A DNA stretch of 64,000 nt from a virus (taxonomy: Duplodnaviria > Caudoviricetes), in the IMG/VR virus record IMGVR_UViG_3300033066_001054; one strand, 5' to 3'. The translations under genes and the position numbers were made by a program. The notes below the pieces were generated by a model. It ran no database searches and was not told the origin of the DNA. It worked only from the letters and a program-made list of their open reading frames with translations. Of the stretch, positions 1 through 64,000 are shown piece by piece (the stretch's first letter is position 1; each line of letters begins with the position of its first letter).

Positions 1-2
1 GC

Positions 3-347
3 GTGTTTCAGGGTCAGCATTGCGACTACGCCAACCGCTCGCCGGTTCGCGAAGCAATCGAAGCCGGTGTTCGTGGCGAACCTGAACTTCCTGGTCACAT
101 CGCATACTCGTTCCAAGAGAACGGAGTGCGGTTCTGGCAGGGTAAGAACAGCGAGGTCTACCTTCCGGTGGTGGTGTTCGACAGCCACAAGAAGTCCACG
201 TGGTACAGCAACGGGGTCGAGGTGCCCAAGAAAGACATTGCCATGTATCTTATGGCTTCGGAGACTTACAAGCCGAAGGATAATACCGACAAGGGGCAAG
301 TGCCGTTCGTCGGCATCAACATCAAGCACATTCTGGACATCCGGTAA
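3..347 (+). CDS. hypothetical protein, probably 5'-truncated by the window edge
   Basis: Open frame ending TAA at 347, just before the first motif. Confidence 0.6.
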   Translation: MFQGQHCDYANRSPVREAIEAGVRGEPELPGHIAYSFQENGVRFWQGKNSEVYLPVVVFDSHKKSTWYSNGVEVPKKDIAMYLMASETYKPKDNTDKGQVPFVGINIKHILDIR

Positions 348-405
348 GGTGCGACGCTTCCGGGGTTCCGGCCCCGGAAGCAACAATCGAAGGAATCAAA
401 CAATC

Positions 406-939
406 ATGGGATGGATGTCAGGCTGGAATAGCCGCCAAGAACTCGTAGACCACCTTACAACGCCACATCAGTGGAACAATGAAGGCAAGCAACACACGTT
501 GCGAGTTATCAAGAAGTGCTTCAGGGGCAACAATCTCTGGACCATTATGGAACTGGTGGTCGATGGACAACAGACCGACAAGTTTATCGTACTGTTCATG
601 CTCAAGCCGTTTGGACACGAGGGCTGGGGCTACAAGGACGTTGAAGAGACTTGCGGCCCGACTTACTACAACTGCCCAGTGAGCTGGCTGGACGAAGTGC
701 CGGACCCTGGCTCGTTTGCTACGGCCTGGCGCGAAAACGTGCGCCAAGCAGCCACAAAGCTGAAGGCGTTCAAAGACGGCCAACGCATCGTGTTCCCTTG
801 GGAAGTTCGATTCGGAGACGGTGTAACTGCCAAAGAGTTTACCGTAGAGAAGTTTCGCCGGCGCACATTGTTCCGCCGACCCGATGGCGTGCTATGCAGG
901 CTGACTAAGCGGATTCAAGAGGCCGCTCAACTCGCCTAA
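406..939 (+). CDS. conserved mobile-element protein (DUF6927-like)
   Basis: GWGYKDVEETCGPTYYNCP...WRENVR motif; start reassigned to ATG 406 (motif +38). Confidence 0.7.
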   Translation: MGWMSGWNSRQELVDHLTTPHQWNNEGKQHTLRVIKKCFRGNNLWTIMELVVDGQQTDKFIVLFMLKPFGHEGWGYKDVEETCGPTYYNCPVSWLDEVPDPGSFATAWRENVRQAATKLKAFKDGQRIVFPWEVRFGDGVTAKEFTVEKFRRRTLFRRPDGVLCRLTKRIQEAAQLA

Positions 940-946
940 CGACCCG

Positions 947-977
947 GCCCCGGAGCTACGGCTCCGGGGCTTTCTTT
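947..977 (+). terminator. intrinsic terminator overlapping promoter motif
   Basis: GCCCCGGAGC-TACG-GCTCCGGGGC followed by TTTCTTT. Confidence 0.7.
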
Positions 978-981
978 GCTT

Positions 982-1206
982 ATGCCCGAAATCAAAAACA
1001 TTCGAGTCGTAAACGTGTCGTCTTTGTTCGATAAGGACGACCTTGAACTGTTCCAAGACGAGGTGACAAACCGGTGGACCTGGGGCGATACCAAAATGTC
1101 GCTGGTGCCCATCACCGAAGTACGAGATGTGGCTTTCGAACTTTCGATTCTGAAAGTCGAGGACGGAGAACTGGACGAAGACATCTTTGTGGACCTGAAC
1201 AACTGA
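982..1206 (+). CDS. hypothetical acidic protein
   Basis: ATG at motif 944 +38. Confidence 0.7.
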   Translation: MPEIKNIRVVNVSSLFDKDDLELFQDEVTNRWTWGDTKMSLVPITEVRDVAFELSILKVEDGELDEDIFVDLNN

Positions 1207-1207
1207 T

Positions 1208-1366
1208 ATGCCAAAAGTCGAGCTAAAAGCACCATACGATGCCATTCTGCGCATCGTTCTGAACTATGCACGTTCCAATGCGGACGACATTGCCGAGACC
1301 ATCGAAGGCCCGTTCGCAGAGTCTGATGTTGAGGAACTTGCCGAAATCACGGGAGTCGAACTGTGA
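1208..1366 (+). CDS. small hypothetical protein (52 aa, MPKVELKAPY...)
   Basis: Hand-translated; fills the gap between neighbours with coupled stop/start. Confidence 0.6.
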   Translation: MPKVELKAPYDAILRIVLNYARSNADDIAETIEGPFAESDVEELAEITGVEL

Positions 1367-1758
1367 AGAAGTACAACTTCGATGTGTCATACACGTCCAT
1401 CACCACGATGTCCGTGATTGCCGAGTCTGAGGAAGCGGCGCAAGAGGAAGTCCAACAGCGATTCCGAAATCAACCAAACTTGACTTTCGGACTATCTGGC
1501 ACCAAGGAACTCGAGTGGTTCGCATCACGTTGTGACACAGAACTCGGAGCGTGGTACAACGACGAGTACGAGCGAATCGAGAGCAATCACGAAAAACTCG
1601 GCCCGTTCGTCTCTGCTGAAGAAGCACTAAACGCCACACGTACACAATGGGGGTACTGCGGTACATTCCACAAGTCGTTCAATGAGTCGTATACATCATC
1701 CGACCAGCAACGCGACGGCATGAAAGACTACACAGTCTACGCCAAAGAGGTCGTTTGA
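1363..1758 (+). CDS. hypothetical protein
   Basis: GTGA overlap with upstream ORF; stops just before the next motif. Confidence 0.65.
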   Translation: MKKYNFDVSYTSITTMSVIAESEEAAQEEVQQRFRNQPNLTFGLSGTKELEWFASRCDTELGAWYNDEYERIESNHEKLGPFVSAEEALNATRTQWGYCGTFHKSFNESYTSSDQQRDGMKDYTVYAKEVV

Positions 1759-1764
1759 CCACCG

Positions 1765-1794
1765 GCCCCGGAGCTTCGGCTCCGGGGCTTTTTT
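1765..1794 (+). terminator. intrinsic terminator overlapping promoter motif
   Basis: GCCCCGGAGC-TTCG-GCTCCGGGGC-TTTTTT. Confidence 0.75.
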
Positions 1795-1799
1795 CATTT

Positions 1800-2048
1800 A
1801 TGCCCAATCACGATTTTTCAGTCGAAGACCACGGTTCAATCTTCCTTGTGACTCCACACACCGACGCCGCAAAGGAGTGGTGGGAGACAAGAGTAGACGG
1901 TGGTCAGTCGTTCGGTCTCGGATACGCGGTCGAACACCGATTCATTCAGAACATCAGTCACGCTATCTTGGATGCTGGTATGAGCATCACCAAGGACGGC
2001 AAGACTATGGCAGTGTCCGAAAACACAGGAGACCTAGTACTGGTATGA
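1800..2048 (+). CDS. hypothetical protein (MPNHDFSVEDHGSIFL...)
   Basis: ATG at motif 1762 +38. Confidence 0.75.
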   Translation: MPNHDFSVEDHGSIFLVTPHTDAAKEWWETRVDGGQSFGLGYAVEHRFIQNISHAILDAGMSITKDGKTMAVSENTGDLVLV

Positions 2049-2173
2049 GAATCCCCTATTGGCACGGTACGAGACCCGATGGCTCATGGAAGCCTGGTCT
2101 TAAGTTCAAACTTGAGCGATTGTGCAACCGCATTCGCTCGCGATTCGGCTGGGACCCATTCGACTCGGAATAA
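2045..2173 (+). CDS. small hypothetical protein
   Basis: ATGA overlap; 42 aa. Confidence 0.45.
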   Translation: MRIPYWHGTRPDGSWKPGLKFKLERLCNRIRSRFGWDPFDSE

Positions 2174-2182
2174 TCTTGTATA

Positions 2183-2656
2183 ATGATGACTGTGCAGTAC
2201 GAAAAAGCCTTGAATAAGTACGGTCGTCATCATGAGTTCCGAGACGAATATGGATATATTTGGGTGACTGCGCCTATCGGTCACCCACGTGCAACCAAGT
2301 CGGTTCAAGGTAAATATACTGGATATGTAAAGCGGTGTGTCTTGGTGATAGAACTCAGTTTAGGCCGTCTATTATTAGCTGGTGAAGCGGTGCATCATAT
2401 CAACGGGTGCAAAGATGATGACCGAATAGAAAACCTTAAGGTTATGTCATTTACTGAACACTCAAGATTGCACCAAGCACAAAACAATCCAAGGAAAAGG
2501 ACTGGTAGTCCTGGTATTGGCGAACCATGCACTAGATGCTCAAAGGCATTAGATACACCAAAGCGAGGATTGTGCAACGCGTGTTATATGAAAGCCAAGA
2601 AACACAAAAAGAAACATGGTTGTTGGCCAGTTTTCGCTCTTCAGTTTGGTGAGTAA
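2183..2656 (+). CDS. HNH homing endonuclease
   Basis: VHHINGCKDDDRIENL...EHSRLH; C-terminal CxxC/CxxC; more AT-rich than neighbours. Confidence 0.85.
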   Translation: MMTVQYEKALNKYGRHHEFRDEYGYIWVTAPIGHPRATKSVQGKYTGYVKRCVLVIELSLGRLLLAGEAVHHINGCKDDDRIENLKVMSFTEHSRLHQAQNNPRKRTGSPGIGEPCTRCSKALDTPKRGLCNACYMKAKKHKKKHGCWPVFALQFGE

Positions 2657-2697
2657 CCACCGGCCCCGGAGTTTAACTCCGGGGCAAACCCTACATC

Positions 2698-3381
2698 ATG
2701 CACAAACCGGCAACCGCAGTCGAACTGAGTCGAAACTCCAAGATTGGCGACGCAAGCGCAACCTATGTTTCACAAGCGTCATGCCCCACAACTTGCCCTT
2801 TCAAGAACTCCGGCTGCTACGCCGAGACTGGAATGACGGGTATTCACACCCACCGGCTGAATAAATCGGTCATGAGCGACCCCGAGGCTATCGCAGAATG
2901 CGAGGCTGAGGCGATTCGCAAGCTGACCGGTCGATTCCCGTTGCGCTTGCACGTTGTCGGAGACTGCACCACCGACGTTGCTGCTGACATCGTTTCAGCC
3001 GCGGCCTCGGAACATCAGTCGAAGCACGGGCAACCAGCGTGGACATACACTCATGCCCACAACGTCCGACGCGAGTCGTGGCGGGACATCAGTGTTCTAC
3101 GGTCGTGCGAGAACATCGAGCAGGTTAAAAAAGCCCACGATGATGGCTTCGCCACCGCGATGGTCGTACCTGAGTTTGAGCGCGAAACCGCATATCCAAT
3201 TGCCGAGGATATCGTGGGCATCCCGTGCCCACAGCAAACCGGTAAGGTTGCGAACTGTATGCAGTGTCGCCTGTGTATGCAGGATGGCAAGCTACACCGC
3301 AGTCGGCGCACAATTCTCTTCGAGGCACACGGCACCAGCCGGAACCGCCTCGTGAACGTCCTCACCGGCCCCGGAGTTTAA
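2698..3381 (+). CDS. Cys-rich phage protein (gp88-like)
   Basis: NSKIG, CPTTCP...GCYA, LRLHVVGD, WTYTH, CMQCRLC; ATG at motif +38. Confidence 0.6.
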   Translation: MHKPATAVELSRNSKIGDASATYVSQASCPTTCPFKNSGCYAETGMTGIHTHRLNKSVMSDPEAIAECEAEAIRKLTGRFPLRLHVVGDCTTDVAADIVSAAASEHQSKHGQPAWTYTHAHNVRRESWRDISVLRSCENIEQVKKAHDDGFATAMVVPEFERETAYPIAEDIVGIPCPQQTGKVANCMQCRLCMQDGKLHRSRRTILFEAHGTSRNRLVNVLTGPGV

Positions 3382-3402
3382 CTCCGGGGCACAATAATCA
3401 TC

Positions 3403-3657
3403 ATGGCAATGTTCATCAAACTCGCACGTGGCACGGATGTTGCAGTACATCTCGGAAACTCACTACCTGCCAGCGTAGTCAATGACCTACAAAACGTCAC
3501 AGCGGTTCAAGCTAGTGACAAAGAACTCGAGCGGCTGCAGAAAATCTTCTACAACTGCTTGCCAACCGCACACGGCCGCAAAACGGTAACGTATGTGGGC
3601 GACACAGCAAGGTTCATTGTGGCCAACTGGATGACCGGCAAGCACACAGAAGATTGA
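3403..3657 (+). CDS. hypothetical protein
   Basis: ATG at motif 3365 +38. Confidence 0.7.
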   Translation: MAMFIKLARGTDVAVHLGNSLPASVVNDLQNVTAVQASDKELERLQKIFYNCLPTAHGRKTVTYVGDTARFIVANWMTGKHTED

Positions 3658-3695
3658 CCGGCCCCGGAGTTACGTTTCGAGACAAACCAATCATC

Positions 3696-3896
3696 ATGGC
3701 AAATCCAACGGTTTTCCAATGCCTGACTTTGGCGGCGGCTATCGACCTGTATGCTAAGACTGGAATCAAGGCAAACAGGTCGTACACTCCGACCAATATG
3801 CTCAGAACCGCCAGCAAGCTGACTGGCAAGACATTCAAGCGGGGTCAATACCAAGCGGCCTCGGAAGCACTTAGGGAGCACGCAAAGACAATATGA
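3696..3896 (+). CDS. hypothetical protein
   Basis: ATG at motif 3658 +38. Confidence 0.7.
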   Translation: MANPTVFQCLTLAAAIDLYAKTGIKANRSYTPTNMLRTASKLTGKTFKRGQYQAASEALREHAKTI

Positions 3897-4294
3897 AACT
3901 CACTTTCGACGCAAAACTCGTCCAGCAACTGCTGGATGACTCAAAGAACGCCAAGGAATGGCGACTGGCATACGGTGAAGAGTTCAGCGACAAGTCTGAA
4001 GCCCGACCAGGACTTTGGATTGTCGGAGACCAGGGCGTGTACCTGATGTCCAACTCCAAGACCGGAATCTTCAAGCCGAGCAAGGCTGGAGAGGAGCCGA
4101 GTCACCTTGTGGCGTATGCGCACCAGTGCGACCCTACGGGTGATTTCGACACCTGGTGGGAGAACAAACGCGCTGCTTTCGGTGGCGATGATGGCGTCGA
4201 GTTCCTCAGTGCCGAGTTCATTGAGGCTGCGCTGGCGAAGGCAAAGAACGGTAAGATGGCGATGTACGTCACGCCGACGAAAATCAAAATCTAA
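3893..4294 (+). CDS. DUF3085 family protein
   Basis: GLWIVGDQGVYLMSN, VAYAHQCDP, FGGDDGVEF. Confidence 0.8.
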   Translation: MKLTFDAKLVQQLLDDSKNAKEWRLAYGEEFSDKSEARPGLWIVGDQGVYLMSNSKTGIFKPSKAGEEPSHLVAYAHQCDPTGDFDTWWENKRAAFGGDDGVEFLSAEFIEAALAKAKNGKMAMYVTPTKIKI

Positions 4295-4382
4295 CCACCG
4301 GCCCCGGAGCTTCGGCTCCGGGGTATACTTTCAATGTCGCCGCCCATTTTTGGCGGCAAATGGCTAACAGGAAAAACCTACT

Positions 4383-5447
4383 ATGTCAAACCCATACACT
4401 CAACTCGCAGTTGCTAAAATCCTTGGCAACGGTTCTCCAATCCCTCTACTGCCTTCTGGTAACAAGCCGGTCGCCGTAGGGTTCGCCCATATCTCGCCAG
4501 AGCAAGCCGCCAAACTTGTCGAGTGCAAAACGCTCTACGCTGTCCGTCGCCGGTACGATACCAAGGTTAAGGAATATCGTTCCACTATGGACGCTGGCAA
4601 TTGGTCTGATGACTGCAGCATCTCATTTGTGGTGTTGCGAGGTCACGAGGACCAGTGGTGCATCGCCAACGGCAATCACCGCCTCGAAAGCCTGTCCGGC
4701 GCGAAAATCCCCGGTCTGGATGTGCAGGTAACGATTCACCTGGTGGAAACCAAGACCGACCTTCAACGGCTAGTCAATGGCATGGACAGCGGCAAAAGTC
4801 GAAGCAATGCTGACAAGCTCATGATTGGCGGCTTCGGACACCTGCCCGACTTGAAACTGCTCGGCGGCTGCCTTGGTGCGCTGCGGTATGGTTTCACGTT
4901 CTCGCAGTCAAGCATGGAACACAATGACATTGTGGCTTCTGCTAAGGCATGGGAACCCTACTACACCGCCTATATGGAAGTGATTACTGGCGACATTCCA
5001 GAACTTCCGACCATTCCGACTTACCAGCAGGATGCAATGGCTGCTAAGTTGCGGACTAACGTGGTGGCTTCGGTTGGCATGGTGACCTTCAGCAACAGCG
5101 ACCCAGATATGGTTGCGATGGCAAAGGTGTTCTGGCGCGGCTTGCGAACTCTTGACGCCCAAGGTGATGACCGCTTACAGGTTTACATCAAGGAAACCCA
5201 AGAACTGTTCCACCAGCTTTCAGAGTCCGCTCTGAAAGGCAAGAACCCGCTTCGCTCCGAAGGTGGTCGGCGCAGACTGTTCCGACAGATGTGCGTTCTG
5301 TGGAATGATTGGGTGGATGGTGCTGAAAAGCCTCGAAGCCTGACTTCAGTCACCGAAGAGATGTTCCCCGCAATCAAGGCAACCAACCTTGACGGTACGG
5401 CGAACAAGGCATGGTCTTCAATCAAGCGCGATTGGACCATCGTCTAA
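4383..5447 (+). CDS. ParB/Srx-like N-terminal domain protein
   Basis: IANGNHRL motif followed by MDSGKSRS; AGGA SD upstream. Confidence 0.55.
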   Translation: MSNPYTQLAVAKILGNGSPIPLLPSGNKPVAVGFAHISPEQAAKLVECKTLYAVRRRYDTKVKEYRSTMDAGNWSDDCSISFVVLRGHEDQWCIANGNHRLESLSGAKIPGLDVQVTIHLVETKTDLQRLVNGMDSGKSRSNADKLMIGGFGHLPDLKLLGGCLGALRYGFTFSQSSMEHNDIVASAKAWEPYYTAYMEVITGDIPELPTIPTYQQDAMAAKLRTNVVASVGMVTFSNSDPDMVAMAKVFWRGLRTLDAQGDDRLQVYIKETQELFHQLSESALKGKNPLRSEGGRRRLFRQMCVLWNDWVDGAEKPRSLTSVTEEMFPAIKATNLDGTANKAWSSIKRDWTIV

Positions 5448-5492
5448 TGCAACCTCGGCCCCGGAGCTTCGGCTCCGGGGCTTTTTTGCTTT

Positions 5493-5807
5493 ATGGCATT
5501 CACATTCATGGAATCCGGACCAGGTACAATCCGAGGTGATAAAATCACCCTGACGCGCTTTTGCGGGCCAGCTTCGGACAAGTTCCTGCAACGCCTGAAG
5601 GGCAATCGACACTGTTTGCAAATCAGTTTTGACCCTGCTGGGGCACCGTTCGATGTACGGTTCAAATACTGTGACGTGCAACTGACAAGAGACGAGGCAA
5701 TCGTGCTTCGAGACAACCTGACGCGCTTTATCGACGGCGTTCAGGATGGAGAACACGTCAGTCGATTCGACACCGCAAGAGAGCGCAAAAACAAACTCAT
5801 CCTATGA
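5493..5807 (+). CDS. hypothetical protein
   Basis: ATG at motif 5455 +38, after hairpin and T-tract. Confidence 0.7.
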   Translation: MAFTFMESGPGTIRGDKITLTRFCGPASDKFLQRLKGNRHCLQISFDPAGAPFDVRFKYCDVQLTRDEAIVLRDNLTRFIDGVQDGEHVSRFDTARERKNKLIL

Positions 5808-6412
5808 AACGAACACCACTAGACGAAGCAATCGGAGTACCCGCCGGCGCAGCCCAGGTATTCCTCGACGTTGTTGGCGGCGCAAGCCTAGACAAAGCCA
5901 TCAAGAACCAAGAGAAGCAAGGCCAAGCAGACTCGTGCAGGGCACAAGCATTGCCAATCAATGGTACGACGAACAACCGAGAGGTCTGGGAGAAGCTGGG
6001 CTTTGTCTTTGGTGACAATGCCGATGACCTGTTCGTAAACGTTACCATGCCACCGGGCTGGGAACTGCGGCCTACCGAACACTCGATGTGGTCCGACCTA
6101 CGCGATGAGCAAGGCCGCATTCGAGCCAAAATGTTCTACAAGGCCGCGTTCTACGACCGAGATGCGAGTATCTCACTGTGTCGAAGGTTCAATATTGACC
6201 AGTATGACAACAAGGAAGGCGAACCTGACAGTCTGATTCGCGTGTCGGTGTATGATAGCAGTGCGATGCGCAAAGAGCCAGTCCACGTCATCGAGACAGA
6301 ATGCGACGAACCCAAAGAACGCTATGACGCTCGCGCAGAACTCGCCAAAGAAGCCAAGGAATGGCTGAACGAGACCTATCCAGACTGGCAAGACCCGCTT
6401 GCCTACTGGTAA
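5804..6412 (+). CDS. conserved phage hypothetical protein
   Basis: ATGA overlap; FYKAAFYDRDA and YPDWQDPLAYW. Confidence 0.75.
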   Translation: MKRTPLDEAIGVPAGAAQVFLDVVGGASLDKAIKNQEKQGQADSCRAQALPINGTTNNREVWEKLGFVFGDNADDLFVNVTMPPGWELRPTEHSMWSDLRDEQGRIRAKMFYKAAFYDRDASISLCRRFNIDQYDNKEGEPDSLIRVSVYDSSAMRKEPVHVIETECDEPKERYDARAELAKEAKEWLNETYPDWQDPLAYW

Positions 6413-6455
6413 GCCACCGGCCCCGGAACCGAAGTTCCGGGGCTCAACTATCATC

Positions 6456-6743
6456 ATGAGCAATCAAGGCACACTTATCAAATCAGGCAGCGGAGTTCCT
6501 TTCATCTTCATTGATGACAAATCACCCGAATGGGAGAAGGCATGGAGCAATCTCTACAAGCAGTACGAGAATCATGTCTCTGGGTACGAAGTCTGGCAGT
6601 ACATGGGGACGTGGCTGACTGAAGGCACGACCTGGGTTCACCAGTTCCGGCACAGGGACTATCATGGCAAGCGGACGTATGTCGATATCACTCCGACAGA
6701 CGAGTTCCTGGTCAGCATCCCTGAGATTCTCGCCGCAAGCTGA
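6456..6743 (+). CDS. hypothetical protein
   Basis: ATG at motif +39; WQYMGT...HQFRHR. Confidence 0.7.
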   Translation: MSNQGTLIKSGSGVPFIFIDDKSPEWEKAWSNLYKQYENHVSGYEVWQYMGTWLTEGTTWVHQFRHRDYHGKRTYVDITPTDEFLVSIPEILAAS

Positions 6744-6786
6744 ATCACCGGCCCCGGAGTCGAACTCCGGGGCGCAACTTCAAACC

Positions 6787-7044
6787 ATGAGAAAACGCGA
6801 CCTTCTTAAAATCCTACTCCAAGGTGTCGTAATCGAGTTCTGTAACACTGGATTCGAGCGGAGAGGCAACAAGGCCTGGGACCTTGGGTACTACCAGCTA
6901 CGCTACCCAAGCGGCGCCACCGCCTCACTTGGTATGACACAAGGCCACAACATCACAAGCCAGTGGTGTTACTATGATGCACAAAACAAGTGCTATCGAC
7001 TCAACCAGCCAGCAAGATTGCTACTAACAGGAAGGAAATCATGA
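6787..7044 (+). CDS. hypothetical protein
   Basis: ATG at motif +39. Confidence 0.6.
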   Translation: MRKRDLLKILLQGVVIEFCNTGFERRGNKAWDLGYYQLRYPSGATASLGMTQGHNITSQWCYYDAQNKCYRLNQPARLLLTGRKS

Positions 7045-7379
7045 CATTCAGAGTGTTTCAGTTTTGGTCAGGTCGCGAAGCGACTATTCGCGAAGTCACA
7101 TTGCCCGATTCGGTGGTCGAGGATAACAAGTCCAAGTACACCACCCACGGTTCTGAAGGCGTGCGCCTTGGGTTCCTCAATGCCATCTTCCACTATGGAC
7201 AAAACGAAGTCCAGAACCGCATGGCACCTAGCGTGTCGGTCGGTGACATCATCGAGCTCGTACAGGATGGAGAGTATGAGTTCTGGGTTGTGGCGAACGC
7301 GGGATTCGAGAACTACGGCCGAGAGAAGCATTTTCTCTTCACACAATCGCGGCCCGGGAACGAGACAATCGGGGTTTGA
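7041..7379 (+). CDS. YodL-like domain protein
   Basis: APSVSVGDII motif; SD GGAAGGA. Confidence 0.5.
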   Translation: MTFRVFQFWSGREATIREVTLPDSVVEDNKSKYTTHGSEGVRLGFLNAIFHYGQNEVQNRMAPSVSVGDIIELVQDGEYEFWVVANAGFENYGREKHFLFTQSRPGNETIGV

Positions 7380-7386
7380 AATGAGC

Positions 7387-7731
7387 ATGAGACAAGCAAT
7401 CGTTTGGCCGCTCACGACCGACCAGGCAACATTCGAGCCATACTACGTGTTTGGCGAGGCAAGCAGGTTCCCCGAGATTCTTCGAAGGGAACTGCAAGGT
7501 CATATCTCGGATGTCCTGGCCAATCTCATATTCGAGAACCAAGACACGCTCACACAAGCGCGAAGGTTTATCTCGTATATGCCGAACAACAGGAGCGAAG
7601 ACGACACTAAGTACGTCGTGGATACCTTTGTCGAACTCTCTGACGCGATGGCTGAAGAGATTGGCGACAACGAACAGCTCGCCCAATGGCGAGTTCGACT
7701 GTTTAGCGACGCCGGAGTGGTCGCCGGCTGA
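7387..7731 (+). CDS. hypothetical protein
   Basis: ATG at variant motif 7349 +38. Confidence 0.65.
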   Translation: MRQAIVWPLTTDQATFEPYYVFGEASRFPEILRRELQGHISDVLANLIFENQDTLTQARRFISYMPNNRSEDDTKYVVDTFVELSDAMAEEIGDNEQLAQWRVRLFSDAGVVAG

Positions 7732-7775
7732 GCCGACCCGGCCCCAGATTCCTCCCTGGGGCCTACATTTTCATC

Positions 7776-8102
7776 ATGACAATCAGAGAAGCATTCTCAC
7801 TGGTCCAGGGTTGCGAAATCGACCCAGAAGTCATCCTCACCGTGCAGACAATACCATGGCACGACGGCGTAGGCCTGCATAGTGGCTGGAGTTATATCTG
7901 GGCCGCTGTAAAAGGCAATAGCACCTCGGTATTCAAAGTCGAGCAAGGCGGATGGGTCGGCGCTGGTATTCACTTCCGCCTTCCAAGCCCGCTGCTTGAT
8001 ATCTCTAGTGCCGACGCTTTTGCGAATCTCGGCGTACTTCCTGAACCGGTCCGGAGCGCGGTGCTGATTGCACGCGGCCCCGGAATCGAGATAACCCACT
8101 AA
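7776..8102 (+). CDS. hypothetical protein
   Basis: ATG at variant motif 7738 +38. Confidence 0.65.
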   Translation: MTIREAFSLVQGCEIDPEVILTVQTIPWHDGVGLHSGWSYIWAAVKGNSTSVFKVEQGGWVGAGIHFRLPSPLLDISSADAFANLGVLPEPVRSAVLIARGPGIEITH

Positions 8103-8111
8103 ACAAACATC

Positions 8112-8369
8112 ATGGCAAACCCATACGGCAAAACCCGAAAGCAGGACGACCCTTACGCTATCTATCGAGATGGCACTTGGGAGTATCGCATCCTGAAGTT
8201 GAATCAAGCACCGGCGAACGCCGCAAAGAACCAGTACGCTTCTGCGTTCTGCGCTGTCAGTTCTCCGATGACCCACGGCTCGTTCGACCTTGGCGACACC
8301 TACCTGAATGACATCAGCGGTGTGCTCGTTCAGGGTCCAGACATCCTCAAGGAGTGTGGCAGGCGATAG
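8112..8369 (+). CDS. conserved phage hypothetical protein
   Basis: ATG at motif +38; NPYGKTR...SPMTHGSFDLGDTY. Confidence 0.75.
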   Translation: MANPYGKTRKQDDPYAIYRDGTWEYRILKLNQAPANAAKNQYASAFCAVSSPMTHGSFDLGDTYLNDISGVLVQGPDILKECGRR

Positions 8370-8587
8370 AATACGTACTACTGCTGACCGTAATCGCCCT
8401 GGTACTCTGGTACCTCATCATTCCCAAAAAGGAATGCTTCACGGTAATCCTGAAGAGCGGTGTGTCCTACGAAGGACATATCCGCTATCAGGGTAAGAGA
8501 GACCAAGCGGCACTGGAAGCCGAGATTATCGCCAGGGTTGGCGAAGAGATGCCGGGCGAACAGATTGCCCGTATCTATCTTGGATGA
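8354..8587 (+). CDS. small membrane protein
   Basis: N-terminal hydrophobic helix; AAGGAG upstream. Confidence 0.6.
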   Translation: MWQAIEYVLLLTVIALVLWYLIIPKKECFTVILKSGVSYEGHIRYQGKRDQAALEAEIIARVGEEMPGEQIARIYLG

Positions 8588-8625
8588 CCGGCCCCGGAGC
8601 TTCTGCTCCGGGGCTTTTTTCATTT

Positions 8626-8790
8626 ATGCCAAACACAAAAGAACGGCTGGAAGAGTTGCGACAAGCGATTCGAGCAGAGAACATCAGCTATGGTGAAATC
8701 TGCGAACTGCAATCCCTTGCGGGCTCCATCGAACCTGGTGATGTCGAACTCCTGCAATGGGCTGGAGTGCCAGAGAATCAGGTACAATAA
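8626..8790 (+). CDS. hypothetical protein
   Basis: ATG at motif 8588 +38. Confidence 0.7.
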   Translation: MPNTKERLEELRQAIRAENISYGEICELQSLAGSIEPGDVELLQWAGVPENQVQ

Positions 8791-8796
8791 CCTAGC

Positions 8797-8976
8797 ATGT
8801 ACGTCATAGCACAAGCCAACAACGAGTACGTTCTGGATGCCACTGGTAAAATCCAGCGCTTCAAGAACCCCAAGTCTGCCAGAGACTTCTTGCGAGACCA
8901 TGGAATCCGCAAGCCTGATAAGGAAGGAATCCGAATCATTCCGCAATCCGATGCGGCCCCGGAACCAGCGAAGTAA
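8797..8976 (+). CDS. small hypothetical protein (59 aa, MYVIAQANNEY...)
   Basis: Hand-translated; fills the gap. Confidence 0.55.
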   Translation: MYVIAQANNEYVLDATGKIQRFKNPKSARDFLRDHGIRKPDKEGIRIIPQSDAAPEPAK

Positions 8977-8990
8977 TCGAGACAACCATC

Positions 8991-9335
8991 ATGTTCCAAG
9001 TTACCGACGAACAAGCATCACACATTCGGAGCAAGTACTCCCACATCCTCAACAAGAAAGGCGAAGCCTATCAGGCTAGTGCCATTCGCGCAATCGCCGC
9101 TGCTGAATCGCTGTCGAACTCGGTCAACGAGATGGGATTCGACTACGAGACGTTTGCACAGGTGCTTGGTAGCGACCACCGCACACTGCAACAGAACACC
9201 ATGAGGGCGTTCGTAGCGTTCTGCAACGAACTTGCCAAGTGGAACGACCTAGAGCATTACGACGAGCGCAATAAGGCAAGTTGCAAGTTGGCTGCCGAGG
9301 TCGTCAAGTTACCAGTATACCTGCCTCACATTTGA
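8991..9335 (+). CDS. hypothetical protein
   Basis: ATG at motif +38; HRTLQQ motif. Confidence 0.75.
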   Translation: MFQVTDEQASHIRSKYSHILNKKGEAYQASAIRAIAAAESLSNSVNEMGFDYETFAQVLGSDHRTLQQNTMRAFVAFCNELAKWNDLEHYDERNKASCKLAAEVVKLPVYLPHI

Positions 9336-9377
9336 GGCGTCGGCCCCGGAGCTACGGCTCCGGGGCTTTTTTCATTC

Positions 9378-9542
9378 ATGCTAACGAACTACACCGTGAT
9401 GTTCCGCGAATCAGGATGCTACACTGCATGGGTTCGCATTGACGACACTGACATGGAATCAGCATTGCAGAGTGCCAAAGACCGATTCGGCTATGCCAAC
9501 AATGGTCAGACATCGTTCTGTATTTGGCGCACGAATCCGTAG
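9378..9542 (+). CDS. small hypothetical protein (54 aa, MLTNYTVMFRE...)
   Basis: ATG at motif 9340 +38; stop abuts the next motif. Confidence 0.65.
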   Translation: MLTNYTVMFRESGCYTAWVRIDDTDMESALQSAKDRFGYANNGQTSFCIWRTNP

Positions 9543-9580
9543 CCGGTCCCGGAATCAAGAAACACAGGAGGACTTAAATC

Positions 9581-9877
9581 ATGCCAACCATCTATGCCAT
9601 CGCACTTGGAAGTCGAGACGGAGACACCAGTACCGAACTCAAAATGGCGAACGGCGCGAAAGACGCGCTCGAAGCCGTTAAGGAACTGGCATCGAAGCAC
9701 ATTGCCTATGTACTGGCAGGCGAAGAGGACGCTCAACAGTTTGTTGATGCTATCAACGCTTCAAATGCAATCGACCAGGCATTGTCAAGATTCGATGACG
9801 CCATGCAAGAAGCACACGACCGTGAAGTCGAAAACGCCTACTCTGCCGAACTCGTCATTGAGGCGTTAGAGGCGTAG
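9581..9877 (+). CDS. hypothetical protein
   Basis: ATG at motif +38; also AGGAGG. Confidence 0.75.
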   Translation: MPTIYAIALGSRDGDTSTELKMANGAKDALEAVKELASKHIAYVLAGEEDAQQFVDAINASNAIDQALSRFDDAMQEAHDREVENAYSAELVIEALEA

Positions 9878-9915
9878 CGGTCCCGGAATCAAGTCAAGGG
9901 GAGAATCATTCAATC

Positions 9916-10329
9916 ATGGGAATCACAACGCAAGAAATCACCGAGTTCGCCGGAAGCGTCAACTGGGACAGGATGCACGAAGCACTCGTAGCACGAGCGA
10001 ACAGTGGCGACCCACGGTCAATGCTGGCGTTATCCAAGAATGACGCCGAAGCACAGGTGGCAATCGAAGCATGGCTTGGTTCTCCTCTGACTCCGGTCAA
10101 TATGGGCGCAATGATGAGCACGGCACGACAAGCCATGTCGCTCAATCACATGCACGTCTATGCCGAGAAGGACTTCCGCACCAGCGAACCGACAGGTAAC
10201 ATCCGAGTCTACGGATACCTGAAGAACCTCAAGCGTCGCGGAGAACTCATACCATCGTTCGAGTTGTCACTCGACAAGGAATCGGCAAGGGTACTTGCCG
10301 AAGCGTTGCTCGCCCAGTTGGGCGAGTAG
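9916..10329 (+). CDS. hypothetical protein
   Basis: ATG at motif +39. Confidence 0.7.
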   Translation: MGITTQEITEFAGSVNWDRMHEALVARANSGDPRSMLALSKNDAEAQVAIEAWLGSPLTPVNMGAMMSTARQAMSLNHMHVYAEKDFRTSEPTGNIRVYGYLKNLKRRGELIPSFELSLDKESARVLAEALLAQLGE

Positions 10330-10369
10330 CGCGGTCCCGGAATCACTCAAAACATCGAAACAAAGAATC

Positions 10370-10963
10370 ATGGAAGCAAACACGCTACCCAAAAACATCG
10401 CCGCTACCGTGGCGAATCTCACCAAGAAGCCGTGGACTACGCTTGCACAAGCAGACGCCGCCGCTGACTTCATTCGGGAACTTCGACTGGAAGCTAACGC
10501 ACTCGGTGCCCTCACCGACGAAGAGCTTGCCATGAAGCGACAGATTGACGCCAAGCTGGCTGCCGAAGCGAATGCTCGCAAGGACGCGAATGCGGTTGAA
10601 GCGGAGCTGAAGCCCTACTTCCTCACCTTCACCAAGGACGAAACGGAACGAGTCAACTCCACCCTACCCGTGAGCAAGCATCGCAAGTTCATCGAAGGCA
10701 AGGGTTGGAAGGTGCAACTCAAGGACAAGCCTGGACAGGTCGTCGTGACCAACTCCAATGAGGCTATTAAGTGGCTTGAAACCAACGAACCGACCGCCGT
10801 GAAGGTTGTCAAGACGGTGGATATGTCCGAAGTCGGACGTGAGTCGGTTGTCACCAAGCTGAAGAAGCTGGGTGCAAAACTGGCAAAAATCGGATTCATG
10901 GTGGTGGACACCGTACCCGATGGAAACTCCAGCCTGAAGATTCAGGACTTGGACATCCAGTAA
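10370..10963 (+). CDS. possible Mu Gam-like host-nuclease inhibitor
   Basis: N-terminal coiled coil plus C-terminal beta-rich segment (GWKVQLKDKP...AIKWLE...VKVVKTVD); the similarity is by impression only. Confidence 0.35.
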   Translation: MEANTLPKNIAATVANLTKKPWTTLAQADAAADFIRELRLEANALGALTDEELAMKRQIDAKLAAEANARKDANAVEAELKPYFLTFTKDETERVNSTLPVSKHRKFIEGKGWKVQLKDKPGQVVVTNSNEAIKWLETNEPTAVKVVKTVDMSEVGRESVVTKLKKLGAKLAKIGFMVVDTVPDGNSSLKIQDLDIQ

Positions 10964-11003
10964 GCCGGTCCCGGAACCCCGGAAACGGGGTTCCATTTCA
11001 ATC

Positions 11004-11213
11004 ATGAGCGAAGCAAAAACGCGAAGAATCCGAGTCTATGAAATCGAACACGACGGCGACCTAGATAACGCCGTGTACGAAATCGGCAAGTGCGGGGCGT
11101 CACAAGTTGAAGTGGTGTCCAGCAACTTCGACTCTGAAGACGCTGTAATCAGTTTTGTCGCCACCGACGAGGTGTACGACAAGGTCAAGAACGAGGCAGA
11201 CATCTGTCTGTAA
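11004..11213 (+). CDS. small acidic protein
   Basis: ATG at motif +39. Confidence 0.7.
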   Translation: MSEAKTRRIRVYEIEHDGDLDNAVYEIGKCGASQVEVVSSNFDSEDAVISFVATDEVYDKVKNEADICL

Positions 11214-11221
11214 CACAACAC

Positions 11222-11389
11222 ATGGGAATCACGTTTATCGTACTCTGTATCCTCTGCTTAGCAGTGGCACTTTTTATCGCAGTGGGCAACCGCACCAGCG
11301 AGCAAGCGGCGACGAACGCCGAACTCGCCAAGGTCTGGGTTTACATCGCTGCGGTCATTCTCGCACTCGGCCACTTCTGGCCTAGCTGA
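11222..11389 (+). CDS. small two-TM membrane protein (55 aa)
   Basis: Hand-translated MGITFIVLCILCLAVALFIAVG... Confidence 0.6.
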   Translation: MGITFIVLCILCLAVALFIAVGNRTSEQAATNAELAKVWVYIAAVILALGHFWPS

Positions 11390-11430
11390 CTGCGGCCCAG
11401 GAATCGGCCGTGTATCCGACTACCGACCAT

Positions 11431-11643
11431 ATGAGCCAGTTCAAACAAGGCGACAAGGCACTCTTCGGCCCGCTGAAGGTGCCTTGCACTGTGCAACGCG
11501 TAGATACCTCTGGTATTGAACTCGAGGGTCTAACACACCGAATCACTGTGCTGTTTGACGAAAGTCAACGCACTGCTGCAAAATGGGAGTGGGAACTGAC
11601 CCCGGCCCCGGAATCCAACATCGAACAGGAGCAAACATCGTGA
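11431..11643 (+). CDS. hypothetical protein
   Basis: ATG at variant motif 11392 +39. Confidence 0.65.
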   Translation: MSQFKQGDKALFGPLKVPCTVQRVDTSGIELEGLTHRITVLFDESQRTAAKWEWELTPAPESNIEQEQTS

Positions 11644-12083
11644 GCAAACACAAATTCACCACCGAAAACCTTACGCCCACCCAGTGGGATACCACTGATG
11701 TCAAGGCTAAGTTCCTGAATGACTTGGCGAACTTCATGCGGTCTGGGTTCAAGCGCACCAAGTTCAGCAAGGCACTCTACAAGCGGTTGAGCATGACGTT
11801 TAGCCACATTGCCCACTACAACATCGAGGGGTTCTATGGCGAGTGGTTCGAGACGCCTGCCAAGCAACTGGCATGGGTGCAGAATGCCCTCCAGTATCCC
11901 TGTTTCGGTTCACCGGCGTACACTTATTGTGACGCCGAACGGCAGTTCAAGCAATGGTTGCAGTCCGACGAGGGTCAAGACCTTATCGCCGGAATCAAGC
12001 AACGGGCAAGGGACGCCGATATTGAGTTTGCACGTGCCATGAAGGAACGTGCTGAAGCGACGCTGGCATCATACGGCGTCTAA
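11640..12083 (+). CDS. conserved hypothetical protein
   Basis: GTG at motif 11602 +38; FSHIAHYNIEGFY. Confidence 0.75.
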   Translation: MSKHKFTTENLTPTQWDTTDVKAKFLNDLANFMRSGFKRTKFSKALYKRLSMTFSHIAHYNIEGFYGEWFETPAKQLAWVQNALQYPCFGSPAYTYCDAERQFKQWLQSDEGQDLIAGIKQRARDADIEFARAMKERAEATLASYGV

Positions 12084-12124
12084 CCACCGGCCCCGGAGCT
12101 ACGGCTCCGGGGCTTTTTTGCTTC

Positions 12125-12415
12125 ATGACACACGGTTTCGATTGGACACACACACCGCACAAGGAAGACCTCGAGCGCGATAGCCAAACACCGGAAAGGT
12201 TCAGATTCTGGAAGAAGTTCCAGTACATCAGGACCGCAAAGAGATTCGGTGAAGTCGTACACGTCGAGACAACCACGGTGTACACTCGCACCGAGCACAT
12301 CTTCAATGAGATTATCAGGCACTGGAACGCGCTTGGTAACTCAGACCGACCACTAAATCCGGGCTTAACGTGGCATTATGCCGCGGTCCCGGAACCGACC
12401 GAAGGTTCAAACTAA
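12125..12415 (+). CDS. hypothetical protein
   Basis: ATG at motif +38. Confidence 0.65.
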   Translation: MTHGFDWTHTPHKEDLERDSQTPERFRFWKKFQYIRTAKRFGEVVHVETTTVYTRTEHIFNEIIRHWNALGNSDRPLNPGLTWHYAAVPEPTEGSN

Positions 12416-12421
12416 AACATC

Positions 12422-12838
12422 ATGGGAAGCATCAAACTTTCACCAAAACACGGCGTAAACCCAAGCATCCCCACCTGCTTTTGGTGCGGAGAAGCCATGA
12501 ACATGCTTGTGCTGTTTGGCAGGTTGCCGAACGACAGGGAAGCGGGTATGCACTGCGGTGCTATCTCGTATGAACCATGCGACAAGTGCAAGGGACATTG
12601 GGCGCAGGGTATCACGCTTATTGAGGCTGGTATGTCTCCGCAGTCGGAGAATCAGCCGGAGATGCAGAAAGGCGTCTATCCTACGGGTCGATTCCTGGTA
12701 TTGAAACCCGATGCAGTAGAGCAAATCTTTCCACCAGATGCGGCCGCCGATGTGCTGAAGCATCGAATGTGCTTCATGGACTTCGAGACCTTCGACAAGT
12801 TCGTACCGGCCCCGGAACCAGAACCAGCGCCGGGATAA
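12422..12838 (+). CDS. conserved phage protein with CxxC pairs
   Basis: LSPKHGVNP...CFWCG...PCDKC; motif +39. Confidence 0.75.
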   Translation: MGSIKLSPKHGVNPSIPTCFWCGEAMNMLVLFGRLPNDREAGMHCGAISYEPCDKCKGHWAQGITLIEAGMSPQSENQPEMQKGVYPTGRFLVLKPDAVEQIFPPDAAADVLKHRMCFMDFETFDKFVPAPEPEPAPG

Positions 12839-12843
12839 TCAAC

Positions 12844-13032
12844 ATGCCTTACAAACGCAAAACCCGCGACGAGTTCGATATCGAGGGGAACTATGGTTAT
12901 GGTGACGGCTGGGAAGTCGTCACCTGCGAAGAGAACCGTAAGGATGCCAGTGCTGCCCTGAAGGAGCATCGCGAAAACGAACCTGGTGTACCGTTCAGAA
13001 TCAGGAAACACCGAGTACCAATCGAGGCATAA
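12844..13032 (+). CDS. hypothetical protein
   Basis: ATG at motif +38; NYGYGDGWE. Confidence 0.7.
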   Translation: MPYKRKTRDEFDIEGNYGYGDGWEVVTCEENRKDASAALKEHRENEPGVPFRIRKHRVPIEA

Positions 13033-13033
13033 T

Positions 13034-13324
13034 ATGGCAAAAGCGAAACCTCAGTTCCACGCCGGTCCTGACTGGCAAACTGGTCAAAAGTACTTCAGCA
13101 TCGAAGATGCAATGAAGGGCGCAGAGACCAACGTACAATGGACTGTATGGCGCAACACGCCAGGAACCTGGGCAATCGTCTACAGTCAAGGCGACAAGCT
13201 CGAACTCACTGGTGGCGGATACGGTCGGGGTAAGCCACGAGGCACCCGCAACGAGTGGGATACAGCCTATGTGTACGAAGACCTTCGATGGGCTTCGGTT
13301 TCTGAACTCTGCAAAATGGTGTAA
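13034..13324 (+). CDS. hypothetical protein
   Basis: GAGG SD; follows the stop of the upstream ORF. Confidence 0.6.
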   Translation: MAKAKPQFHAGPDWQTGQKYFSIEDAMKGAETNVQWTVWRNTPGTWAIVYSQGDKLELTGGGYGRGKPRGTRNEWDTAYVYEDLRWASVSELCKMV

Positions 13325-13364
13325 GGCGGCCCCGGAGCCGCCTTCGCCAACAAATCAAAACATC

Positions 13365-13688
13365 ATGGACAAGGCACTTTACACTTTGCACAAAGCTCGC
13401 CCCGGCGTTGGTGGCTTCCACTGCTCCTGCTGCAATCCTGCATTCGGTAACTTCAAGGGGCCGGATTCTCGCCGTCATCGCCAAGCAGCCAAGCGTGCCC
13501 TGCGACGCGTCGAGCGCCAACGCGCACGCAATGCTGGTGCAGAAGAGTTGCATCAGCAGTTCATCGAAGCCATCCATGAACACAACTATTGGATGATTGA
13601 TTTTGGTATGGAAGACCAGTGCATCGAGTACAATCGGCTTCAAGGTGTGATTCGCAAGCCGGCCCCGGAACTAAGCATGGCGTGGTGA
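13365..13688 (+). CDS. basic hypothetical protein
   Basis: ATG at motif +39; CSCC. Confidence 0.6.
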   Translation: MDKALYTLHKARPGVGGFHCSCCNPAFGNFKGPDSRRHRQAAKRALRRVERQRARNAGAEELHQQFIEAIHEHNYWMIDFGMEDQCIEYNRLQGVIRKPAPELSMAW

Positions 13689-13696
13689 AATGAATC

Positions 13697-14005
13697 ATGC
13701 GAAGCGATTACATCGAATTCGACACTACTCCGGTTGATGAGCCTTGTGTGGGTATCAATGGCGATATGACCGAGGCAAAAGCCGAAGCCTATCGCATGAA
13801 GGAACTGCTGGAGAAGCGGTTTCCCGATGTTAATGGCTACTTCACAATCAAGAGCATGCCACACGACTTTGGTTCGTACTTGGAGATGCGGTTCTACTAC
13901 TACGACGACGAAGATGGCATCAAGGAGATGCAACACGTCGAAGCCAACTACCCTCAAACTTGGCAGGACACCGAACCCGTGTTGCTGTATCCTAAGAAGG
14001 ACTGA
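13697..14005 (+). CDS. conserved phage hypothetical protein
   Basis: TPVDEPC...PHDFGSYLE; motif +38. Confidence 0.75.
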   Translation: MRSDYIEFDTTPVDEPCVGINGDMTEAKAEAYRMKELLEKRFPDVNGYFTIKSMPHDFGSYLEMRFYYYDDEDGIKEMQHVEANYPQTWQDTEPVLLYPKKD

Positions 14006-14047
14006 CCCACCGGCCCCGGAGCTACGGCTCCGGGGCTTTTTTACTTC

Positions 14048-14287
14048 ATGGCTATCATCCCTGAATCACTCAAGTTCACCCAAGAAGAACAAGCCAAACT
14101 CGAGGCCATCCGCGTGAAGGCCAGGGCACGACATGAGCGCGAACGCAAGGCTGCCCTGAAGCGCGGCTGCAAGGACTATCCACTGTTGCCATATGAATGC
14201 TCATGGGCATATGAAGAGCAGTTCAGGCGAGCCGTCAGGAATCCGGCCCCGGAACCAAGACGACGATTTGGTTTTCTATCATGCTGA
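14048..14287 (+). CDS. hypothetical protein
   Basis: ATG at motif +38. Confidence 0.65.
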   Translation: MAIIPESLKFTQEEQAKLEAIRVKARARHERERKAALKRGCKDYPLLPYECSWAYEEQFRRAVRNPAPEPRRRFGFLSC

Positions 14288-14601
14288 AACTTCCAAGCAA
14301 CATCCCGCCACTCTATGCCACCGAAAAGGTGGATACTGACGACAAAGTGATGCACGCTCGTTTGTTTGCATTAAATAGCGCAGCAACCTGGCTTGTTGCT
14401 GAGTATGACCCCGAAGACAGGGTCATCTATGGCTATTGTGACCTATACGGTCAAGGTCGAGAAGGTGGTGCCGAATGGGGATGTGTCTCCATCGCAGAGC
14501 TGGAGTCGCTCAAGTTCATGGGCATTCCCCGTGTCGAGGTTGACGCGCACTTCACGCCGAAGCCGTTTAAGGAGTGCATCTCGCCTGACGGTCGCATCTA
14601 A
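14281..14601 (+). CDS. DUF2958 family protein
   Basis: ATWLVAEYDP...GYCDL...EWGCVSIAELE...VEVDAHF. Confidence 0.8.
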   Translation: MLKLPSNIPPLYATEKVDTDDKVMHARLFALNSAATWLVAEYDPEDRVIYGYCDLYGQGREGGAEWGCVSIAELESLKFMGIPRVEVDAHFTPKPFKECISPDGRI

Positions 14602-14646
14602 ACCGACCCGGTCCCGGAACCCCGGAAACGGGGTTCCCACCCATCA

Positions 14647-14706
14647 ATGGCGAACCACAAACGAAAGAAATGCAAGCGGTCGACACATGCCATTACGGGC
14701 AACTAA
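14647..14706 (+). CDS. 19-aa basic micropeptide MANHKRKKCKRSTHAITGN
   Basis: ATG at motif 14608 +39; stop 2 nt before the next motif. Confidence 0.45.
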   Translation: MANHKRKKCKRSTHAITGN

Positions 14707-14747
14707 GCCCGGCCCCAGAACCTCAATTCAGGTATAACCACAACATC

Positions 14748-14906
14748 ATGAGCAAGAAGCGAAAACAAGCATCGCCCAAGCCATCGTACACTCCGGTGCC
14801 GTTCACACGGGCTCACTCAAAGCCACATAGGCTGGAGGAGAACTCCCGTGCCAGACGCAAGCGCGAAGAGCGCGATGCCAAGAACGGCAAGTGGGGGCAA
14901 GATTGA
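14748..14906 (+). CDS. small basic protein
   Basis: ATG at variant motif 14709 +39. Confidence 0.6.
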   Translation: MSKKRKQASPKPSYTPVPFTRAHSKPHRLEENSRARRKREERDAKNGKWGQD

Positions 14907-15274
14907 TAACTGAGTTCAAGGGCGAACGCGGTAGCTTCTCAGTGTGTCACAAGGGAGAGGTCTGGACAGTCCAGGCTATGGTGTTTGGTGTTGAGCCGCC
15001 GGATGAATTCAACATCAAACACAAGGAACCAATTGACTGGCGATTGGATGAGAAAAATCACTCACCTACCGGTCTCGAATGGGGATATGGTGGTTCCGGA
15101 CCAAGTCAATTGGCGTGGTGTATCCTACGAGAATGTGGACTGACTCAACCACAAGCCGCTAAGCTGTATATGCAGTTCAAGGCAGATGTGATTGCTAACC
15201 TGCCACGTGATGGATTCACCTTAACTGTCCAACAGGTCATGGATTGGGTCAAGAAGAACGGCCCCGGAACCTAA
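14891..15274 (+). CDS. DUF6166-like protein
   Basis: NHSPTGLEWGYGGSGPSQLA. Confidence 0.7.
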   Translation: MGARLITEFKGERGSFSVCHKGEVWTVQAMVFGVEPPDEFNIKHKEPIDWRLDEKNHSPTGLEWGYGGSGPSQLAWCILRECGLTQPQAAKLYMQFKADVIANLPRDGFTLTVQQVMDWVKKNGPGT

Positions 15275-15295
15275 TCCGGGTAAGGACTTATCAAC

Positions 15296-15685
15296 ATGTG
15301 GAAAGCAAATCAAGAGCGACCTGGAAGCTGGTACATCACGCACAACGACCGAGTTCAACCCTTCGGCGCAATCTTTTTCAATGAGCGCGGCGACATCGGT
15401 GAACTGGTCAAGCGTGCTGTTACACAACTCAACGCCGGCAAGCGCGTCATCCAGGGTGTCCGCGACCTGTACGAAGTCGTCATGACACCTTCTGGTGTGG
15501 CTGATATCAACTTGGTGCGCACTCCACTTTGCAAGAAGTGTAATGTGCCCATGAAAGAGGGTGAAGCACTCCAGAACCAACTCGTTGGTGGTGACTTTCG
15601 CGGTGCCACACTTAGCCACACCGGACCGGCGCAAATGGTCAAGGTATGGAAGTGCCCTGACTGTGGGCACTCGTTCACAAAGTAG
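15296..15685 (+). CDS. zinc-ribbon protein
   Basis: CKKC...CPDCG; motif +38. Confidence 0.7.
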   Translation: MWKANQERPGSWYITHNDRVQPFGAIFFNERGDIGELVKRAVTQLNAGKRVIQGVRDLYEVVMTPSGVADINLVRTPLCKKCNVPMKEGEALQNQLVGGDFRGATLSHTGPAQMVKVWKCPDCGHSFTK

Positions 15686-15723
15686 CGGTCCCGGAACCGC
15701 GCAAACCACAAAAGGAGTAAGAC

Positions 15724-16014
15724 ATGAGCAGACACACTACTCAAGCAGGCAACCTCGAAGTCGTTCTCGGTGTCGACCGACCACTGAACCATGTGTTCGC
15801 GTCCATCTTCGAAGATGGCGAAGAGGTCGAAGGGTTCGACCCGTTCTCGTGGTTCCAACCGACACCAGCAGGTGTTGATGAGGCGATTTCCGCCGTGGAA
15901 ACCTTCGTTGGCAACAACTGGAAGGTTCCTGGCGAGCTGCGCCAAGCCTTGCTTGATGACCTGACAGCGATGTTATTCGGTGCGTCCATCAACCACGCTA
16001 AGGTACACAGGTAA
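15724..16014 (+). CDS. hypothetical protein
   Basis: motif +39; VVLGVDRPL. Confidence 0.7.
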   Translation: MSRHTTQAGNLEVVLGVDRPLNHVFASIFEDGEEVEGFDPFSWFQPTPAGVDEAISAVETFVGNNWKVPGELRQALLDDLTAMLFGASINHAKVHR

Positions 16015-16059
16015 CCCTGAACCGGCCCCGGAGCTTCGGCTCCGGGGCTTTTTTGCTTC

Positions 16060-16269
16060 ATGAACAAGATTCAACGCATCGCAGCAACACTCGGCATTCC
16101 TGCGAACGAAATCACAAAAGCCGAGCGAAAAGCCATCAGCAAGACCAAATCAGCCGCAGAAGTGTGCCGAATACTTGCAATTGAAGTCGACGGTAATGTA
16201 CAATATGTGCAGGCCGCCATGAAGCGACACAAGAAGTCGAAAGCGCAGGTGTATGCGTATGCGGCGTAA
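16060..16269 (+). CDS. small basic protein
   Basis: ATG at motif +38. Confidence 0.65.
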   Translation: MNKIQRIAATLGIPANEITKAERKAISKTKSAAEVCRILAIEVDGNVQYVQAAMKRHKKSKAQVYAYAA

Positions 16270-16281
16270 TGGAGTAAAACT

Positions 16282-16413
16282 ATGAGTCTACAAGGTTCAG
16301 GATGCATGTTCATCATCGGGATGCTGTTCTGTGCGATGTTCTGGGGATTCTATGGTGCTTTTTGGTGGACGGTTGCAAGCGTCATCGTCACCATATTGAG
16401 CAACGACGACTAA
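16282..16413 (+). CDS. small membrane protein (43 aa)
   Basis: Hand-translated hydrophobic ORF with GGAG SD. Confidence 0.5.
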   Translation: MSLQGSGCMFIIGMLFCAMFWGFYGAFWWTVASVIVTILSNDD

Positions 16414-16453
16414 GCCGGTCCCGGAACTCAAACAACCAACAAATCACAAAAGC

Positions 16454-16828
16454 ATGTGGAAAACATCAAAGATGGAATCCACCTTCGAGCATAGCCTTGA
16501 AGGTGCAAAGCAGGCTGGGTTCAACGGTTGCATCAAGTATGCCGACCAAGACACCGCAGTCGAAGCCAAAAAGGTACTTCGACCGCACTTGGATGAAGCA
16601 TACGACCTTGTCGCTTACCAGGGTGATGTCACAGCCGAGGTTGACATGGAGTACATGAGCGAACCAAGACTTCGGGTTTCTGAGTTCCTCAAGGCGATTG
16701 TTGCCACTAACCCAGTATCAGCCGAGTTTGAAGCTGAGGATGAGGACGGTGAACAGTACCAGATGAACCTGGTGGATGGTCAATGGGTGCTCATGCAACG
16801 CTCTGACAACTTCCAAGAGGTAGCGTAA
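16454..16828 (+). CDS. acidic hypothetical protein
   Basis: motif +39. Confidence 0.7.
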   Translation: MWKTSKMESTFEHSLEGAKQAGFNGCIKYADQDTAVEAKKVLRPHLDEAYDLVAYQGDVTAEVDMEYMSEPRLRVSEFLKAIVATNPVSAEFEAEDEDGEQYQMNLVDGQWVLMQRSDNFQEVA

Positions 16829-16836
16829 AACTCGCG

Positions 16837-16866
16837 GTCCCGGAACTTCGGTTCCGGGACTTTTTT
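16837..16866 (+). terminator. intrinsic terminator with compensatory changes
   Basis: GTCCCGGAAC-TTCG-GTTCCGGGAC-TTTTTT. Confidence 0.8.
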
Positions 16867-16871
16867 CATTT

Positions 16872-17045
16872 ATGCCGAAAGCAAAGCCGGTCAAGACGCT
16901 CAAAGAGCTGGGCGAAATCATCACTAAGAACTTCTCGCAGAAAATGATTCGCGAGGGGTACAATATCGACCCGTCTGACTTGGAAGAGGTCGGCCGCCAA
17001 GCATTGGCATGGGGCGATATTCGACGCGACGGTACACTCAACTAG
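16872..17045 (+). CDS. small hypothetical protein (57 aa, MPKAKPVKTL...)
   Basis: ATG at motif 16834 +38. Confidence 0.65.
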   Translation: MPKAKPVKTLKELGEIITKNFSQKMIREGYNIDPSDLEEVGRQALAWGDIRRDGTLN

Positions 17046-17054
17046 GAGGTTGAT

Positions 17055-17267
17055 ATGCAAACCACAGTAAGGCACTTGCTACCGGGCGATGTCCTGGTAG
17101 GTTCGGGGTTCACGGTGACCCGTGCGCCATATGTTGCGGTCAATACACCGCGTGGCAAGATGTGCGTTGAAGGGCACTACAAGAACAAACCGGTAGGCAC
17201 TCGCATTTGGGGAGCATCAACCACCGTCACAATCAAGCGCGAAGGCGCGGTCCCGGAACCCGGATAG
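17055..17267 (+). CDS. hypothetical protein
   Basis: AGGAGG SD. Confidence 0.7.
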   Translation: MQTTVRHLLPGDVLVGSGFTVTRAPYVAVNTPRGKMCVEGHYKNKPVGTRIWGASTTVTIKREGAVPEPG

Positions 17268-17285
17268 TCCGGGTTCCATACAATC

Positions 17286-17654
17286 ATGGAAACATGGCTG
17301 AAGGACGACGATGCCAAGGCAATCTGCCGGCATCGAGCGAAGTCAAACGAGTACATTCGACGCCGGTTGTCCTCCGGCGCGAAAGTACCGCGAGCGGAAT
17401 GGATGCAATGGGCGCACGAGTACGATGCAGTCCATACAATCCTGAAGGTACTCGCTGGTATCTGCGACGGCGCAAAGTCGCATGATGGATGCGGATTCAA
17501 CAAACTGGACTCAGGCAGGGGCAAGCGACTGGCTTATCAGTCAGAACTTACCAACGATGAGTTCTGGACTGGAGTCCGAATAGTCCGCAAGTACCACAAG
17601 CAAATCGACCCCGCACTCATGGCGTGGGTTCCCCGGTCCCGGAACCCGCAATAG
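17286..17654 (+). CDS. hypothetical protein with CDGA...DGxGFNKxD motif
   Basis: motif +39. Confidence 0.7.
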   Translation: METWLKDDDAKAICRHRAKSNEYIRRRLSSGAKVPRAEWMQWAHEYDAVHTILKVLAGICDGAKSHDGCGFNKLDSGRGKRLAYQSELTNDEFWTGVRIVRKYHKQIDPALMAWVPRSRNPQ

Positions 17655-17670
17655 CGGGTTCCCACCTAAC

Positions 17671-17991
17671 ATGAGCGAAACACTCGAAAACTCCGCCGAC
17701 CGCTTCTTCAAGTGGTTGGATTCAATCGCTGAATCGACGCTCGGGAAAATCGGTAAGTCGAAAGGATTCCATATCTGGCACTCAGGTGGTGGTTGCCATC
17801 ATTTCCGAAAGGACAATCCGAACGGATGCTATGTCCTGGTGTGCCACGAATCCGAGATTCCCGAAAACGACCTTGGAACCTGGATGGTCGGCACCTACGA
17901 TGCCGAAGGTATGGAAATCGGAGTCGAGGACTTCGAGGGAAAACTCGAAGATGCGCTGGATATGGCGGACAAACTTCTAGCCGAAGTCTAG
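17671..17991 (+). CDS. hypothetical protein
   Basis: motif +38; HSGGGC. Confidence 0.7.
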   Translation: MSETLENSADRFFKWLDSIAESTLGKIGKSKGFHIWHSGGGCHHFRKDNPNGCYVLVCHESEIPENDLGTWMVGTYDAEGMEIGVEDFEGKLEDALDMADKLLAEV

Positions 17992-18029
17992 CCGGTCCCG
18001 GAACCCCGGAAACGGGGTTCCCACCTATC

Positions 18030-18233
18030 ATGGACATCAAGAAGATTAAACAGTCCATCGGAGAACAGTACGCTTATGTACTGCGCTCCGATATCTACAC
18101 CGATGAGGTGCGCAAGCAAATCATCGCTGCAATGGATGACATGGTGGAACTCACTTCCAAAATCACAGGGTACACCGTGACCGAACTCAAGGAACTCGTA
18201 CCCGATGGACGCCCGGTCCCGGAACCCGCCTAG
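18030..18233 (+). CDS. hypothetical protein
   Basis: ATG at motif +38. Confidence 0.65.
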   Translation: MDIKKIKQSIGEQYAYVLRSDIYTDEVRKQIIAAMDDMVELTSKITGYTVTELKELVPDGRPVPEPA

Positions 18234-18274
18234 TGCGGGTTCCATAAAGCATCACCACGGAGGGTGACAGCATC

Positions 18275-18565
18275 ATGGAAGATAACAAGACAGGTTTACA
18301 ACGTGCCCTAGAGAACGCTGCTATCAAGGCAGGCTGGGGCATTCTCGTCACCGCGATGGCACTGCCTACTGCATGGCAATGGGCAACCACACTTGACCCT
18401 GATGGCATCTTAGGTGTCACGATTGCACTTTGCATCCTCGGATGCGCTGCGCTATCGCCCCTAGTGCTAGGATGCGGGTTTGCATCCGATGACCTGCGAA
18501 AAGCGCGTCGTATATGGCGTGCTTCACGACCACAACTGCGGTCCCGGAATCAGCGGAACGCCTAG
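18275..18565 (+). CDS. membrane protein
   Basis: Two hydrophobic segments; GGAGGG SD in a short leader. Confidence 0.65.
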   Translation: MEDNKTGLQRALENAAIKAGWGILVTAMALPTAWQWATTLDPDGILGVTIALCILGCAALSPLVLGCGFASDDLRKARRIWRASRPQLRSRNQRNA

Positions 18566-18610
18566 ACCATATCAATGTCCCAAGCAATGGGACGGAGGAA
18601 AATCACACTC

Positions 18611-18805
18611 ATGTTCACCGTAGACAAGTTCGACCCCAAGACCAACAAGCTCACCGTCACGTTCGACCTCAGCGCACCCCGCAAGCCGGAACCCGGCAAG
18701 GTCATGTGGATGATGGGTACGACCGGCGGATTCAAGGAAGTTCCCGGCGTCAACATCGACGGGCACGCTCTCAAGTTGTCCGCCAATATCGGCTTCAAGA
18801 AGTAG
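18611..18805 (+). CDS. hypothetical protein
   Basis: GGAGGA SD after a leader hairpin; alternative ATG at 18575. Confidence 0.6.
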   Translation: MFTVDKFDPKTNKLTVTFDLSAPRKPEPGKVMWMMGTTGGFKEVPGVNIDGHALKLSANIGFKK

Positions 18806-18877
18806 CCACAATCGCCGGTCCCGGAACCCCGCCTAGCGGGGTTCCTCTACATTGTCCCAAGGGACAAAGGAGATACG

Positions 18878-19105
18878 ATGCCTAAGACAAGCACAGTCAT
18901 CGACAACGCCGTTGCGGAATACACGCAACGCCAGACTCGCCAAGCCGTCAAGCGACTGACGGCGCAAGCCGAACGCCTCAATGGTGACCGGCTTTGCCGA
19001 CTTCCCAAAGCCGATGAACGGCTTGTCAAGACCTTGCGCGACCTTAGCGCAATCGACCGCGAAGGTGCCAAGCATCTCGCCAAGTCTATGGGGATGACGT
19101 TCTAA
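18878..19105 (+). CDS. hypothetical protein
   Basis: AAGGAG SD. Confidence 0.7.
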   Translation: MPKTSTVIDNAVAEYTQRQTRQAVKRLTAQAERLNGDRLCRLPKADERLVKTLRDLSAIDREGAKHLAKSMGMTF

Positions 19106-19173
19106 ATCGCCGGTCCCGGAACCCCGCCTAGCGGGGTTCCATTGTAATGTCCCAAGGGACAACAGGAGGAACC

Positions 19174-19383
19174 ATGAAGGTTACTGATATCCGCCTCACC
19201 GCTTCGGCAGAGGGCACGCTCGTCACTCCGGTAAACGCGCTCGGTTCGCGGGTTGCCAAGACCCAACTGCCAGGTTGCGGTGACTTTACCGCCATTGGCG
19301 TGCCCGTGACCGTCAAGATGCCGGTCGATATTGTCAAGTCGATTCTGCGCGGTCGAGGTGCGCGATTCAGCGCGACCGCATAA
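19174..19383 (+). CDS. hypothetical protein
   Basis: AGGAGG SD; alternative ATG at 19147. Confidence 0.65.
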   Translation: MKVTDIRLTASAEGTLVTPVNALGSRVAKTQLPGCGDFTAIGVPVTVKMPVDIVKSILRGRGARFSATA

Positions 19384-19423
19384 CAGCGGTCCCGGAACCC
19401 CGGAAACGGGGTTCCCACCTATC

Positions 19424-19528
19424 ATGAAAGCAATCTTCGCGGTGGCACTGGTGTACGGACTGGTGTTCCACACCACACTGACCATCGTCGTCATCATCGC
19501 ACTTGCGGTGCTTAAGGTAGTTAAGTAA
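19424..19528 (+). CDS. 34-aa membrane peptide
   Basis: ATG at motif +38; entirely hydrophobic. Confidence 0.55.
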   Translation: MKAIFAVALVYGLVFHTTLTIVVIIALAVLKVVK

Positions 19529-19864
19529 CCGCCGGTCCCGGAACTCAACACACGACCAAACGCCTAAGCATGGCAAGAGAGGTAGTCACATGAAGCGCTG
19601 AGCATTCAAGCTAATCTGGAACCGACAAGCCGGGGTGGTGCCCCGGCTCCAAATCCAAGGCGGCCCCGGACGCCTGGCAAGCGCCCGGTGACTAGCTCCC
19701 GGCTCGCAAGCCGGACCGCCGAGGTCGACCTTGGTGCCAATCGCTGTTTCCCTAAGTGGAGGGGGTGGGGTCAAGATTTTAGGTACCATATTGGAAATAG
19801 TAACGTCCGTATACGGGATGTTATTTTTCTTCTGTGAGTCATATTAGTGAGCGCCATGGTGGGT

Positions 19865-20464
19865 CTAAAAAACAGTTTTGGTTTCAGAAAGACCATTTTT
19901 CAAAAAAATATCACAAATTTTTTCTAGATTGTAAAACCATTCTGGAACCACGGTTGAATGATGCTTTCTATGACAAATTACGCACAGTAATTCACATTTG
20001 CAAAGTTCAGTCTGTATTGTGTCCCATGGTAGCAAACGGTTGATTCCATCTCCTATTTCAAAGGTTTTCATAGATTCGTCTATGTGATGATAGTCAAATA
20101 AACAAAAGTCATCTTGAAGATTAGACTTAAGACCGCAACGATTACACTTACCGCTCATTTGAATGATTGCCAAACGTTTTAATTGCCATTTGCGATAAAG
20201 ATGCAAGCAAGCACCACACAGTTGCAATTCGTTGTTTCGACACGTTCGACCGCACACCTTGCACTTTGGTACATGAATTGGTTTTGGTTTTTGATTTAAT
20301 CTTGTGACGCCCCTTCTGGTATCTCCGGTGTAAGGCAAGCACTTAAAGCAATACTTTCTATTGTAGTTGCCAACCCTTTGACCAAGTTGATTCTCCCTCG
20401 GATAAAACAAATCACCACAAGACTGACAGGTTTTATATGAACTAGTACTTCTGTTTCTTCCCAT
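19865..20464 (-). CDS. HNH endonuclease with zinc fingers
   Basis: CNRCG...DYHHID...CELLCVICHRKHH; start moved to ATG 20464 (MGRNRST). Confidence 0.8.
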   Translation of the reverse strand: MGRNRSTSSYKTCQSCGDLFYPRENQLGQRVGNYNRKYCFKCLPYTGDTRRGVTRLNQKPKPIHVPKCKVCGRTCRNNELQLCGACLHLYRKWQLKRLAIIQMSGKCNRCGLKSNLQDDFCLFDYHHIDESMKTFEIGDGINRLLPWDTIQTELCKCELLCVICHRKHHSTVVPEWFYNLEKICDIFLKNGLSETKTVF

Positions 20465-20752
20465 GTGACTCTTATACACTATATGGGAGTCTTGAACAGG
20501 GGGGGTGGGTCGGAAAAACCGATTTTGGTTTGGAAACGGCCATTTTCGAAAAAATACCACACAAAAATTTCTGCAAAGATTTTCGACTTGCTTTTTTGGG
20601 GCGCGATGATGTATACTCAGGCGCATGAGCGTTGCTTTACCCGAAAGGCCGATACAGTCTGAATCACCTGTGCCTGAAGTGCGGACTGGTGCTGGAGTTC
20701 CACCACCCCAAAAACCACCGAAGGCACCACCAGTGAGTCCACCGGAGGATGA

Positions 20753-21262
20753 TTGATGCCTCCGTATAGAGACTTTACCATAGAGCAGATAACCAAAACA
20801 CTTATCGAGTGCTTCTTGATTGCCGAATACACTGGTATTTACACAAAAAGAACCGTGCCGTCTCAATGTTTGCAAGTAGAAAGGGGCGCAGATACTACCG
20901 CAGTTGATATCTGCAACACTATTGCCAATCACTTTTCCAAAGAACTACTTGACCACTATGGCAAAAAGGCAATCCTTACATCTATCGAAGAACAAGATTT
21001 GTCGCCGGCATCATATAAGGTCGTGCAAGAGTTTGATGGCGTTCAACCTAAGTCCACGGTAATTGAGGATGAAAACATTCCAAAAGCCGAGGCGTTAAAA
21101 ATCACATTCAACAACGGTAGGTCGCCTTGCATATATGTTCACAAAGTAGACCATGAATCCGTGTACTGGAGCATGGATTTTGGCGATGGGTATGCCGAGA
21201 GGGTGAATATGCAGTATTACGGCAGTGTTATTGATGGTATACTGGAGTCCGCAAATGGCTAA
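20753..21262 (+). CDS. hypothetical protein (C-terminal SVIDGILE)
   Basis: GGAGG SD; first of a coupled run. Confidence 0.7.
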   Translation: MMPPYRDFTIEQITKTLIECFLIAEYTGIYTKRTVPSQCLQVERGADTTAVDICNTIANHFSKELLDHYGKKAILTSIEEQDLSPASYKVVQEFDGVQPKSTVIEDENIPKAEALKITFNNGRSPCIYVHKVDHESVYWSMDFGDGYAERVNMQYYGSVIDGILESANG

Positions 21263-21791
21263 ACGCACACCGGTTAAACCACGTTCCGAGTTCAACTGCA
21301 CACTGTACTTGGCAGATTTGGGTATCGCCATCAAAATGCGCGGCTTATCAGGCTACAAAGGACATTCGTGGCTTGACGACACTCTCAGGCTTACATTCAC
21401 ACCATCATATCCACAGCAGGCTGCGTATCACGGTTCTCAAAATGTCATTGTGTTTCACGAGGCTGGCCGCAGTCACCATTTAACCAACTTACGCACTGGT
21501 AATTTTCAAGGTGGTTCATTACATATAGAGTGTGATGGTGCTAATGAATTACACTTCGAGGAACCAGCTTGCGAATGGTTCTCATTTGATTTTTCACGCT
21601 TTGACGAAGTTTTACAACTGCCAAGACCCACTATGACCGGTTTTTGGTGGTCGTACTATGACCGGCATAATGAGTCTAGCTTAAATGTCGACTATAGATA
21701 CACAGCACGTAAGAATAGCGTGAATTCCCTTGGAACAAAATACATGAAACCCAACAAGCTGGACATCATGTTGGAGGAATTATCGAAATGA
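21255..21791 (+). CDS. hypothetical protein (RTP paralogue family)
   Basis: MAKRTPVK... Confidence 0.7.
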   Translation: MAKRTPVKPRSEFNCTLYLADLGIAIKMRGLSGYKGHSWLDDTLRLTFTPSYPQQAAYHGSQNVIVFHEAGRSHHLTNLRTGNFQGGSLHIECDGANELHFEEPACEWFSFDFSRFDEVLQLPRPTMTGFWWSYYDRHNESSLNVDYRYTARKNSVNSLGTKYMKPNKLDIMLEELSK

Positions 21792-22465
21792 AACCCCCGG
21801 TTGAAATCAAGCGCGTCGAGCAAGGCGAGCGCGGCATTTCTGACAGTGCCAGTACGAAGAAATTGCTTCAAACACAAAGGGTACACAGTTTGTTCCGTTC
21901 TCATTTCATTGGTCATCTGTGGAAACCGGCAGTAAACCACGAAGACGGTGTACACCACACACGTATTACATGGCCTGAGAAAGACTCTGACGGTCTGGAT
22001 ATCCTAGTTGAAGCAGGTTTTGAGTATGCGCTTGGCGAGTGCCTCAAAGACCAATATATGAAGCGTTCCGGTCCAGTCAACGAAGGCCAGTCAAGATGGT
22101 TCCGTGAATTCGGCCGCAGACACGATGGTATGCTTGCCATCAATCCACTTGACACAATTCTCGAGTACGACAAGTATTTCGGCAAGAACATTGCTCCAGA
22201 GCGCATTGCTTATGCAGATGTCATCCCACCCGGTCACGTGCTTTGCTTTAGCTGGTTGAAAGACAACTACATGCACCTCGAGTTTAACGAAGACGGCACG
22301 GCAGATGCGTGGATGAAATACAACACTCAAATTGACTCCAAAAAGTTTGCTTCAAAAGACGACATTGACGACGACGAACCAGAAATCTGTGATTCAATGC
22401 TGGTCAACATACCCGGCTTGGCTGGCGCATCTGTAGTGGATAACATTCTCGATGGGCTCATATAG
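21788..22465 (+). CDS. hypothetical protein
   Basis: ATGA overlap; GGAGG SD. Confidence 0.75.
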   Translation: MKPPVEIKRVEQGERGISDSASTKKLLQTQRVHSLFRSHFIGHLWKPAVNHEDGVHHTRITWPEKDSDGLDILVEAGFEYALGECLKDQYMKRSGPVNEGQSRWFREFGRRHDGMLAINPLDTILEYDKYFGKNIAPERIAYADVIPPGHVLCFSWLKDNYMHLEFNEDGTADAWMKYNTQIDSKKFASKDDIDDDEPEICDSMLVNIPGLAGASVVDNILDGLI

Positions 22466-23021
22466 AACACCAATAAAGCATGACCGGCGACTCAGAAACA
22501 CCGTCTATATCTTTTTAGGCGATGCAAACCTAGCCATGCGTCTCGAACTCAGTGTGGCGCAAAAACCGTCTTGGTATGACAAAAAGGTTTGGTTGGCGTG
22601 TCATCTGTATGACATTAAATATGCACCGTGGGACGGTAAGCTGAATCTCATACATACACCAGGTTCAAAACGCACACACCCATTGATATCAATAATGCTT
22701 GAAGGTGACGCATACTCTAACGAACAATACCGAGACATCATTCTTGAAATCAATGCAATTGATGATTTCCCAACACCTGAAATACCAGAATTTGCCCACA
22801 TGTCTCCGCTCGATGTTATACGCACATCGAGATGTCCTGTTCCATCAAGACTGGATATCAACTGGCAACTTAGCTATCATGGTATATCCACCTTAGAAAT
22901 GTCCGCAGTAAGTCAAGAAACCGGTATACCAGTCGACGCCGGCGCACGTAAGCGCATGGAATCAGACCCAAGCTACCTTGATGATATTTTCCAAACATGG
23001 GGCTTGGCAAATATCACATAG
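22452..23021 (+). CDS. hypothetical protein (RTP paralogue family)
   Basis: MGSYRTPIK... Confidence 0.7.
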   Translation: MGSYRTPIKHDRRLRNTVYIFLGDANLAMRLELSVAQKPSWYDKKVWLACHLYDIKYAPWDGKLNLIHTPGSKRTHPLISIMLEGDAYSNEQYRDIILEINAIDDFPTPEIPEFAHMSPLDVIRTSRCPVPSRLDINWQLSYHGISTLEMSAVSQETGIPVDAGARKRMESDPSYLDDIFQTWGLANIT

Positions 23022-23039
23022 TTATGGTAGACTACATAC

Positions 23040-23564
23040 ATGAGCAAACGAACACCACTGAAGAAGGGCGAGACTGGTTATGCTTATGTGTTTATGTCTG
23101 ACCCAGGTATCGTGCTAAAGATTCGTGCTGAGGTTACCGATTACAATTGGCAAGGTCAAAGACTAGAGTTGCGCATGAAGTCTAAGAGCATTGCTGTTGC
23201 CGGGTACAGTGGGACTCGCAATATGGTGTATTTCCCAGGCGTTAACAAGACCAGGCCTCTGTATCAGTTTAGTTGTTATTTCGACAACAGTAGTTCTCAA
23301 CATCTTTCTGTGTATGTTGACGGTGTTGAATCGTTGCACAATCCAAACATCTCTATGGATTTTGACAGCAATGTTTCCACTTTGTCTTTGCTCCGCCACA
23401 TGCGTATGCCACCTCCGGTGAGTATCAATGTAGGATGGACCGCAGCAGACTACCAGACCAAGCAGCCCAAGTACTCGTGTCGGTTGGATTGTGTTGAGGG
23501 TGGACGTCAAACCAATTACAGGAAGCAAACCGAGGTCGACAAGATTCTGGAGTCTCTCTTGTGA
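23040..23564 (+). CDS. hypothetical protein (RTP paralogue family)
   Basis: MSKRTPLK...; TGG-TAGACT 6 nt upstream of ATG. Confidence 0.75.
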   Translation: MSKRTPLKKGETGYAYVFMSDPGIVLKIRAEVTDYNWQGQRLELRMKSKSIAVAGYSGTRNMVYFPGVNKTRPLYQFSCYFDNSSSQHLSVYVDGVESLHNPNISMDFDSNVSTLSLLRHMRMPPPVSINVGWTAADYQTKQPKYSCRLDCVEGGRQTNYRKQTEVDKILESLL

Positions 23565-24271
23565 CACCACGCACGTACAAAGACCTAAAGCCCAAGCATC
23601 GTTATCAAAGCACCACATTTTGGGTGACACTTATGAAAAAAGGTTATCACCCAAAAACCGGGGCGCACAAACCTACTATTAGTGTCATCGACCACAGTGA
23701 ATATCTGCTCGAGCAGCAATTGCAAGCTGGCAAGCTGGTGTTAGACGGTCTTAGCTATCCTGTGATATATTGGAAGTGTGTGAGTCGAACTCACTGCGAC
23801 TTATATGACAAGGTTCGATGTGTTTATGAGATAGCGCTTGGCATGTCCGCATTGCCTGTTAAGAAATTCCAGTACAACAGGCCAGACACTGAGTCCCAAT
23901 GTGGTGTTGCAGCAGCTAAGGTTGGCAATTGTTATCACGTCAATCAATATCGTGGCAAGCTAGTTAAGAAAAATGTTTGTGTTGATGACACACATCATGT
24001 GGTTGTTGTGTCTATGGAGCACTATCATTATGATGCTTTAGATTACCAGCTAAAAACCAATGAGGTAGTCGCATTCAACCATATGCTATACTTAGTGCTT
24101 GACAGGGAAAAAATCATTCGCAAGGTCGCGACGAAGCAAGACGGCACACCTTATTTTCACCGCAAGGTTTATTTGCAGTTGAAGCTAAAGACACCGGGTC
24201 GCAGAATCCAATACGACCATGAAAAGCCCAAAAGCGTTTTAGACGAGATGTTTGAGAATGTACAGTTATGA
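23561..24271 (+). CDS. hypothetical protein
   Basis: GTGA overlap. Confidence 0.7.
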   Translation: MTPRTYKDLKPKHRYQSTTFWVTLMKKGYHPKTGAHKPTISVIDHSEYLLEQQLQAGKLVLDGLSYPVIYWKCVSRTHCDLYDKVRCVYEIALGMSALPVKKFQYNRPDTESQCGVAAAKVGNCYHVNQYRGKLVKKNVCVDDTHHVVVVSMEHYHYDALDYQLKTNEVVAFNHMLYLVLDREKIIRKVATKQDGTPYFHRKVYLQLKLKTPGRRIQYDHEKPKSVLDEMFENVQL

Positions 24272-24671
24272 CGACCGCTGGATGCTTGAGAAAACGCTAA
24301 CGCTTGTCGAGTTCAATTTAGACGGCATTACTGTTTTCGACTGCAAGGCCATCACTGGAGAGTTTTACAACAATCGTCTCCGCCGTATAATTGTAACTGA
24401 CCTCACCAATCTTCATCGCACAGACGGACACGCAGGAGACGACGAACCAATCAGCGAGTCATTCCGTATTCAGCACGGAGAGCCAATGCCTAACACTCGT
24501 TACCTTGGTGTTTCGCAGCAGATGTGTCACATGGACCGTTATTTCCGTATTCTATCACAGCGTGTAACGTTTCCCGCAGGTTCTTTTCTTGGCGTATACG
24601 ATTACGAGCTCGCTGGTTTACCTGGCGAGGGGCAAGGCGTTTTAGACGAGATTTTGGATGAGATAAGATGA
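24258..24671 (+). CDS. hypothetical protein
   Basis: Overlapping run; C-terminal GVLDEILDE. Confidence 0.65.
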   Translation: MYSYDDRWMLEKTLTLVEFNLDGITVFDCKAITGEFYNNRLRRIIVTDLTNLHRTDGHAGDDEPISESFRIQHGEPMPNTRYLGVSQQMCHMDRYFRILSQRVTFPAGSFLGVYDYELAGLPGEGQGVLDEILDEIR

Positions 24672-24763
24672 GTGAGTTTGAACTTGAAATCATTACAACC
24701 AGCTTGCTTCTGATGGGATACTTGTTGTACCAGGCTATTCGGCGCAATGGGAGACGTCAGTGA
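24668..24763 (+). CDS. 31-aa membrane peptide
   Basis: Overlaps neighbours at both ends; hydrophobic core. Confidence 0.4.
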   Translation: MSEFELEIITTSLLLMGYLLYQAIRRNGRRQ

Positions 24764-25170
24764 TGTATCGCCCTCCCACGCAACGCGAGAAATTCTGTTT
24801 GTTCTTCGACAATGCACGTTGTCGTAAAGTTGGCCGCAAATACGTGGTCACGTGTTACAATTACGAAGTATCATACGACAGGATTATAGCCAGCGAAGCA
24901 AACACTGCTGAACGCGCATGGAGTGTTGCTTGGTGTTCTTTCAAGCGTCAAATCTTTGACAGGCTACGCAATGAATACATTGACCCATGGCTCGAGTTGC
25001 CAGACGGAGTTATGATTCCTGGCAAACACAATGTGCAGTGGTCTTGGTCAGAGTTCAAGGCAGACCCCAAGGTTCGCCACCTTTGGTTTGACATTCTTAA
25101 ACCATCGGAGCGCGGCTGTTCGATGCTTGACAGTCTTATTCAGCTATCGGCTCTGGAAGTCTGTGATTGA
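24763..25170 (+). CDS. hypothetical protein
   Basis: Coupled start. Confidence 0.6.
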   Translation: MYRPPTQREKFCLFFDNARCRKVGRKYVVTCYNYEVSYDRIIASEANTAERAWSVAWCSFKRQIFDRLRNEYIDPWLELPDGVMIPGKHNVQWSWSEFKADPKVRHLWFDILKPSERGCSMLDSLIQLSALEVCD

Positions 25171-28100
25171 GAATCTTATTGGCCGCAGCGTACTTTCCGC
25201 TTGCGATTGCGTAAAGTCTTTCATCGAACGTTTTAGGCAGCCACATATACGTTTCGCTCACCTGTCTGTCTTGTCCGCGTCTCCATGCTCTAGCATATGC
25301 TTGTTCATAGTCGATTGGGTTAGGCATAAGTTCTGCGTGTATGACTTTATTGGCCGCAGTCAGCGTGATACCTTCTTTCAGTACTTTGTACGACGCAACG
25401 ATTACCTTGACGTTCGGGTCGTTTTGGAATTGTTCAAACGTTTCTTCGCGTTTTTTGTCCGATGTAGCACCGTACACGATGGCGACTTTCCATTCTGGGT
25501 GTCCCATTGATTTGAATTTCTGTTCTATACCGGCCGCAACAGTTTCGATAACGTTTTTGTGATATGCGAACACCAAGACCTGATTAGGTCTTCCTTGTTC
25601 GCTACCTCTGGCTTGCAACGCTGCTTCGGCCGCGACATACGGTGCTTTTCTCATACCAATGGCATTTCTCACCTTGGCCACGCGTTGGAAGCTGACTTTC
25701 ACCTTGTCGTTGTATTCATGTTCAAGTTCTGCTAGTTCGTCTTGGCTTGCACCATTCTTCTTAGCTTCGATGATTTTGTGTTCGATTGCCGACAGTTCTG
25801 TTGTGCGTGCGTCAAGTCCTGTATTGTCCTGGTCTTCTACAATGGCTCGATATTGTGCTTGTCCTTTCGGTGGCCATGTATATTGGTCTCCGAGTGCTTC
25901 GAGGTCTTTGTGTATCCTTCGCATGATAATGCCATCGAAGTGTTTTGTTTGGCCTCCCGAGCGATATGTACCACCACCGAACAGTATTTTGTTCAGCAGC
26001 GTCATGTTTTGTGGGCGCACTGGTTTGGTAATGAACAGTCTATGTAATTCCGGTGTACCGGTTTGTTTGTTCTTCTTCCACATAGTGGTTCGGAACGCTT
26101 TCATTACTGCAAACTGGTACATGAATTCGTCTTCATTATTGAAGATATCTGGTCGTACAAATCTCAGGTTGGCGTACAGTTCCCATGCGTATGACGGTAT
26201 AGGTGTACCAGTGAGCAACAGTCTTCTTTTGCTTGGCACGCCTGGATAGTGTCCATCATCGCTCAGTCCTGGTGTTTTGACTTCTGGTATGAGCGGATTT
26301 TCGCTTTTTCTGCGTTTTGGTCGTCCACCCATAATGACACATGCTTGAACGCTATGTTCATCTTTGACACGGTGTGATTCGTCAAGAATGACATAGTCCC
26401 AGGCTCTGTCTCCGATTCTCTCTGGGTTTGAGATATCCTTAGACGCCTTGCTCAATGACTCATAGCTCATCACCGTAATGTCCGGCAATTCTTCATCTTT
26501 CTTATATCTTCCAACTTTGACTTTCAGTTTGGTGGTAATAGGGTCTCTCATATGGTCTCCTGCGAGCCATTTTTTCATTTCCCTTATCCACACTGGCACC
26601 ATAACGCTTGGGCACACCACGAGCACTTTTTTAATGCTTGGGTTTGTGCTGATGACACCAATGGCAGGCATAGTTTTACCGATGCCTGGTGAGTCGGCAA
26701 GTATTGCTCCTCTTTCTTCATCTGGTTTCGCGTCATCCTTTCCTCCGAGTCTTTCATTGATAAAGCTGACTGCGGCCATTTGATATGGCAGATATTCAAT
26801 TTGTTTCTTTGTAGGTATGAGGTTTTTCGGTGTTGGAATCGCTGTTATCTTGTGTGGTGTATGTGCGTATGATTTGCGATGGTTTTCTTCGTTGTATCCT
26901 TCTACAGAGTATGGTTGTCGTGTCCGTTGTACGCGGTCGATGTTTTCTTGATACTTTTTGCGTTGTCGTTCGCTTTCTTCTCTTCTCGAGTCGATAAGCA
27001 TTTGTTCTCTGCGGCCGGCTATCGCGATTGGGTGGTTTGGGTTTGACCAAGCAGCTTCGACTGCGTCCTTGCCTTCGGTTCCCACTGACACATACATATT
27101 GGCGTGTTTCGCCCCTCTCCAATCATTTTTGGCACTAGGTTTCGGGAAGAAGTACACCACCTTTGGTTTGAATCCTGCTGCTTTCAGTATGCCTTCATAT
27201 TCTGCTTTATCTCCAAAAGCTGCATACACTGGTTTGCCGTCTGGATACGACACTGCGCCCACATCTTCGATGGTCATGTCTGCGACTTCATCATAGGCAC
27301 CGTCTGGCACTGCTGGCATTGCATCGAGTGGCGTGCCGGGTTTAGGCATCACCACGAGTGCGTTGCCTTGTGCCACCAATGCCTGTACTTTTTCCGGCAC
27401 TGGATTACCTTGGATATACTGTTGTAGTTCCGTAGTGTTTTGGGCTTGTTGTCGTTTTTGTACGGCATCTTTCAGTGCCTGCATGCGTTTTTGTGCTTCT
27501 TCCGAGAGCAGCGAGCTGGTTTCTGGTGCAGTCTTTTCTGGTGTTACTGGTTGATTTTGTGCCGGCTTTGGTGTTACGGTTTGTGTTGGTTGCACCACCT
27601 TTGGTGTATCATTCACTTTCTGGTTGATTTTGTCCATGAACGACAGTTGTGGTTTCTTTCCTGGTATGACGGCTGGTTGTGGTGTTACGACCGGTGGTGT
27701 TACGACCGGTGGTGTTGCGGCTGGTGTTGGTTGCGCCACATTCTGGGTTTCGTTCAATTTCTGGTTGATTTTGTCCATGAACGACGGCCTTGGTTTTTCA
27801 TCTGCGGCCATTCTGATAAATTCGTTCACCAGTGCTCCATGCACGGTGTTGTCATGGATTTCAACTGTTTCCGGGTGATATGCGACGATTTCACCCATTT
27901 CCTTTGGGTGTACAGCGTCGATAAATCCGTCATAGCCTTTTTCCTTCAGCATTTGCGGATATTCTCCAGACGCTCTTAGTTTTGCGCTCGTCCAATCCAG
28001 TCCTTGTTCTTCAAGTTCCAGTGTTCTTTTTGGAATCCAGTCATATGGCATGATTGGGTCTTTCCAGTTTTCTTCTGTTCTGACAAGCGGATTTTTGAAC

Positions 28101-28444
28101 TTAAATGTCAGGTTTTTCAGCTTGCGGCCAGGTTTTTCAGCATAGCTTTGTGCTGCTTTTTTGCTTCCTCCATACAGTCCTCGACCAGCGTAGCCTGTGT
28201 CGCTATGTCCGAATCCCGACATGGCTTCTTCAAACGTATTGTGGTCTTCTTTCATTCCGGACCATGCGTGAACCACCACTGGCCCTTCGTGGTGTTTGAA
28301 TTGCTCCCCGCCGTTCTCAGTATCGTAGTGTGGAACTTCCTGTTGTGCAAGCAGTGTACGGCGCAACACCTGGAGTTCTCCGGTGTTGTCGTTTTCCGTG
28401 GCAACTTGTGCAAGTGCCTTTTTTATTGCACTATATCTAGACAT
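25136..28444 (-). CDS. SNF2-family helicase with N-terminal ART-like (ART-PolyVal-type) domain
   Basis: LADSPGIGKT, LDESH, LTGTP, QAYARAWRRGQ; N-terminal GRGLY...AQSYA...KNPL...GYDG...EIVAYHP. Confidence 0.85.
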   Translation of the reverse strand: MSRYSAIKKALAQVATENDNTGELQVLRRTLLAQQEVPHYDTENGGEQFKHHEGPVVVHAWSGMKEDHNTFEEAMSGFGHSDTGYAGRGLYGGSKKAAQSYAEKPGRKLKNLTFKFKNPLVRTEENWKDPIMPYDWIPKRTLELEEQGLDWTSAKLRASGEYPQMLKEKGYDGFIDAVHPKEMGEIVAYHPETVEIHDNTVHGALVNEFIRMAADEKPRPSFMDKINQKLNETQNVAQPTPAATPPVVTPPVVTPQPAVIPGKKPQLSFMDKINQKVNDTPKVVQPTQTVTPKPAQNQPVTPEKTAPETSSLLSEEAQKRMQALKDAVQKRQQAQNTTELQQYIQGNPVPEKVQALVAQGNALVVMPKPGTPLDAMPAVPDGAYDEVADMTIEDVGAVSYPDGKPVYAAFGDKAEYEGILKAAGFKPKVVYFFPKPSAKNDWRGAKHANMYVSVGTEGKDAVEAAWSNPNHPIAIAGRREQMLIDSRREESERQRKKYQENIDRVQRTRQPYSVEGYNEENHRKSYAHTPHKITAIPTPKNLIPTKKQIEYLPYQMAAVSFINERLGGKDDAKPDEERGAILADSPGIGKTMPAIGVISTNPSIKKVLVVCPSVMVPVWIREMKKWLAGDHMRDPITTKLKVKVGRYKKDEELPDITVMSYESLSKASKDISNPERIGDRAWDYVILDESHRVKDEHSVQACVIMGGRPKRRKSENPLIPEVKTPGLSDDGHYPGVPSKRRLLLTGTPIPSYAWELYANLRFVRPDIFNNEDEFMYQFAVMKAFRTTMWKKNKQTGTPELHRLFITKPVRPQNMTLLNKILFGGGTYRSGGQTKHFDGIIMRRIHKDLEALGDQYTWPPKGQAQYRAIVEDQDNTGLDARTTELSAIEHKIIEAKKNGASQDELAELEHEYNDKVKVSFQRVAKVRNAIGMRKAPYVAAEAALQARGSEQGRPNQVLVFAYHKNVIETVAAGIEQKFKSMGHPEWKVAIVYGATSDKKREETFEQFQNDPNVKVIVASYKVLKEGITLTAANKVIHAELMPNPIDYEQAYARAWRRGQDRQVSETYMWLPKTFDERLYAIASGKYAAANKILNHRLPEPIAE

Positions 28445-28749
28445 CAGCAGTTCTCGATAGATTCTTCAATTCGATTGAGCATTGCTTGCAGTGTTGCGGT
28501 TTTGTGTATCAGTGCTTGTTTAACTTCTGCGTCGACTTCTTTGCTCTTTTGTTCTTGAGCTAGTCTCAATGCGTGTTCTGTTATTTCAATCATATCCATG
28601 ATTGCCAAGACGTTTTCATTGATAGGTTGTTCTTGCGCGACTTTCATCGCCATTTTCTCGGTGGCCGATGCAGCAACGTGCGCCCCTCTCGCGGTCATTT
28701 CTGCGCTGAGTTCTATTAGTTGGTTGGTTGTTTCGTATACGTGGTCCAC
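28444..28749 (-). CDS. hypothetical helical protein
   Basis: Coupled to the helicase. Confidence 0.65.
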   Translation of the reverse strand: MDHVYETTNQLIELSAEMTARGAHVAASATEKMAMKVAQEQPINENVLAIMDMIEITEHALRLAQEQKSKEVDAEVKQALIHKTATLQAMLNRIEESIENC

Positions 28750-28889
28750 AATGGAGATTTATCTGTGAATCTGTTGCGAACCTGCTGGATTAGAAAAATG
28801 AAGGCGTCAATTCGCCCTACCACTAAGCTGTATCGACCGAAGGGAGGATACAGCCAATGGTCATCAGATGGGCGAATTGACGCTAGTCA

Positions 28890-30287
28890 TTATTCGAATT
28901 CAGAGAGCATGAATTTATGTGATGAATTCGGAATACAGCTAAAGTATTTCTCTGTCATAAACCAGAACCATTGTTTTGGTTTCTCTGGATGAACATTGTC
29001 TCCATATCCATCAGTGATAACAAAGACTGCATCAGGATATCGTTTCATTTCTCCAGACTTCAATTTGGCTTGGATAAAGTCTTCCATGATATGGAAAGAC
29101 GTTCCACCACCACCCATCATCTTTGGAGAATTGATGTCCAGTTGATACACCCTTGTATCGAACGAACAGAGGTGAACATTGAAGATATTCCTTGGCACTG
29201 TTGCTGCGGCTTTGAAGAATCTGTCAGCCATGCTATAACACGAACCAGATGCATCAAGGAAGAACACCAAGTCAATCTTGGCTTTGTTCATGACAATGTC
29301 ATAATCCTCGATTTCTGCTGGAAGTTTAAGGTCTGACGGAAGACTCATATGATTCCGTTGTTTCTGTGCCCATTGTTCGACCATGCCATACTGATTTTTG
29401 ATAATCATTTTGACCTTGTCTCGAACGATGGTTTCCCACTTAGGTTTTCGAATAGGTTTTGGCTTAGAAACGAAAATCCATGCTCCAACAGCATCTTTTC
29501 CTGCTTGTTTACCGCCCTTCTTGCTTTTTGATTCTTTGTCCCCTTCTGGCCCTTCGCCGCCATCGGGTCCACCAACGACATGTTGTTCAATCATGTCTCG
29601 GAGTTCTTTCTTTTCATCTTCTGATAGCGACTCATTGAGCGTCTTTTCAATTTGCTCTCGAACTTCTTCTGGAAGGTCAAAATATTCGTGACTATCCATT
29701 AGCCGAAGTGACTTAGATTTACCGATATCTTCCTTAAGTAGTTCGTAGTAGTATTCAAAGCACTCATCAGTTGGGATGTTTGGGTTGTCTGGCCAGATGG
29801 TATCCACCCAGCACCATTGCTCCCATCCTTGCACCATGCTTCTATCGAATCCGAATGTATTCAATAGCGCATGATTGATAACGATGTCCTGAGCGACGTT
29901 TGCTAGTCGAGAGTCATCATAGATGTACTTGCCGTCTTCTGACACTTTGTATCGCTTGTCAAGTGCGTGTCGCTTGATGTGGTTGAACAAGATATGAAGA
30001 CTTTCATGACCGAGCACGAACGCCCTTGTGTAGTTGTCGATACTGTCCCAGAATTCTGGGTTCATGTACCACCCAAGTGCCTTGCCTGTTTTGTCCTTGG
30101 GGTCATAGACGACCGCAGCGGTGGGCAAGTCATTGGTAAATACAGGTCGTCCCATCTCCCAAATCATATAGAACAGGGAGTGGTGTCCCTCGAGCAGTCG
30201 CGAGACACCATAGATTTCCTGCAATGTCATACTGCGGTCGCACGCAGTAGGCATTTTCACTATCTTTGTCAGTTCTTCTTCTGTCAT
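28890..30287 (-). CDS. DUF2201-type metallopeptidase + vWA protein
   Basis: HESLH (HExxH); DASGS MIDAS; GGGGTSF; ITDG. Confidence 0.85.
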   Translation of the reverse strand: MTEEELTKIVKMPTACDRSMTLQEIYGVSRLLEGHHSLFYMIWEMGRPVFTNDLPTAAVVYDPKDKTGKALGWYMNPEFWDSIDNYTRAFVLGHESLHILFNHIKRHALDKRYKVSEDGKYIYDDSRLANVAQDIVINHALLNTFGFDRSMVQGWEQWCWVDTIWPDNPNIPTDECFEYYYELLKEDIGKSKSLRLMDSHEYFDLPEEVREQIEKTLNESLSEDEKKELRDMIEQHVVGGPDGGEGPEGDKESKSKKGGKQAGKDAVGAWIFVSKPKPIRKPKWETIVRDKVKMIIKNQYGMVEQWAQKQRNHMSLPSDLKLPAEIEDYDIVMNKAKIDLVFFLDASGSCYSMADRFFKAAATVPRNIFNVHLCSFDTRVYQLDINSPKMMGGGGTSFHIMEDFIQAKLKSGEMKRYPDAVFVITDGYGDNVHPEKPKQWFWFMTEKYFSCIPNSSHKFMLSEFE

Positions 30288-30294
30288 GGTGTTG

Positions 30295-31386
30295 TTACTT
30301 CGTGGTAGGAAGTTTGAACAAGTCTTCGAGCTTGTATCGCTTAATCAGCACGACAAGGTGGTCAATGTGTTGCTGACTTCCATTGTGGTCAAGGAACATC
30401 TGTATTGCCTCTTGGAACTCAGGTACTTCCCGTGCATTATTTGCCATGGTTTCCATAACAAATCCTTCTGGGATAAGTGACATCAGCCTTTCTTTGCTGA
30501 GTAATGGCAGGATGATTTTCGCAGCCTTTGTGCTCTCAATCAAGTGCGGCTTAAGCTGTCGGTAGTAGTTGTCATCCTTGAGGTATTCCTTGAATCCGGC
30601 AAAATCCTTGTTCTTGATGAAATCATACATCTTTTCGAGTGCTGGCGCATCTCCAAGGTCTTTTGATAGTTTGTCAGGGTGTGATTCATACGGAAGGATG
30701 TCTCGAACGTCTCCTGACTTCATGTGATAGTCAATCGCAGCGCAGAGCCGACGTGGTGAAACCTTTTCACGGACTTTCTCTGGCAGTTCTGCCCACCACT
30801 TGAGTGCTGGTGTTGCATACTGCTTACCGTATTCATTGACCATATGCACAGGGCACGGTCGATAGTCAAGTTCGACTTTGACTTGGAATCGGTCTTCGAG
30901 TGCTGGGTCGAGTGGTTCGACGTCATACTCAATCTTTTCTTCGTCGTGCGGGTTGATTGCAGCCCAAACGACTTTCAGGTTGGGGTATGGCACTCCATTG
31001 ATGGTTTTGAACTGAATGAGTTCCATGACGGCGTTGCGGACCTTTTTTGGTGCGCGGTTGAGCTCGTCAATGAAAATTGCCTCTACTTCTCCCAGCACAA
31101 ATCGCTTTGGCGGGATGATATCGCTATACGGCTTTCCGTCTGCCGTAGGGTCGTTGCGGACGATTTCTGGGATTCCAATAATGTCAACCCATGGGTCGAG
31201 TGTCGAGCCGCTTAGGTACAAACCCTTGACGCCATTGCGGTCGAACGTTTTCTTGATGATTTGTGTCTTTCCGACTCCGTGCTTGCCAACAAGCAATACG
31301 TTGAGTTGAAGTGAAAGCCAAAAATCCAACTTGTTGGGGTCAATCAAGACTCCTTTGTTGATAATGTCGTTTACGGTTTCAGGCAT
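30295..31386 (-). CDS. MoxR-like AAA+ ATPase
   Basis: GKHGVGKT, FIDELNRA, LDPALEDRF. Confidence 0.85.
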   Translation of the reverse strand: MPETVNDIINKGVLIDPNKLDFWLSLQLNVLLVGKHGVGKTQIIKKTFDRNGVKGLYLSGSTLDPWVDIIGIPEIVRNDPTADGKPYSDIIPPKRFVLGEVEAIFIDELNRAPKKVRNAVMELIQFKTINGVPYPNLKVVWAAINPHDEEKIEYDVEPLDPALEDRFQVKVELDYRPCPVHMVNEYGKQYATPALKWWAELPEKVREKVSPRRLCAAIDYHMKSGDVRDILPYESHPDKLSKDLGDAPALEKMYDFIKNKDFAGFKEYLKDDNYYRQLKPHLIESTKAAKIILPLLSKERLMSLIPEGFVMETMANNAREVPEFQEAIQMFLDHNGSQQHIDHLVVLIKRYKLEDLFKLPTTK

Positions 31387-31481
31387 AACGCTTGTATTCT
31401 ACCTCGGTTTGGTTTTGGATGTCAAGTGCCGTTATTCGTTTTGTTGCATGTTTTTGCCCCATTTAAGCCTAATATACGATT

Positions 31482-31694
31482 ATGGATTTCGCTCCGGGCT
31501 CTGAGGCTTTTCTATCAACTGATTTTGCGGGCACTTCGTTGCATCGCGGGCAATGCGTTGTTATTATAGCATGTCGCGAGAACACAGTGCTGGCCGAGGT
31601 TCTTGACTCGAAACCGGGCGAGCGCATCATTTCGATTCCAAAATCCATACTCGTTCCACGAATGAGTGATAATGAAGATATAGACGAGGGTTAA
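31482..31694 (+). CDS. small hypothetical protein
   Basis: ORF at the head of a + strand operon. Confidence 0.5.
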   Translation: MDFAPGSEAFLSTDFAGTSLHRGQCVVIIACRENTVLAEVLDSKPGERIISIPKSILVPRMSDNEDIDEG

Positions 31695-31695
31695 C

Positions 31696-32250
31696 ATGAG
31701 TAAAACAAAAACGCTATTTCCGAATCCATGGTTATCTTTGATGCAAATTGAAGACCCAGACAAAGGTGTCTCTGGTTACGTTTATGCGCACGAAACGCGC
31801 TGCGAGGGCAAAATTGTCTTAGTTCTCCCGTTTCGTTCTAAAGAAGACAGTCAATTTGGCGGGATAGAGGTATTGTTCAGGCGAGAAGTGACTCCTGCTT
31901 GGGATATGAACTCAAAGTTAAGTGGAATTACTGGTGGAGTCGAGGAAGAAGACCCCGCAGAAGACGCATTGCGCGAACTTGAAGAAGAAGCCGGGTATAC
32001 TATATCCAGGGAAGATTTGATTTTCCTTGGAACTACTTATGCTTCAAAGGCGATGGACACAGTTTATCATCTGTATGCAGCAAATGTAGATGGCAAATCT
32101 CAACAAAAGGCATCTGGTGATGGTTCAAGATTGGAGTCAGAAGGCGGCGTGGAGTGGCACGACAGTGCTATGGATTGTGAGGACGCAGTTGCCGCTTGTG
32201 CATACTTCAGATTGATTTGGGCCATGTTACACTGGAAACAAGTTAAATGA
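31696..32250 (+). CDS. NUDIX hydrolase
   Basis: GGVEEEDPAEDALRELEEEAG Nudix box. Confidence 0.85.
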   Translation: MSKTKTLFPNPWLSLMQIEDPDKGVSGYVYAHETRCEGKIVLVLPFRSKEDSQFGGIEVLFRREVTPAWDMNSKLSGITGGVEEEDPAEDALRELEEEAGYTISREDLIFLGTTYASKAMDTVYHLYAANVDGKSQQKASGDGSRLESEGGVEWHDSAMDCEDAVAACAYFRLIWAMLHWKQVK

Positions 32251-33200
32251 ACAAACAGAAAGACAGAAATTTCTTCTACCACGAGCGTTCGCTCAACTAT
32301 TCATTCGGTGCTACGCACCCATACAATTCTTTGCGGCTGAAAAACGCGGTAAGCAATATCAATGCTCACGGACTGTCGTGTTGTGACTTTAATGACGCAT
32401 CAGACGAAGACATACTTTCGATACATACCGGCGACTATATTGCGCACGTAAAACAATGCTCAAGCGGTGCGAAATCAAAGTTCAAGTATGGAATTGGAGA
32501 TAGCGACACACCGTCTTTTTTGGGTATGTATGATGCGTGCAAGGCTATTGCCGGCGCCACCAAAGCCGCTGCGGATGTTCTATGTCGAGGTGACGACCTT
32601 GCATTTAACATGTCTGGTGGACTGCATCACGCAAGAGCGCATCGAGCGAGTGGTTTTTGTGCTGTTGACGATATCGCGCTTGGTATCAACACACTTCTGT
32701 CGCGTTTTGACAAAGTTGCATACTTAGACATTGATTTACACCACGGTGATGGGGTTGAAGAACGATACACTGGTATCAAGCGTGTTTTGACAGCCAGCGT
32801 GCATCAATTTGGATTTGGGTTCTATCCAGGCACCGGATGCGATTCTGAAGATGGTGACTATATCAACGAACCACTAGATGCCGGTACGAACGGAAAAGAT
32901 TGGTTACGTGCGGTTGACAGGCTGGTGGACGACATCAAAACATACAATCCAGACGCACTTGTGTTACAGTGTGGCGTCGACGCGCACTACTCAGACCCAC
33001 TTGGTTCGCTGAATGTCACTGCGCGAGAATGGTTCGAGGCAGTTCAAAAAGCCAGAGAGATAGGCAAGCCCATGCTGGTGCTGGGCGGCGGCGGATATGA
33101 CCATCGAAACCCTGCTAGAATGTGGCCAGCCGCAGTTTTATCACTTTGTGATATGACATATGATGACACCTGGCTTGATGATGACCGAGGACCTTTTTAA
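32247..33200 (+). CDS. histone deacetylase/AcuC-family Zn-dependent deacetylase
   Basis: GGLHHA, SGFC, DIDLHHGDG, GVDAH..DPL, GGGGY. Confidence 0.9.
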   Translation: MNKQKDRNFFYHERSLNYSFGATHPYNSLRLKNAVSNINAHGLSCCDFNDASDEDILSIHTGDYIAHVKQCSSGAKSKFKYGIGDSDTPSFLGMYDACKAIAGATKAAADVLCRGDDLAFNMSGGLHHARAHRASGFCAVDDIALGINTLLSRFDKVAYLDIDLHHGDGVEERYTGIKRVLTASVHQFGFGFYPGTGCDSEDGDYINEPLDAGTNGKDWLRAVDRLVDDIKTYNPDALVLQCGVDAHYSDPLGSLNVTAREWFEAVQKAREIGKPMLVLGGGGYDHRNPARMWPAAVLSLCDMTYDDTWLDDDRGPF

Positions 33201-33763
33201 TGATTGATATTTCCATGTTTTCCGATGCTGTTTCCATTGTCAAAGAGATTGGCAGTGGTGTCGTCAATTTGGCGTCTTTGCCAAAAAACAGGCGTGAGCA
33301 CTACCACGCAATTGTGGATGAAACATTCACATTGCTTGACCATGCACTCTTGTGTGTGATTCATAGGCTTGCAGACTGCGTGCGTATTCAAAAAGAATAT
33401 GGTGACGCTGCGTTCATGACCGAGTTGCGCTCGTTACAATCAGTAAGTGATTGGGAGAAGATTGAGCGAGATGTTCGATTGTGCCATTCTCTGAGGAAGG
33501 CCAGCGGAGAGATGCGCGGTTTGATTTCGAACATCGGAGACAAATTATCACTCAGTGATACTGGTAAGTTCTGGTACCTTGTGAATGTTGTGCTTGAGGG
33601 CGAGACCACAATGGCAAATCAAATTGCTAATATGCTTTACCACTTATCGAATCTTGCTGACCCATCCGAGGCACTAGACACAACCAGCGAGTGCCTGCGG
33701 GGTCTTAAGTCGCTACGGCGTGATTTAATCGAGTCGCAGGTTGAGCTTATGAAACAAGTCTAA
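33200..33763 (+). CDS. hypothetical protein
   Basis: TAATG coupling. Confidence 0.65.
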   Translation: MIDISMFSDAVSIVKEIGSGVVNLASLPKNRREHYHAIVDETFTLLDHALLCVIHRLADCVRIQKEYGDAAFMTELRSLQSVSDWEKIERDVRLCHSLRKASGEMRGLISNIGDKLSLSDTGKFWYLVNVVLEGETTMANQIANMLYHLSNLADPSEALDTTSECLRGLKSLRRDLIESQVELMKQV

Positions 33764-33853
33764 TAGACTATCATGGCAAGCAAATTTAGATGGATTGGTT
33801 TTGGTGGTCATTGGACCTGACTGTGTAATACCATTCGTAGCTTCCGTGAGAAG

Positions 33854-34639
33854 CTAATGACCTGGAATCGGAAAAATCGCAGAAAGCAGTAGATACACTG
33901 GAATGTACGAAATCAGCATGTGTGCAGACCCGCTGTTTTTTACATGCATGATGAAGCTCTTGATGGTGTTCGGCATCTCGTTGGCCCATACGTACTTAAT
34001 GAAATTGGTATTGTGTTCAATTCCAATTTCAATAGCCTTGTCTATGTCTTTGTCGCGTGCTGTTTTTGTAGTGAAATGCTTCTGTAAGAAACCGCCAATG
34101 CTGTTGGAACCCCACGAAGACAGCATAAACGCCGGAATCATAATTCCAATCTGTGCCCAGTGAGCAATGGGCATCTTTCCAATCAATCCCACTAGCAGTC
34201 CGAATACCAAAAACAAGGTCATCAGATTGGTTCCGCATCGTGGATGAACGCGGTCTTGTGATTTGACCGATTCTGGCGTCAGCTCGATTCCTTTTTCAAG
34301 TGCGTGTACAAGTTGATGTTCGGATGCATGCATTGATGCAATTGGTGTAATACGAAGCAAAATCACATACAACGCAACGCCAATGGTTGACTTGACAGAG
34401 GTGTCTATTGTGATTTCATTCATTGTTTGATAGTACCCGGTGGCATATTGGCAAACAAAGATGACCAGTGAGTAGATGATGCCGGTGATGAACATTTGTA
34501 AATCGGTCACGCCGGCGTGCGCTATGGTAGTGTAGATGCGGATTCCAAACGGTGTTGCCATGCCACCATATGACAATTTGGCGTCTCCGATATCGGCGGC
34601 ATACATTTGATTTCCGGCTTTGAAGTGTATTTTAGACAT
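33854..34639 (-). CDS. DUF1385 family membrane protein
   Basis: GGMA, HASEH, HPRCGTN; start at MSKIHF. Confidence 0.8.
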   Translation of the reverse strand: MSKIHFKAGNQMYAADIGDAKLSYGGMATPFGIRIYTTIAHAGVTDLQMFITGIIYSLVIFVCQYATGYYQTMNEITIDTSVKSTIGVALYVILLRITPIASMHASEHQLVHALEKGIELTPESVKSQDRVHPRCGTNLMTLFLVFGLLVGLIGKMPIAHWAQIGIMIPAFMLSSWGSNSIGGFLQKHFTTKTARDKDIDKAIEIGIEHNTNFIKYVWANEMPNTIKSFIMHVKNSGSAHMLISYIPVYLLLSAIFPIPGH

Positions 34640-34700
34640 CGCTTGCATTATGTCATGAAAGTGTGGTAGAATGCAAGACCAACAAAAGAAAGGTGAAAAC

Positions 34701-35168
34701 ATGAACGAAACTAACGAACTTGGAATGCAAATCATTGACGGAATCCCGGTTTTCGGTGACCCGGTCGACCAGGGTGCTCTTGAGCAAATCAAGAACGCTC
34801 AGGGATACTACGCGTCAAAAGTTGCACTAATGGCTGACCATCACTTGGGTTTTGGTGTGCCGATTGGTGGTGTTGTTGCGTATCCAGAGCATGTTTCACC
34901 AAGCGGAGTCGGATTCGACATTGCTTGCGGTAACAAGGCTGTATTGACTGATGCGAAGCCGATTAAGACCAAAACCCAAATCCATCGCATTATGGACGAC
35001 GTCTTCAAGAAGATTTCCTTTGGTGTTGGCCGAGTTAACGAAGAGGAGGTCGAGCACGAGTTGTTCGATGACCCTTTGTGGAACGAATTGCCGGTATTGA
35101 AGGCAAACAAGGACAAGGCTGTTGCCCAGCTTGGAACTGTTGGTTCTGGAAACCACTACGTGGATATT
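34701..35168 (+). CDS. rtcB: RtcB RNA ligase, exon 1
   Basis: MADHHLG, PIGGV, GFDIACGN, GTVGSGNHYVDI. Confidence 0.9.
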
Positions 35169-37602
35169 GGGCGCTGCATCACGCAGCACATCATCACTGG
35201 TTAAGCCAGTTCATAGTCGGAGAAACCTATGAGGAGCACCCAACCAACTCAAGACCGAAAGGACGAGAGCCAACATAGCCTGTTGGGAAAGCGAGGGTCG
35301 GTGGAAAGCGATACAAGCCGACGCCTTGCAAGCTCCGCGCGTCATGGTGAGGGCTATACTGCTCGAACCCAAGTCTCCAATGGCCCAAACGTAGGCCCGT
35401 TGCTACATCGCTTACAGGCAACGACGACCCATGCGGCGGTCAAATATGTCGGCTACTGCAATCTCCGTGGGTCGGAAATCGTGGACAACGAGTCCACTCA
35501 AGGGGACGAACTGGGCACCTACAACGCGCTATCACGTGATGTGTTGACGGAATGCAGGATGACCTACGGGGCGCGAGCCCTATGGTCACGGAACTCCAAT
35601 AGTAGTCGGGAGGGTCACGTCTCCCCAGGGCGAACGGGAAAGCCGTTCACAGGGCGAAGTGGAGTAGGCAACCTAATGAACAGCTATCGGAGGTACTCGG
35701 GATGAGAACAGCCGAAGATGTGCTGAACATAATCATGGACAGAGGCAGACGAAAACTGCCGCTGGAAGACCTCTACAGACAACTGTTCAATCCGAACCTG
35801 TACCTGCGGGCTTACGGGCGACTGTATCGCAATGCAGGAGCCATGACCAAGGGTGCAACGGATGAGACGGTAGACGGCATGTCGATGGCGAAAATCAACG
35901 CCATCATCGACGCACTGCGAGCCGAAAGGTATCGCTGGACAGCGGTCAGGCGAGTGCACATCCCGAAAAGCAACGGGAAGACACGACCCCTGGGCATCCC
36001 TTCGTGGAGCGACAAGTTGCTGCAAGAAGTTATGCGTTCTCTTCTGGAGGCGTATTACGAGCCGCAGTTCTCTGAGTCGTCCCACGGCTTCCGCCCTGGA
36101 CACGGATGCCACACGGCGCTAACCACGGTCGCAAGAACGTGGGTCGGCACTAAGTGGTTCATCGAAGGGGACATTCAAGGATGTTTCGACAATATCGACC
36201 ACCAGATTCTTCTGGACCGATTGAGGAAGGACATCCACGACAACCGCTTCATGCGGTTGATGGAAGGTCTGCTGCGGGCAGGCTACATGGAGTACTGGCA
36301 CTACAACGAAACACTGAGCGGCACCCCGCAAGGCGGAGTCATCAGTCCGTTGCTCGCCAATATCTACATGGACATGCTCGACAAATTTGTCGAAGGAGTA
36401 CTCCTTCCAGACTACAACCAAGCTACCAAGAGAAGGAAGAACCCGCTGTACAACCGACTGGCTGGACAGGCTGAAACTCTGAGGAAGAACGGGAAGAAGG
36501 CGGAGGCAACGGTGCTCTTCAAACAGTACCAGAAGCTCCCGTCGCTCGACCCCAACGACCCAGACTACAGGCGGCTGCGCTATGTGCGATACGCAGACGA
36601 CTTCCTACTCGGGTTCGCTGGTCCAAAGCACGAGGCAGAAGACATCAAGCAACGCCTGAAAGCGTTTCTGCGGGACAGCCTTCATCTTTCGCTGTCCGAA
36701 GAGAAGACGCTTGTCACGCATGCGCAGACAGGCAGAGCGAGATTCCTCGGCTATGAAATTGGGGTCCGAACAATCAAAGACAAACACGACGACACCAGTC
36801 GGCGAACGATGTCCACGAGAATCGGTCTCTTCGTGCCCAAGGACTTCGTGGACGGTCGGTGCAGGAAGTATGCGAAGGATGGGAAACCCCACCACCGCGC
36901 TGAGTTGCTACACGATGAGGATTACAGCATCGTCAGCACCTACCAGAGCGAGTACAGGGGTTACGTCCAGTATTACTTGCTCGCCGAGAACGTGGCATGG
37001 CTTCAACGCCTCCATTGGTACATGCGAACATCGCTGCTGAAGACTCTTGCCCACAAGCATAAGTCAACGGTGACGAAGATGAACCAGAAGCACGAGGAAA
37101 TCGTGCAGACGGCGCATGGACAGAAGAAGGTGCTCCAAGTCACAGTCGAGCGCGAGGGCAAACCTCCGCTCGTCGCCCAGTTCGGCGGCATTCCGCTCCG
37201 TCGCAAGGTTGAGGCAGTGATACACGACCTCTCAACCCAGGCCTACACTCCTAAGCGAACCGAGTTGCTCAAGCGGCTCCTCGCCGACGAGTGCGAGCTA
37301 TGCCTATCAACAGATGGGGTGGAAGTCCACCACGTCCGAAAACTGGCAGACCTCAAGGTGAAGGGTCGAAGGGAGAAACCGCTATGGGCGCAGATTATGT
37401 CTGCTCGCAAGCGGAAGACCCTCGTTGTGTGTCGTGAATGTCACCTTGACATTCAATACGGTCGGCCCATTAGGGCACTCACCGCGATACAGGTTGCTGG
37501 AGAGCCGTGTGATGCGAAAGTATCCCGCACGGTTCGGAGGGGGCTTGTTGGAAAAGGAGGTGTTCAGTCATGAGCACCCACCTCGCCAGCATTCCACCCT
37601 AC
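35169..37602 (+). mobile_element. group II intron (IIA/ML-like) in rtcB
   Basis: 5' GGGCG; domain V GAGCCGTGTGATGCGAAAGTATCCCGCACGGTTC (37502-37535); 3' end CCCTAC; removal restores NHYVDI-FIDEQDRVW in frame. Confidence 0.9.
35702..37573 (+). CDS. ltrA: group II intron-encoded reverse transcriptase/maturase/HNH endonuclease
   Basis: IPKSNGKTRPLGIP, GTPQGG, YVRYADD, maturase region, CELC...HHVR...CRECH. Confidence 0.95.
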   Translation: MRTAEDVLNIIMDRGRRKLPLEDLYRQLFNPNLYLRAYGRLYRNAGAMTKGATDETVDGMSMAKINAIIDALRAERYRWTAVRRVHIPKSNGKTRPLGIPSWSDKLLQEVMRSLLEAYYEPQFSESSHGFRPGHGCHTALTTVARTWVGTKWFIEGDIQGCFDNIDHQILLDRLRKDIHDNRFMRLMEGLLRAGYMEYWHYNETLSGTPQGGVISPLLANIYMDMLDKFVEGVLLPDYNQATKRRKNPLYNRLAGQAETLRKNGKKAEATVLFKQYQKLPSLDPNDPDYRRLRYVRYADDFLLGFAGPKHEAEDIKQRLKAFLRDSLHLSLSEEKTLVTHAQTGRARFLGYEIGVRTIKDKHDDTSRRTMSTRIGLFVPKDFVDGRCRKYAKDGKPHHRAELLHDEDYSIVSTYQSEYRGYVQYYLLAENVAWLQRLHWYMRTSLLKTLAHKHKSTVTKMNQKHEEIVQTAHGQKKVLQVTVEREGKPPLVAQFGGIPLRRKVEAVIHDLSTQAYTPKRTELLKRLLADECELCLSTDGVEVHHVRKLADLKVKGRREKPLWAQIMSARKRKTLVVCRECHLDIQYGRPIRALTAIQVAGEPCDAKVSRTVRRGLVGKGGVQS

Positions 37603-38325
37603 TTCATTGACGAACAGGACAGGGTTTGGGTTGGCGTCCACTTTGGCTCTCGTGGCCTTGGTCACGCAATTGCAACCGAGTACATTGACGTTGCAAAGTC
37701 GAAGGGGTATTTCCAAGATGGAATCAGCGTGTTGCATCACCAGTCTGATGCAGGCGAAGAGTACATCAAGGCAATGGACCTGGCAGGACGCTATGCTTAC
37801 GCAGGGCGCGACTGGGTTTGTGCAAAGGTTGCAAAAATCATTGGTGGAGACATCATTGACGAAGTGCATAACCATCACAACTTTGCTTGGCGCGAGACGC
37901 ACGGCGACGAGGATTTGTGGGTAGTCCGAAAGGGCGCAACTCCTGCATTCCCAGGTCAGCGTGGGTTCGTGGGTGGCTCAATGGGCGAGAATGCTGTGAT
38001 TATTGAGGGTATGGGTGGAGACCTCGCGGAACACACCTTGCACTCTACTGTTCACGGAGCAGGCCGCGTTATGAGCCGTACTCGAGCGAAGGGTAATGCG
38101 AAGAAGGGTATTCAGGGAGAAATTTCTGAACGAGCAATGCAGAAGTGGTTGAGCGAAGCTGGTGTCGTCCTTCGGGGCGGCGGAGTTGACGAGGCACCAC
38201 AGGCATACAAGCGTTTGACTGACGTTCTTGGTTATCACGGTGACAGCATTCGTGTTGTCCACACGTTGAAGCCAATTGGTGTTGCGATGGCTCCTTCTGG
38301 CACCAAAGACCCCTACAAGGACTAA
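37603..38325 (+). CDS. rtcB: RtcB RNA ligase, exon 2
   Basis: HFGSRG, HNHHN, VRKGAT, HGAGRVMSR, DEAPQAYK. Confidence 0.9.
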   Translation, partial: FIDEQDRVWVGVHFGSRGLGHAIATEYIDVAKSKGYFQDGISVLHHQSDAGEEYIKAMDLAGRYAYAGRDWVCAKVAKIIGGDIIDEVHNHHNFAWRETHGDEDLWVVRKGATPAFPGQRGFVGGSMGENAVIIEGMGGDLAEHTLHSTVHGAGRVMSRTRAKGNAKKGIQGEISERAMQKWLSEAGVVLRGGGVDEAPQAYKRLTDVLGYHGDSIRVVHTLKPIGVAMAPSGTKDPYKD

Positions 38326-38366
38326 GTCTTTATTTGGCATTCTGTATTTGTCTGTATAAAGACAGA

Positions 38367-38837
38367 ATGCCAATAGGACTGAAACACACAAAGGAAGCTA
38401 AAGACAAGATATCTGCGGCGGCAAAAAAGACGATGTCTCAACCAAATGCAGGGTTTAGACAACGTGTTAAATGTCAATTTTGTGACCAAGAAATGAGTCC
38501 GGCGAACATGGGCAAGCACGCCAATAGATGTCGAGACACACGTGGTATTGAACTCAACGGCCAACAGTTGACAGTAAGAGAGATTAAGCGATTGCGAACA
38601 CGACTTAAACCACTTGGGTGGACTGTTGAAGATTATGTCCGTGTGTATCGCGAACAGCAAGGTCGTTGTTTCTTGTGTAACTCAGAACCGCAGAGAAGTT
38701 TGTCAGCAGACCATTGTCATACAAGCGGTAAATCAAGAGCATTGTTGTGCGACCAATGTAATCTTGGATTGGGTTCGTTCAAAGACGACCCAAATTTGAT
38801 GATTAAAGCAGCAGAATATATTAAGAGCTTTATGTAG
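38367..38837 (+). CDS. endonuclease VII-family homing endonuclease with NUMOD3-like N-terminus
   Basis: HTKEAKDKIS; CFLC...DHCH...RALLCDQCNLGLG. Confidence 0.8.
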   Translation: MPIGLKHTKEAKDKISAAAKKTMSQPNAGFRQRVKCQFCDQEMSPANMGKHANRCRDTRGIELNGQQLTVREIKRLRTRLKPLGWTVEDYVRVYREQQGRCFLCNSEPQRSLSADHCHTSGKSRALLCDQCNLGLGSFKDDPNLMIKAAEYIKSFM

Positions 38838-38838
38838 A

Positions 38839-39090
38839 ATGAACTGTCCAAAGTGCAATGCAAATAATTGGGCCATGGGTCCAGAAGGCGGAGGAAGCCA
38901 AAACATCCTGTGTCGCAATTGTCACACTGAGTATTGTGAATCGGCATTTGGTCTTGAAGAAATGAAGTACGACATAGGTCGTATTCAACGACTGTATTGG
39001 ATATTTGAGCCGCCGGTATTCCAGGCAAACCAATCAAAATATTCAATCATTGATGACATGCTCAGCGAGATTGAACATGAAATGCCCTGA
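38839..39090 (+). CDS. small zinc-finger protein
   Basis: CPKC...CRNC; C-terminal SIIDDML. Confidence 0.65.
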   Translation: MNCPKCNANNWAMGPEGGGSQNILCRNCHTEYCESAFGLEEMKYDIGRIQRLYWIFEPPVFQANQSKYSIIDDMLSEIEHEMP

Positions 39091-39280
39091 GTGCGGTTCA
39101 AATAAATGGCACAAAGAACCAGAGCGCGGTGGATTTATTGACATCGCGTGTAAAGTGTGTGATTATCAATCATGTGAGCCCGAACACGTGTTCAGAAAGC
39201 GCAAATCAACCGGCATAATCAAAGTCCGCAGACCTAAGAAAATATCCATCATTGACACGATGCTTGATGGCGTGTTATAA
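39077..39280 (+). CDS. small zinc-finger protein
   Basis: MKCPECG...CKVC; C-terminal SIIDTML. Confidence 0.65.
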   Translation: MKCPECGSNKWHKEPERGGFIDIACKVCDYQSCEPEHVFRKRKSTGIIKVRRPKKISIIDTMLDGVL

Positions 39281-39287
39281 TCTGGTC

Positions 39288-39716
39288 ATGGAAAAGTTGC
39301 CTTTGTATGACGATGCGGTTTCGGTGTTCGTCAGAGAAAAAGAACCTGTAGTAAGCATTCACCCAAGGTGTGAAAGATTCTTGGTGTTTCAGGGTGTTGA
39401 AATCCCGGTTGTTGATGACATGATTGAAATGCTTGAGGAATTCGAAAATTGTGACGGTTACATGTCAAGGTTTGTTTTTAATGGCAACATGGGTGTCATC
39501 TTAGAGAACGCCGGCCTTGCAACACGCAGTTCGCGCGGGAGCTACAGTCCTACGCAATTGTTCAGAGATGTATATGACCAATTGATTGAAAAAACCACCG
39601 AGGTTCGCGGCATACGGTCGCAGTTGACCTGGAAGCCTACGGAATCCAATATTCAGGCATTACCAGAACCAATCAGGGAATACATCGAAGCACTGAGGTC
39701 ATCTCGCCAGGAGTAA
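39288..39716 (+). CDS. hypothetical protein
   Basis: TGT-TATAAT 6 nt upstream of ATG. Confidence 0.65.
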   Translation: MEKLPLYDDAVSVFVREKEPVVSIHPRCERFLVFQGVEIPVVDDMIEMLEEFENCDGYMSRFVFNGNMGVILENAGLATRSSRGSYSPTQLFRDVYDQLIEKTTEVRGIRSQLTWKPTESNIQALPEPIREYIEALRSSRQE

Positions 39717-40557
39717 ACTGAGACTCACATGCATCAACCAAGTTGGACATTAGTGTGGCAACCGTCATTGGTCCAACACCGCCAGGCACCGGAGTGATAT
39801 ATGAAGCCTTCGGTGACACTTCATTATAGTTGATGTCACCGATTGGTTTTCCATCAACGATTGCATATCCACAGTCGATTGCCACAACACCTGGCTTAAC
39901 GTCTTCACCGTTAATCAAATGTGGCACACCTGTTGCAGCCACAATGATGTCTGCGTTTCTGAGCAATTCAGAGCGGTTTTTGGTGTATCGGTGTGTCATA
40001 GTGACTGTTGCGTCACGCTCAATCAACATCAATGCCATCGGGCGACCAAGAATAATACTGCAGCCGGCGACAACGACATTGGCACCTCTGATGGGGATGT
40101 CGTATGCATCAAGTAGGCGAATGATGCCCAGCGGTGTGGCAGCCCTGTGTCCTTGCATTCTGCTGGCTAGTTTGCCGATGGACAATGGTGAAATCCCATC
40201 TACGTCTTTGTTTGCATCTACTGCGGCCAAGATGCGTGATTCGTCAATATGCTGTGGCAATGGGTGTTGCACCATAATGCCGTGTACGCCGTGGTTTTTA
40301 TTGAGCCCTTCGATGTGTTGCAGCAGGCTCTCTTCGGTGGTTTCGCTTGTGACTTCAAATCTGCTGCTAGTGGCGCCAATTTTCGTTGCCCATTTCTGTT
40401 TCATTTTAGCATAGGCTACACTAGGCGCATCCTGACTAGCAACCACAATTGAGATGTGTGGTGCGACTCCGATTGTCGCTACTCGTTGTTTGAGTTCTTC
40501 CATGGTTTCATCGGCCAATTTTCGACCGTCTAAAACCTTTGCTAAAGTCGATTCCAT
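39673..40557 (-). CDS. folD: methylenetetrahydrofolate dehydrogenase/cyclohydrolase
   Basis: VQHPLP, KDVDG, TPLG, ITPVPGGVGPMT. Confidence 0.95.
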   Translation of the reverse strand: MESTLAKVLDGRKLADETMEELKQRVATIGVAPHISIVVASQDAPSVAYAKMKQKWATKIGATSSRFEVTSETTEESLLQHIEGLNKNHGVHGIMVQHPLPQHIDESRILAAVDANKDVDGISPLSIGKLASRMQGHRAATPLGIIRLLDAYDIPIRGANVVVAGCSIILGRPMALMLIERDATVTMTHRYTKNRSELLRNADIIVAATGVPHLINGEDVKPGVVAIDCGYAIVDGKPIGDINYNEVSPKASYITPVPGGVGPMTVATLMSNLVDACESQFTPGEMTSVLRCIP

Positions 40558-40633
40558 GGGTTAAGTATACCAGATTTGTTTTTTGTGCGCAACCTTGCGC
40601 GAGACCGTCGAAATATGCGATAATAGAAACGAC

Positions 40634-41602
40634 ATGGCTAACGGCAACGACATCCGTATTTTTTGTGGCAATGCTCATCGTGGTCTGGCAGAAGAAGTCG
40701 CCTCTCATTTGGGTGTGAGGGTTGGCAAAATGACATGTAGTCGTTTCAGCGATGGTGAAATTCGAGTAACCATTGATGAATCGGCGCGAGGGAATGATGT
40801 GAATATCATTCAGCCAACATGTGCCCCCACCAATGACAACCTTATGGAGCTGTTAATTATCCTTGATGCTTTCCGCAGGGCATCAGTAGATGAGATTAAC
40901 GTTGTCATTCCATACTTTGGGTATGCGCGTCAGGATAAAAAGGTCAAGCCCCGAGAACCAATCACGTCTGCGCTTGTGGCGGATTTGATTCAGACTGCCG
41001 GCGCGACTCGAGTTATGGTTGTCGACATTCACGCCGAACAGATTCAAGGCTTCTTCCGAATTCCTGTTGACCACTTATATGCCGGTCCTGTGATTGTAGA
41101 TTATTACGAGCAGATTGGCTACGTGGAACGAGACGACATTGTTATCGTTTCACCGGACGTTTCTGGTGTTGCTCGTGCGCGAAATCTTGCAGAAGCTCTC
41201 CATGCCCCTATCGCCATTATTGCCAAGCGACGCCCAGATGCCAATGTTGTGGAAATCGTTGAGGTTATCGGTAATGTTGCAGGCAAGCACTGCATCATGA
41301 TTGATGACATGCTTGACACAGGTGGAACAATTTTGGCTGGTGCCGAGGCATTGATTAAGAATGGTGCAATCAGTGTTGAGGTTGCTGTGACGCACCCAGT
41401 TCTTAGCGGGAATGCATCACAAAGGCTACAAGAATCCGATGTCATTACACGAGTGACGTGTCTAGACACTGTACCAATTCCATTTGAGAAACGATTCGAC
41501 AAGCTCAATGTCTTGTCTGTCGCGCCTCTGATTGGTGCTGCCATTCAGCGATTGCACGATAACAAGTCCGTGAGTGAGTTGTTTAGCAAGTGGCGACAGT
41601 AG
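40634..41602 (+). CDS. prs: ribose-phosphate pyrophosphokinase
   Basis: FSDGE, PYFGYARQD, VSPD, DDMLDTGGT. Confidence 0.95.
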   Translation: MANGNDIRIFCGNAHRGLAEEVASHLGVRVGKMTCSRFSDGEIRVTIDESARGNDVNIIQPTCAPTNDNLMELLIILDAFRRASVDEINVVIPYFGYARQDKKVKPREPITSALVADLIQTAGATRVMVVDIHAEQIQGFFRIPVDHLYAGPVIVDYYEQIGYVERDDIVIVSPDVSGVARARNLAEALHAPIAIIAKRRPDANVVEIVEVIGNVAGKHCIMIDDMLDTGGTILAGAEALIKNGAISVEVAVTHPVLSGNASQRLQESDVITRVTCLDTVPIPFEKRFDKLNVLSVAPLIGAAIQRLHDNKSVSELFSKWRQ

Positions 41603-41633
41603 GTGTGTGGTCTTTGTTGGCTAAATCCATATT

Positions 41634-42410
41634 ATGGGAACTGCCAAGGTCGGCATACTTTATGTGCATGGAATAGGCACACAAGGTCATAACTTTGCAG
41701 ACAGAGATATAGCTCTGATGCAGAAGATGCTTGGAGAACATGCCGAGCATGTTGCTTTTTCATCTTATTGCTGGCAGTCGCTTATTGAGCCAAGAGAACG
41801 TGAATTGATGCAGAAAAACCAGCGTGTGGGCTGGAGGTTCTTACGAAGACTATTGGCATCTTATGGTGGAGATGCGCTCTGCTATCAGCCAAGACACGGA
41901 CTGGATTCGTTCTATAAAGAAGCACATCGTGGCCTAGACAATGCGCTGCTAATCCTTCATCACAAGATGGCCAAAGACGGCAAGCTGATTATTGTTGCGC
42001 ACAGTCTTGGAACAATCATTGTCAACAACTTCATTTGGGATTACCAGAATGAGGGTTCGGTCGGAGCCGCTGCATATGAACCCGCTGGTAGTGCGCTCGA
42101 TAGACTGAGCGTGCTTTATACTCTTGGTTCTCCACTTTCAGTTTGGTCGATGAGATTCCCAGATGGTGGTACACCAATCTCACTGCCTAGTGGCTGTCTC
42201 TGGAGAAACATCTATAGTCCAGCCGACATTATTGGTTGGCCAATTCGCACAATCAATTCTGCATACATGACATTGTCTGGTTTGCGCGATTTCAGAATGT
42301 GGGTGGGTGGTATTTTGACCAGGTGGAATCCGGGGTCGCACCTGGCCTATGCAAGAAGCAAGAAGGTAGTCAAAATGATTGCCGATGACGTAGTCCGTAT
42401 TATGGAATAA
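41634..42410 (+). CDS. alpha/beta hydrolase-fold protein
   Basis: VHGIG, AHSLG, TLGSP. Confidence 0.7.
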   Translation: MGTAKVGILYVHGIGTQGHNFADRDIALMQKMLGEHAEHVAFSSYCWQSLIEPRERELMQKNQRVGWRFLRRLLASYGGDALCYQPRHGLDSFYKEAHRGLDNALLILHHKMAKDGKLIIVAHSLGTIIVNNFIWDYQNEGSVGAAAYEPAGSALDRLSVLYTLGSPLSVWSMRFPDGGTPISLPSGCLWRNIYSPADIIGWPIRTINSAYMTLSGLRDFRMWVGGILTRWNPGSHLAYARSKKVVKMIADDVVRIME

Positions 42411-42915
42411 CGTCAATCTCAACAACTTTCATTGACGTGTATTTACCTTCGCAATGATACTCATACTCGTCTGACACAGGGATGTCGTTTTCTTCTGCCC
42501 AGTCTTCATACGTGAAACTGTCCATCAACTTTCCTGCCTCTGCTCGTGCTGTTTCAAAATCTGGATATGGGCCGCAGAAAAACTCACAATCACCATTTCT
42601 GGTGTACTCGTCGTTGTAGTAATCTGAGAACCCGGTGTTGACAAGAACCATGAATCGTTTTTCGGTTTTTGGCGAATCTACAAATTCATACTGATATTCT
42701 CCAGCGCCTGTTGGGAAATACTTGTCTGGTTTCAAGTTCCAGTCATCAGATGCAAACCACATGGTTTGGCTTTTGATGACTCGATTGCGGACAAGTTCAG
42801 ACATTGCTTCATCTGCTGGCTTGTCGGTGTGAACTGGCAACACTTGTGTGAATGACTCTGAAAGTGTTTTGCCTTGGTGTACGATGGTTTTTGTCGTGCG
42901 CGTGAGCGTAAGCAT
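42400..42915 (-). CDS. hypothetical protein
   Basis: TGG-TATCAT 6 nt upstream of ATG. Confidence 0.65.
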   Translation of the reverse strand: MLTLTRTTKTIVHQGKTLSESFTQVLPVHTDKPADEAMSELVRNRVIKSQTMWFASDDWNLKPDKYFPTGAGEYQYEFVDSPKTEKRFMVLVNTGFSDYYNDEYTRNGDCEFFCGPYPDFETARAEAGKLMDSFTYEDWAEENDIPVSDEYEYHCEGKYTSMKVVEIDVIP

Positions 42916-42955
42916 TTGATTATGATACCATGTTTTGTGGTATCATTTGGGCATG
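42913..42955. promoter_or_regulatory. divergent pair of extended -10 (TGG-TATCAT) leaderless promoters
   Basis: TGGTATCAT-N6-ATG on both strands (to 42915- and 42953+). Confidence 0.6.
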
Positions 42956-43636
42956 TTGAAAAACATCGTAGCGGTCAATGAAATGCTCCCAAGTTCGCTT
43001 CAGGGCGAGTATCGAGCATTTGTTTTTGCGCACGTTGGCCCGGACGGTTGTGTTTTGCACATATATGGCGGTCCTGAGCTTCAAAATGTAAATGAAAAGT
43101 ACTTAGAGGATTGCGTTTTCATTGGTGGCATGCATCGCCTCAACCCAGACAGGATGACAATTATCAAGTCTTTGGTTGCGATTCCTGTACGAGAAACGTC
43201 AACTCATGCCGGCATTGAGCTTGCACAAGAATGCATTTCTGAAAGTCCATCAAGGTCTACCGACTTTGGATTCAACGAACCAATCTTGTTTGAACACTCT
43301 GACAAATACCGCATCAATATTGCCGGTCGCAATCCCAATCCAGAATTCTTCCATAAGTGCCCGTCGTTTCAAGAGACAGACAACCAACATCATCCATTTT
43401 TGTTGTTTGAGATTGAGTCAAAACAGTCCGAAGTTCGTATCATACACAACCCACAACAATTACTTCAATATCCAAAGCACACTCAAGTGATGGTTCAGTG
43501 GCCTGGTAAATGGTCTAGTCACTTTTTTACGTTCAAAATCGGTGAATTGTTGGATTACATGTGCGACAATAATATAGACGTGTCAAAGCTGGGAACACCG
43601 GCATTTGCCGCTGGACAACAAGAATGGAATATCTAG
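42953..43636 (+). CDS. hypothetical protein
   Basis: Long ORF; QWPGKW. Confidence 0.65.
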   Translation: MLKNIVAVNEMLPSSLQGEYRAFVFAHVGPDGCVLHIYGGPELQNVNEKYLEDCVFIGGMHRLNPDRMTIIKSLVAIPVRETSTHAGIELAQECISESPSRSTDFGFNEPILFEHSDKYRINIAGRNPNPEFFHKCPSFQETDNQHHPFLLFEIESKQSEVRIIHNPQQLLQYPKHTQVMVQWPGKWSSHFFTFKIGELLDYMCDNNIDVSKLGTPAFAAGQQEWNI

Positions 43637-44025
43637 GTCATCATATTGTTCTCGACTTTCACGGCTGTAGCCCAACAGTACTTGCCGATTGTGAACTCAT
43701 GCGCAAAATCATGTCTGAGGCAGCAGTTCGCGCAGAGTGTCATGTAGTTGGTGAATTCTATCACGAATTCGAACCGCATGGCATCAGCGGATGCACGATT
43801 ATCAGCGAGTCGCACCTGACAATTCATGCGTGGCCAGAACACGGCTATGCTGCGGTCGATTTCTTCTATTGCGGCAATTCGGTTTTGGCAGATTTGGCCA
43901 TTGATTACATGAGCGAAATGTTTCAGTCTGGTCGCGTTGACAGGCACGAATTAGGGCGAGGCGCAGTCGACAAATCTGGAGTTTTTGGTTCGGTTTTAAT
44001 TGCCGGCGACGATTTTGACAAATGA
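43624..44025 (+). CDS. speD: S-adenosylmethionine decarboxylase proenzyme
   Basis: FEPHG, ISESHLTIHAWPE, DFFYCG. Confidence 0.9.
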   Translation: MEYLGHHIVLDFHGCSPTVLADCELMRKIMSEAAVRAECHVVGEFYHEFEPHGISGCTIISESHLTIHAWPEHGYAAVDFFYCGNSVLADLAIDYMSEMFQSGRVDRHELGRGAVDKSGVFGSVLIAGDDFDK

Positions 44026-44093
44026 CACCACGAGTCGCAAGAAATGTGGTATCATAATGATGCAAGGGCTTAAAAACCCTGGAGAAACAAACA

Positions 44094-44912
44094 ATGAATG
44101 TACATCTTCTGATTATTGACCCGCAGAACGACTTCTGCGACCCAACAACAGGCGCATTGTACGTTGGCGGTGCAGACCAGGACATGAATCGTCTGGCAGA
44201 TATGATTGACCGGCTAGGTTCTTCCATCTCTGACATTCACGTGACACTGGACTCGCATCATCTTAACGACATCGCCCATCCTAACTGGTGGAGAGACAGC
44301 GCAGGCAACCCTCCTTCCCCTTTCACCATCATCACAGCGGCGGATGTCGAGAACCAAGTTTGGACTACTACAGTCCCAGGACTCTACCGTCGCTCTCTCG
44401 AGTATGTTCGGTCTCTTGAATCGAACCAGCGATATCCTCTGTGCATTTGGCCTCCGCACTGCCTTATCGGCACCAATGGCGCGGCAATCTGGCCTCGACT
44501 CATGACCAGCCTTAACAAGTGGGCGGCATCAGAGAACAGCACTATTGACTTCGTCACAAAGGGTTCAAATGTGTTTACGGAGCACTACTCGGCTGTCAAG
44601 GCAGACGTTCCAGACCCGCTTGACCCCACAACTCAAATCAACACTCGCCTGATTGACGTTCTGCAGAGCGCAGACATGATTGCCATTGCCGGCGAAGCAT
44701 CTTCTCACTGTGTTGCTAACACTGTTCGAGACATTGCTGACGCTTTTGGCAACGACAGTTACGTCAAGAAGCTGGTGTTCATTTCCGACGCATCAAGTCC
44801 CGTTACTGGCTTTGAGCAGTACAGCGATTCGTTCATCAATGAGATGACCGCACGCGGAATGCAGATGAGCACAACGGCAGACTTTCTGGTTCGCCAGATG
44901 GCCACGGTTTAA
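44094..44912 (+). CDS. nicotinamidase/isochorismatase family cysteine hydrolase (PncA-like)
   Basis: IIDPQNDF, TLDSH, WPPHC, KG, GEASSHCV. Confidence 0.85.
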   Translation: MNVHLLIIDPQNDFCDPTTGALYVGGADQDMNRLADMIDRLGSSISDIHVTLDSHHLNDIAHPNWWRDSAGNPPSPFTIITAADVENQVWTTTVPGLYRRSLEYVRSLESNQRYPLCIWPPHCLIGTNGAAIWPRLMTSLNKWAASENSTIDFVTKGSNVFTEHYSAVKADVPDPLDPTTQINTRLIDVLQSADMIAIAGEASSHCVANTVRDIADAFGNDSYVKKLVFISDASSPVTGFEQYSDSFINEMTARGMQMSTTADFLVRQMATV

Positions 44913-44921
44913 GGAGAAACA

Positions 44922-45665
44922 ATGCCAAAAATCTTTGACCCTACTCTCGAAAACCACACCTTGGCCACCAGTCATTATGGATTTTCGGCTGAGAGCATCA
45001 ACAACCTTGGTGCAACCGAGTACACGCTTGTCACAGTTGCCGCTGATACCAGCAGCAGCGTTCATGGATTCGCAAATGAAATCGAGGAATGTCTCAAGAA
45101 CATTCTCCGCGCATGTCGCTACAGTCCGCGAGCTGATAACCTGATGGTTCGCGTTGTTGAATTCAACGACCAAATCAACGAACTTCACGGCTATACTCTT
45201 CTTGAGAAGCTGAAGGAAGACGATTACAATGGAGCGATTCGTCCCAGAGGCAGCACCGCACTGTACGACGCTTCATACAACGCCATTGAGGCCGCGAGTA
45301 CTTACGGAAAGCACCTTAATGACATGGACTACACTGTGAATGCTATTGTTGTTGTGCTGACAGATGGCGAAGAGAACGCCAGTTCTATTCGCTCGGCGCA
45401 GATGATTGCTGACCAGGTATCCAACATCACTCGCACAGAGACCCTTGAGTCCGTAAGGACTATTCTTGTTGGTCTCAACGCCTCGTCTCAACTGAACTCG
45501 TATCTGACCGACTTCAAGGATAACGCGAAGTTTGACCAGTACGTTTCGGTTCAGGATGCCAGCCCGAAGAGCATTGCCAAAGTCGCAGACTTTATCTCGC
45601 GCAGTATTTCTGCTCAGAGCCAGAGCCTCGGCACTGGTGGGCCTTCTGTGCCGTTGACATTCTAA
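44922..45665 (+). CDS. vWA domain protein (TerY-like)
   Basis: DTSSS MIDAS, GSTALYD, LTDGEEN. Confidence 0.8.
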   Translation: MPKIFDPTLENHTLATSHYGFSAESINNLGATEYTLVTVAADTSSSVHGFANEIEECLKNILRACRYSPRADNLMVRVVEFNDQINELHGYTLLEKLKEDDYNGAIRPRGSTALYDASYNAIEAASTYGKHLNDMDYTVNAIVVVLTDGEENASSIRSAQMIADQVSNITRTETLESVRTILVGLNASSQLNSYLTDFKDNAKFDQYVSVQDASPKSIAKVADFISRSISAQSQSLGTGGPSVPLTF

Positions 45666-45711
45666 CGACTAGAGCGTGCCGGCTGGAACCGGCACGCTCA
45701 TACAAACGCTA

Positions 45712-46578
45712 ATGCCAGCAGATTCTTACTACACCAAAGGTTGGACTCACACAGTTTGCCAGGATTATGCAATCCATGGTTCTCTGGTGACATTGTCTGA
45801 CAACGAAAAGACGCGAATGGACTATGGTCTAGTGTCTGATGGTTGTTCATCGAGCGATGACACAGATATTGGTTCGCGATTGATTTTGCGTTCTGCATAT
45901 TGTCATTCTGGTTGCATGCAAAACATATTGCGTTGCGTGGATGCCGAAGGCGGCAACTACATGGGTAACGCCAATGGTTTGTGGACTGATTTTGCTCACA
46001 AAGTTGCTATGTACGCCGGTAAATGGGTTAGTGAAATGGAGCTAGACCAAACCGCGTTAGATGCCACGCTACTGGGCGCATTTGCAGACAATAAATGGGC
46101 ATGTACAGCCAGTTACGGCGACGGTTCTCATATTGTTTGTCGAAGAGTTGGAACAGAGCGAGTCATTGAAATCGAACACATTGATTTCTTGGCCAATGCG
46201 CCACCCTATCCTGTGTATTTGACAGACAATGAATTGCAAAGCGCATTTGCCAATTACAGTGGAAACACGAAGCGCGTTATGCGTTGGACATCCAAGGGCG
46301 AGTTCGAAGAGAGACTTGGTGGTGAACCAAGTCATGTTCTCGTGTATCCCGCCGAAGAAGTTGAGTTTGTCGCAGTGGTTTCAGATGGTGTTTCGTCATT
46401 TGGCGATATTGGATGCTTTGAAGTAATTCAGGCATTCACGGCATTCAGAAACTATGCTGGCGAATTCGTCAAAAGGCGAATGATGCGAGCTCTTGACGAA
46501 TATCAAAAGAGCCAGCATGTCCCATCGGACGATGTTTCGATGGCTGTTGTTTACGCACGATACGGTCATGCAATATAA
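45712..46578 (+). CDS. PP2C-like protein phosphatase
   Basis: CQD, VSDGCSS, GDG, VSDG, DD. Confidence 0.8.
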   Translation: MPADSYYTKGWTHTVCQDYAIHGSLVTLSDNEKTRMDYGLVSDGCSSSDDTDIGSRLILRSAYCHSGCMQNILRCVDAEGGNYMGNANGLWTDFAHKVAMYAGKWVSEMELDQTALDATLLGAFADNKWACTASYGDGSHIVCRRVGTERVIEIEHIDFLANAPPYPVYLTDNELQSAFANYSGNTKRVMRWTSKGEFEERLGGEPSHVLVYPAEEVEFVAVVSDGVSSFGDIGCFEVIQAFTAFRNYAGEFVKRRMMRALDEYQKSQHVPSDDVSMAVVYARYGHAI

Positions 46579-48229
46579 GGTTGGTTCCAAGACTGTTACC
46601 CTCTCCAACAAAGACCTAAAGGGTTCTGGCGGAGAGGGCAGTGTGTATGTCAAGGGCAGTTCTGCTTACAAAATCTACCATGACCGCAACAAGATGTTGC
46701 CACTTGGTAAGATTCAAGAATTATCCGCAATTCAAGACCCGAGGGTTATCAGGCCACTCGAGGTTGTTTCTGATGCCCAAGGACCGGTTGGGTACAGCAT
46801 GATTGCAACACCACAAGACGCATGTGTGCTGTGTCAATATTTTCCGCGTGCATTTCGAACCAGGTTCAGTCTTGACAGCGCTTTCTCAAATGCGCTTGTA
46901 GAAGAAATCCGCTCTGGTGTTGAAAACATTCACAAAGCTGGCGTGTTGTTGGTCGACCTTAATGAAATGAATTTTCTTTTTAAGACACAGAGTCCAAATG
47001 TGTTTTTCATTGATGTTGATTCATACCAAACCCCGCACCACAACGCCACAGCTTTGATGGAGAGTGTTCGTGACAGGCACGCAAAGCAAAACCAATTCAA
47101 CCTTGGCACAGACTGGTTTGCGTTTGCGATTGTGAGCTTCCAGATTTTTACCGGCATTCACCCGTACAAAGGCAAGCACCCTAGCCTCAAGACAATTGAT
47201 GAGAGAATGCTTGCAAACATTTCTGTATTGAATTCATCTGTAAATGTTCCTGGTGCGTGTCTGCCGTTTGATGTAATACCGGCCAATTATCGTGATTGGT
47301 ACGAAAGAGTTCTCGAGAAGGGTGAGCGAAGTGAGCCGCCTACATGCACGACTTCACCAGTGGTCATACTCAAAACCGTTAGTCTTGCTGGTGGTGGAAA
47401 GATTCGGATTATCCATGTTATGCAAGCGCAGTCAGATATCGCAGATTACTATAACGGCGCATATGTCTTTTCTGGCAACGTGTGTGACGCACACGGTATC
47501 AGGAAGGCGTCTAATCTCGTTGGTGAGGTTCGATTGTTTGGAACCAAGACCGGCACCGCAGCGGCTTATGTCAAATACGGAATTCTTCACGTAGTAGACC
47601 TGAACACTGGCAATGATATTGACAGCGGTGTTGCATGTAGTTCTATGTCGTTGTGTGATGGCAAGCTGGTTTACCAATCTGGCGAATACCTTTATGCGGC
47701 CGATTTGATGCCGGCAGGCAGTAATATTTTGTTCACCAAAAAGCAAATAGCAAACGTATTGCCCCTTGGCACACAGCTTTATGACGGTGTTGCAATGCAA
47801 GATTTGCTTGAGGCCAAATATGCAACGATTCTTTCCAAAGACGGAGCGCACCAAATCAAACTGGCTGAGATTTCTGGACACCGAGTAATCTCGGCAAAGT
47901 GTCTTGGCAGAGTCCTTGTTGTTATTGCGGAGTCCAAGGGTGTTTACAATCGTCACGTATACAGGTTTGATGACACGTTCCAGAAATATGACCACAGAGT
48001 TGTAGATGATGTTGGTGTTGGCGAGGCAAACTTCTGCGTATTGGACAGTGGTGTCACATTGCTTATGTGTAATGATGATTCACTTGAGGTGTTCTCGTCC
48101 AAGATTCATTCTGGCAGCATCAGCACCGTGAATGACCCCGCAATCAACAGCAACTGTAGTCTGTTCTCTGTCGGTTCGAAGGCAATGTACATTTACGGAA
48201 ATAAGGTTGACCAGTTCACAATGTCTTAG
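46568..48229 (+). CDS. Ser/Thr protein kinase-like protein with C-terminal beta-rich domain
   Basis: GSGGEG, AYKIY, DLNEMN, FIDVDSYQ, HPYKG. Confidence 0.8.
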   Translation: MQYKVGSKTVTLSNKDLKGSGGEGSVYVKGSSAYKIYHDRNKMLPLGKIQELSAIQDPRVIRPLEVVSDAQGPVGYSMIATPQDACVLCQYFPRAFRTRFSLDSAFSNALVEEIRSGVENIHKAGVLLVDLNEMNFLFKTQSPNVFFIDVDSYQTPHHNATALMESVRDRHAKQNQFNLGTDWFAFAIVSFQIFTGIHPYKGKHPSLKTIDERMLANISVLNSSVNVPGACLPFDVIPANYRDWYERVLEKGERSEPPTCTTSPVVILKTVSLAGGGKIRIIHVMQAQSDIADYYNGAYVFSGNVCDAHGIRKASNLVGEVRLFGTKTGTAAAYVKYGILHVVDLNTGNDIDSGVACSSMSLCDGKLVYQSGEYLYAADLMPAGSNILFTKKQIANVLPLGTQLYDGVAMQDLLEAKYATILSKDGAHQIKLAEISGHRVISAKCLGRVLVVIAESKGVYNRHVYRFDDTFQKYDHRVVDDVGVGEANFCVLDSGVTLLMCNDDSLEVFSSKIHSGSISTVNDPAINSNCSLFSVGSKAMYIYGNKVDQFTMS

Positions 48230-48243
48230 GGTATACTAACAAC

Positions 48244-50037
48244 ATGCAAGTAAGTATGGCGCAAATCAGAGTCAAATCTGGTGACATCGAAGGTAATCTC
48301 AGTCGTATTCTCGGCGCACTCGAAGAGGTTCCTGAAAGCACCGATGTCGTCCTCTTCCCAGAAATGTGTATCTCTGGATACAACGTTGGGTGTTTGTTTG
48401 AATACGAACAATTCATCCAAGACTGCACCAACGCAGTTGAACGAGTTGCGCAAGCAGCCAGGTCGATTAGAGAAAATCTGATTGTGGTTGTTGGTGCCCC
48501 GCGATTTGCCAACAATCCTGTAGATGACCAGGGTAATGTTCGACTTCACAATTCGGCCTTTGTTATCAAAAACGGTCAGGTCATCCACATTTATGACAAG
48601 CACATTCTTGCAAACGATTATCACCACGAAGACCGCAAGTATTTTGTGCCAGGTACTACTTCGCCTATCGTGCCAGGCCACCCGCTTGCCGTTCTAATTT
48701 GTGAAGATATTTGGCACAAGGAAACTCTCGAGAGTTTGACTGACAATATTCGTTCTGCTGAGCTCAATGGACAACCAAGGGTCAGCGAACTATTGGTTCT
48801 CAACTTTTCGTATTACTGCGCGGACAAACTCCCGTCTCGACACTCAAACGCACAGCTTATTGCCACTAATGCTGACATTAACGTGTATTACTGCAATGCC
48901 ATTGGTCTTGGCGACATTAGCAAGAACATCCTGGTATATGACGGTGCGAGTTTTGTTGTCTACTCTGACGGTGGTCGCCTGGACGCGCCCAGATACACTT
49001 CCGGTGTCTATCACAATGGCAACATGTGGCCTGCTCCGTACCCCTCATGGGAAGAGGAAACCATGGAGTCTTTGGTTTACGCCGTGCGCTATGCTTGGGA
49101 AGAATTTGGACTCAAGTGTGCGCAAGTACACCTGTCTGGTGGTGTAGATAGCAGTGTGGTCGCTGTAATCGCCGTAGAGGCACTTGGAAAGAAGAATGTG
49201 ACATTCGTTACCAACCCAGGCGAACACACGTCTAAAACGACTCTCAAGCTGGCAAAGCAGGTTGCTCATGGACTCGATGTGCCATTGACAGTATTGCCTG
49301 TCAAGACCATGGAAAGCGCACTTGGCAAAGTGTTCGCGAAGATTGGCAACGTCGCATCAATCACCAAGTCGACAATCTCTGCTGTTGGTCGCACAGTTGT
49401 TGGTCTTGCGATGACCAACCAGCAATTTGCAGACGGTAAGCCAACTGGAATTTTAGCAACAGGCAATCACACCGAGAACTATCTTGGTTGGTGTAACTTC
49501 CATGATATTGGAAGCATTGGCGTCATGCAACCCATTGGAGACTTGACAAAGACTGAACTCTTTGCGCTTTGTCGATATATCAACTCCATGAATGAAACCA
49601 ACTTGATTCCAAGAGAGTTGATTGATGGCCGTGTTAAGCCGATGGCAGAGCTGGCTGACACAGACGTGGACCCATTCGACTACTATCTATGTTCTGGTAT
49701 TTGCGCCGAAATGCTCCGTGCTCGAGCGACGCCTCGTCAGCTTCTTGAGCAGTTCGACTCAAAAACCCTAAATCCGACTTCGTTCCCTGGCCCAGAGGTA
49801 TACGAGTACAGTCGTGCGTTATTTGCGTCTACTTGTGAGGACGTAGCGCGACGTGCGCAACGCTCGGTATACAAGTCTGCACAGCATGCTCCTGTGTTGG
49901 TGTTAAGCAAGCGAACTCGAGGTTTCAGCGCAAGAGAAACACTTATCAATCACTACAAGTGGAGTTCGGCTCGGCCCACCGGCAGAAGTGCTAGTGTAAG
50001 CGACCAAGACTCAAATAAGTCCATCCTTGTTGTTTGA
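48244..50037 (+). CDS. nadE: glutamine-dependent NAD+ synthetase
   Basis: Nitrilase domain (FPE, YDK, ICED) plus SGGVDS, TGN, PIGDLTKT, MAEL. Confidence 0.9.
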   Translation: MQVSMAQIRVKSGDIEGNLSRILGALEEVPESTDVVLFPEMCISGYNVGCLFEYEQFIQDCTNAVERVAQAARSIRENLIVVVGAPRFANNPVDDQGNVRLHNSAFVIKNGQVIHIYDKHILANDYHHEDRKYFVPGTTSPIVPGHPLAVLICEDIWHKETLESLTDNIRSAELNGQPRVSELLVLNFSYYCADKLPSRHSNAQLIATNADINVYYCNAIGLGDISKNILVYDGASFVVYSDGGRLDAPRYTSGVYHNGNMWPAPYPSWEEETMESLVYAVRYAWEEFGLKCAQVHLSGGVDSSVVAVIAVEALGKKNVTFVTNPGEHTSKTTLKLAKQVAHGLDVPLTVLPVKTMESALGKVFAKIGNVASITKSTISAVGRTVVGLAMTNQQFADGKPTGILATGNHTENYLGWCNFHDIGSIGVMQPIGDLTKTELFALCRYINSMNETNLIPRELIDGRVKPMAELADTDVDPFDYYLCSGICAEMLRARATPRQLLEQFDSKTLNPTSFPGPEVYEYSRALFASTCEDVARRAQRSVYKSAQHAPVLVLSKRTRGFSARETLINHYKWSSARPTGRSASVSDQDSNKSILVV

Positions 50038-51271
50038 GCTTTTCCGAGTCCATGGCGTTGCGTGCATCCAGAAACACAGGATTGCGCATTTGCTCAAAGA
50101 TGTCGCTGGTGTCGGTGTTCATGAATTCTGGCCATTCGGTAAGAAGACATATTGCATCGGCACCATCTGCTGAATCATAAATGTTTTTCGATTGCTTGAT
50201 AAGCCCGGTTTCTAGAGTTGCCACAGGGTCATATGCAGTGACATTCGCGTCTCTTTCAAGCAATAGATTGATGAATTTGATAGCCTGAGAATCACGGGTG
50301 TCGTCTGTTCCTGGTTTGAATGACAGCCCCCACACTGTAATGTTCCTTCCTTGAAGACCGCAAAGTTCCTCTTCTAGCAAACTCATGTACAGTTTTGGCA
50401 TATATCGGTTAATGTCTCGTGCCGACTTCAATATGCCACAGTCGATGAATGCACTGTCAGACATGTGTATAGCAGCACTGACGTCTTTGGGGAAGCAAGA
50501 GCCGCCATAACCAATGCCGGCGTTTAAGAATTCGTGACCAATTCGATGGTCACTACCCATTCCCTTGGTGACTTCGGTGACATCAGCACCATAGTATTCA
50601 GACATTTGGGCAAGCCAGTTCACGAAGCTAATTTTGGTGGCTAGGAACGAATTGCTCGCGTATTTGATGAGTTCTGCGGATTCAACCGAGCACACCTCAA
50701 TTGGTGCCTCAAGTTTGTCATACACTTTTGTCATCGCCATGATTGCATTGAGGCTTTTTGCACCAATGATAATTCGGTCAGGGTGCAGTGTGTTTTGCAA
50801 TGCGCGGCCTTCTTGTAGAAATTCTGGGTTGCTAACCACCTCGCAAGGCATTCCTGGTCTGATTTGTTTGATATATTCTTGCGCCCATTTTGCGGTACCG
50901 ACAGGAACCGTCGACTTGTTGACAATGATTTTGGGCTCGTTTAGTGCATGTATGACATCAGTGAGCACCTCTTGGTATTGAGTCATGTCAACGCTTCCGT
51001 CTTCGTTTTGTGGTGTGCCAACACAAATGAAAATGATGTCGCTGCTTTTGACTCCGTGCGCAAGGTCTTGTGTGAATCTGATAGTGTGCGATTTAAGCAC
51101 CTTATTCATCAAAGGCTCAAGGCCAGGTTCATAAATACACGGCTTACCGTTGCTGAGCGATTTCACTTTATCTGCATTTTGGTCGACACAAATGACGTAA
51201 TGTCCCTGGTTAGCCAACACGACGCCAGTTACAAGACCAACATAACCAGTACCCAAAACGCAAATATTCAT
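49991..51271 (-). CDS. ugd: UDP-glucose 6-dehydrogenase
   Basis: GTGYVG, KSTVP, NPEFL, GYGGSCFPKD. Confidence 0.92.
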   Translation of the reverse strand: MNICVLGTGYVGLVTGVVLANQGHYVICVDQNADKVKSLSNGKPCIYEPGLEPLMNKVLKSHTIRFTQDLAHGVKSSDIIFICVGTPQNEDGSVDMTQYQEVLTDVIHALNEPKIIVNKSTVPVGTAKWAQEYIKQIRPGMPCEVVSNPEFLQEGRALQNTLHPDRIIIGAKSLNAIMAMTKVYDKLEAPIEVCSVESAELIKYASNSFLATKISFVNWLAQMSEYYGADVTEVTKGMGSDHRIGHEFLNAGIGYGGSCFPKDVSAAIHMSDSAFIDCGILKSARDINRYMPKLYMSLLEEELCGLQGRNITVWGLSFKPGTDDTRDSQAIKFINLLLERDANVTAYDPVATLETGLIKQSKNIYDSADGADAICLLTEWPEFMNTDTSDIFEQMRNPVFLDARNAMDSEKLKQQGWTYLSLGRLH

Positions 51272-51520
51272 TTAGACCGAAGACCATGGCAGCTTCTGAG
51301 GTTGTGGAACTGGTGTGAGTACCGTATAGCCACCTTCAGAATAAATGGTGTAGCTGCCATTGTGACCATTTGGTGTAACAGGGGTTTCTGGCGAGAACAA
51401 CCCGCCGATTTCAGCGCCGTCGACTGTTTGTGACTGACCGTCTGATGTTACTATTCGGACTGATTTTCCGGCCAGTAACTGTTGAAGTTCTCCAATAGTA
51501 AAATGAGGTGCGTTTTCCAC
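51272..51520 (-). CDS. hypothetical protein
   Basis: GTG 6 nt after TGTATAAA. Confidence 0.5.
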   Translation of the reverse strand: MENAPHFTIGELQQLLAGKSVRIVTSDGQSQTVDGAEIGGLFSPETPVTPNGHNGSYTIYSEGGYTVLTPVPQPQKLPWSSV

Positions 51521-51541
51521 ACCCCATTTATACAATTCGGC

Positions 51542-52789
51542 TTATTGCGCCACTAGTGCGTTCTGCCAATTCTTTACCGATTCAGAATATTTGCAGAACG
51601 GGCAATCTGGATTTGATTCTGGTGGCTCGGTTTGCATCAGCAATTCCGCCACATCGTGCAGCATTTGCCTAAACCATTTCTTGTCCATTTCCAGTTCAGT
51701 CCATGTGATTTTGCCGTTCAACTGCGCTTCTATACCATCGACGTTGAACACTTGTGGTTCGTACACCAAAAGACCGAGTCGTGTTACAGGCGAGAATGAA
51801 ACGGCATTTTCGGCCGCTTTGCTGAACGCGAACGCATAAGAGTGTAGCTGTGCTGCGTAAATGAGCAAGTGCTCTGGTTTTGGCATGCTTGTTTTGTAGT
51901 CTACGATAACATAACCCTTAGAGTCCAAGTCTTCTGCAATACCGTCCGTCTTGCCGTGAACAAACACCTGTGCTCCCAGGTCTTCAAATTGAATTGCCTC
52001 AGAAGTACATGTCATGTTCTTGCCAATGATTTTGATATTTGGCAGGCCTGGGTCAATTTCTGACAGAGTTTTGCCCTGGAAAAACGACTGCATTCCGCCA
52101 TCAATTGTGTTGAAGATTTTTGCCATTGGTGTAAACGGTCTTGGCACAGACTGCGAATACTTGAGCCAATAGCATCGTTTGCACTCCTTCCACAGAAATG
52201 CGAAGTCGCTAGGTGATAGTTTGAAAGTTTTCATTGTGTTCTGCTCATTTAACCACCCTTCAACAATTTGCTTGTGTTCTGGGCGGGCCAGGTTGTATAC
52301 TGGCACGTTGTATTCGCTTGCTATGCGAATCGCTTGACCAGTTCCACCTGTCTTTTTTGTAGTCTCACTTTTAGTTATCGCACCATCGGGCGTCCAACAC
52401 ACAACAAATTCAACTGGACTTTGTAAATCCGGACCCATCACTTGATGTACGTTTCTGGAGTGCAACTTCTGCACAAAATCACCGAGATACATCCATCCTG
52501 GGTGCATTTTGCTGGCTATCTCCATCGCAGGGGGCCAGTCTGGAACAACGTATGGTTCTTTCCGGGGCCGGCGATTCCAGCCAACTGCAGGAAGGAAAAT
52601 AACCATGTTCCCGTTGTTTGATTTGCAGCCGTTCTCAAATGCGGTGTCTGCGCCATCAGCCCCACCAGAATACAAAGTGTATCCTTTTTTGGCCAAGTGT
52701 GCAGCGACGCGCTCCATGAGTGCGATAATATCTGCCGGCGTTTGTCGCGAACCTATTCCGGCGTATTGCACTGAATCACCATTTGACAA
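51542..52789 (-). CDS. SLOG/DprA-like domain fused to PD-(D/E)XK (Cas4-like) nuclease
   Basis: YAGIGSR, SGGADGAD, GGTGQAIR; then CKRC, GKTD, IVDYKT, QLHSY, CPFC. Confidence 0.75.
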   Translation of the reverse strand: MSNGDSVQYAGIGSRQTPADIIALMERVAAHLAKKGYTLYSGGADGADTAFENGCKSNNGNMVIFLPAVGWNRRPRKEPYVVPDWPPAMEIASKMHPGWMYLGDFVQKLHSRNVHQVMGPDLQSPVEFVVCWTPDGAITKSETTKKTGGTGQAIRIASEYNVPVYNLARPEHKQIVEGWLNEQNTMKTFKLSPSDFAFLWKECKRCYWLKYSQSVPRPFTPMAKIFNTIDGGMQSFFQGKTLSEIDPGLPNIKIIGKNMTCTSEAIQFEDLGAQVFVHGKTDGIAEDLDSKGYVIVDYKTSMPKPEHLLIYAAQLHSYAFAFSKAAENAVSFSPVTRLGLLVYEPQVFNVDGIEAQLNGKITWTELEMDKKWFRQMLHDVAELLMQTEPPESNPDCPFCKYSESVKNWQNALVAQ

Positions 52790-53337
52790 AAATTTAGAAA
52801 CTCATCATATGTTAGGTCGTTTTTCATTCTATTGATTACCCAAGAAGTCCATACTATATTATCGCGCACATATCCAAGATGTGGAATCAATCTATCCACA
52901 GATGGGAATTCTCTGGCCGGGCAATGTTGGATGGTTACCTGTGCAGACAATTTTAATGGTGTTTGAGTGTAATAACACAATCCTGATTGTTTGTACCATT
53001 GAGCTATCAGGTGTTCACCATCAATGTCAAAATCAACACCAATAACCTTAGACCTGTGTCTTAATTGTGCAACCAATCTTGGTGCGTATGTTTCAATATC
53101 CTCTTTGACCTTGAGTCTGTAAGCACGATTCCTTATGTTTGTGCAGGTTTTACAAGAACTGTCTTTTCGATGCCCTGGTCGAGATTTGCCCTTGCTGGAG
53201 AACTCAGATAATGATTTAATTTCATTGCAAGAAGCACATCGACGCAATCCTTGCGGGTGTAATATGTATCTGTTTTCTGACCTCAAATCGAAATTCATTC
53301 TTTGATGAAACTGGTTGTTGTGTGCAAATACTGGCAT
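52753..53337 (-). CDS. HNH-like endonuclease with N-terminal zinc finger
   Basis: CASC...CKTC; CYYT...SVDR...GY..DNI...N.MK. Confidence 0.7.
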   Translation of the reverse strand: MPVFAHNNQFHQRMNFDLRSENRYILHPQGLRRCASCNEIKSLSEFSSKGKSRPGHRKDSSCKTCTNIRNRAYRLKVKEDIETYAPRLVAQLRHRSKVIGVDFDIDGEHLIAQWYKQSGLCYYTQTPLKLSAQVTIQHCPAREFPSVDRLIPHLGYVRDNIVWTSWVINRMKNDLTYDEFLNFCQMVIQCNTPE

Positions 53338-53394
53338 AATAGAGCATAATTATTAAAATCCCTGCATACGACCTGCATCACACACACACACACC

Positions 53395-54648
53395 ATGTTT
53401 ACATTTATTGATTTGTTTTCAGGAATAGGCGGTTTCAGAATCGCTCTCGAGTCTTTGGGAGGAAAATGCGTAGGCAGTTCAGAAATTGCAGGTCCTGCAA
53501 TCAAAGTCTACCATGATAATTGGTCCGAAGACGATAATGTCGGGGACATAACCAAGATTTCCTCTCTTCCAGAGCATGATATCATGGTCGGTGGCGTGCC
53601 TTGTCAGAGTTGGTCAATTGCCGGAAAGATGAAGGGGTTTGAAGACCCTCGTGGTCAGCTATGGGGCGATGTCATTAGGTTACTGAACAAGAATCAACCC
53701 AAGGCGTTCATCTTTGAGAACGTCAAGGGCTTAGCCGACCCAAGAAACACAGTTGAAAGAGAGTTCTTGATTGAGCAGATGAATCTTGCCGGTTACGACG
53801 TTAGATACAAGCTATTGAATGCATATGACTATGGTGTGCCGCAAAACAGAGAGCGCATATTTATCGTCGGAGCAAAAGACTTGACCGATTTTCAGTGGCC
53901 CCAAGAGTGTCGCTCGCAAACAATGCTGCTAGACTACATGGACGGCATGGAGCACCTAAGGGCGCATGCTGTACGCAACAGCGACCCAGAAATCAATCAA
54001 GCCACCACTGGCAACAGATTGACACTGCATGGTGAAAGAAACGAGTTTTTCATCTTCAATGATGTTAGAGATGGTGAAACGGTTATCCACTCATGGGACC
54101 TTAAGGGTTTATCTCATAGAGAGTGTGAAATCTGCAATACGATATTGAAGAACCGAAGAAGTAGCAAATATGGTCCAAAAGACGGCAATCCGCTATCATA
54201 CCAAGACCTTTTGGTGCTGATTCCTAATCTGATGGAAGTCGAACTAGTCAAGCTGCAGAACGCTGGTGTATTGGTAAGATTCGACCAAAGTAAATACGAC
54301 TTTAAGAACAGACGACAATTATCAGGAATTGATGGGGTATATCGCATCTTCTTGCCCAATGCACGATTCTTTTCAACGTTGACCGCATCGGGGACTCCAG
54401 ATTTGATTGCAACCACTCTGATATCAGCCAGCACTGACGAGGAGTATCGTCGCAAATTCATTAAAGAGATATACGATGCCAAGGCATACAGAAGACCCAC
54501 CGCTCGAGAATATGCAAGAATTCAGGGTTTTCCAGACACACATCGCTTGCATCCATCTGCCAGCGCGAATACAAAGCTGATTGGAAATGCCGTGCCACCA
54601 CCTTTAGTAAAGCAAGTGGCACAGCAATTGGTCAAAGTGCTCAGATAG
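53395..54648 (+). CDS. DNA (cytosine-5)-methyltransferase
   Basis: FSGIGG, PCQ, ENV, QNRER, RIQGFP, GNAV. Confidence 0.95.
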   Translation: MFTFIDLFSGIGGFRIALESLGGKCVGSSEIAGPAIKVYHDNWSEDDNVGDITKISSLPEHDIMVGGVPCQSWSIAGKMKGFEDPRGQLWGDVIRLLNKNQPKAFIFENVKGLADPRNTVEREFLIEQMNLAGYDVRYKLLNAYDYGVPQNRERIFIVGAKDLTDFQWPQECRSQTMLLDYMDGMEHLRAHAVRNSDPEINQATTGNRLTLHGERNEFFIFNDVRDGETVIHSWDLKGLSHRECEICNTILKNRRSSKYGPKDGNPLSYQDLLVLIPNLMEVELVKLQNAGVLVRFDQSKYDFKNRRQLSGIDGVYRIFLPNARFFSTLTASGTPDLIATTLISASTDEEYRRKFIKEIYDAKAYRRPTAREYARIQGFPDTHRLHPSASANTKLIGNAVPPPLVKQVAQQLVKVLR

Positions 54649-55315
54649 GCCAGCCTTCTCCGAGCCTGAGATATTCACCGATGTTCTTGTTGAACTCATT
54701 GATTGACTTGTAGTATTCAAATCGCTTCTTGTACCACACCACAATCGGTTCCTGGTTCATTTGCATCAGCGCATAGTTGAGCAAAATTCTACCAGTGCGG
54801 CCATTGCCATCAGCAAAAGGGTGGACAAACTCAAACGAGTGATGAATGCCCCATGCGATTTCCAAGGCATGCTCTGGCGTACCGTCAAACGATGCGAGTT
54901 CTTCTTTGACCTTCGGTGCCCAACGTTCTCGCATTAGGTAATCAACAAACATATGTTTTGGGCATTGGTGACCACCAACCTCGAGTTCTTCCTTCCGATA
55001 GTTACCAGAGAGGGACTGCGTCTCATACCAGTCAATCCCGCGTGTCAGAGCACGATGGATGTCTTTGGCAATATCGCCATAAAACGGCTGAGAGACAAGC
55101 TCTTTCGCCAGTTCAAATGCATTGACAGAGTTGTTGTACATCAATTGCCCAGGCTTGGTGGCCGGCAAGAGACCAACACGCATGTCTCTGTCTTGGTATT
55201 GTGGGTCAATCAAGCACGACTGCGTAACAAATGTATGCAAATCAAACCCATTTTTTCTCGCGACTGTCATGATTCTAGACATAATACCATATCTGGTGAA
55301 ATCTGTATAAGACAA
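54641..55315 (-). CDS. Fic domain protein
   Basis: HPFADGNGRTGR canonical motif. Confidence 0.9.
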   Translation of the reverse strand: MSYTDFTRYGIMSRIMTVARKNGFDLHTFVTQSCLIDPQYQDRDMRVGLLPATKPGQLMYNNSVNAFELAKELVSQPFYGDIAKDIHRALTRGIDWYETQSLSGNYRKEELEVGGHQCPKHMFVDYLMRERWAPKVKEELASFDGTPEHALEIAWGIHHSFEFVHPFADGNGRTGRILLNYALMQMNQEPIVVWYKKRFEYYKSINEFNKNIGEYLRLGEGWPI

Positions 55316-55344
55316 ACAAGAACCAGGAGGTTACTTCGACAAAC

Positions 55345-55767
55345 ATGAACACTAAAGACAAAATCATCACACCACCTGCAATCAATGCTGAGTTCAAAGA
55401 TTCAGGCAACGGCTCCAATGAACTCGTTATTTCAGACGAGCAGTATACTCAACTTAGCGAGGTAACCAATGCCGAGCAAGTTGCCAAGCTGCGATGCTGG
55501 GACATCCAAGAATACATTGACGGTGTTGAGGCACAAAAAGCCCAGCTTGACGCCGCTCTTAGCAGTGCCAGTGGGCAGCTTGAAGAGGCTAAGTCAAATC
55601 TGATTCAGGCACGAACTCAACTGAAATCAACATTTGATGTCATCTTCGGACCGCTGGGTCTTGAAAACAAGATGGTTTCGGTTTCACAATCGTCACCACA
55701 CGTTGTCACGGTTGTCGACCCGCAAGCTGCGGCGCCGGCAGCGGCAAGCGAAGAGTCGTCAGATTAA
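55345..55767 (+). CDS. coiled-coil hypothetical protein
   Basis: AGGAGG SD; followed by a terminator. Confidence 0.7.
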   Translation: MNTKDKIITPPAINAEFKDSGNGSNELVISDEQYTQLSEVTNAEQVAKLRCWDIQEYIDGVEAQKAQLDAALSSASGQLEEAKSNLIQARTQLKSTFDVIFGPLGLENKMVSVSQSSPHVVTVVDPQAAAPAAASEESSD

Positions 55768-55778
55768 CGAGTCGAGTG

Positions 55779-55822
55779 TAACAAAAAAACGGGACTGAGT
55801 AAGCAGTCCCGTTTTTTTGTTA
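55779..55822. terminator. bidirectional intrinsic terminator
   Basis: TAACAAAAAAACGGGACTG-AGTAAG-CAGTCCCGTTTTTTTGTTA between convergent genes. Confidence 0.85.
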
Positions 55823-56098
55823 CCTGGTGACAAGTGCAAACGGATATGTATTGCTTGAGCACAAAAGCGCTGGCGGTTTTGAAGTCTTGTCAATGCTTGC
55901 GTCCATGAACGTCATTGTCAAAACCACATCAGTGTCTTCGACAAACAAAAATGAGGCCAGGCTGTTAAGAAGTGTGTCGTCTAGCTTCCACATCATTGGG
56001 CTATCGTTTAACTCTCGGACTAAACGATACATTTTCCAGAAAAGCTCAATATTGTCATCGTCTGGACTGAACTTATTGTCTGTGAATTGAATTAACAT
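55820..56098 (-). CDS. hypothetical protein
   Basis: GGAG SD. Confidence 0.55.
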   Translation of the reverse strand: MLIQFTDNKFSPDDDNIELFWKMYRLVRELNDSPMMWKLDDTLLNSLASFLFVEDTDVVLTMTFMDASIDKTSKPPALLCSSNTYPFALVTR

Positions 56099-56143
56099 TC
56101 TAACTCCCTGTGTGTTATTATTCAGACTATTCAAACACACTCC

Positions 56144-56719
56144 CTATTTGTTGTTGCGATATTCTTCGTATGGATGGCGCATTCGCCTAATGGCAATCTC
56201 CACTCTTGGGTTTTCAGGACATTTACCGCCGAACCAATGGTGGTCAAGTTCGTTGTGCCAGTGAATGAACTTGTCATTCAATATCACCCCCCAGAACTGT
56301 AGCACGTCACCAATGGCCTGCAAGTACCCCGCGTGGTCGCCAACCTGCCATGTATCCGTGTATACTCGCACATTGATTGCAACACCAAAGTCAATGGGTG
56401 TTTTACCAATCAGTTCCCAGGCTTCTCTGCATTCTCTTTCTGCGCACTTTTCAAAGTATGCATACTGCGGACTGGGTAAAACCCGAGGCATTCCGCCCTT
56501 AAACACGGCTTGCTGGTGCGTCTTTTTTGTGACTGGTTTGTAGTTGATTGTGAACTGACACAGTAGTTCGCCGTCAGGTTTGGTTTCATCTTCTGTAACA
56601 ACACGCGGCGCAGAAGCAACTTCTGCCTCATACTGTTTCATGAATTCTTTTTGCTTTGTGGTTCCGCGCCTGAGACTCCAGTCTTTGTGTGGCACCGGCC
56701 GCTGTATTTTTTTAGCCAT
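56144..56719 (-). CDS. RusA-like Holliday junction resolvase
   Basis: KPVTKK, GD..GYLQAIGDVL...VILND, NPRVEI. Confidence 0.6.
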   Translation of the reverse strand: MAKKIQRPVPHKDWSLRRGTTKQKEFMKQYEAEVASAPRVVTEDETKPDGELLCQFTINYKPVTKKTHQQAVFKGGMPRVLPSPQYAYFEKCAERECREAWELIGKTPIDFGVAINVRVYTDTWQVGDHAGYLQAIGDVLQFWGVILNDKFIHWHNELDHHWFGGKCPENPRVEIAIRRMRHPYEEYRNNK

Positions 56720-56735
56720 GTTTGGCTTTGTACAG

Positions 56736-57722
56736 TTATGGTCTGCGGTCTTCGTCTGTTACCAGTGTGCTTGAATTCAAGAACGCCTCAAACGAAACCG
56801 TTGCAGTCGTAAGTGCGCCTGCACTCATCGAGCGGTTTAGGTTGTTTGACACGTATGCACGACCAAAGCGGATAATGTCCCAGTTAGAGCTGTTTCCTAC
56901 TTTGATTTCAAATTGCTTGGCGCGATATGTCTGACTTGCCTTGACTGCGTTGAGAACCCCAGCGGATTGCTTGGGCATAAATCCGCGACCGCTGGTCGAG
57001 GTTAAAAATGCCTCAAACTGCGTAGGAGCAATCAAGAAGGTTATGGTTCCAGAACAGCTATATCCAGAAATTCCGAAGTATGGATACTGGTCGGTGCCAA
57101 TCAGATAGTTTTGATTGATTACCGGCTTGAAGTTGACATCCATGTTGGTAACCTGAAAATCCCCAGAAAAATAGTTCGCAGAGATGTGCAATGTGACATC
57201 ATAATGCCTGGCTGTACGTGCTGCATAGGATACATCGCCCGCTACATAGTCTGGAATGAAAGCGCCTCTGCTGTCTGAGATAAAACTCATTGAAACATTG
57301 ACGCCCTGGTCGTTCATTTTGATTCCGCCAGAATCTAGTAAGTACAACGGTGCGTTGGATGGCGGTATAGGTGACCCTAACAATCCCGAGTTGCTTGCGG
57401 CGATTGGTGTCTGTATGGTGCGCATGGCATACGCGAGCAGTCCAAAAGCGGACTCAACTTTCATGTTGTTTGAGTTGTTCTCGTCGCTGCAGTTGCCTAT
57501 TGGGTTTTCAATGATGAGTACTGGACTGGACACAGTGTATTTCCAATACATGCCACCGATGTCCATAACCCTCACACCAATATCACCTTGAATTAGTGGT
57601 TTTGGTGATGCACTTTGAACCTGGTCCTCTGCCCAAGACTCGAAAATATACGCGATGCTTGGATTCAAAACATTGCGTAGAATATACCAATTTGATATGT
57701 ATTCTGAAGGTAATACGGGCAT
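56736..57722 (-). CDS. hypothetical protein, possibly tail-tube-like
   Basis: Beta-rich, S/G/N-rich composition; SGTITF; no firm motif. Confidence 0.4.
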   Translation of the reverse strand: MPVLPSEYISNWYILRNVLNPSIAYIFESWAEDQVQSASPKPLIQGDIGVRVMDIGGMYWKYTVSSPVLIIENPIGNCSDENNSNNMKVESAFGLLAYAMRTIQTPIAASNSGLLGSPIPPSNAPLYLLDSGGIKMNDQGVNVSMSFISDSRGAFIPDYVAGDVSYAARTARHYDVTLHISANYFSGDFQVTNMDVNFKPVINQNYLIGTDQYPYFGISGYSCSGTITFLIAPTQFEAFLTSTSGRGFMPKQSAGVLNAVKASQTYRAKQFEIKVGNSSNWDIIRFGRAYVSNNLNRSMSAGALTTATVSFEAFLNSSTLVTDEDRRP

Positions 57723-57779
57723 GGCTTAGCTCAATCGTTCGAATATCTTGTACAAGTCGATTGTCGGAGAAACAAAAAA

Positions 57780-58553
57780 ATGGACATGACTTATAACAAC
57801 CTACGCGGTATTGAGCAATTTAAGAACAAATTGGCTTCGTCACTGCAAAAGCGTAATCTTTCTAAAATCGACATTGACAAATGCATTTCAAAAGCTGTTG
57901 ACTTGTTTGGAGACAAAATTGGTGTAATGCCAGTCGGCGGTGTCATTTCAGCCGTTGCTGCGGTTTCTGCAATTGAAAAGCACCTAAATGACAATCCAGC
58001 ACACGATATTTTGGATGCTATCGGCTCATTCAGTATTGACGAAGCAACGGCGGCGTCAGCACCATCTGGTTCTTTGCGATTGGCGCTAGACGATGTTAGA
58101 GGCGAAGGAAAAATGGATGACGCTGAGCTGGACGATACAGCACAAGAAATTCACGAGTCTGTTGAAGACAGTGATAATCTAATCACTGTTATGGCCTACG
58201 ATGAACACGGTCGACCGCTCAAGGAATTCCAGGTAAGTAGCATTGACATGATTGATTACATGGAAGAAGAAGACCTGACCGATGAAGGCAGAAGAAGCCG
58301 AGGATTCTTACCGGCTGACTTTGATTCTACAGATGTTTTGTCTGCAACACCGGCGACAAGCGAGGGCAAGACTCGAAATATTGGCAACTACGGACATGAA
58401 ACAGACGGCAGTATTTACATTCAGTGCCCAGGTTGCTCTAGTAAAGATGTGATTCCGGTCGGCGCAGGAACATACATGTGTCTGACATGTGAGCCGTCAA
58501 ACATTTTTGACGTTGATTTGTTGCTTGACGACATCAACCCAGAGATGAACTAA
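57780..58553 (+). CDS. acidic hypothetical protein with C-terminal zinc ribbon
   Basis: CPGC...CLTC. Confidence 0.65.
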   Translation: MDMTYNNLRGIEQFKNKLASSLQKRNLSKIDIDKCISKAVDLFGDKIGVMPVGGVISAVAAVSAIEKHLNDNPAHDILDAIGSFSIDEATAASAPSGSLRLALDDVRGEGKMDDAELDDTAQEIHESVEDSDNLITVMAYDEHGRPLKEFQVSSIDMIDYMEEEDLTDEGRRSRGFLPADFDSTDVLSATPATSEGKTRNIGNYGHETDGSIYIQCPGCSSKDVIPVGAGTYMCLTCEPSNIFDVDLLLDDINPEMN

Positions 58554-58894
58554 TCTTCAACAATTGCCCTGTATACCCAGTCTGTGGTATGGGCTTCGAC
58601 CTTGTCCATCCTCGAGCATAATTTCTCGAGCATGGACAAGATTTCAGATTGCTGTGCCTTGATTTCTTTAAGATGTCTGCTGGTTGATTCAAACATCGCG
58701 GCAAGAACAAAAATTGCGTCATTGATATCGCCATTGGAGCTGCTTGCTTTTTCTACGATATTTTGTAGTTCTTCGGCTTTCACGAACCTGATTATACACT
58801 TAGTGACACAGACTTGTACCAGTCCAAATACGAATCTGGTATTCCATGTAGCTGAGTACCATATGAGTAGTGAACTGCCAATGCCGTGCCACAA
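58550..58894 (-). CDS. hypothetical protein (true start probably downstream)
   Basis: Coiled-coil-like C-terminal part. Confidence 0.4.
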   Translation of the reverse strand: MWHGIGSSLLIWYSATWNTRFVFGLVQVCVTKCIIRFVKAEELQNIVEKASSSNGDINDAIFVLAAMFESTSRHLKEIKAQQSEILSMLEKLCSRMDKVEAHTTDWVYRAIVED

Positions 58895-59598
58895 ATCGCT
58901 TTGGTCATTTGTTTAACTTCTGGCAGTCTGACAGACATTTCTAGTTCCTCGTTTTTGTTGACAAAATCACGACCATCCTGGTACATGTCTTTGCCAAACC
59001 ACGAAATCAGATTGATGCAAATTCTGGTATTTTGCCAATCAATCCATTGGTCAAAATGGTATTTGTCTAGTCTACAGTCTTCTTTGTGTTTTCTAAAACA
59101 GTCATGCGCTTCGCATGCGACATCTGGATTAGCCATAGCGTCTCCGCATGATGATTCGTATGTTAGTGATGCCGAATTGCGCGACATTACACCCATCGCC
59201 TGGTGCAAATATGAACATATGTTGTTGTTCACGATGTTGGCATATACCAGAAAATGTTCTGGATTGTCAATTCTGAACTGCACCAATTTTGATAGACAAT
59301 CATGTGCCATCCAACATATATCATCGTCTATGCGTACATATAGCACGTCTGGGTCACAACAAAACCTCATGAAGTGTCTTATGCTTCCTGAACCCTCGAT
59401 GCCGCCACAGGGCAGCGGTTGAACACTAAACTTGTCACTGTGTTCGTTGGCGAACTTGTGCATGAACTCAATGTCTGCTGGGTTGTTGGTGTTTTCCCAT
59501 ATCTCGAATTCATCAATTCCGTCTTGTTGCAACAAATATGGGAACAGAATCTTCATAAACCGGGTTCTGCCAGCCGGTATGACACCTACAACTTTCAT
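58792..59598 (-). CDS. glycosyltransferase (GT-A-like)
   Basis: VIPAGR, YVRIDDDI. Confidence 0.7.
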   Translation of the reverse strand: MKVVGVIPAGRTRFMKILFPYLLQQDGIDEFEIWENTNNPADIEFMHKFANEHSDKFSVQPLPCGGIEGSGSIRHFMRFCCDPDVLYVRIDDDICWMAHDCLSKLVQFRIDNPEHFLVYANIVNNNICSYLHQAMGVMSRNSASLTYESSCGDAMANPDVACEAHDCFRKHKEDCRLDKYHFDQWIDWQNTRICINLISWFGKDMYQDGRDFVNKNEELEMSVRLPEVKQMTKAICGTALAVHYSYGTQLHGIPDSYLDWYKSVSLSV

Positions 59599-59613
59599 GT
59601 TGTATTATGCCAA

Positions 59614-59934
59614 TTATTGTTCGATGTCTAGGTTGAGCGGATTGTTTGAGTGCATCATCAAAGATTGATTTTGCATTGTGTCAAAGTTGGCTATGGCACC
59701 TTGTAATCCGTTGTTCTTTGGTTGAGAACTCGATGTTTGTGCTTGTTGCATTTGCTGAATCTGCGCGGCCAAGTTGGCAATACGGCGATAGATGTCTTGA
59801 ATATACTGTTGTGTGGTCAGTCCAACAGGCGCTACCTGCGACATCCTGACCATGCGTAGGTCGATATCGTCCACTTCTTTTGACAGGCCGTATTTGTCTG
59901 CCAGTTGCGCTATTCGATAGTATACTTCTAACAA
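59614..59934 (-). CDS. hypothetical protein
   Basis: Q-rich helical ORF. Confidence 0.6.
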   Translation of the reverse strand: MLEVYYRIAQLADKYGLSKEVDDIDLRMVRMSQVAPVGLTTQQYIQDIYRRIANLAAQIQQMQQAQTSSSQPKNNGLQGAIANFDTMQNQSLMMHSNNPLNLDIEQ

Positions 59935-60110
59935 CGTCTCACCTGAATTCTGGCATGATTATTTTGTAGTTCGAGGTTCGGTGCATGAATAATGTGTTCG
60001 ATGATTTTGCTCAAATGCTCCCTGGCATCAATATTCTCAACTGGAATCTTGGATTTCAGCAAGTATAACTCCTCTACGAGTGAGTCTCTGTCAACTTTAA
60101 CTAATGTCAT
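59928..60110 (-). CDS. small hypothetical protein
   Basis: AGGA SD before MTLVKVD. Confidence 0.45.
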   Translation of the reverse strand: MTLVKVDRDSLVEELYLLKSKIPVENIDAREHLSKIIEHIIHAPNLELQNNHARIQVRRC

Positions 60111-60131
60111 GTCCGTTCCTAGTGTTGTATT

Positions 60132-60761
60132 ATGAGTGAAGATTTCGAAGACCTTGATATACCAGCAACGGGCGCAATCATTCTCAATGGTGCCGGCGCA
60201 GTGCGTTCTTATGGCAAAACAGTACATGCTTGGATTGCCAGAATGCCATATGTCAATGATGGCGGCATTGTTTTTGACAATGGTGTTGCAACTAAAATCA
60301 GCGTGTCAATGAACGCGCCGTTGTATATCGAAGACGAGGTTATGGGCCGCATTATCAACGGTTCGCGCTCTAGCGATGGTCATTACGTTGTGCGTTCAGA
60401 GGCAGAGCAACTGCCAAAATGGATGCTCAGAAATGATTGTGGATATGCGTTGCCAGAATATGAGCCAAAAACCCTCAAGTGCTCTCGGTGTGGAATCGTT
60501 CACCGGCGTCATTCCACGCCTTGTGAGTGCATATTTTTGGCTCCAGCTTTGATTTTAAGTGATATTTGGGTTGTTGGACTGCGAATTTACAAGCGCAGAT
60601 GCGATGATTATATCAAGGCAGAGCGTGAGCGATTGTTAGACTGGATGTTTGCACCAGTAATGCCTACAACGCCGCATTTCATGCCAGAGTGTAAGAAGAA
60701 TGCAAGAACAACCGAGATATCTGAAGAAAGTACAGATACGGAACTTCCAGAGCCATCGTGA
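60132..60761 (+). CDS. hypothetical protein
   Basis: ORF heading the recombination cluster. Confidence 0.55.
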   Translation: MSEDFEDLDIPATGAIILNGAGAVRSYGKTVHAWIARMPYVNDGGIVFDNGVATKISVSMNAPLYIEDEVMGRIINGSRSSDGHYVVRSEAEQLPKWMLRNDCGYALPEYEPKTLKCSRCGIVHRRHSTPCECIFLAPALILSDIWVVGLRIYKRRCDDYIKAERERLLDWMFAPVMPTTPHFMPECKKNARTTEISEESTDTELPEPS

Positions 60762-61860
60762 CACCGAGGTACACCTTGTGCCCGGTATCAATCTCATTGT
60801 CGGCACAAGCGACATTGGTAAGTCTGCGTTTATGCGTGCTTTGAACCTAGCAATGCACAACGAGATACCAAATAGAGAGTTTGTTACCTATGGCGAAAAG
60901 GACGCAACTGTTATTCTAGAGTTTAGCGACGGTACAGTGGTGGAACGCGTCAAAGGTTCTACCAAGAATGCGTATTACGCCACGTTGCCAGACGGAACAC
61001 GAATTGAAAAAGAAAAGCTGGGAAATACCGCAAACATACCCGAGGAAATCTATAAAGCACTTGGTTCGCCACCAATTGACAAAAAACACGGACCGCTCGC
61101 TTACGCAGACCAACACAGTCCTCTTTTCCTTGTGTCTTTGACCCCCACCGAACTACCACGTTGTATCAGCGAACTAACCGGACTTGATGACTACGAAACC
61201 GCAGCATTAGACCTGGCCAAGAACGCACGAAGATTTGACCGCAAAGTAAAAGAGGTCAAGGAAAGAATTACCTCAATTGAAGCCGAACTAGAGCAATATC
61301 AAGGTCTTGATGCAGAGATACAAGCATATGATGAAATGGCCAAGATGATTGAAGAGGCCGAAGCAGCGCGTATTGAAGCAGAAGATGCCGAGAATCGGTT
61401 GCAAGAATACAATTTGATTCTCGAACAAGGGCGTCAAATCATTGCAGACATCAATGAGGCAAAGAAGATTCTGGTCGTTGAACCAGAGTTTAATTCAGCC
61501 AAAGCTCTCGAGATTGAGATTGACAACATGCTTGAGGCGTTGTCGGAATACAATGACATCGGAGAGCAGATTGACCAACTTGGTGCCGAAATATCGAACA
61601 CTGGAAAGATACTTGAATCCGGGTTACAGGCACTGATTGACGAAGCACAAGACGTAGGCATATTCTTGACCAATGCCAGAAAGGTTTTGAATGAATACAA
61701 CAATGTTTTGGCAGAGGGTTCTAGAACCAAAACAGAAATCTCGGAGGCCGAAGATGAACTGGCACGCCTTGTCAATGAACAAGAACAGATGATTGAGAAG
61801 TTTGCCGCGGCCGGGCTGTTGTGCCCCGAGTGTAAGCAACCACTAGCAGGTGTAGCATGA
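60700..61860 (+). CDS. SbcC/Rad50/gp46-like ATPase, N-terminal half
   Basis: IRNFQSH, Walker A GTSDIGKS, coiled coil ending in CPEC zinc hook. Confidence 0.85.
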   Translation: MQEQPRYLKKVQIRNFQSHRDTEVHLVPGINLIVGTSDIGKSAFMRALNLAMHNEIPNREFVTYGEKDATVILEFSDGTVVERVKGSTKNAYYATLPDGTRIEKEKLGNTANIPEEIYKALGSPPIDKKHGPLAYADQHSPLFLVSLTPTELPRCISELTGLDDYETAALDLAKNARRFDRKVKEVKERITSIEAELEQYQGLDAEIQAYDEMAKMIEEAEAARIEAEDAENRLQEYNLILEQGRQIIADINEAKKILVVEPEFNSAKALEIEIDNMLEALSEYNDIGEQIDQLGAEISNTGKILESGLQALIDEAQDVGIFLTNARKVLNEYNNVLAEGSRTKTEISEAEDELARLVNEQEQMIEKFAAAGLLCPECKQPLAGVA

Positions 61861-62825
61861 GTAAGATAATTCGAGGCATGGTCGTTGGAGACTTACACAA
61901 TGACAACAGGCAACCGAAAATGCGCAAAGACGATTACTGTCTGGCGTGTTTGGAAGAGTTGAACGAAATCATTGATATCGGAGAGCAGAACAAGGTTGAC
62001 TACATTCTGTTTTTGGGCGATATATTCCATCGTATGGACCCGTCTGGTTCATGTCGCAATGGTGTAATTAAGGCACTGCAGCGAAGCACAAGGCGAAAGT
62101 TGATTGTTGTGGGCAACCATGATATCAGCAACAGTTTCTCAAACTTGATGCAGAGTGCGCTTGGCACATTGATTATCGACGGTCATCTGGAGTTTCAGGA
62201 ATACTTCCCAGAATTCGGACTCGGTATGTTGCACTACAAAGAAGGCATCCATCAGCAAATCTACGATGGTGCTGCCACAAAGCACCCCGCACTTATCTGG
62301 GCCGCACATGCATACATTGTCCCAAGTCAGTTCTTTGATGCGGAGCATGTTATCTTTGATGATATGCCACTGAATCCCGAGTGCAAACTGGTCACGGTTG
62401 GGCACCTGCACACACCTATGGAACTACAGAGAGACGACAAGGTCAATCTGATTAACCCAGGAAGCATTGGTAGACCAAAAGCGAGCGCGGAACACCTTGG
62501 ACGACAACCCAGTGTGCTGTTGCTCAAATACACTCTTGAAGGAAACGGAGATGACTTACAACATAAGTATGTGGAACTGTCATGCTCTAGGCCACCCGAA
62601 GAAATCTTTTACTTAGAAGAGGCCAAAGAACAGCGTGTGAACAAAAAGCGTGCGAAGGAGTTCGTCCGCCAAGTAGCCCAGCTTAGCGCATGGACACAGG
62701 GTGAAGACAAATATCTTTCTTTGCGCAATAGCGGTAAACAGAAAGAGGTTCCAGATGAGATAATTGATATTGCCGAGGCCGCTTTACGCGCAGCCAATGA
62801 AGGGCACGCAATGATTAACGACTGA
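61857..62825 (+). CDS. SbcD/Mre11/gp47-like metallophosphoesterase nuclease
   Basis: GDLH, GDIFH, GNHD, GHLH, NPGS. Confidence 0.85.
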   Translation: MSKIIRGMVVGDLHNDNRQPKMRKDDYCLACLEELNEIIDIGEQNKVDYILFLGDIFHRMDPSGSCRNGVIKALQRSTRRKLIVVGNHDISNSFSNLMQSALGTLIIDGHLEFQEYFPEFGLGMLHYKEGIHQQIYDGAATKHPALIWAAHAYIVPSQFFDAEHVIFDDMPLNPECKLVTVGHLHTPMELQRDDKVNLINPGSIGRPKASAEHLGRQPSVLLLKYTLEGNGDDLQHKYVELSCSRPPEEIFYLEEAKEQRVNKKRAKEFVRQVAQLSAWTQGEDKYLSLRNSGKQKEVPDEIIDIAEAALRAANEGHAMIND

Positions 62826-62833
62826 GGTTACAA

Positions 62834-63130
62834 ATGAACGAATCAGAAATTCAACAATTCGAAGAATGCAAATCGACACTAGACGCACTTGAGAAATCCA
62901 TAGGCAAGGCGCAGACAACTGTGGCTGTCTTGACCAAGCAAATGGACACACTGAAGGCAAGACGCAAGCAAATAGAAGAATCGTGTGCCAACGACCTTGG
63001 TGTACCAATCAAGGAACTACAGAACACGGTTGCCGAGAAATTCGAGAGCTATGTGAACCTCACAAAGCAAGCGTCAGAAATGTTTGAGCAAATCAACCAA
63101 GAACAGGACCTGGATGGAAAATCTAACTAA
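62834..63130 (+). CDS. coiled-coil protein
   Basis: Heptad pattern; GAGG SD. Confidence 0.7.
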   Translation: MNESEIQQFEECKSTLDALEKSIGKAQTTVAVLTKQMDTLKARRKQIEESCANDLGVPIKELQNTVAEKFESYVNLTKQASEMFEQINQEQDLDGKSN

Positions 63131-63836
63131 AGACATTGCACGCAAGGTTGACTCTTGGGGCAAGCGTTTGGCCGAGCGAAAGGGCGCACGAGACCAGTTG
63201 GTTCGCAACCTAGAGCGCGAACAAACTGAGCAAAATACTCTGATTGAAGACCAGCAGAAGTACAAAAAAGCCCATACGTTCATGATGTCTGAATTGAGCG
63301 AGAGAAGAGCCCTGGCAATCTCGAGTATTGAAGAGATTGCCACCAGTGGCTTGCGCATGGTGTACGACAACAGCTACGGACTTAAGTTTGACACCTTTGA
63401 CGAGAAGCGGTCTGAAGAAGGAATTGCAACGTACAAAATGGAGATTCGCGTGAATGGCATATTTGATGGACAGGAGCGCAGCTTTATTCTCCAGGGTGGC
63501 AAAGGTGGCGGTCTGCATGACGGTATCGCGTTGATTTTGAGAGACGCGTCTTTGACTTGGAAACGATACAATGGATTTATGATGTTTGATGAGGCGTATA
63601 AGTTCATGAGTAGAGATGACAAGATTGAAAACGTTGCTTCATTGTTGAGACAAACAGCAGACCTGAACAATCGACAGTACATCTTTTCGACTCATATGCA
63701 GGATTCATTTGCGCCTGTTGCCGACAACATCATCCGTTTTTCACAACAAGACGGAATCGTTAAATGCGAGTATCTTTCACCGCACGACATTGTAGAAATA
63801 GAGGAAGAATATGGCAACGAAGAAGACGATGAGTGA
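63114..63836 (+). CDS. SbcC/Rad50-like ATPase, C-terminal half
   Basis: Coiled coil, signature-like GGKGGG, Walker B MMFDEA, STH. Confidence 0.75.
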   Translation: MENLTKDIARKVDSWGKRLAERKGARDQLVRNLEREQTEQNTLIEDQQKYKKAHTFMMSELSERRALAISSIEEIATSGLRMVYDNSYGLKFDTFDEKRSEEGIATYKMEIRVNGIFDGQERSFILQGGKGGGLHDGIALILRDASLTWKRYNGFMMFDEAYKFMSRDDKIENVASLLRQTADLNNRQYIFSTHMQDSFAPVADNIIRFSQQDGIVKCEYLSPHDIVEIEEEYGNEEDDE

Positions 63837-64000
63837 AGACGAAAAAGTGTTGCACGCACTAGTTGATGAAATCATGACAATGCCAATACCACCACCCACT
63901 TCACTTAGCAACCCACTAGCAAACAACAAGCGCAAGGTCAAAATGTCCGAACACGGCACCATTTCAAGACCTGACAATATCGAAGACTGGAATGTCCGTC
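63829..64000 (+). CDS. hypothetical protein, 3'-truncated
   Basis: ATG overlapping the upstream stop; open to the window end. Confidence 0.45.
   Translation, partial: MSEDEKVLHALVDEIMTMPIPPPTSLSNPLANNKRKVKMSEHGTISRPDNIEDWNVR

Follow-up and report, generated by a model that had tools for sequence, protein, structure and literature searches.

A repeated 38-bp module of a huge-phage gene array as a probable composite promoter/terminator cassette

Within a 64,000-nucleotide stretch of phage DNA (the window, meaning the whole stretch analysed), a GC-rich motif recurs at a fixed distance ahead of small genes, which raises the question of what recognizes it and whether it acts in DNA or in RNA. The window is a fragment, not a whole phage, and is part of a huge phage of ~480 kb, so that what the initial annotation took for the 'right arm' of a ~64 kb phage is actually the rest of a much larger genome. 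Positions 1-19760 (+ strand) form the final ~20 kb of an array that extends over ~50 kb and consists of small genes in one orientation, most of them ORFans; its GC content is ~53-54%, versus ~45% in the rest of the window.

The box and its distance to the start codon

The motif CGGYCCCGGAR (the box) has 41 exact matches on the + strand, spanning 369-19543, against 0.07 expected from shuffles. With six one-mismatch copies (3002, 3856, 7350, 11393, 14710 and 19661), the array holds 47 boxes, + strand throughout, from 369 to 19661. The initial count of 46 copies, all on the + strand and confined to the array, is therefore close, except for a stray box on the - strand (52560-52570) that lacks both conservation and a suitably spaced start codon. 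With the first C of the box as origin, 26 copies have an ATG at +37 and a further 13 have one at +38 (39 of 47; P~3e-47 versus background ATG frequency), which bears out the fixed distance first reported as 27 copies at +38 and 13 at +39, counted from the preceding N. Two further boxes have an ATG at +36 and two a GTG at +37. An ORF of at least 29 aa is opened by 41 of the 47 boxes, and these ORFs are real genes, since substitutions between orthologues are distributed over codon positions as 232:172:703.

Identity between orthologous promoters falls from 88-100% in the box to 59-71% in the spacer and 30-50% in the upstream sequence, a gradient showing that the box is under selective constraint. 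In relatives of 40-41% GC the box is still GC-rich (CGGCCTCGGAA, CGGCCTAGGAA) and occupies the same -37/-38 position. A complete relative (478,840 bp) carries 72 exact boxes in one block only, at 320-369 kb; the box regulon is confined to this single block of the genome.

Hairpin states of the module

The spacer, initially described as not conserved, is not featureless, and three classes of module can be distinguished. In class A (14 of 47 copies) the box forms the 5' side of a hairpin with 10-11 bp (-24 kcal/mol), which precedes a T-run in nine; in class C (9 of 47) the terminal GGAA of the box begins a second hairpin; class B (24 of 47) is hairpin-free. In RNA the box would be buried in 14 copies, half-buried in nine and unstructured in 24. 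This duality of hairpin and terminator, like the cassette shuffling discussed below, is absent from the earlier description.

The class A modules with a T-run (+ strand, as are all those that follow) lie at 945-984 (11-bp stem, TTTCTTT; ATG 982, 74 aa) and, each with a T6 run, at 1763-1802 (ATG 1800, 82 aa), 5456-5495 (ATG 5493, 104 aa), 8589-8628 (ATG 8626, 54 aa), 9341-9380 (ATG 9378, 54 aa), 12088-12127 (ATG 12125, 96 aa), 14011-14050 (ATG 14048, 79 aa), 16023-16062 (ATG 16060, 69 aa) and 16835-16874 (T-variant box, CGGTCCCGGAA...TTCCGGGAC; ATG 16872, 57 aa). These nine modules are exactly the nine best terminator-like sites of the array. They look like true terminators, and their hairpins would end the upstream transcript just ahead of the next start. 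Since a terminator-like hairpin with a T-run is present in only nine of the 47 modules, read-through across modules is likely, and the description of the mRNAs as mostly monocistronic was overstated, all the more as some modules keep a Shine-Dalgarno sequence. Class A hairpins lacking a T-run are found at 2661-2700 (ATG 2698, 227 aa, DUF7227), 3366-3405 (overlapping the preceding gene's stop codon; ATG 3403, 84 aa), 6418-6458 (ATG 6456, +38, 95 aa) and 6749-6789 (ATG 6787, +38, 85 aa). At 4299-4338 a class A hairpin is followed by GGTATACT, a host-type -10; no ORF opens at +37/38, and the next real gene starts at 4383.

The first class B module (369-408; box CGGCCCCGGAA, ATG 406, 177 aa, DUF6927) has no spacer hairpin, its box pairing with the upstream CTTCCGGGG. 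Other class B modules are located at 3659-3698 (ATG 3696, 66 aa), 8075-8114 (ATG 8112, 85 aa), 8954-8993 (ATG 8991, 114 aa), 12807-12846 (ATG 12844, 62 aa), 13660-13699 (ATG 13697, 102 aa), 14244-14283 (ATG 14281, 106 aa) and 15259-15298 (ATG 15296, 129 aa), and, with the ATG at +38, at 9878-9918 (ATG 9916, 137 aa), 10332-10372 (ATG 10370, 197 aa), 12384-12424 (ATG 12422, 138 aa), 13327-13367 (ATG 13365, 107 aa) and 16416-16456 (ATG 16454, 124 aa). One-mismatch boxes head the class B modules at 3856-3895 (CGGCCTCGGAA; ATG 3893, 133 aa), 7350-7389 (CGGCCCGGGAA; ATG 7387, 114 aa), 11393-11433 (CGGCCCAGGAA; ATG 11431, +38, 70 aa) and 14710-14750 (CGGCCCCAGAA; ATG 14748, +38, 52 aa). Three class B modules keep a Shine-Dalgarno in the spacer, 9544-9583 (AGGAGG; ATG 9581, 98 aa), 11603-11642 (AGGAG; GTG 11640, 147 aa) and 15686-15726 (AGGAG; ATG 15724, +38, 96 aa), and their genes can also be translated off read-through transcripts.

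Class C comprises the modules at 10966-11006 (GGAACCCCG-gaaa-CGGGGTTCC; ATG 11004, +38, 69 aa), 17248-17288 (ATG 17286, +38, 122 aa), 17634-17673 (ATG 17671, 106 aa), 17993-18032 (ATG 18030, 67 aa) and 19387-19426 (ATG 19424, 34 aa, a hydrophobic peptide), together with a copy at 14609-14649 with no more than 19 aa from its ATG at +38 and the start of the real gene at 14670. Two class C copies are leadered exceptions with a real Shine-Dalgarno downstream of the +36/37 position: 18214-18253 has ATC rather than ATG at +37, then an in-frame GGAGG and ATG 18275 (96 aa), and 18816-18855 has the palindrome TGTCCCAAGGGACA from +36, then AAGGAG and ATG 18878, out of frame with +36. At 19111-19149 (class C), the ATG at +36 begins the palindrome TGTCCCAAGGGACA and is in frame with AGGAGG and ATG 19174; at 18539-18577 (class B), an ATG at +36 is followed by a small hairpin, GTCCCAAGCAATGGGAC, by GGAGGA and by more in-frame ATGs. 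The remaining copies are a probably non-working module within the gene 2698-3381 (3002-3041; one-mismatch box CGGCCTCGGAA, GTG at +37, only 29 aa), the last regular box (19533-19572), whose ATG at +37 opens only seven codons and which may drive a non-coding RNA at the array end, and a terminal one-mismatch copy (19661-19700; CGGCCCCGGAC) that lacks a start codon at the usual spacing.

Hairpin states are not fixed to loci. Class A hairpins show compensatory arm changes between orthologues, as for the module at 9341, and orthologues swap hairpin states, the relative's counterpart of the hairpin-free module at 9878 having a hairpin spacer. Because these states differ and switch while the box and its distance are kept, the box appears to be recognized on DNA and not on RNA.

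Transcription start and candidate reader of the box

The signal before the start codon, initially judged weak, is fairly strong: A(-3) 67%, T(-2) 70% and C(-1) 76%. Positions -11 to -6 are depleted in G across modules, and a Y(-1)R(+1) initiator is conserved. Computation upholds the reported absence of a shared -10, the module spacers containing no conserved -10 hexamer but only a G-poor, A/T-rich stretch from -11 to -1, and likewise the usual absence of a Shine-Dalgarno, which about 85% of module starts lack. A promoter would be expected to keep a fixed distance to the ATG only if the ATG is the 5' end, which supports leaderless mRNAs. The original proposal that distance sets +1 on the start codon is supported to this extent: the data as a whole are best accounted for by directional recognition of the box at the DNA level, with the mRNA 5' end at or adjoining the start codon. 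The predicted start of transcription is the A in the conserved (A/C)ATC|ATG or no more than a few bases away, and the resulting leaderless mRNA would be translated independently of a Shine-Dalgarno. Contigs from three RNA-library runs break at the repeat, as they do in the DNA control, with several junctions bridged. Leaderless starts are not peculiar to the box: outside the array the same phages use host-type TGnTAnnnT-N6-ATG/GTG promoters, a leaderless-gene signature (PMC3160421).

The expectation that the factor acting on the box is encoded outside the window agrees with a divergent sigma-70-family gene that precedes the array by ~3 kb in the complete relative and likewise in five others, in which the order NrdG-sigma-...-array is kept down to 46% identity. 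The protein is a genuine sigma factor according to Pfam/NCBIfam, a profile search against the PDB and its fold. It has three domains; its region 2.3 lacks the Trp dyad and the helix of its region 4.2 is very basic. A genome search, proposed initially for RNA polymerase, sigma or activator genes, is fruitful in part: in the complete relative it yields four genes of the sigma family and no matches to RNA polymerase subunits.

Region 4 of sigma factors reads the -35 element. The box, at -37 to -27 and centred near -32, would be recognized on double-stranded DNA, and the ~38-bp module is probably a cassette that combines promoter and terminator and has its -35-type box read by a phage sigma with host RNA polymerase, giving leaderless mRNAs. 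The reader would then be the host core enzyme carrying a phage sigma-70-family factor, for which the array-adjacent protein is the most likely candidate in view of its adjacency and conserved synteny. Since its gene is itself preceded by host-type promoters, a cascade from host sigma to phage sigma to array can be envisaged. No clean case of co-variation between region 4.2 residues and box bases was seen, and two low-GC lineages share one box variant with differing region 4.2 helices.

Alternatively, the box might not be a direct target of sigma region 4. A phage activator could bind there instead and divert polymerase that holds either the host primary sigma or a different phage sigma, much as T4 MotA does ('sigma appropriation'; MotA box centred at -30) or as class II activators do. 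The position of the box, the absence of a specific -10 and the length of the box, 11 bp being long for a -35 element, would all suit activator dependence, and several of the uncharacterized small genes between the sigma gene and the array are conserved. However, MotA-type promoters retain a good sigma70 -10, which the modules lack, the array head genes yielded no known DNA-binding domain, and the sigma gene is the sole recognizable transcription factor conserved beside the array, making this reading unlikely.

Recognition by an undetected phage-encoded RNA polymerase, of non-canonical multisubunit or two-barrel type, is less likely still. Huge and jumbo phages often encode very divergent polymerases, and the absence of a -10 poses less difficulty for a non-sigma enzyme; but beta/beta' catalytic domain matches are absent from the complete relative even at E<=1, in Pfam searches that would miss divergent (phiKZ-, crAss-, YonO-like) enzymes and alongside a T7-type search run without a positive control. 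Furthermore, the four sigma factors of the phage are useful only with a host core enzyme, and the geometry of the box fits a -35 position.

It is similarly improbable that the box is an RNA signal from which a measuring endoribonuclease cuts a polycistronic transcript a fixed 26 nt downstream, leaving leaderless 5' ends. The fixed ATG distance and one-strand orientation would suit such a ruler, as would the long read-through RNAs made plausible by the scarcity of full terminators (9 of 47 modules), but the box would have to be read in three incompatible RNA states, fully paired, half-paired and single-stranded, between which orthologues switch. The 50 kb array also lacks host-type promoters to make the precursor (eight sigma70-like promoters found within the array versus 11.6 expected, none beyond chance), the box stands at the canonical -35 distance, and phage mRNAs are not known to be cut by a measuring RNase of this kind.

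Cassette exchange and relation to known systems

Gene content between strains differs exactly at modules. Ends of homology blocks fall within -8 to +50 of the box in 26 of 34 cases (14% expected, P~4e-16), and the 'loose ends' of strains in other metagenomes coincide with the same module joints. Breakpoints of whole-gene swapping are thus observed at modules, and since each genome contains about 75-90 repeats of the 38-50 bp module, these would allow homologous recombination to swap self-expressing gene cassettes between strains. These breakpoints and the unidirectional, integron-like arrangement of cassettes could also indicate a main role in site-specific recombination (as an attC-like site) or as a REP-like element, to which the ATG position would be secondary. 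This is highly improbable: an inverted repeat is wholly missing from half of the modules, there is no resemblance to attC R/L boxes, expression is indicated by the conserved initiator and by a distance to the ATG that is precise to 1 nt, and in PeSLs a 38-50 bp repeat is enough for homologous exchange (PMC2839356). Least probable of all, despite nine textbook terminators and a strong hairpin in 23 of 47 copies, is that modules are only intrinsic terminators or 3' stabilizing hairpins of upstream genes, or N4-type hairpin promoters. Box, spacing and initiator persist in the 24 of 47 that are hairpin-free, and it is the downstream ATG to which the distance is fixed, the position of the upstream stop codon being variable. 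The hairpin of an N4 promoter has to be 5-7 bp long and centred at -11 (PMC4496689); module hairpins are centred near -23.

The mismatch noted initially with sigma70, T7, T4-late and N4 promoters holds, but 'new promoter class' overstates it. The proposed composite promoter/terminator module is akin to T4-type PeSL cassettes and its box to phage sigma-specific promoters, the lack of a recognizable -10 element being unusual among sigma-70-family promoters. The novelty would lie in a new sequence specificity within a known strategy, a phage sigma combined with composite promoter-terminator cassettes, rather than in new machinery.

Box copies, start codons and genome setting

A pattern search of the window for CGGYCCCGGAR, termed here the box, returns 41 exact plus-strand copies between 369 and 19543, against 0.07 expected from shuffled sequence. 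A one-mismatch search adds the copies at 3002, 3856, 7350, 11393, 14710 and 19661, giving 47 in all. Relative to the first C of the box, 26 copies have an ATG at +37 and 13 have one at +38 (P~3e-47), no other offset from +28 to +49 carries an ATG in more than two copies (+36 does so in two), and a GTG occupies +37 in two further copies. The initial annotation had described a 46-copy motif placed at a fixed distance from start codons, and its counts and coordinates are right, 39 of the 47 plus-strand boxes having their ATG at one of the two main offsets. An ORF of at least 29 aa is opened by 41 of the 47 copies; substitutions between module ORFs and their orthologues in a related phage fall on codon positions 1, 2 and 3 as 232:172:703, which identifies these ORFs as real genes in that frame. 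The copies are spread over 19.7 kb of the window, between mostly family-less genes. The few array genes with domains encode an HNH endonuclease, DUF6927 and DUF7227 proteins, a ligase with a WGR domain, a VWA protein and a GHKL ATPase. One of them, an HNH_3 endonuclease gene at 2183-2656, has no box of its own and is probably a homing-endonuclease insertion.

An array protein led to IMGVR_UViG_3300044957_000763 (L019, hereafter the relative), a complete genome of 478,840 bp with terminal repeats. It holds 72 exact box copies, or 87 with one mismatch, of which 68 have a start codon at +36 to +39. All lie on one strand between 320,264 and 369,245 (~49 kb), in a block of ~51% GC set within surroundings of 44-45%, and the genome has just one further copy, in reverse orientation. 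From this single block it follows that the window contains the last 20 kb of a ~50-kb array in a huge phage. Two reverse-strand strays were rejected as modules, since they show neither conservation nor a start codon: the sole reverse-strand exact box of the window (52560-52570), which lies within a DprA-like gene and has no start codon at +37/38, and the relative's reverse copy, which sits inside its sigma gene and is not conserved in other relatives. Exact long module patterns occur in IMG/VR in the one relative only, and a megablast search with the array finds no match among 50,697 phage records. Relatives of the DUF7227 protein (L002-L012) carry unrelated iteron-like repeat arrays without the box.

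Beyond the array, the window carries genes for an SNF2 helicase, NAD salvage, a DprA-like protein and a C5 methylase as well as a group II intron, so that what was initially called the 'right arm' is not a separate arm. The group II intron (35702-37602), in this non-array region, consists of an ORF at 35702-37573, whose product has RT, maturase and HNH domains, together with domains V-VI, recognized by Rfam Intron_gpII at 37500-37602. Genes for PRPP synthetase-like, protein kinase-like and glutamine-dependent NAD synthetase proteins are clustered at 40583-50037. The stretch is present in runs of seven studies of river, wastewater and activated-sludge metagenomes.

Module anatomy and cassette shuffling

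Folding each module, that is, the box and its spacer down to the start codon (~38 bp), separates three classes. Class A (14 modules) forms a perfect 10-11 bp hairpin with the box as its 5' arm (GCCCCGGAGC-loop-GCTCCGGGGC); class C (nine modules) has a separate hairpin that begins at the terminal GGAA of the box (GGAACCCCG-gaaa-CGGGGTTCC) and lacks a T-run; and class B (24 modules) has no hairpin. The distance from box to start codon is 26-27 nt in all three. The initial view of a featureless spacer therefore overlooked the class A and class C hairpins. A GC-rich hairpin followed directly by a T-run is found in nine class A modules (945, 1763, 5456, 8589, 9341, 12088, 14011, 16023 and 16835), which are the nine best terminator-like sites of the whole array, and this intrinsic terminator feature is absent from the other 38 modules. 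Judged from hairpin and T-run, these nine modules can be predicted to terminate upstream transcription. A reading of the motif as a plain terminator, the first impression given by 945 and 1763, was dropped because 24 of the 47 copies have no hairpin.

Alignment of 118 modules from the window and the relative on their ATG reveals a second conserved element, (A/C)-A-T-C, directly before the start codon (A-3 67%, T-2 70%, C-1 76%). Positions -11 to -6 are depleted in G and rich in A/T. A -10-like hexamer was looked for in the aligned modules and none was found, and positions -26 to -5 show no conservation. At 4299-4338, the class A hairpin leads into a host-type -10 (GGTATACT) where other modules have their spacer, and the first real gene beyond it begins 84 nt after the box; this module may represent conversion to a host-type promoter.

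Several modules near the array end depart from the common design. At 18214 an ATC stands at +37 and is followed by GGAGG and an ATG at 18275, and at 18816 a palindrome at +36 is followed by AAGGAG and an out-of-frame ATG; by their sequence, both seem to behave as leadered variants of the same promoter. The palindrome TGTCCCAAGGGACA (variant GTCCCAAGCAATGGGAC) coincides exactly with the predicted start in each of three successive modules (18575-19180) and is also kept in the relative; it may be an operator or a gene-specific 5' RNA hairpin. The last two boxes (19533-19760) open seven codons and no ORF, respectively. After them comes GC-rich non-coding sequence with GGAGGGGGTGGGGTC at its end, similar to the ATGGCAAG found after the last exact box of the relative (369,245), and this region could be a small RNA or an array end signal. 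Close by, two direct repeats of 41 nt at 19867-19907 and 20514-20554, which share 76% identity at a distance of 647 bp and each follow a G-run (GGGGGTGGG), enclose a segment of low GC. This segment has a minus-strand ORF (19865-20464) for a Cys-rich protein of 199 aa that belongs to no Pfam family. ORF and repeats together look like an inserted mobile gene.

A blastn comparison of the window with the relative's array aligns 67% of the window array in 18 syntenic blocks of 69-87% identity. The block ends are concentrated at modules, 26 of 34 lying within -8 to +50 of a box against 14% expected (P~4e-16), and other river and wastewater contigs depart from the window at module joints (936, 977, 1752, 1801, 5451, 8105 and 16020). 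This is the pattern shown experimentally for T4-type phage promoter-early stem-loops (PeSLs), composite early-promoter/stem-loop cassettes that mediate modular shuffling (PMC2839356, PMC4122927). The initial description of the motif missed this cassette shuffling.

Box reading, putative leaderless starts and a candidate sigma factor

Of 25 pairs of orthologous promoters, the 17 with equal spacing were scored position by position: identity is 88-100% in the box, 59-71% in the spacer and only 30-50% upstream of -39. Modules at 9878, 10966, 13327, 14244 and 16023 and their orthologous partners pair a hairpin in one phage with an unstructured spacer in the other, while a kept hairpin shows compensated arm changes (CGGCCCCGGAG...CTCCGGGGC versus CGGTCCCGGAA...TTCCGGGAC). 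By these comparisons, the hairpin is optional and the box and its distance are obligatory. A box that would be paired, half paired or single-stranded in RNA and yet is equally conserved is most simply read on double-stranded DNA.

Shine-Dalgarno (SD)-like 4-mers occur at 13-15% of module starts, compared with 10% of random positions. The remainder of the phage is likewise SD-poor and the array and non-array parts of the window differ only weakly in this respect, so that SD lack is not a speciality of the array and the argument shifts to a phage that is generally leaderless. Outside the array and in relatives, gene starts of the form TGnTAnnnT-N6-ATG/GTG recur, for instance at 23040, 39288, 40557(-), 42915(-) and 42953, their host-type extended -10 boxes (TGGTAGACT, TGTTATAAT, TGGTATACT, TGGTATCAT) ending exactly 6 nt before the ATG, as at 48244; those at 42915(-) and 42953(+) form a divergent back-to-back pair. 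A TANNNT -10 about 12 bp before the start codon characterizes leaderless genes in Actinobacteria and Deinococcus-Thermus (PMC3160421), and the placement seen here implies putative leaderless mRNAs outside the array as well. No such promoter is found on the array coding strand, where sigma70-like sites (8 versus 11.6 expected) are not beyond chance either, so the array genes need another promoter. Leaderless expression requires a promoter locked to the ATG within one base, and the lock between box and ATG has this property. The centre of the box lies 32 bp before the ATG. A -35 element is expected about 30-37 bp upstream of the transcription start, so the box would occupy this place were the A of the ATG the first transcribed base. 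C(-1)/A(+1) is also the usual pyrimidine/purine start. In three wastewater metatranscriptome runs, which cover 49-67% of the stretch as Logan contigs only, RNA-run contigs bridge several junctions, with DNA carry-over possible and with contig breaks at the repeated module in the DNA control too.

The relative gives no match to a T7-type polymerase (PF00940, searched without a positive control) or to beta and beta' catalytic domains, a search that very divergent phage polymerases would escape. It encodes four sigma-70-family proteins, one of which, P0001 (285 aa, three domains; 316.2-317.1 kb), is encoded 3 kb upstream of the first box. Sequence models recognize it only marginally (Sigma70_r2, 24.9 bits), the best NCBIfam models being SigI-like and far under cut-off. 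A profile of 10 homologues matches sigma-F and the sigma-4 domain of SigW in the PDB, and the AlphaFold model (pLDDT 69) matches sigma factors only, over 250-300 columns. Region 2.3 reads SSYMFGLVLRR in place of the STYATWWIRQ of sigma70 and thus lacks the Trp dyad; region 4.2 is strongly basic (LPEVRKRIKRSQ). There are 19 homologues, and five contigs with sigmas 46-79% identical keep the order radical-SAM NrdG activase, sigma, small genes, 154-aa gene, gap and array, the box remaining at -37/-38. The gap between the 154-aa gene and the array head is conserved, at 0.7-1.4 kb. The box varies among lineages: CGGCCCCGGAA where the sigma is 78-79% identical, CGGCCTCGGAA or CGGCCTAGGAA in two contigs with a GC content of 40-41%, and CGGCCCCRGAC in a metagenome-assembled genome (MAG) of Armatimonadota. 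The recognition helix varies as well (EVRKRIKR, DVRKSIKR, KVRNCFKR, DARRRLRR). Co-variation of the box with region 4.2, at first suggestive, is not claimed because two CGGCCT(A/C)GGA lineages have different helices; three extra contigs taken for this comparison ended before the array. Conserved host-type extended -10 boxes precede the sigma gene, which suggests a possible cascade. Just upstream of this host-type promoter, several relatives (L019 at 316-318 kb, L028-L032) share the motif ATCACATTCAATCACA, which may be an operator.

Of the sigma homologues, the most distant is that of the Armatimonadota MAG, the only MAG found in a sigma-profile scan of genome contigs; it is encoded on a contig of 1.36 Mb (JAFDWS010000002.1, L032/L033). 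This contig bears 14 same-strand boxes over 47 kb with an SNF2 helicase homologue adjoining, and helicase, array and sigma are syntenic with the phage across 227-305 kb. The region could be a huge prophage, or else a mis-join or mis-binning; it hints at a prophage and at a host phylum.

Taken as a whole, the reading of the box as a -35-type element that is recognized by a phage sigma and sets leaderless starts is the best explanation, and a moderately probable one. The promoter and leaderless interpretation offered initially stands to that extent; the hairpin classes and shuffling had escaped it. Confidence is greater in a DNA-level promoter element with a 5' end at or near the ATG, and smaller in this particular sigma as the box reader. 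We infer both the transcription start site and the reader protein, and the leaderless state of the array mRNAs would follow from the fixed spacing, the missing SD and the same design at host-type promoters.

Relation to known promoter systems

The closest parallel is with the PeSLs of T4-type phages (Arbiol et al. 2010, PMC2839356; Comeau et al. 2014, PMC4122927), short composite promoter and stem-loop/terminator cassettes repeated among the ORFans of a hyperplastic region, whose recombination inserts, deletes or replaces self-expressing genes between close relatives. The array likewise shows an intergenic repeat among ORFans, promoter-associated stem-loops (14 class A, nine class C) and cassette-bounded indels, and in PeSLs, too, the stem-loop may overlap the -35 or lie between promoter elements. 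However, a PeSL spans ~100 bp and is a strong promoter of sigma70 type, with -35, -10 and an AT-rich upstream region, followed by an SD. The modules contain neither sigma70-like -35/-10 elements with an AT-rich upstream region nor an SD at the cassette 3' end: they are ~38 bp long, with a GC-rich box and the ATG fixed at +37/38, and reach ~75-90 copies in one contiguous 50-kb array.

Phage sigmas with promoter classes of their own, such as SPO1 gp28 and gp33/34 (PMC13401047) and those of phiEco32 (gp36) and Salmonella phage 7-11 (PMC4331800), redirect the host core polymerase to a conserved phage-specific motif, as the array-adjacent sigma would do with the box, and their genes are transcribed from host-type promoters, the kind of sequence that also precedes the gene of this sigma. 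Their promoters are bipartite (-35 and -10) and low in copy number (PMC4331800), whereas the module has an upstream box and initiator only and a copy number about ten times higher. A further resemblance is to sigma-I promoters, ACCCCC--AA-N15-CGAA in Bacillales and CCCYYAAA-N13-14-CGWA for C. thermocellum sigmaI3 (PMC4711584). The adjacent sigma scores best, weakly, against SigI models, far under family cut-offs, and the YCCC-GG-AA of the box recalls the C-tract and AA of their 'extended -35'. A CGWA/CGAA -10 at 13-15 nt after the C-tract/AA was not found: 21 of 55 hairpin-free spacers contain CGAR, at varying positions, and sigma-I may be taken as only a lead. T4 middle promoters, with a MotA box and AsiA/MotA sigma appropriation, are among the systems listed in PMC2988021. 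They, too, have a phage-specific box instead of the -35, centred at -30 and so placed much like the box of the array, but the sigma70 -10 is kept and mRNAs are leadered, and homologues of MotA or AsiA were not identified here. In Actinobacteria and Deinococcus-Thermus, leaderless genes have a promoter locked to the start codon, so that the mRNA begins at the AUG/GUG. This phage shows the same design outside the array; within it, a far-upstream GC box takes the place of the -10.

Three other systems are excluded on the features compared. N4 virion-RNAP promoters, read by an N4-like vRNAP, have an obligatory 5-7 bp hairpin centred at -11 (PMC4496689). In the array, 24 of 47 modules have no hairpin and the others have one of 10-11 bp centred near -23. 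T7-type promoters are conserved over ~23 bp from -17 to +6 and accompany a T7-like RNAP gene; here -26 to -5 is not conserved, and the PF00940 search of the relative, made without a positive control, was negative. Integron attC sites place imperfect inverted repeats (R''/L''-L'/R') at every cassette and require an integron integrase, and half of the modules have no inverted repeat. In the literature searched, the motif string itself returns unrelated primer matches only.

Were the promoter reading correct, the array would provide an unusually large natural promoter set for one phage sigma (~47 here, 72-87 in the relative, and lower-GC variants), each member combining a strong -35-type box with a start set at the AUG and lacking a -10, and hence a system for asking how a sigma-70-family factor opens DNA without a -10 and how a virus uses leaderless initiation wholesale. 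On this reading, the array also extends the PeSL principle past T4-type phages to huge phages of uncultured hosts with a different promoter chemistry, one short module serving to isolate, express and mobilise accessory genes. In practice, the box can guide the annotation of this phage group, marking start codons and transcription units, and flags its accessory, fast-evolving gene pool. A bolder picture is put forward only tentatively, as it seems rather unlikely. A divergent phage sigma that needs no -10 (no Trp dyad in region 2.3) would read an extended 11-bp GC-rich -35 box, with the start set by distance on a bare Y/R initiator, and express ~75-90 leaderless genes from one 50-kb array. The 38-bp module would be promoter, terminator and recombination joint at once, making the array a self-expressing 'phage integron' that does without an integrase, carried by a huge phage with Armatimonadota as its possible hosts.
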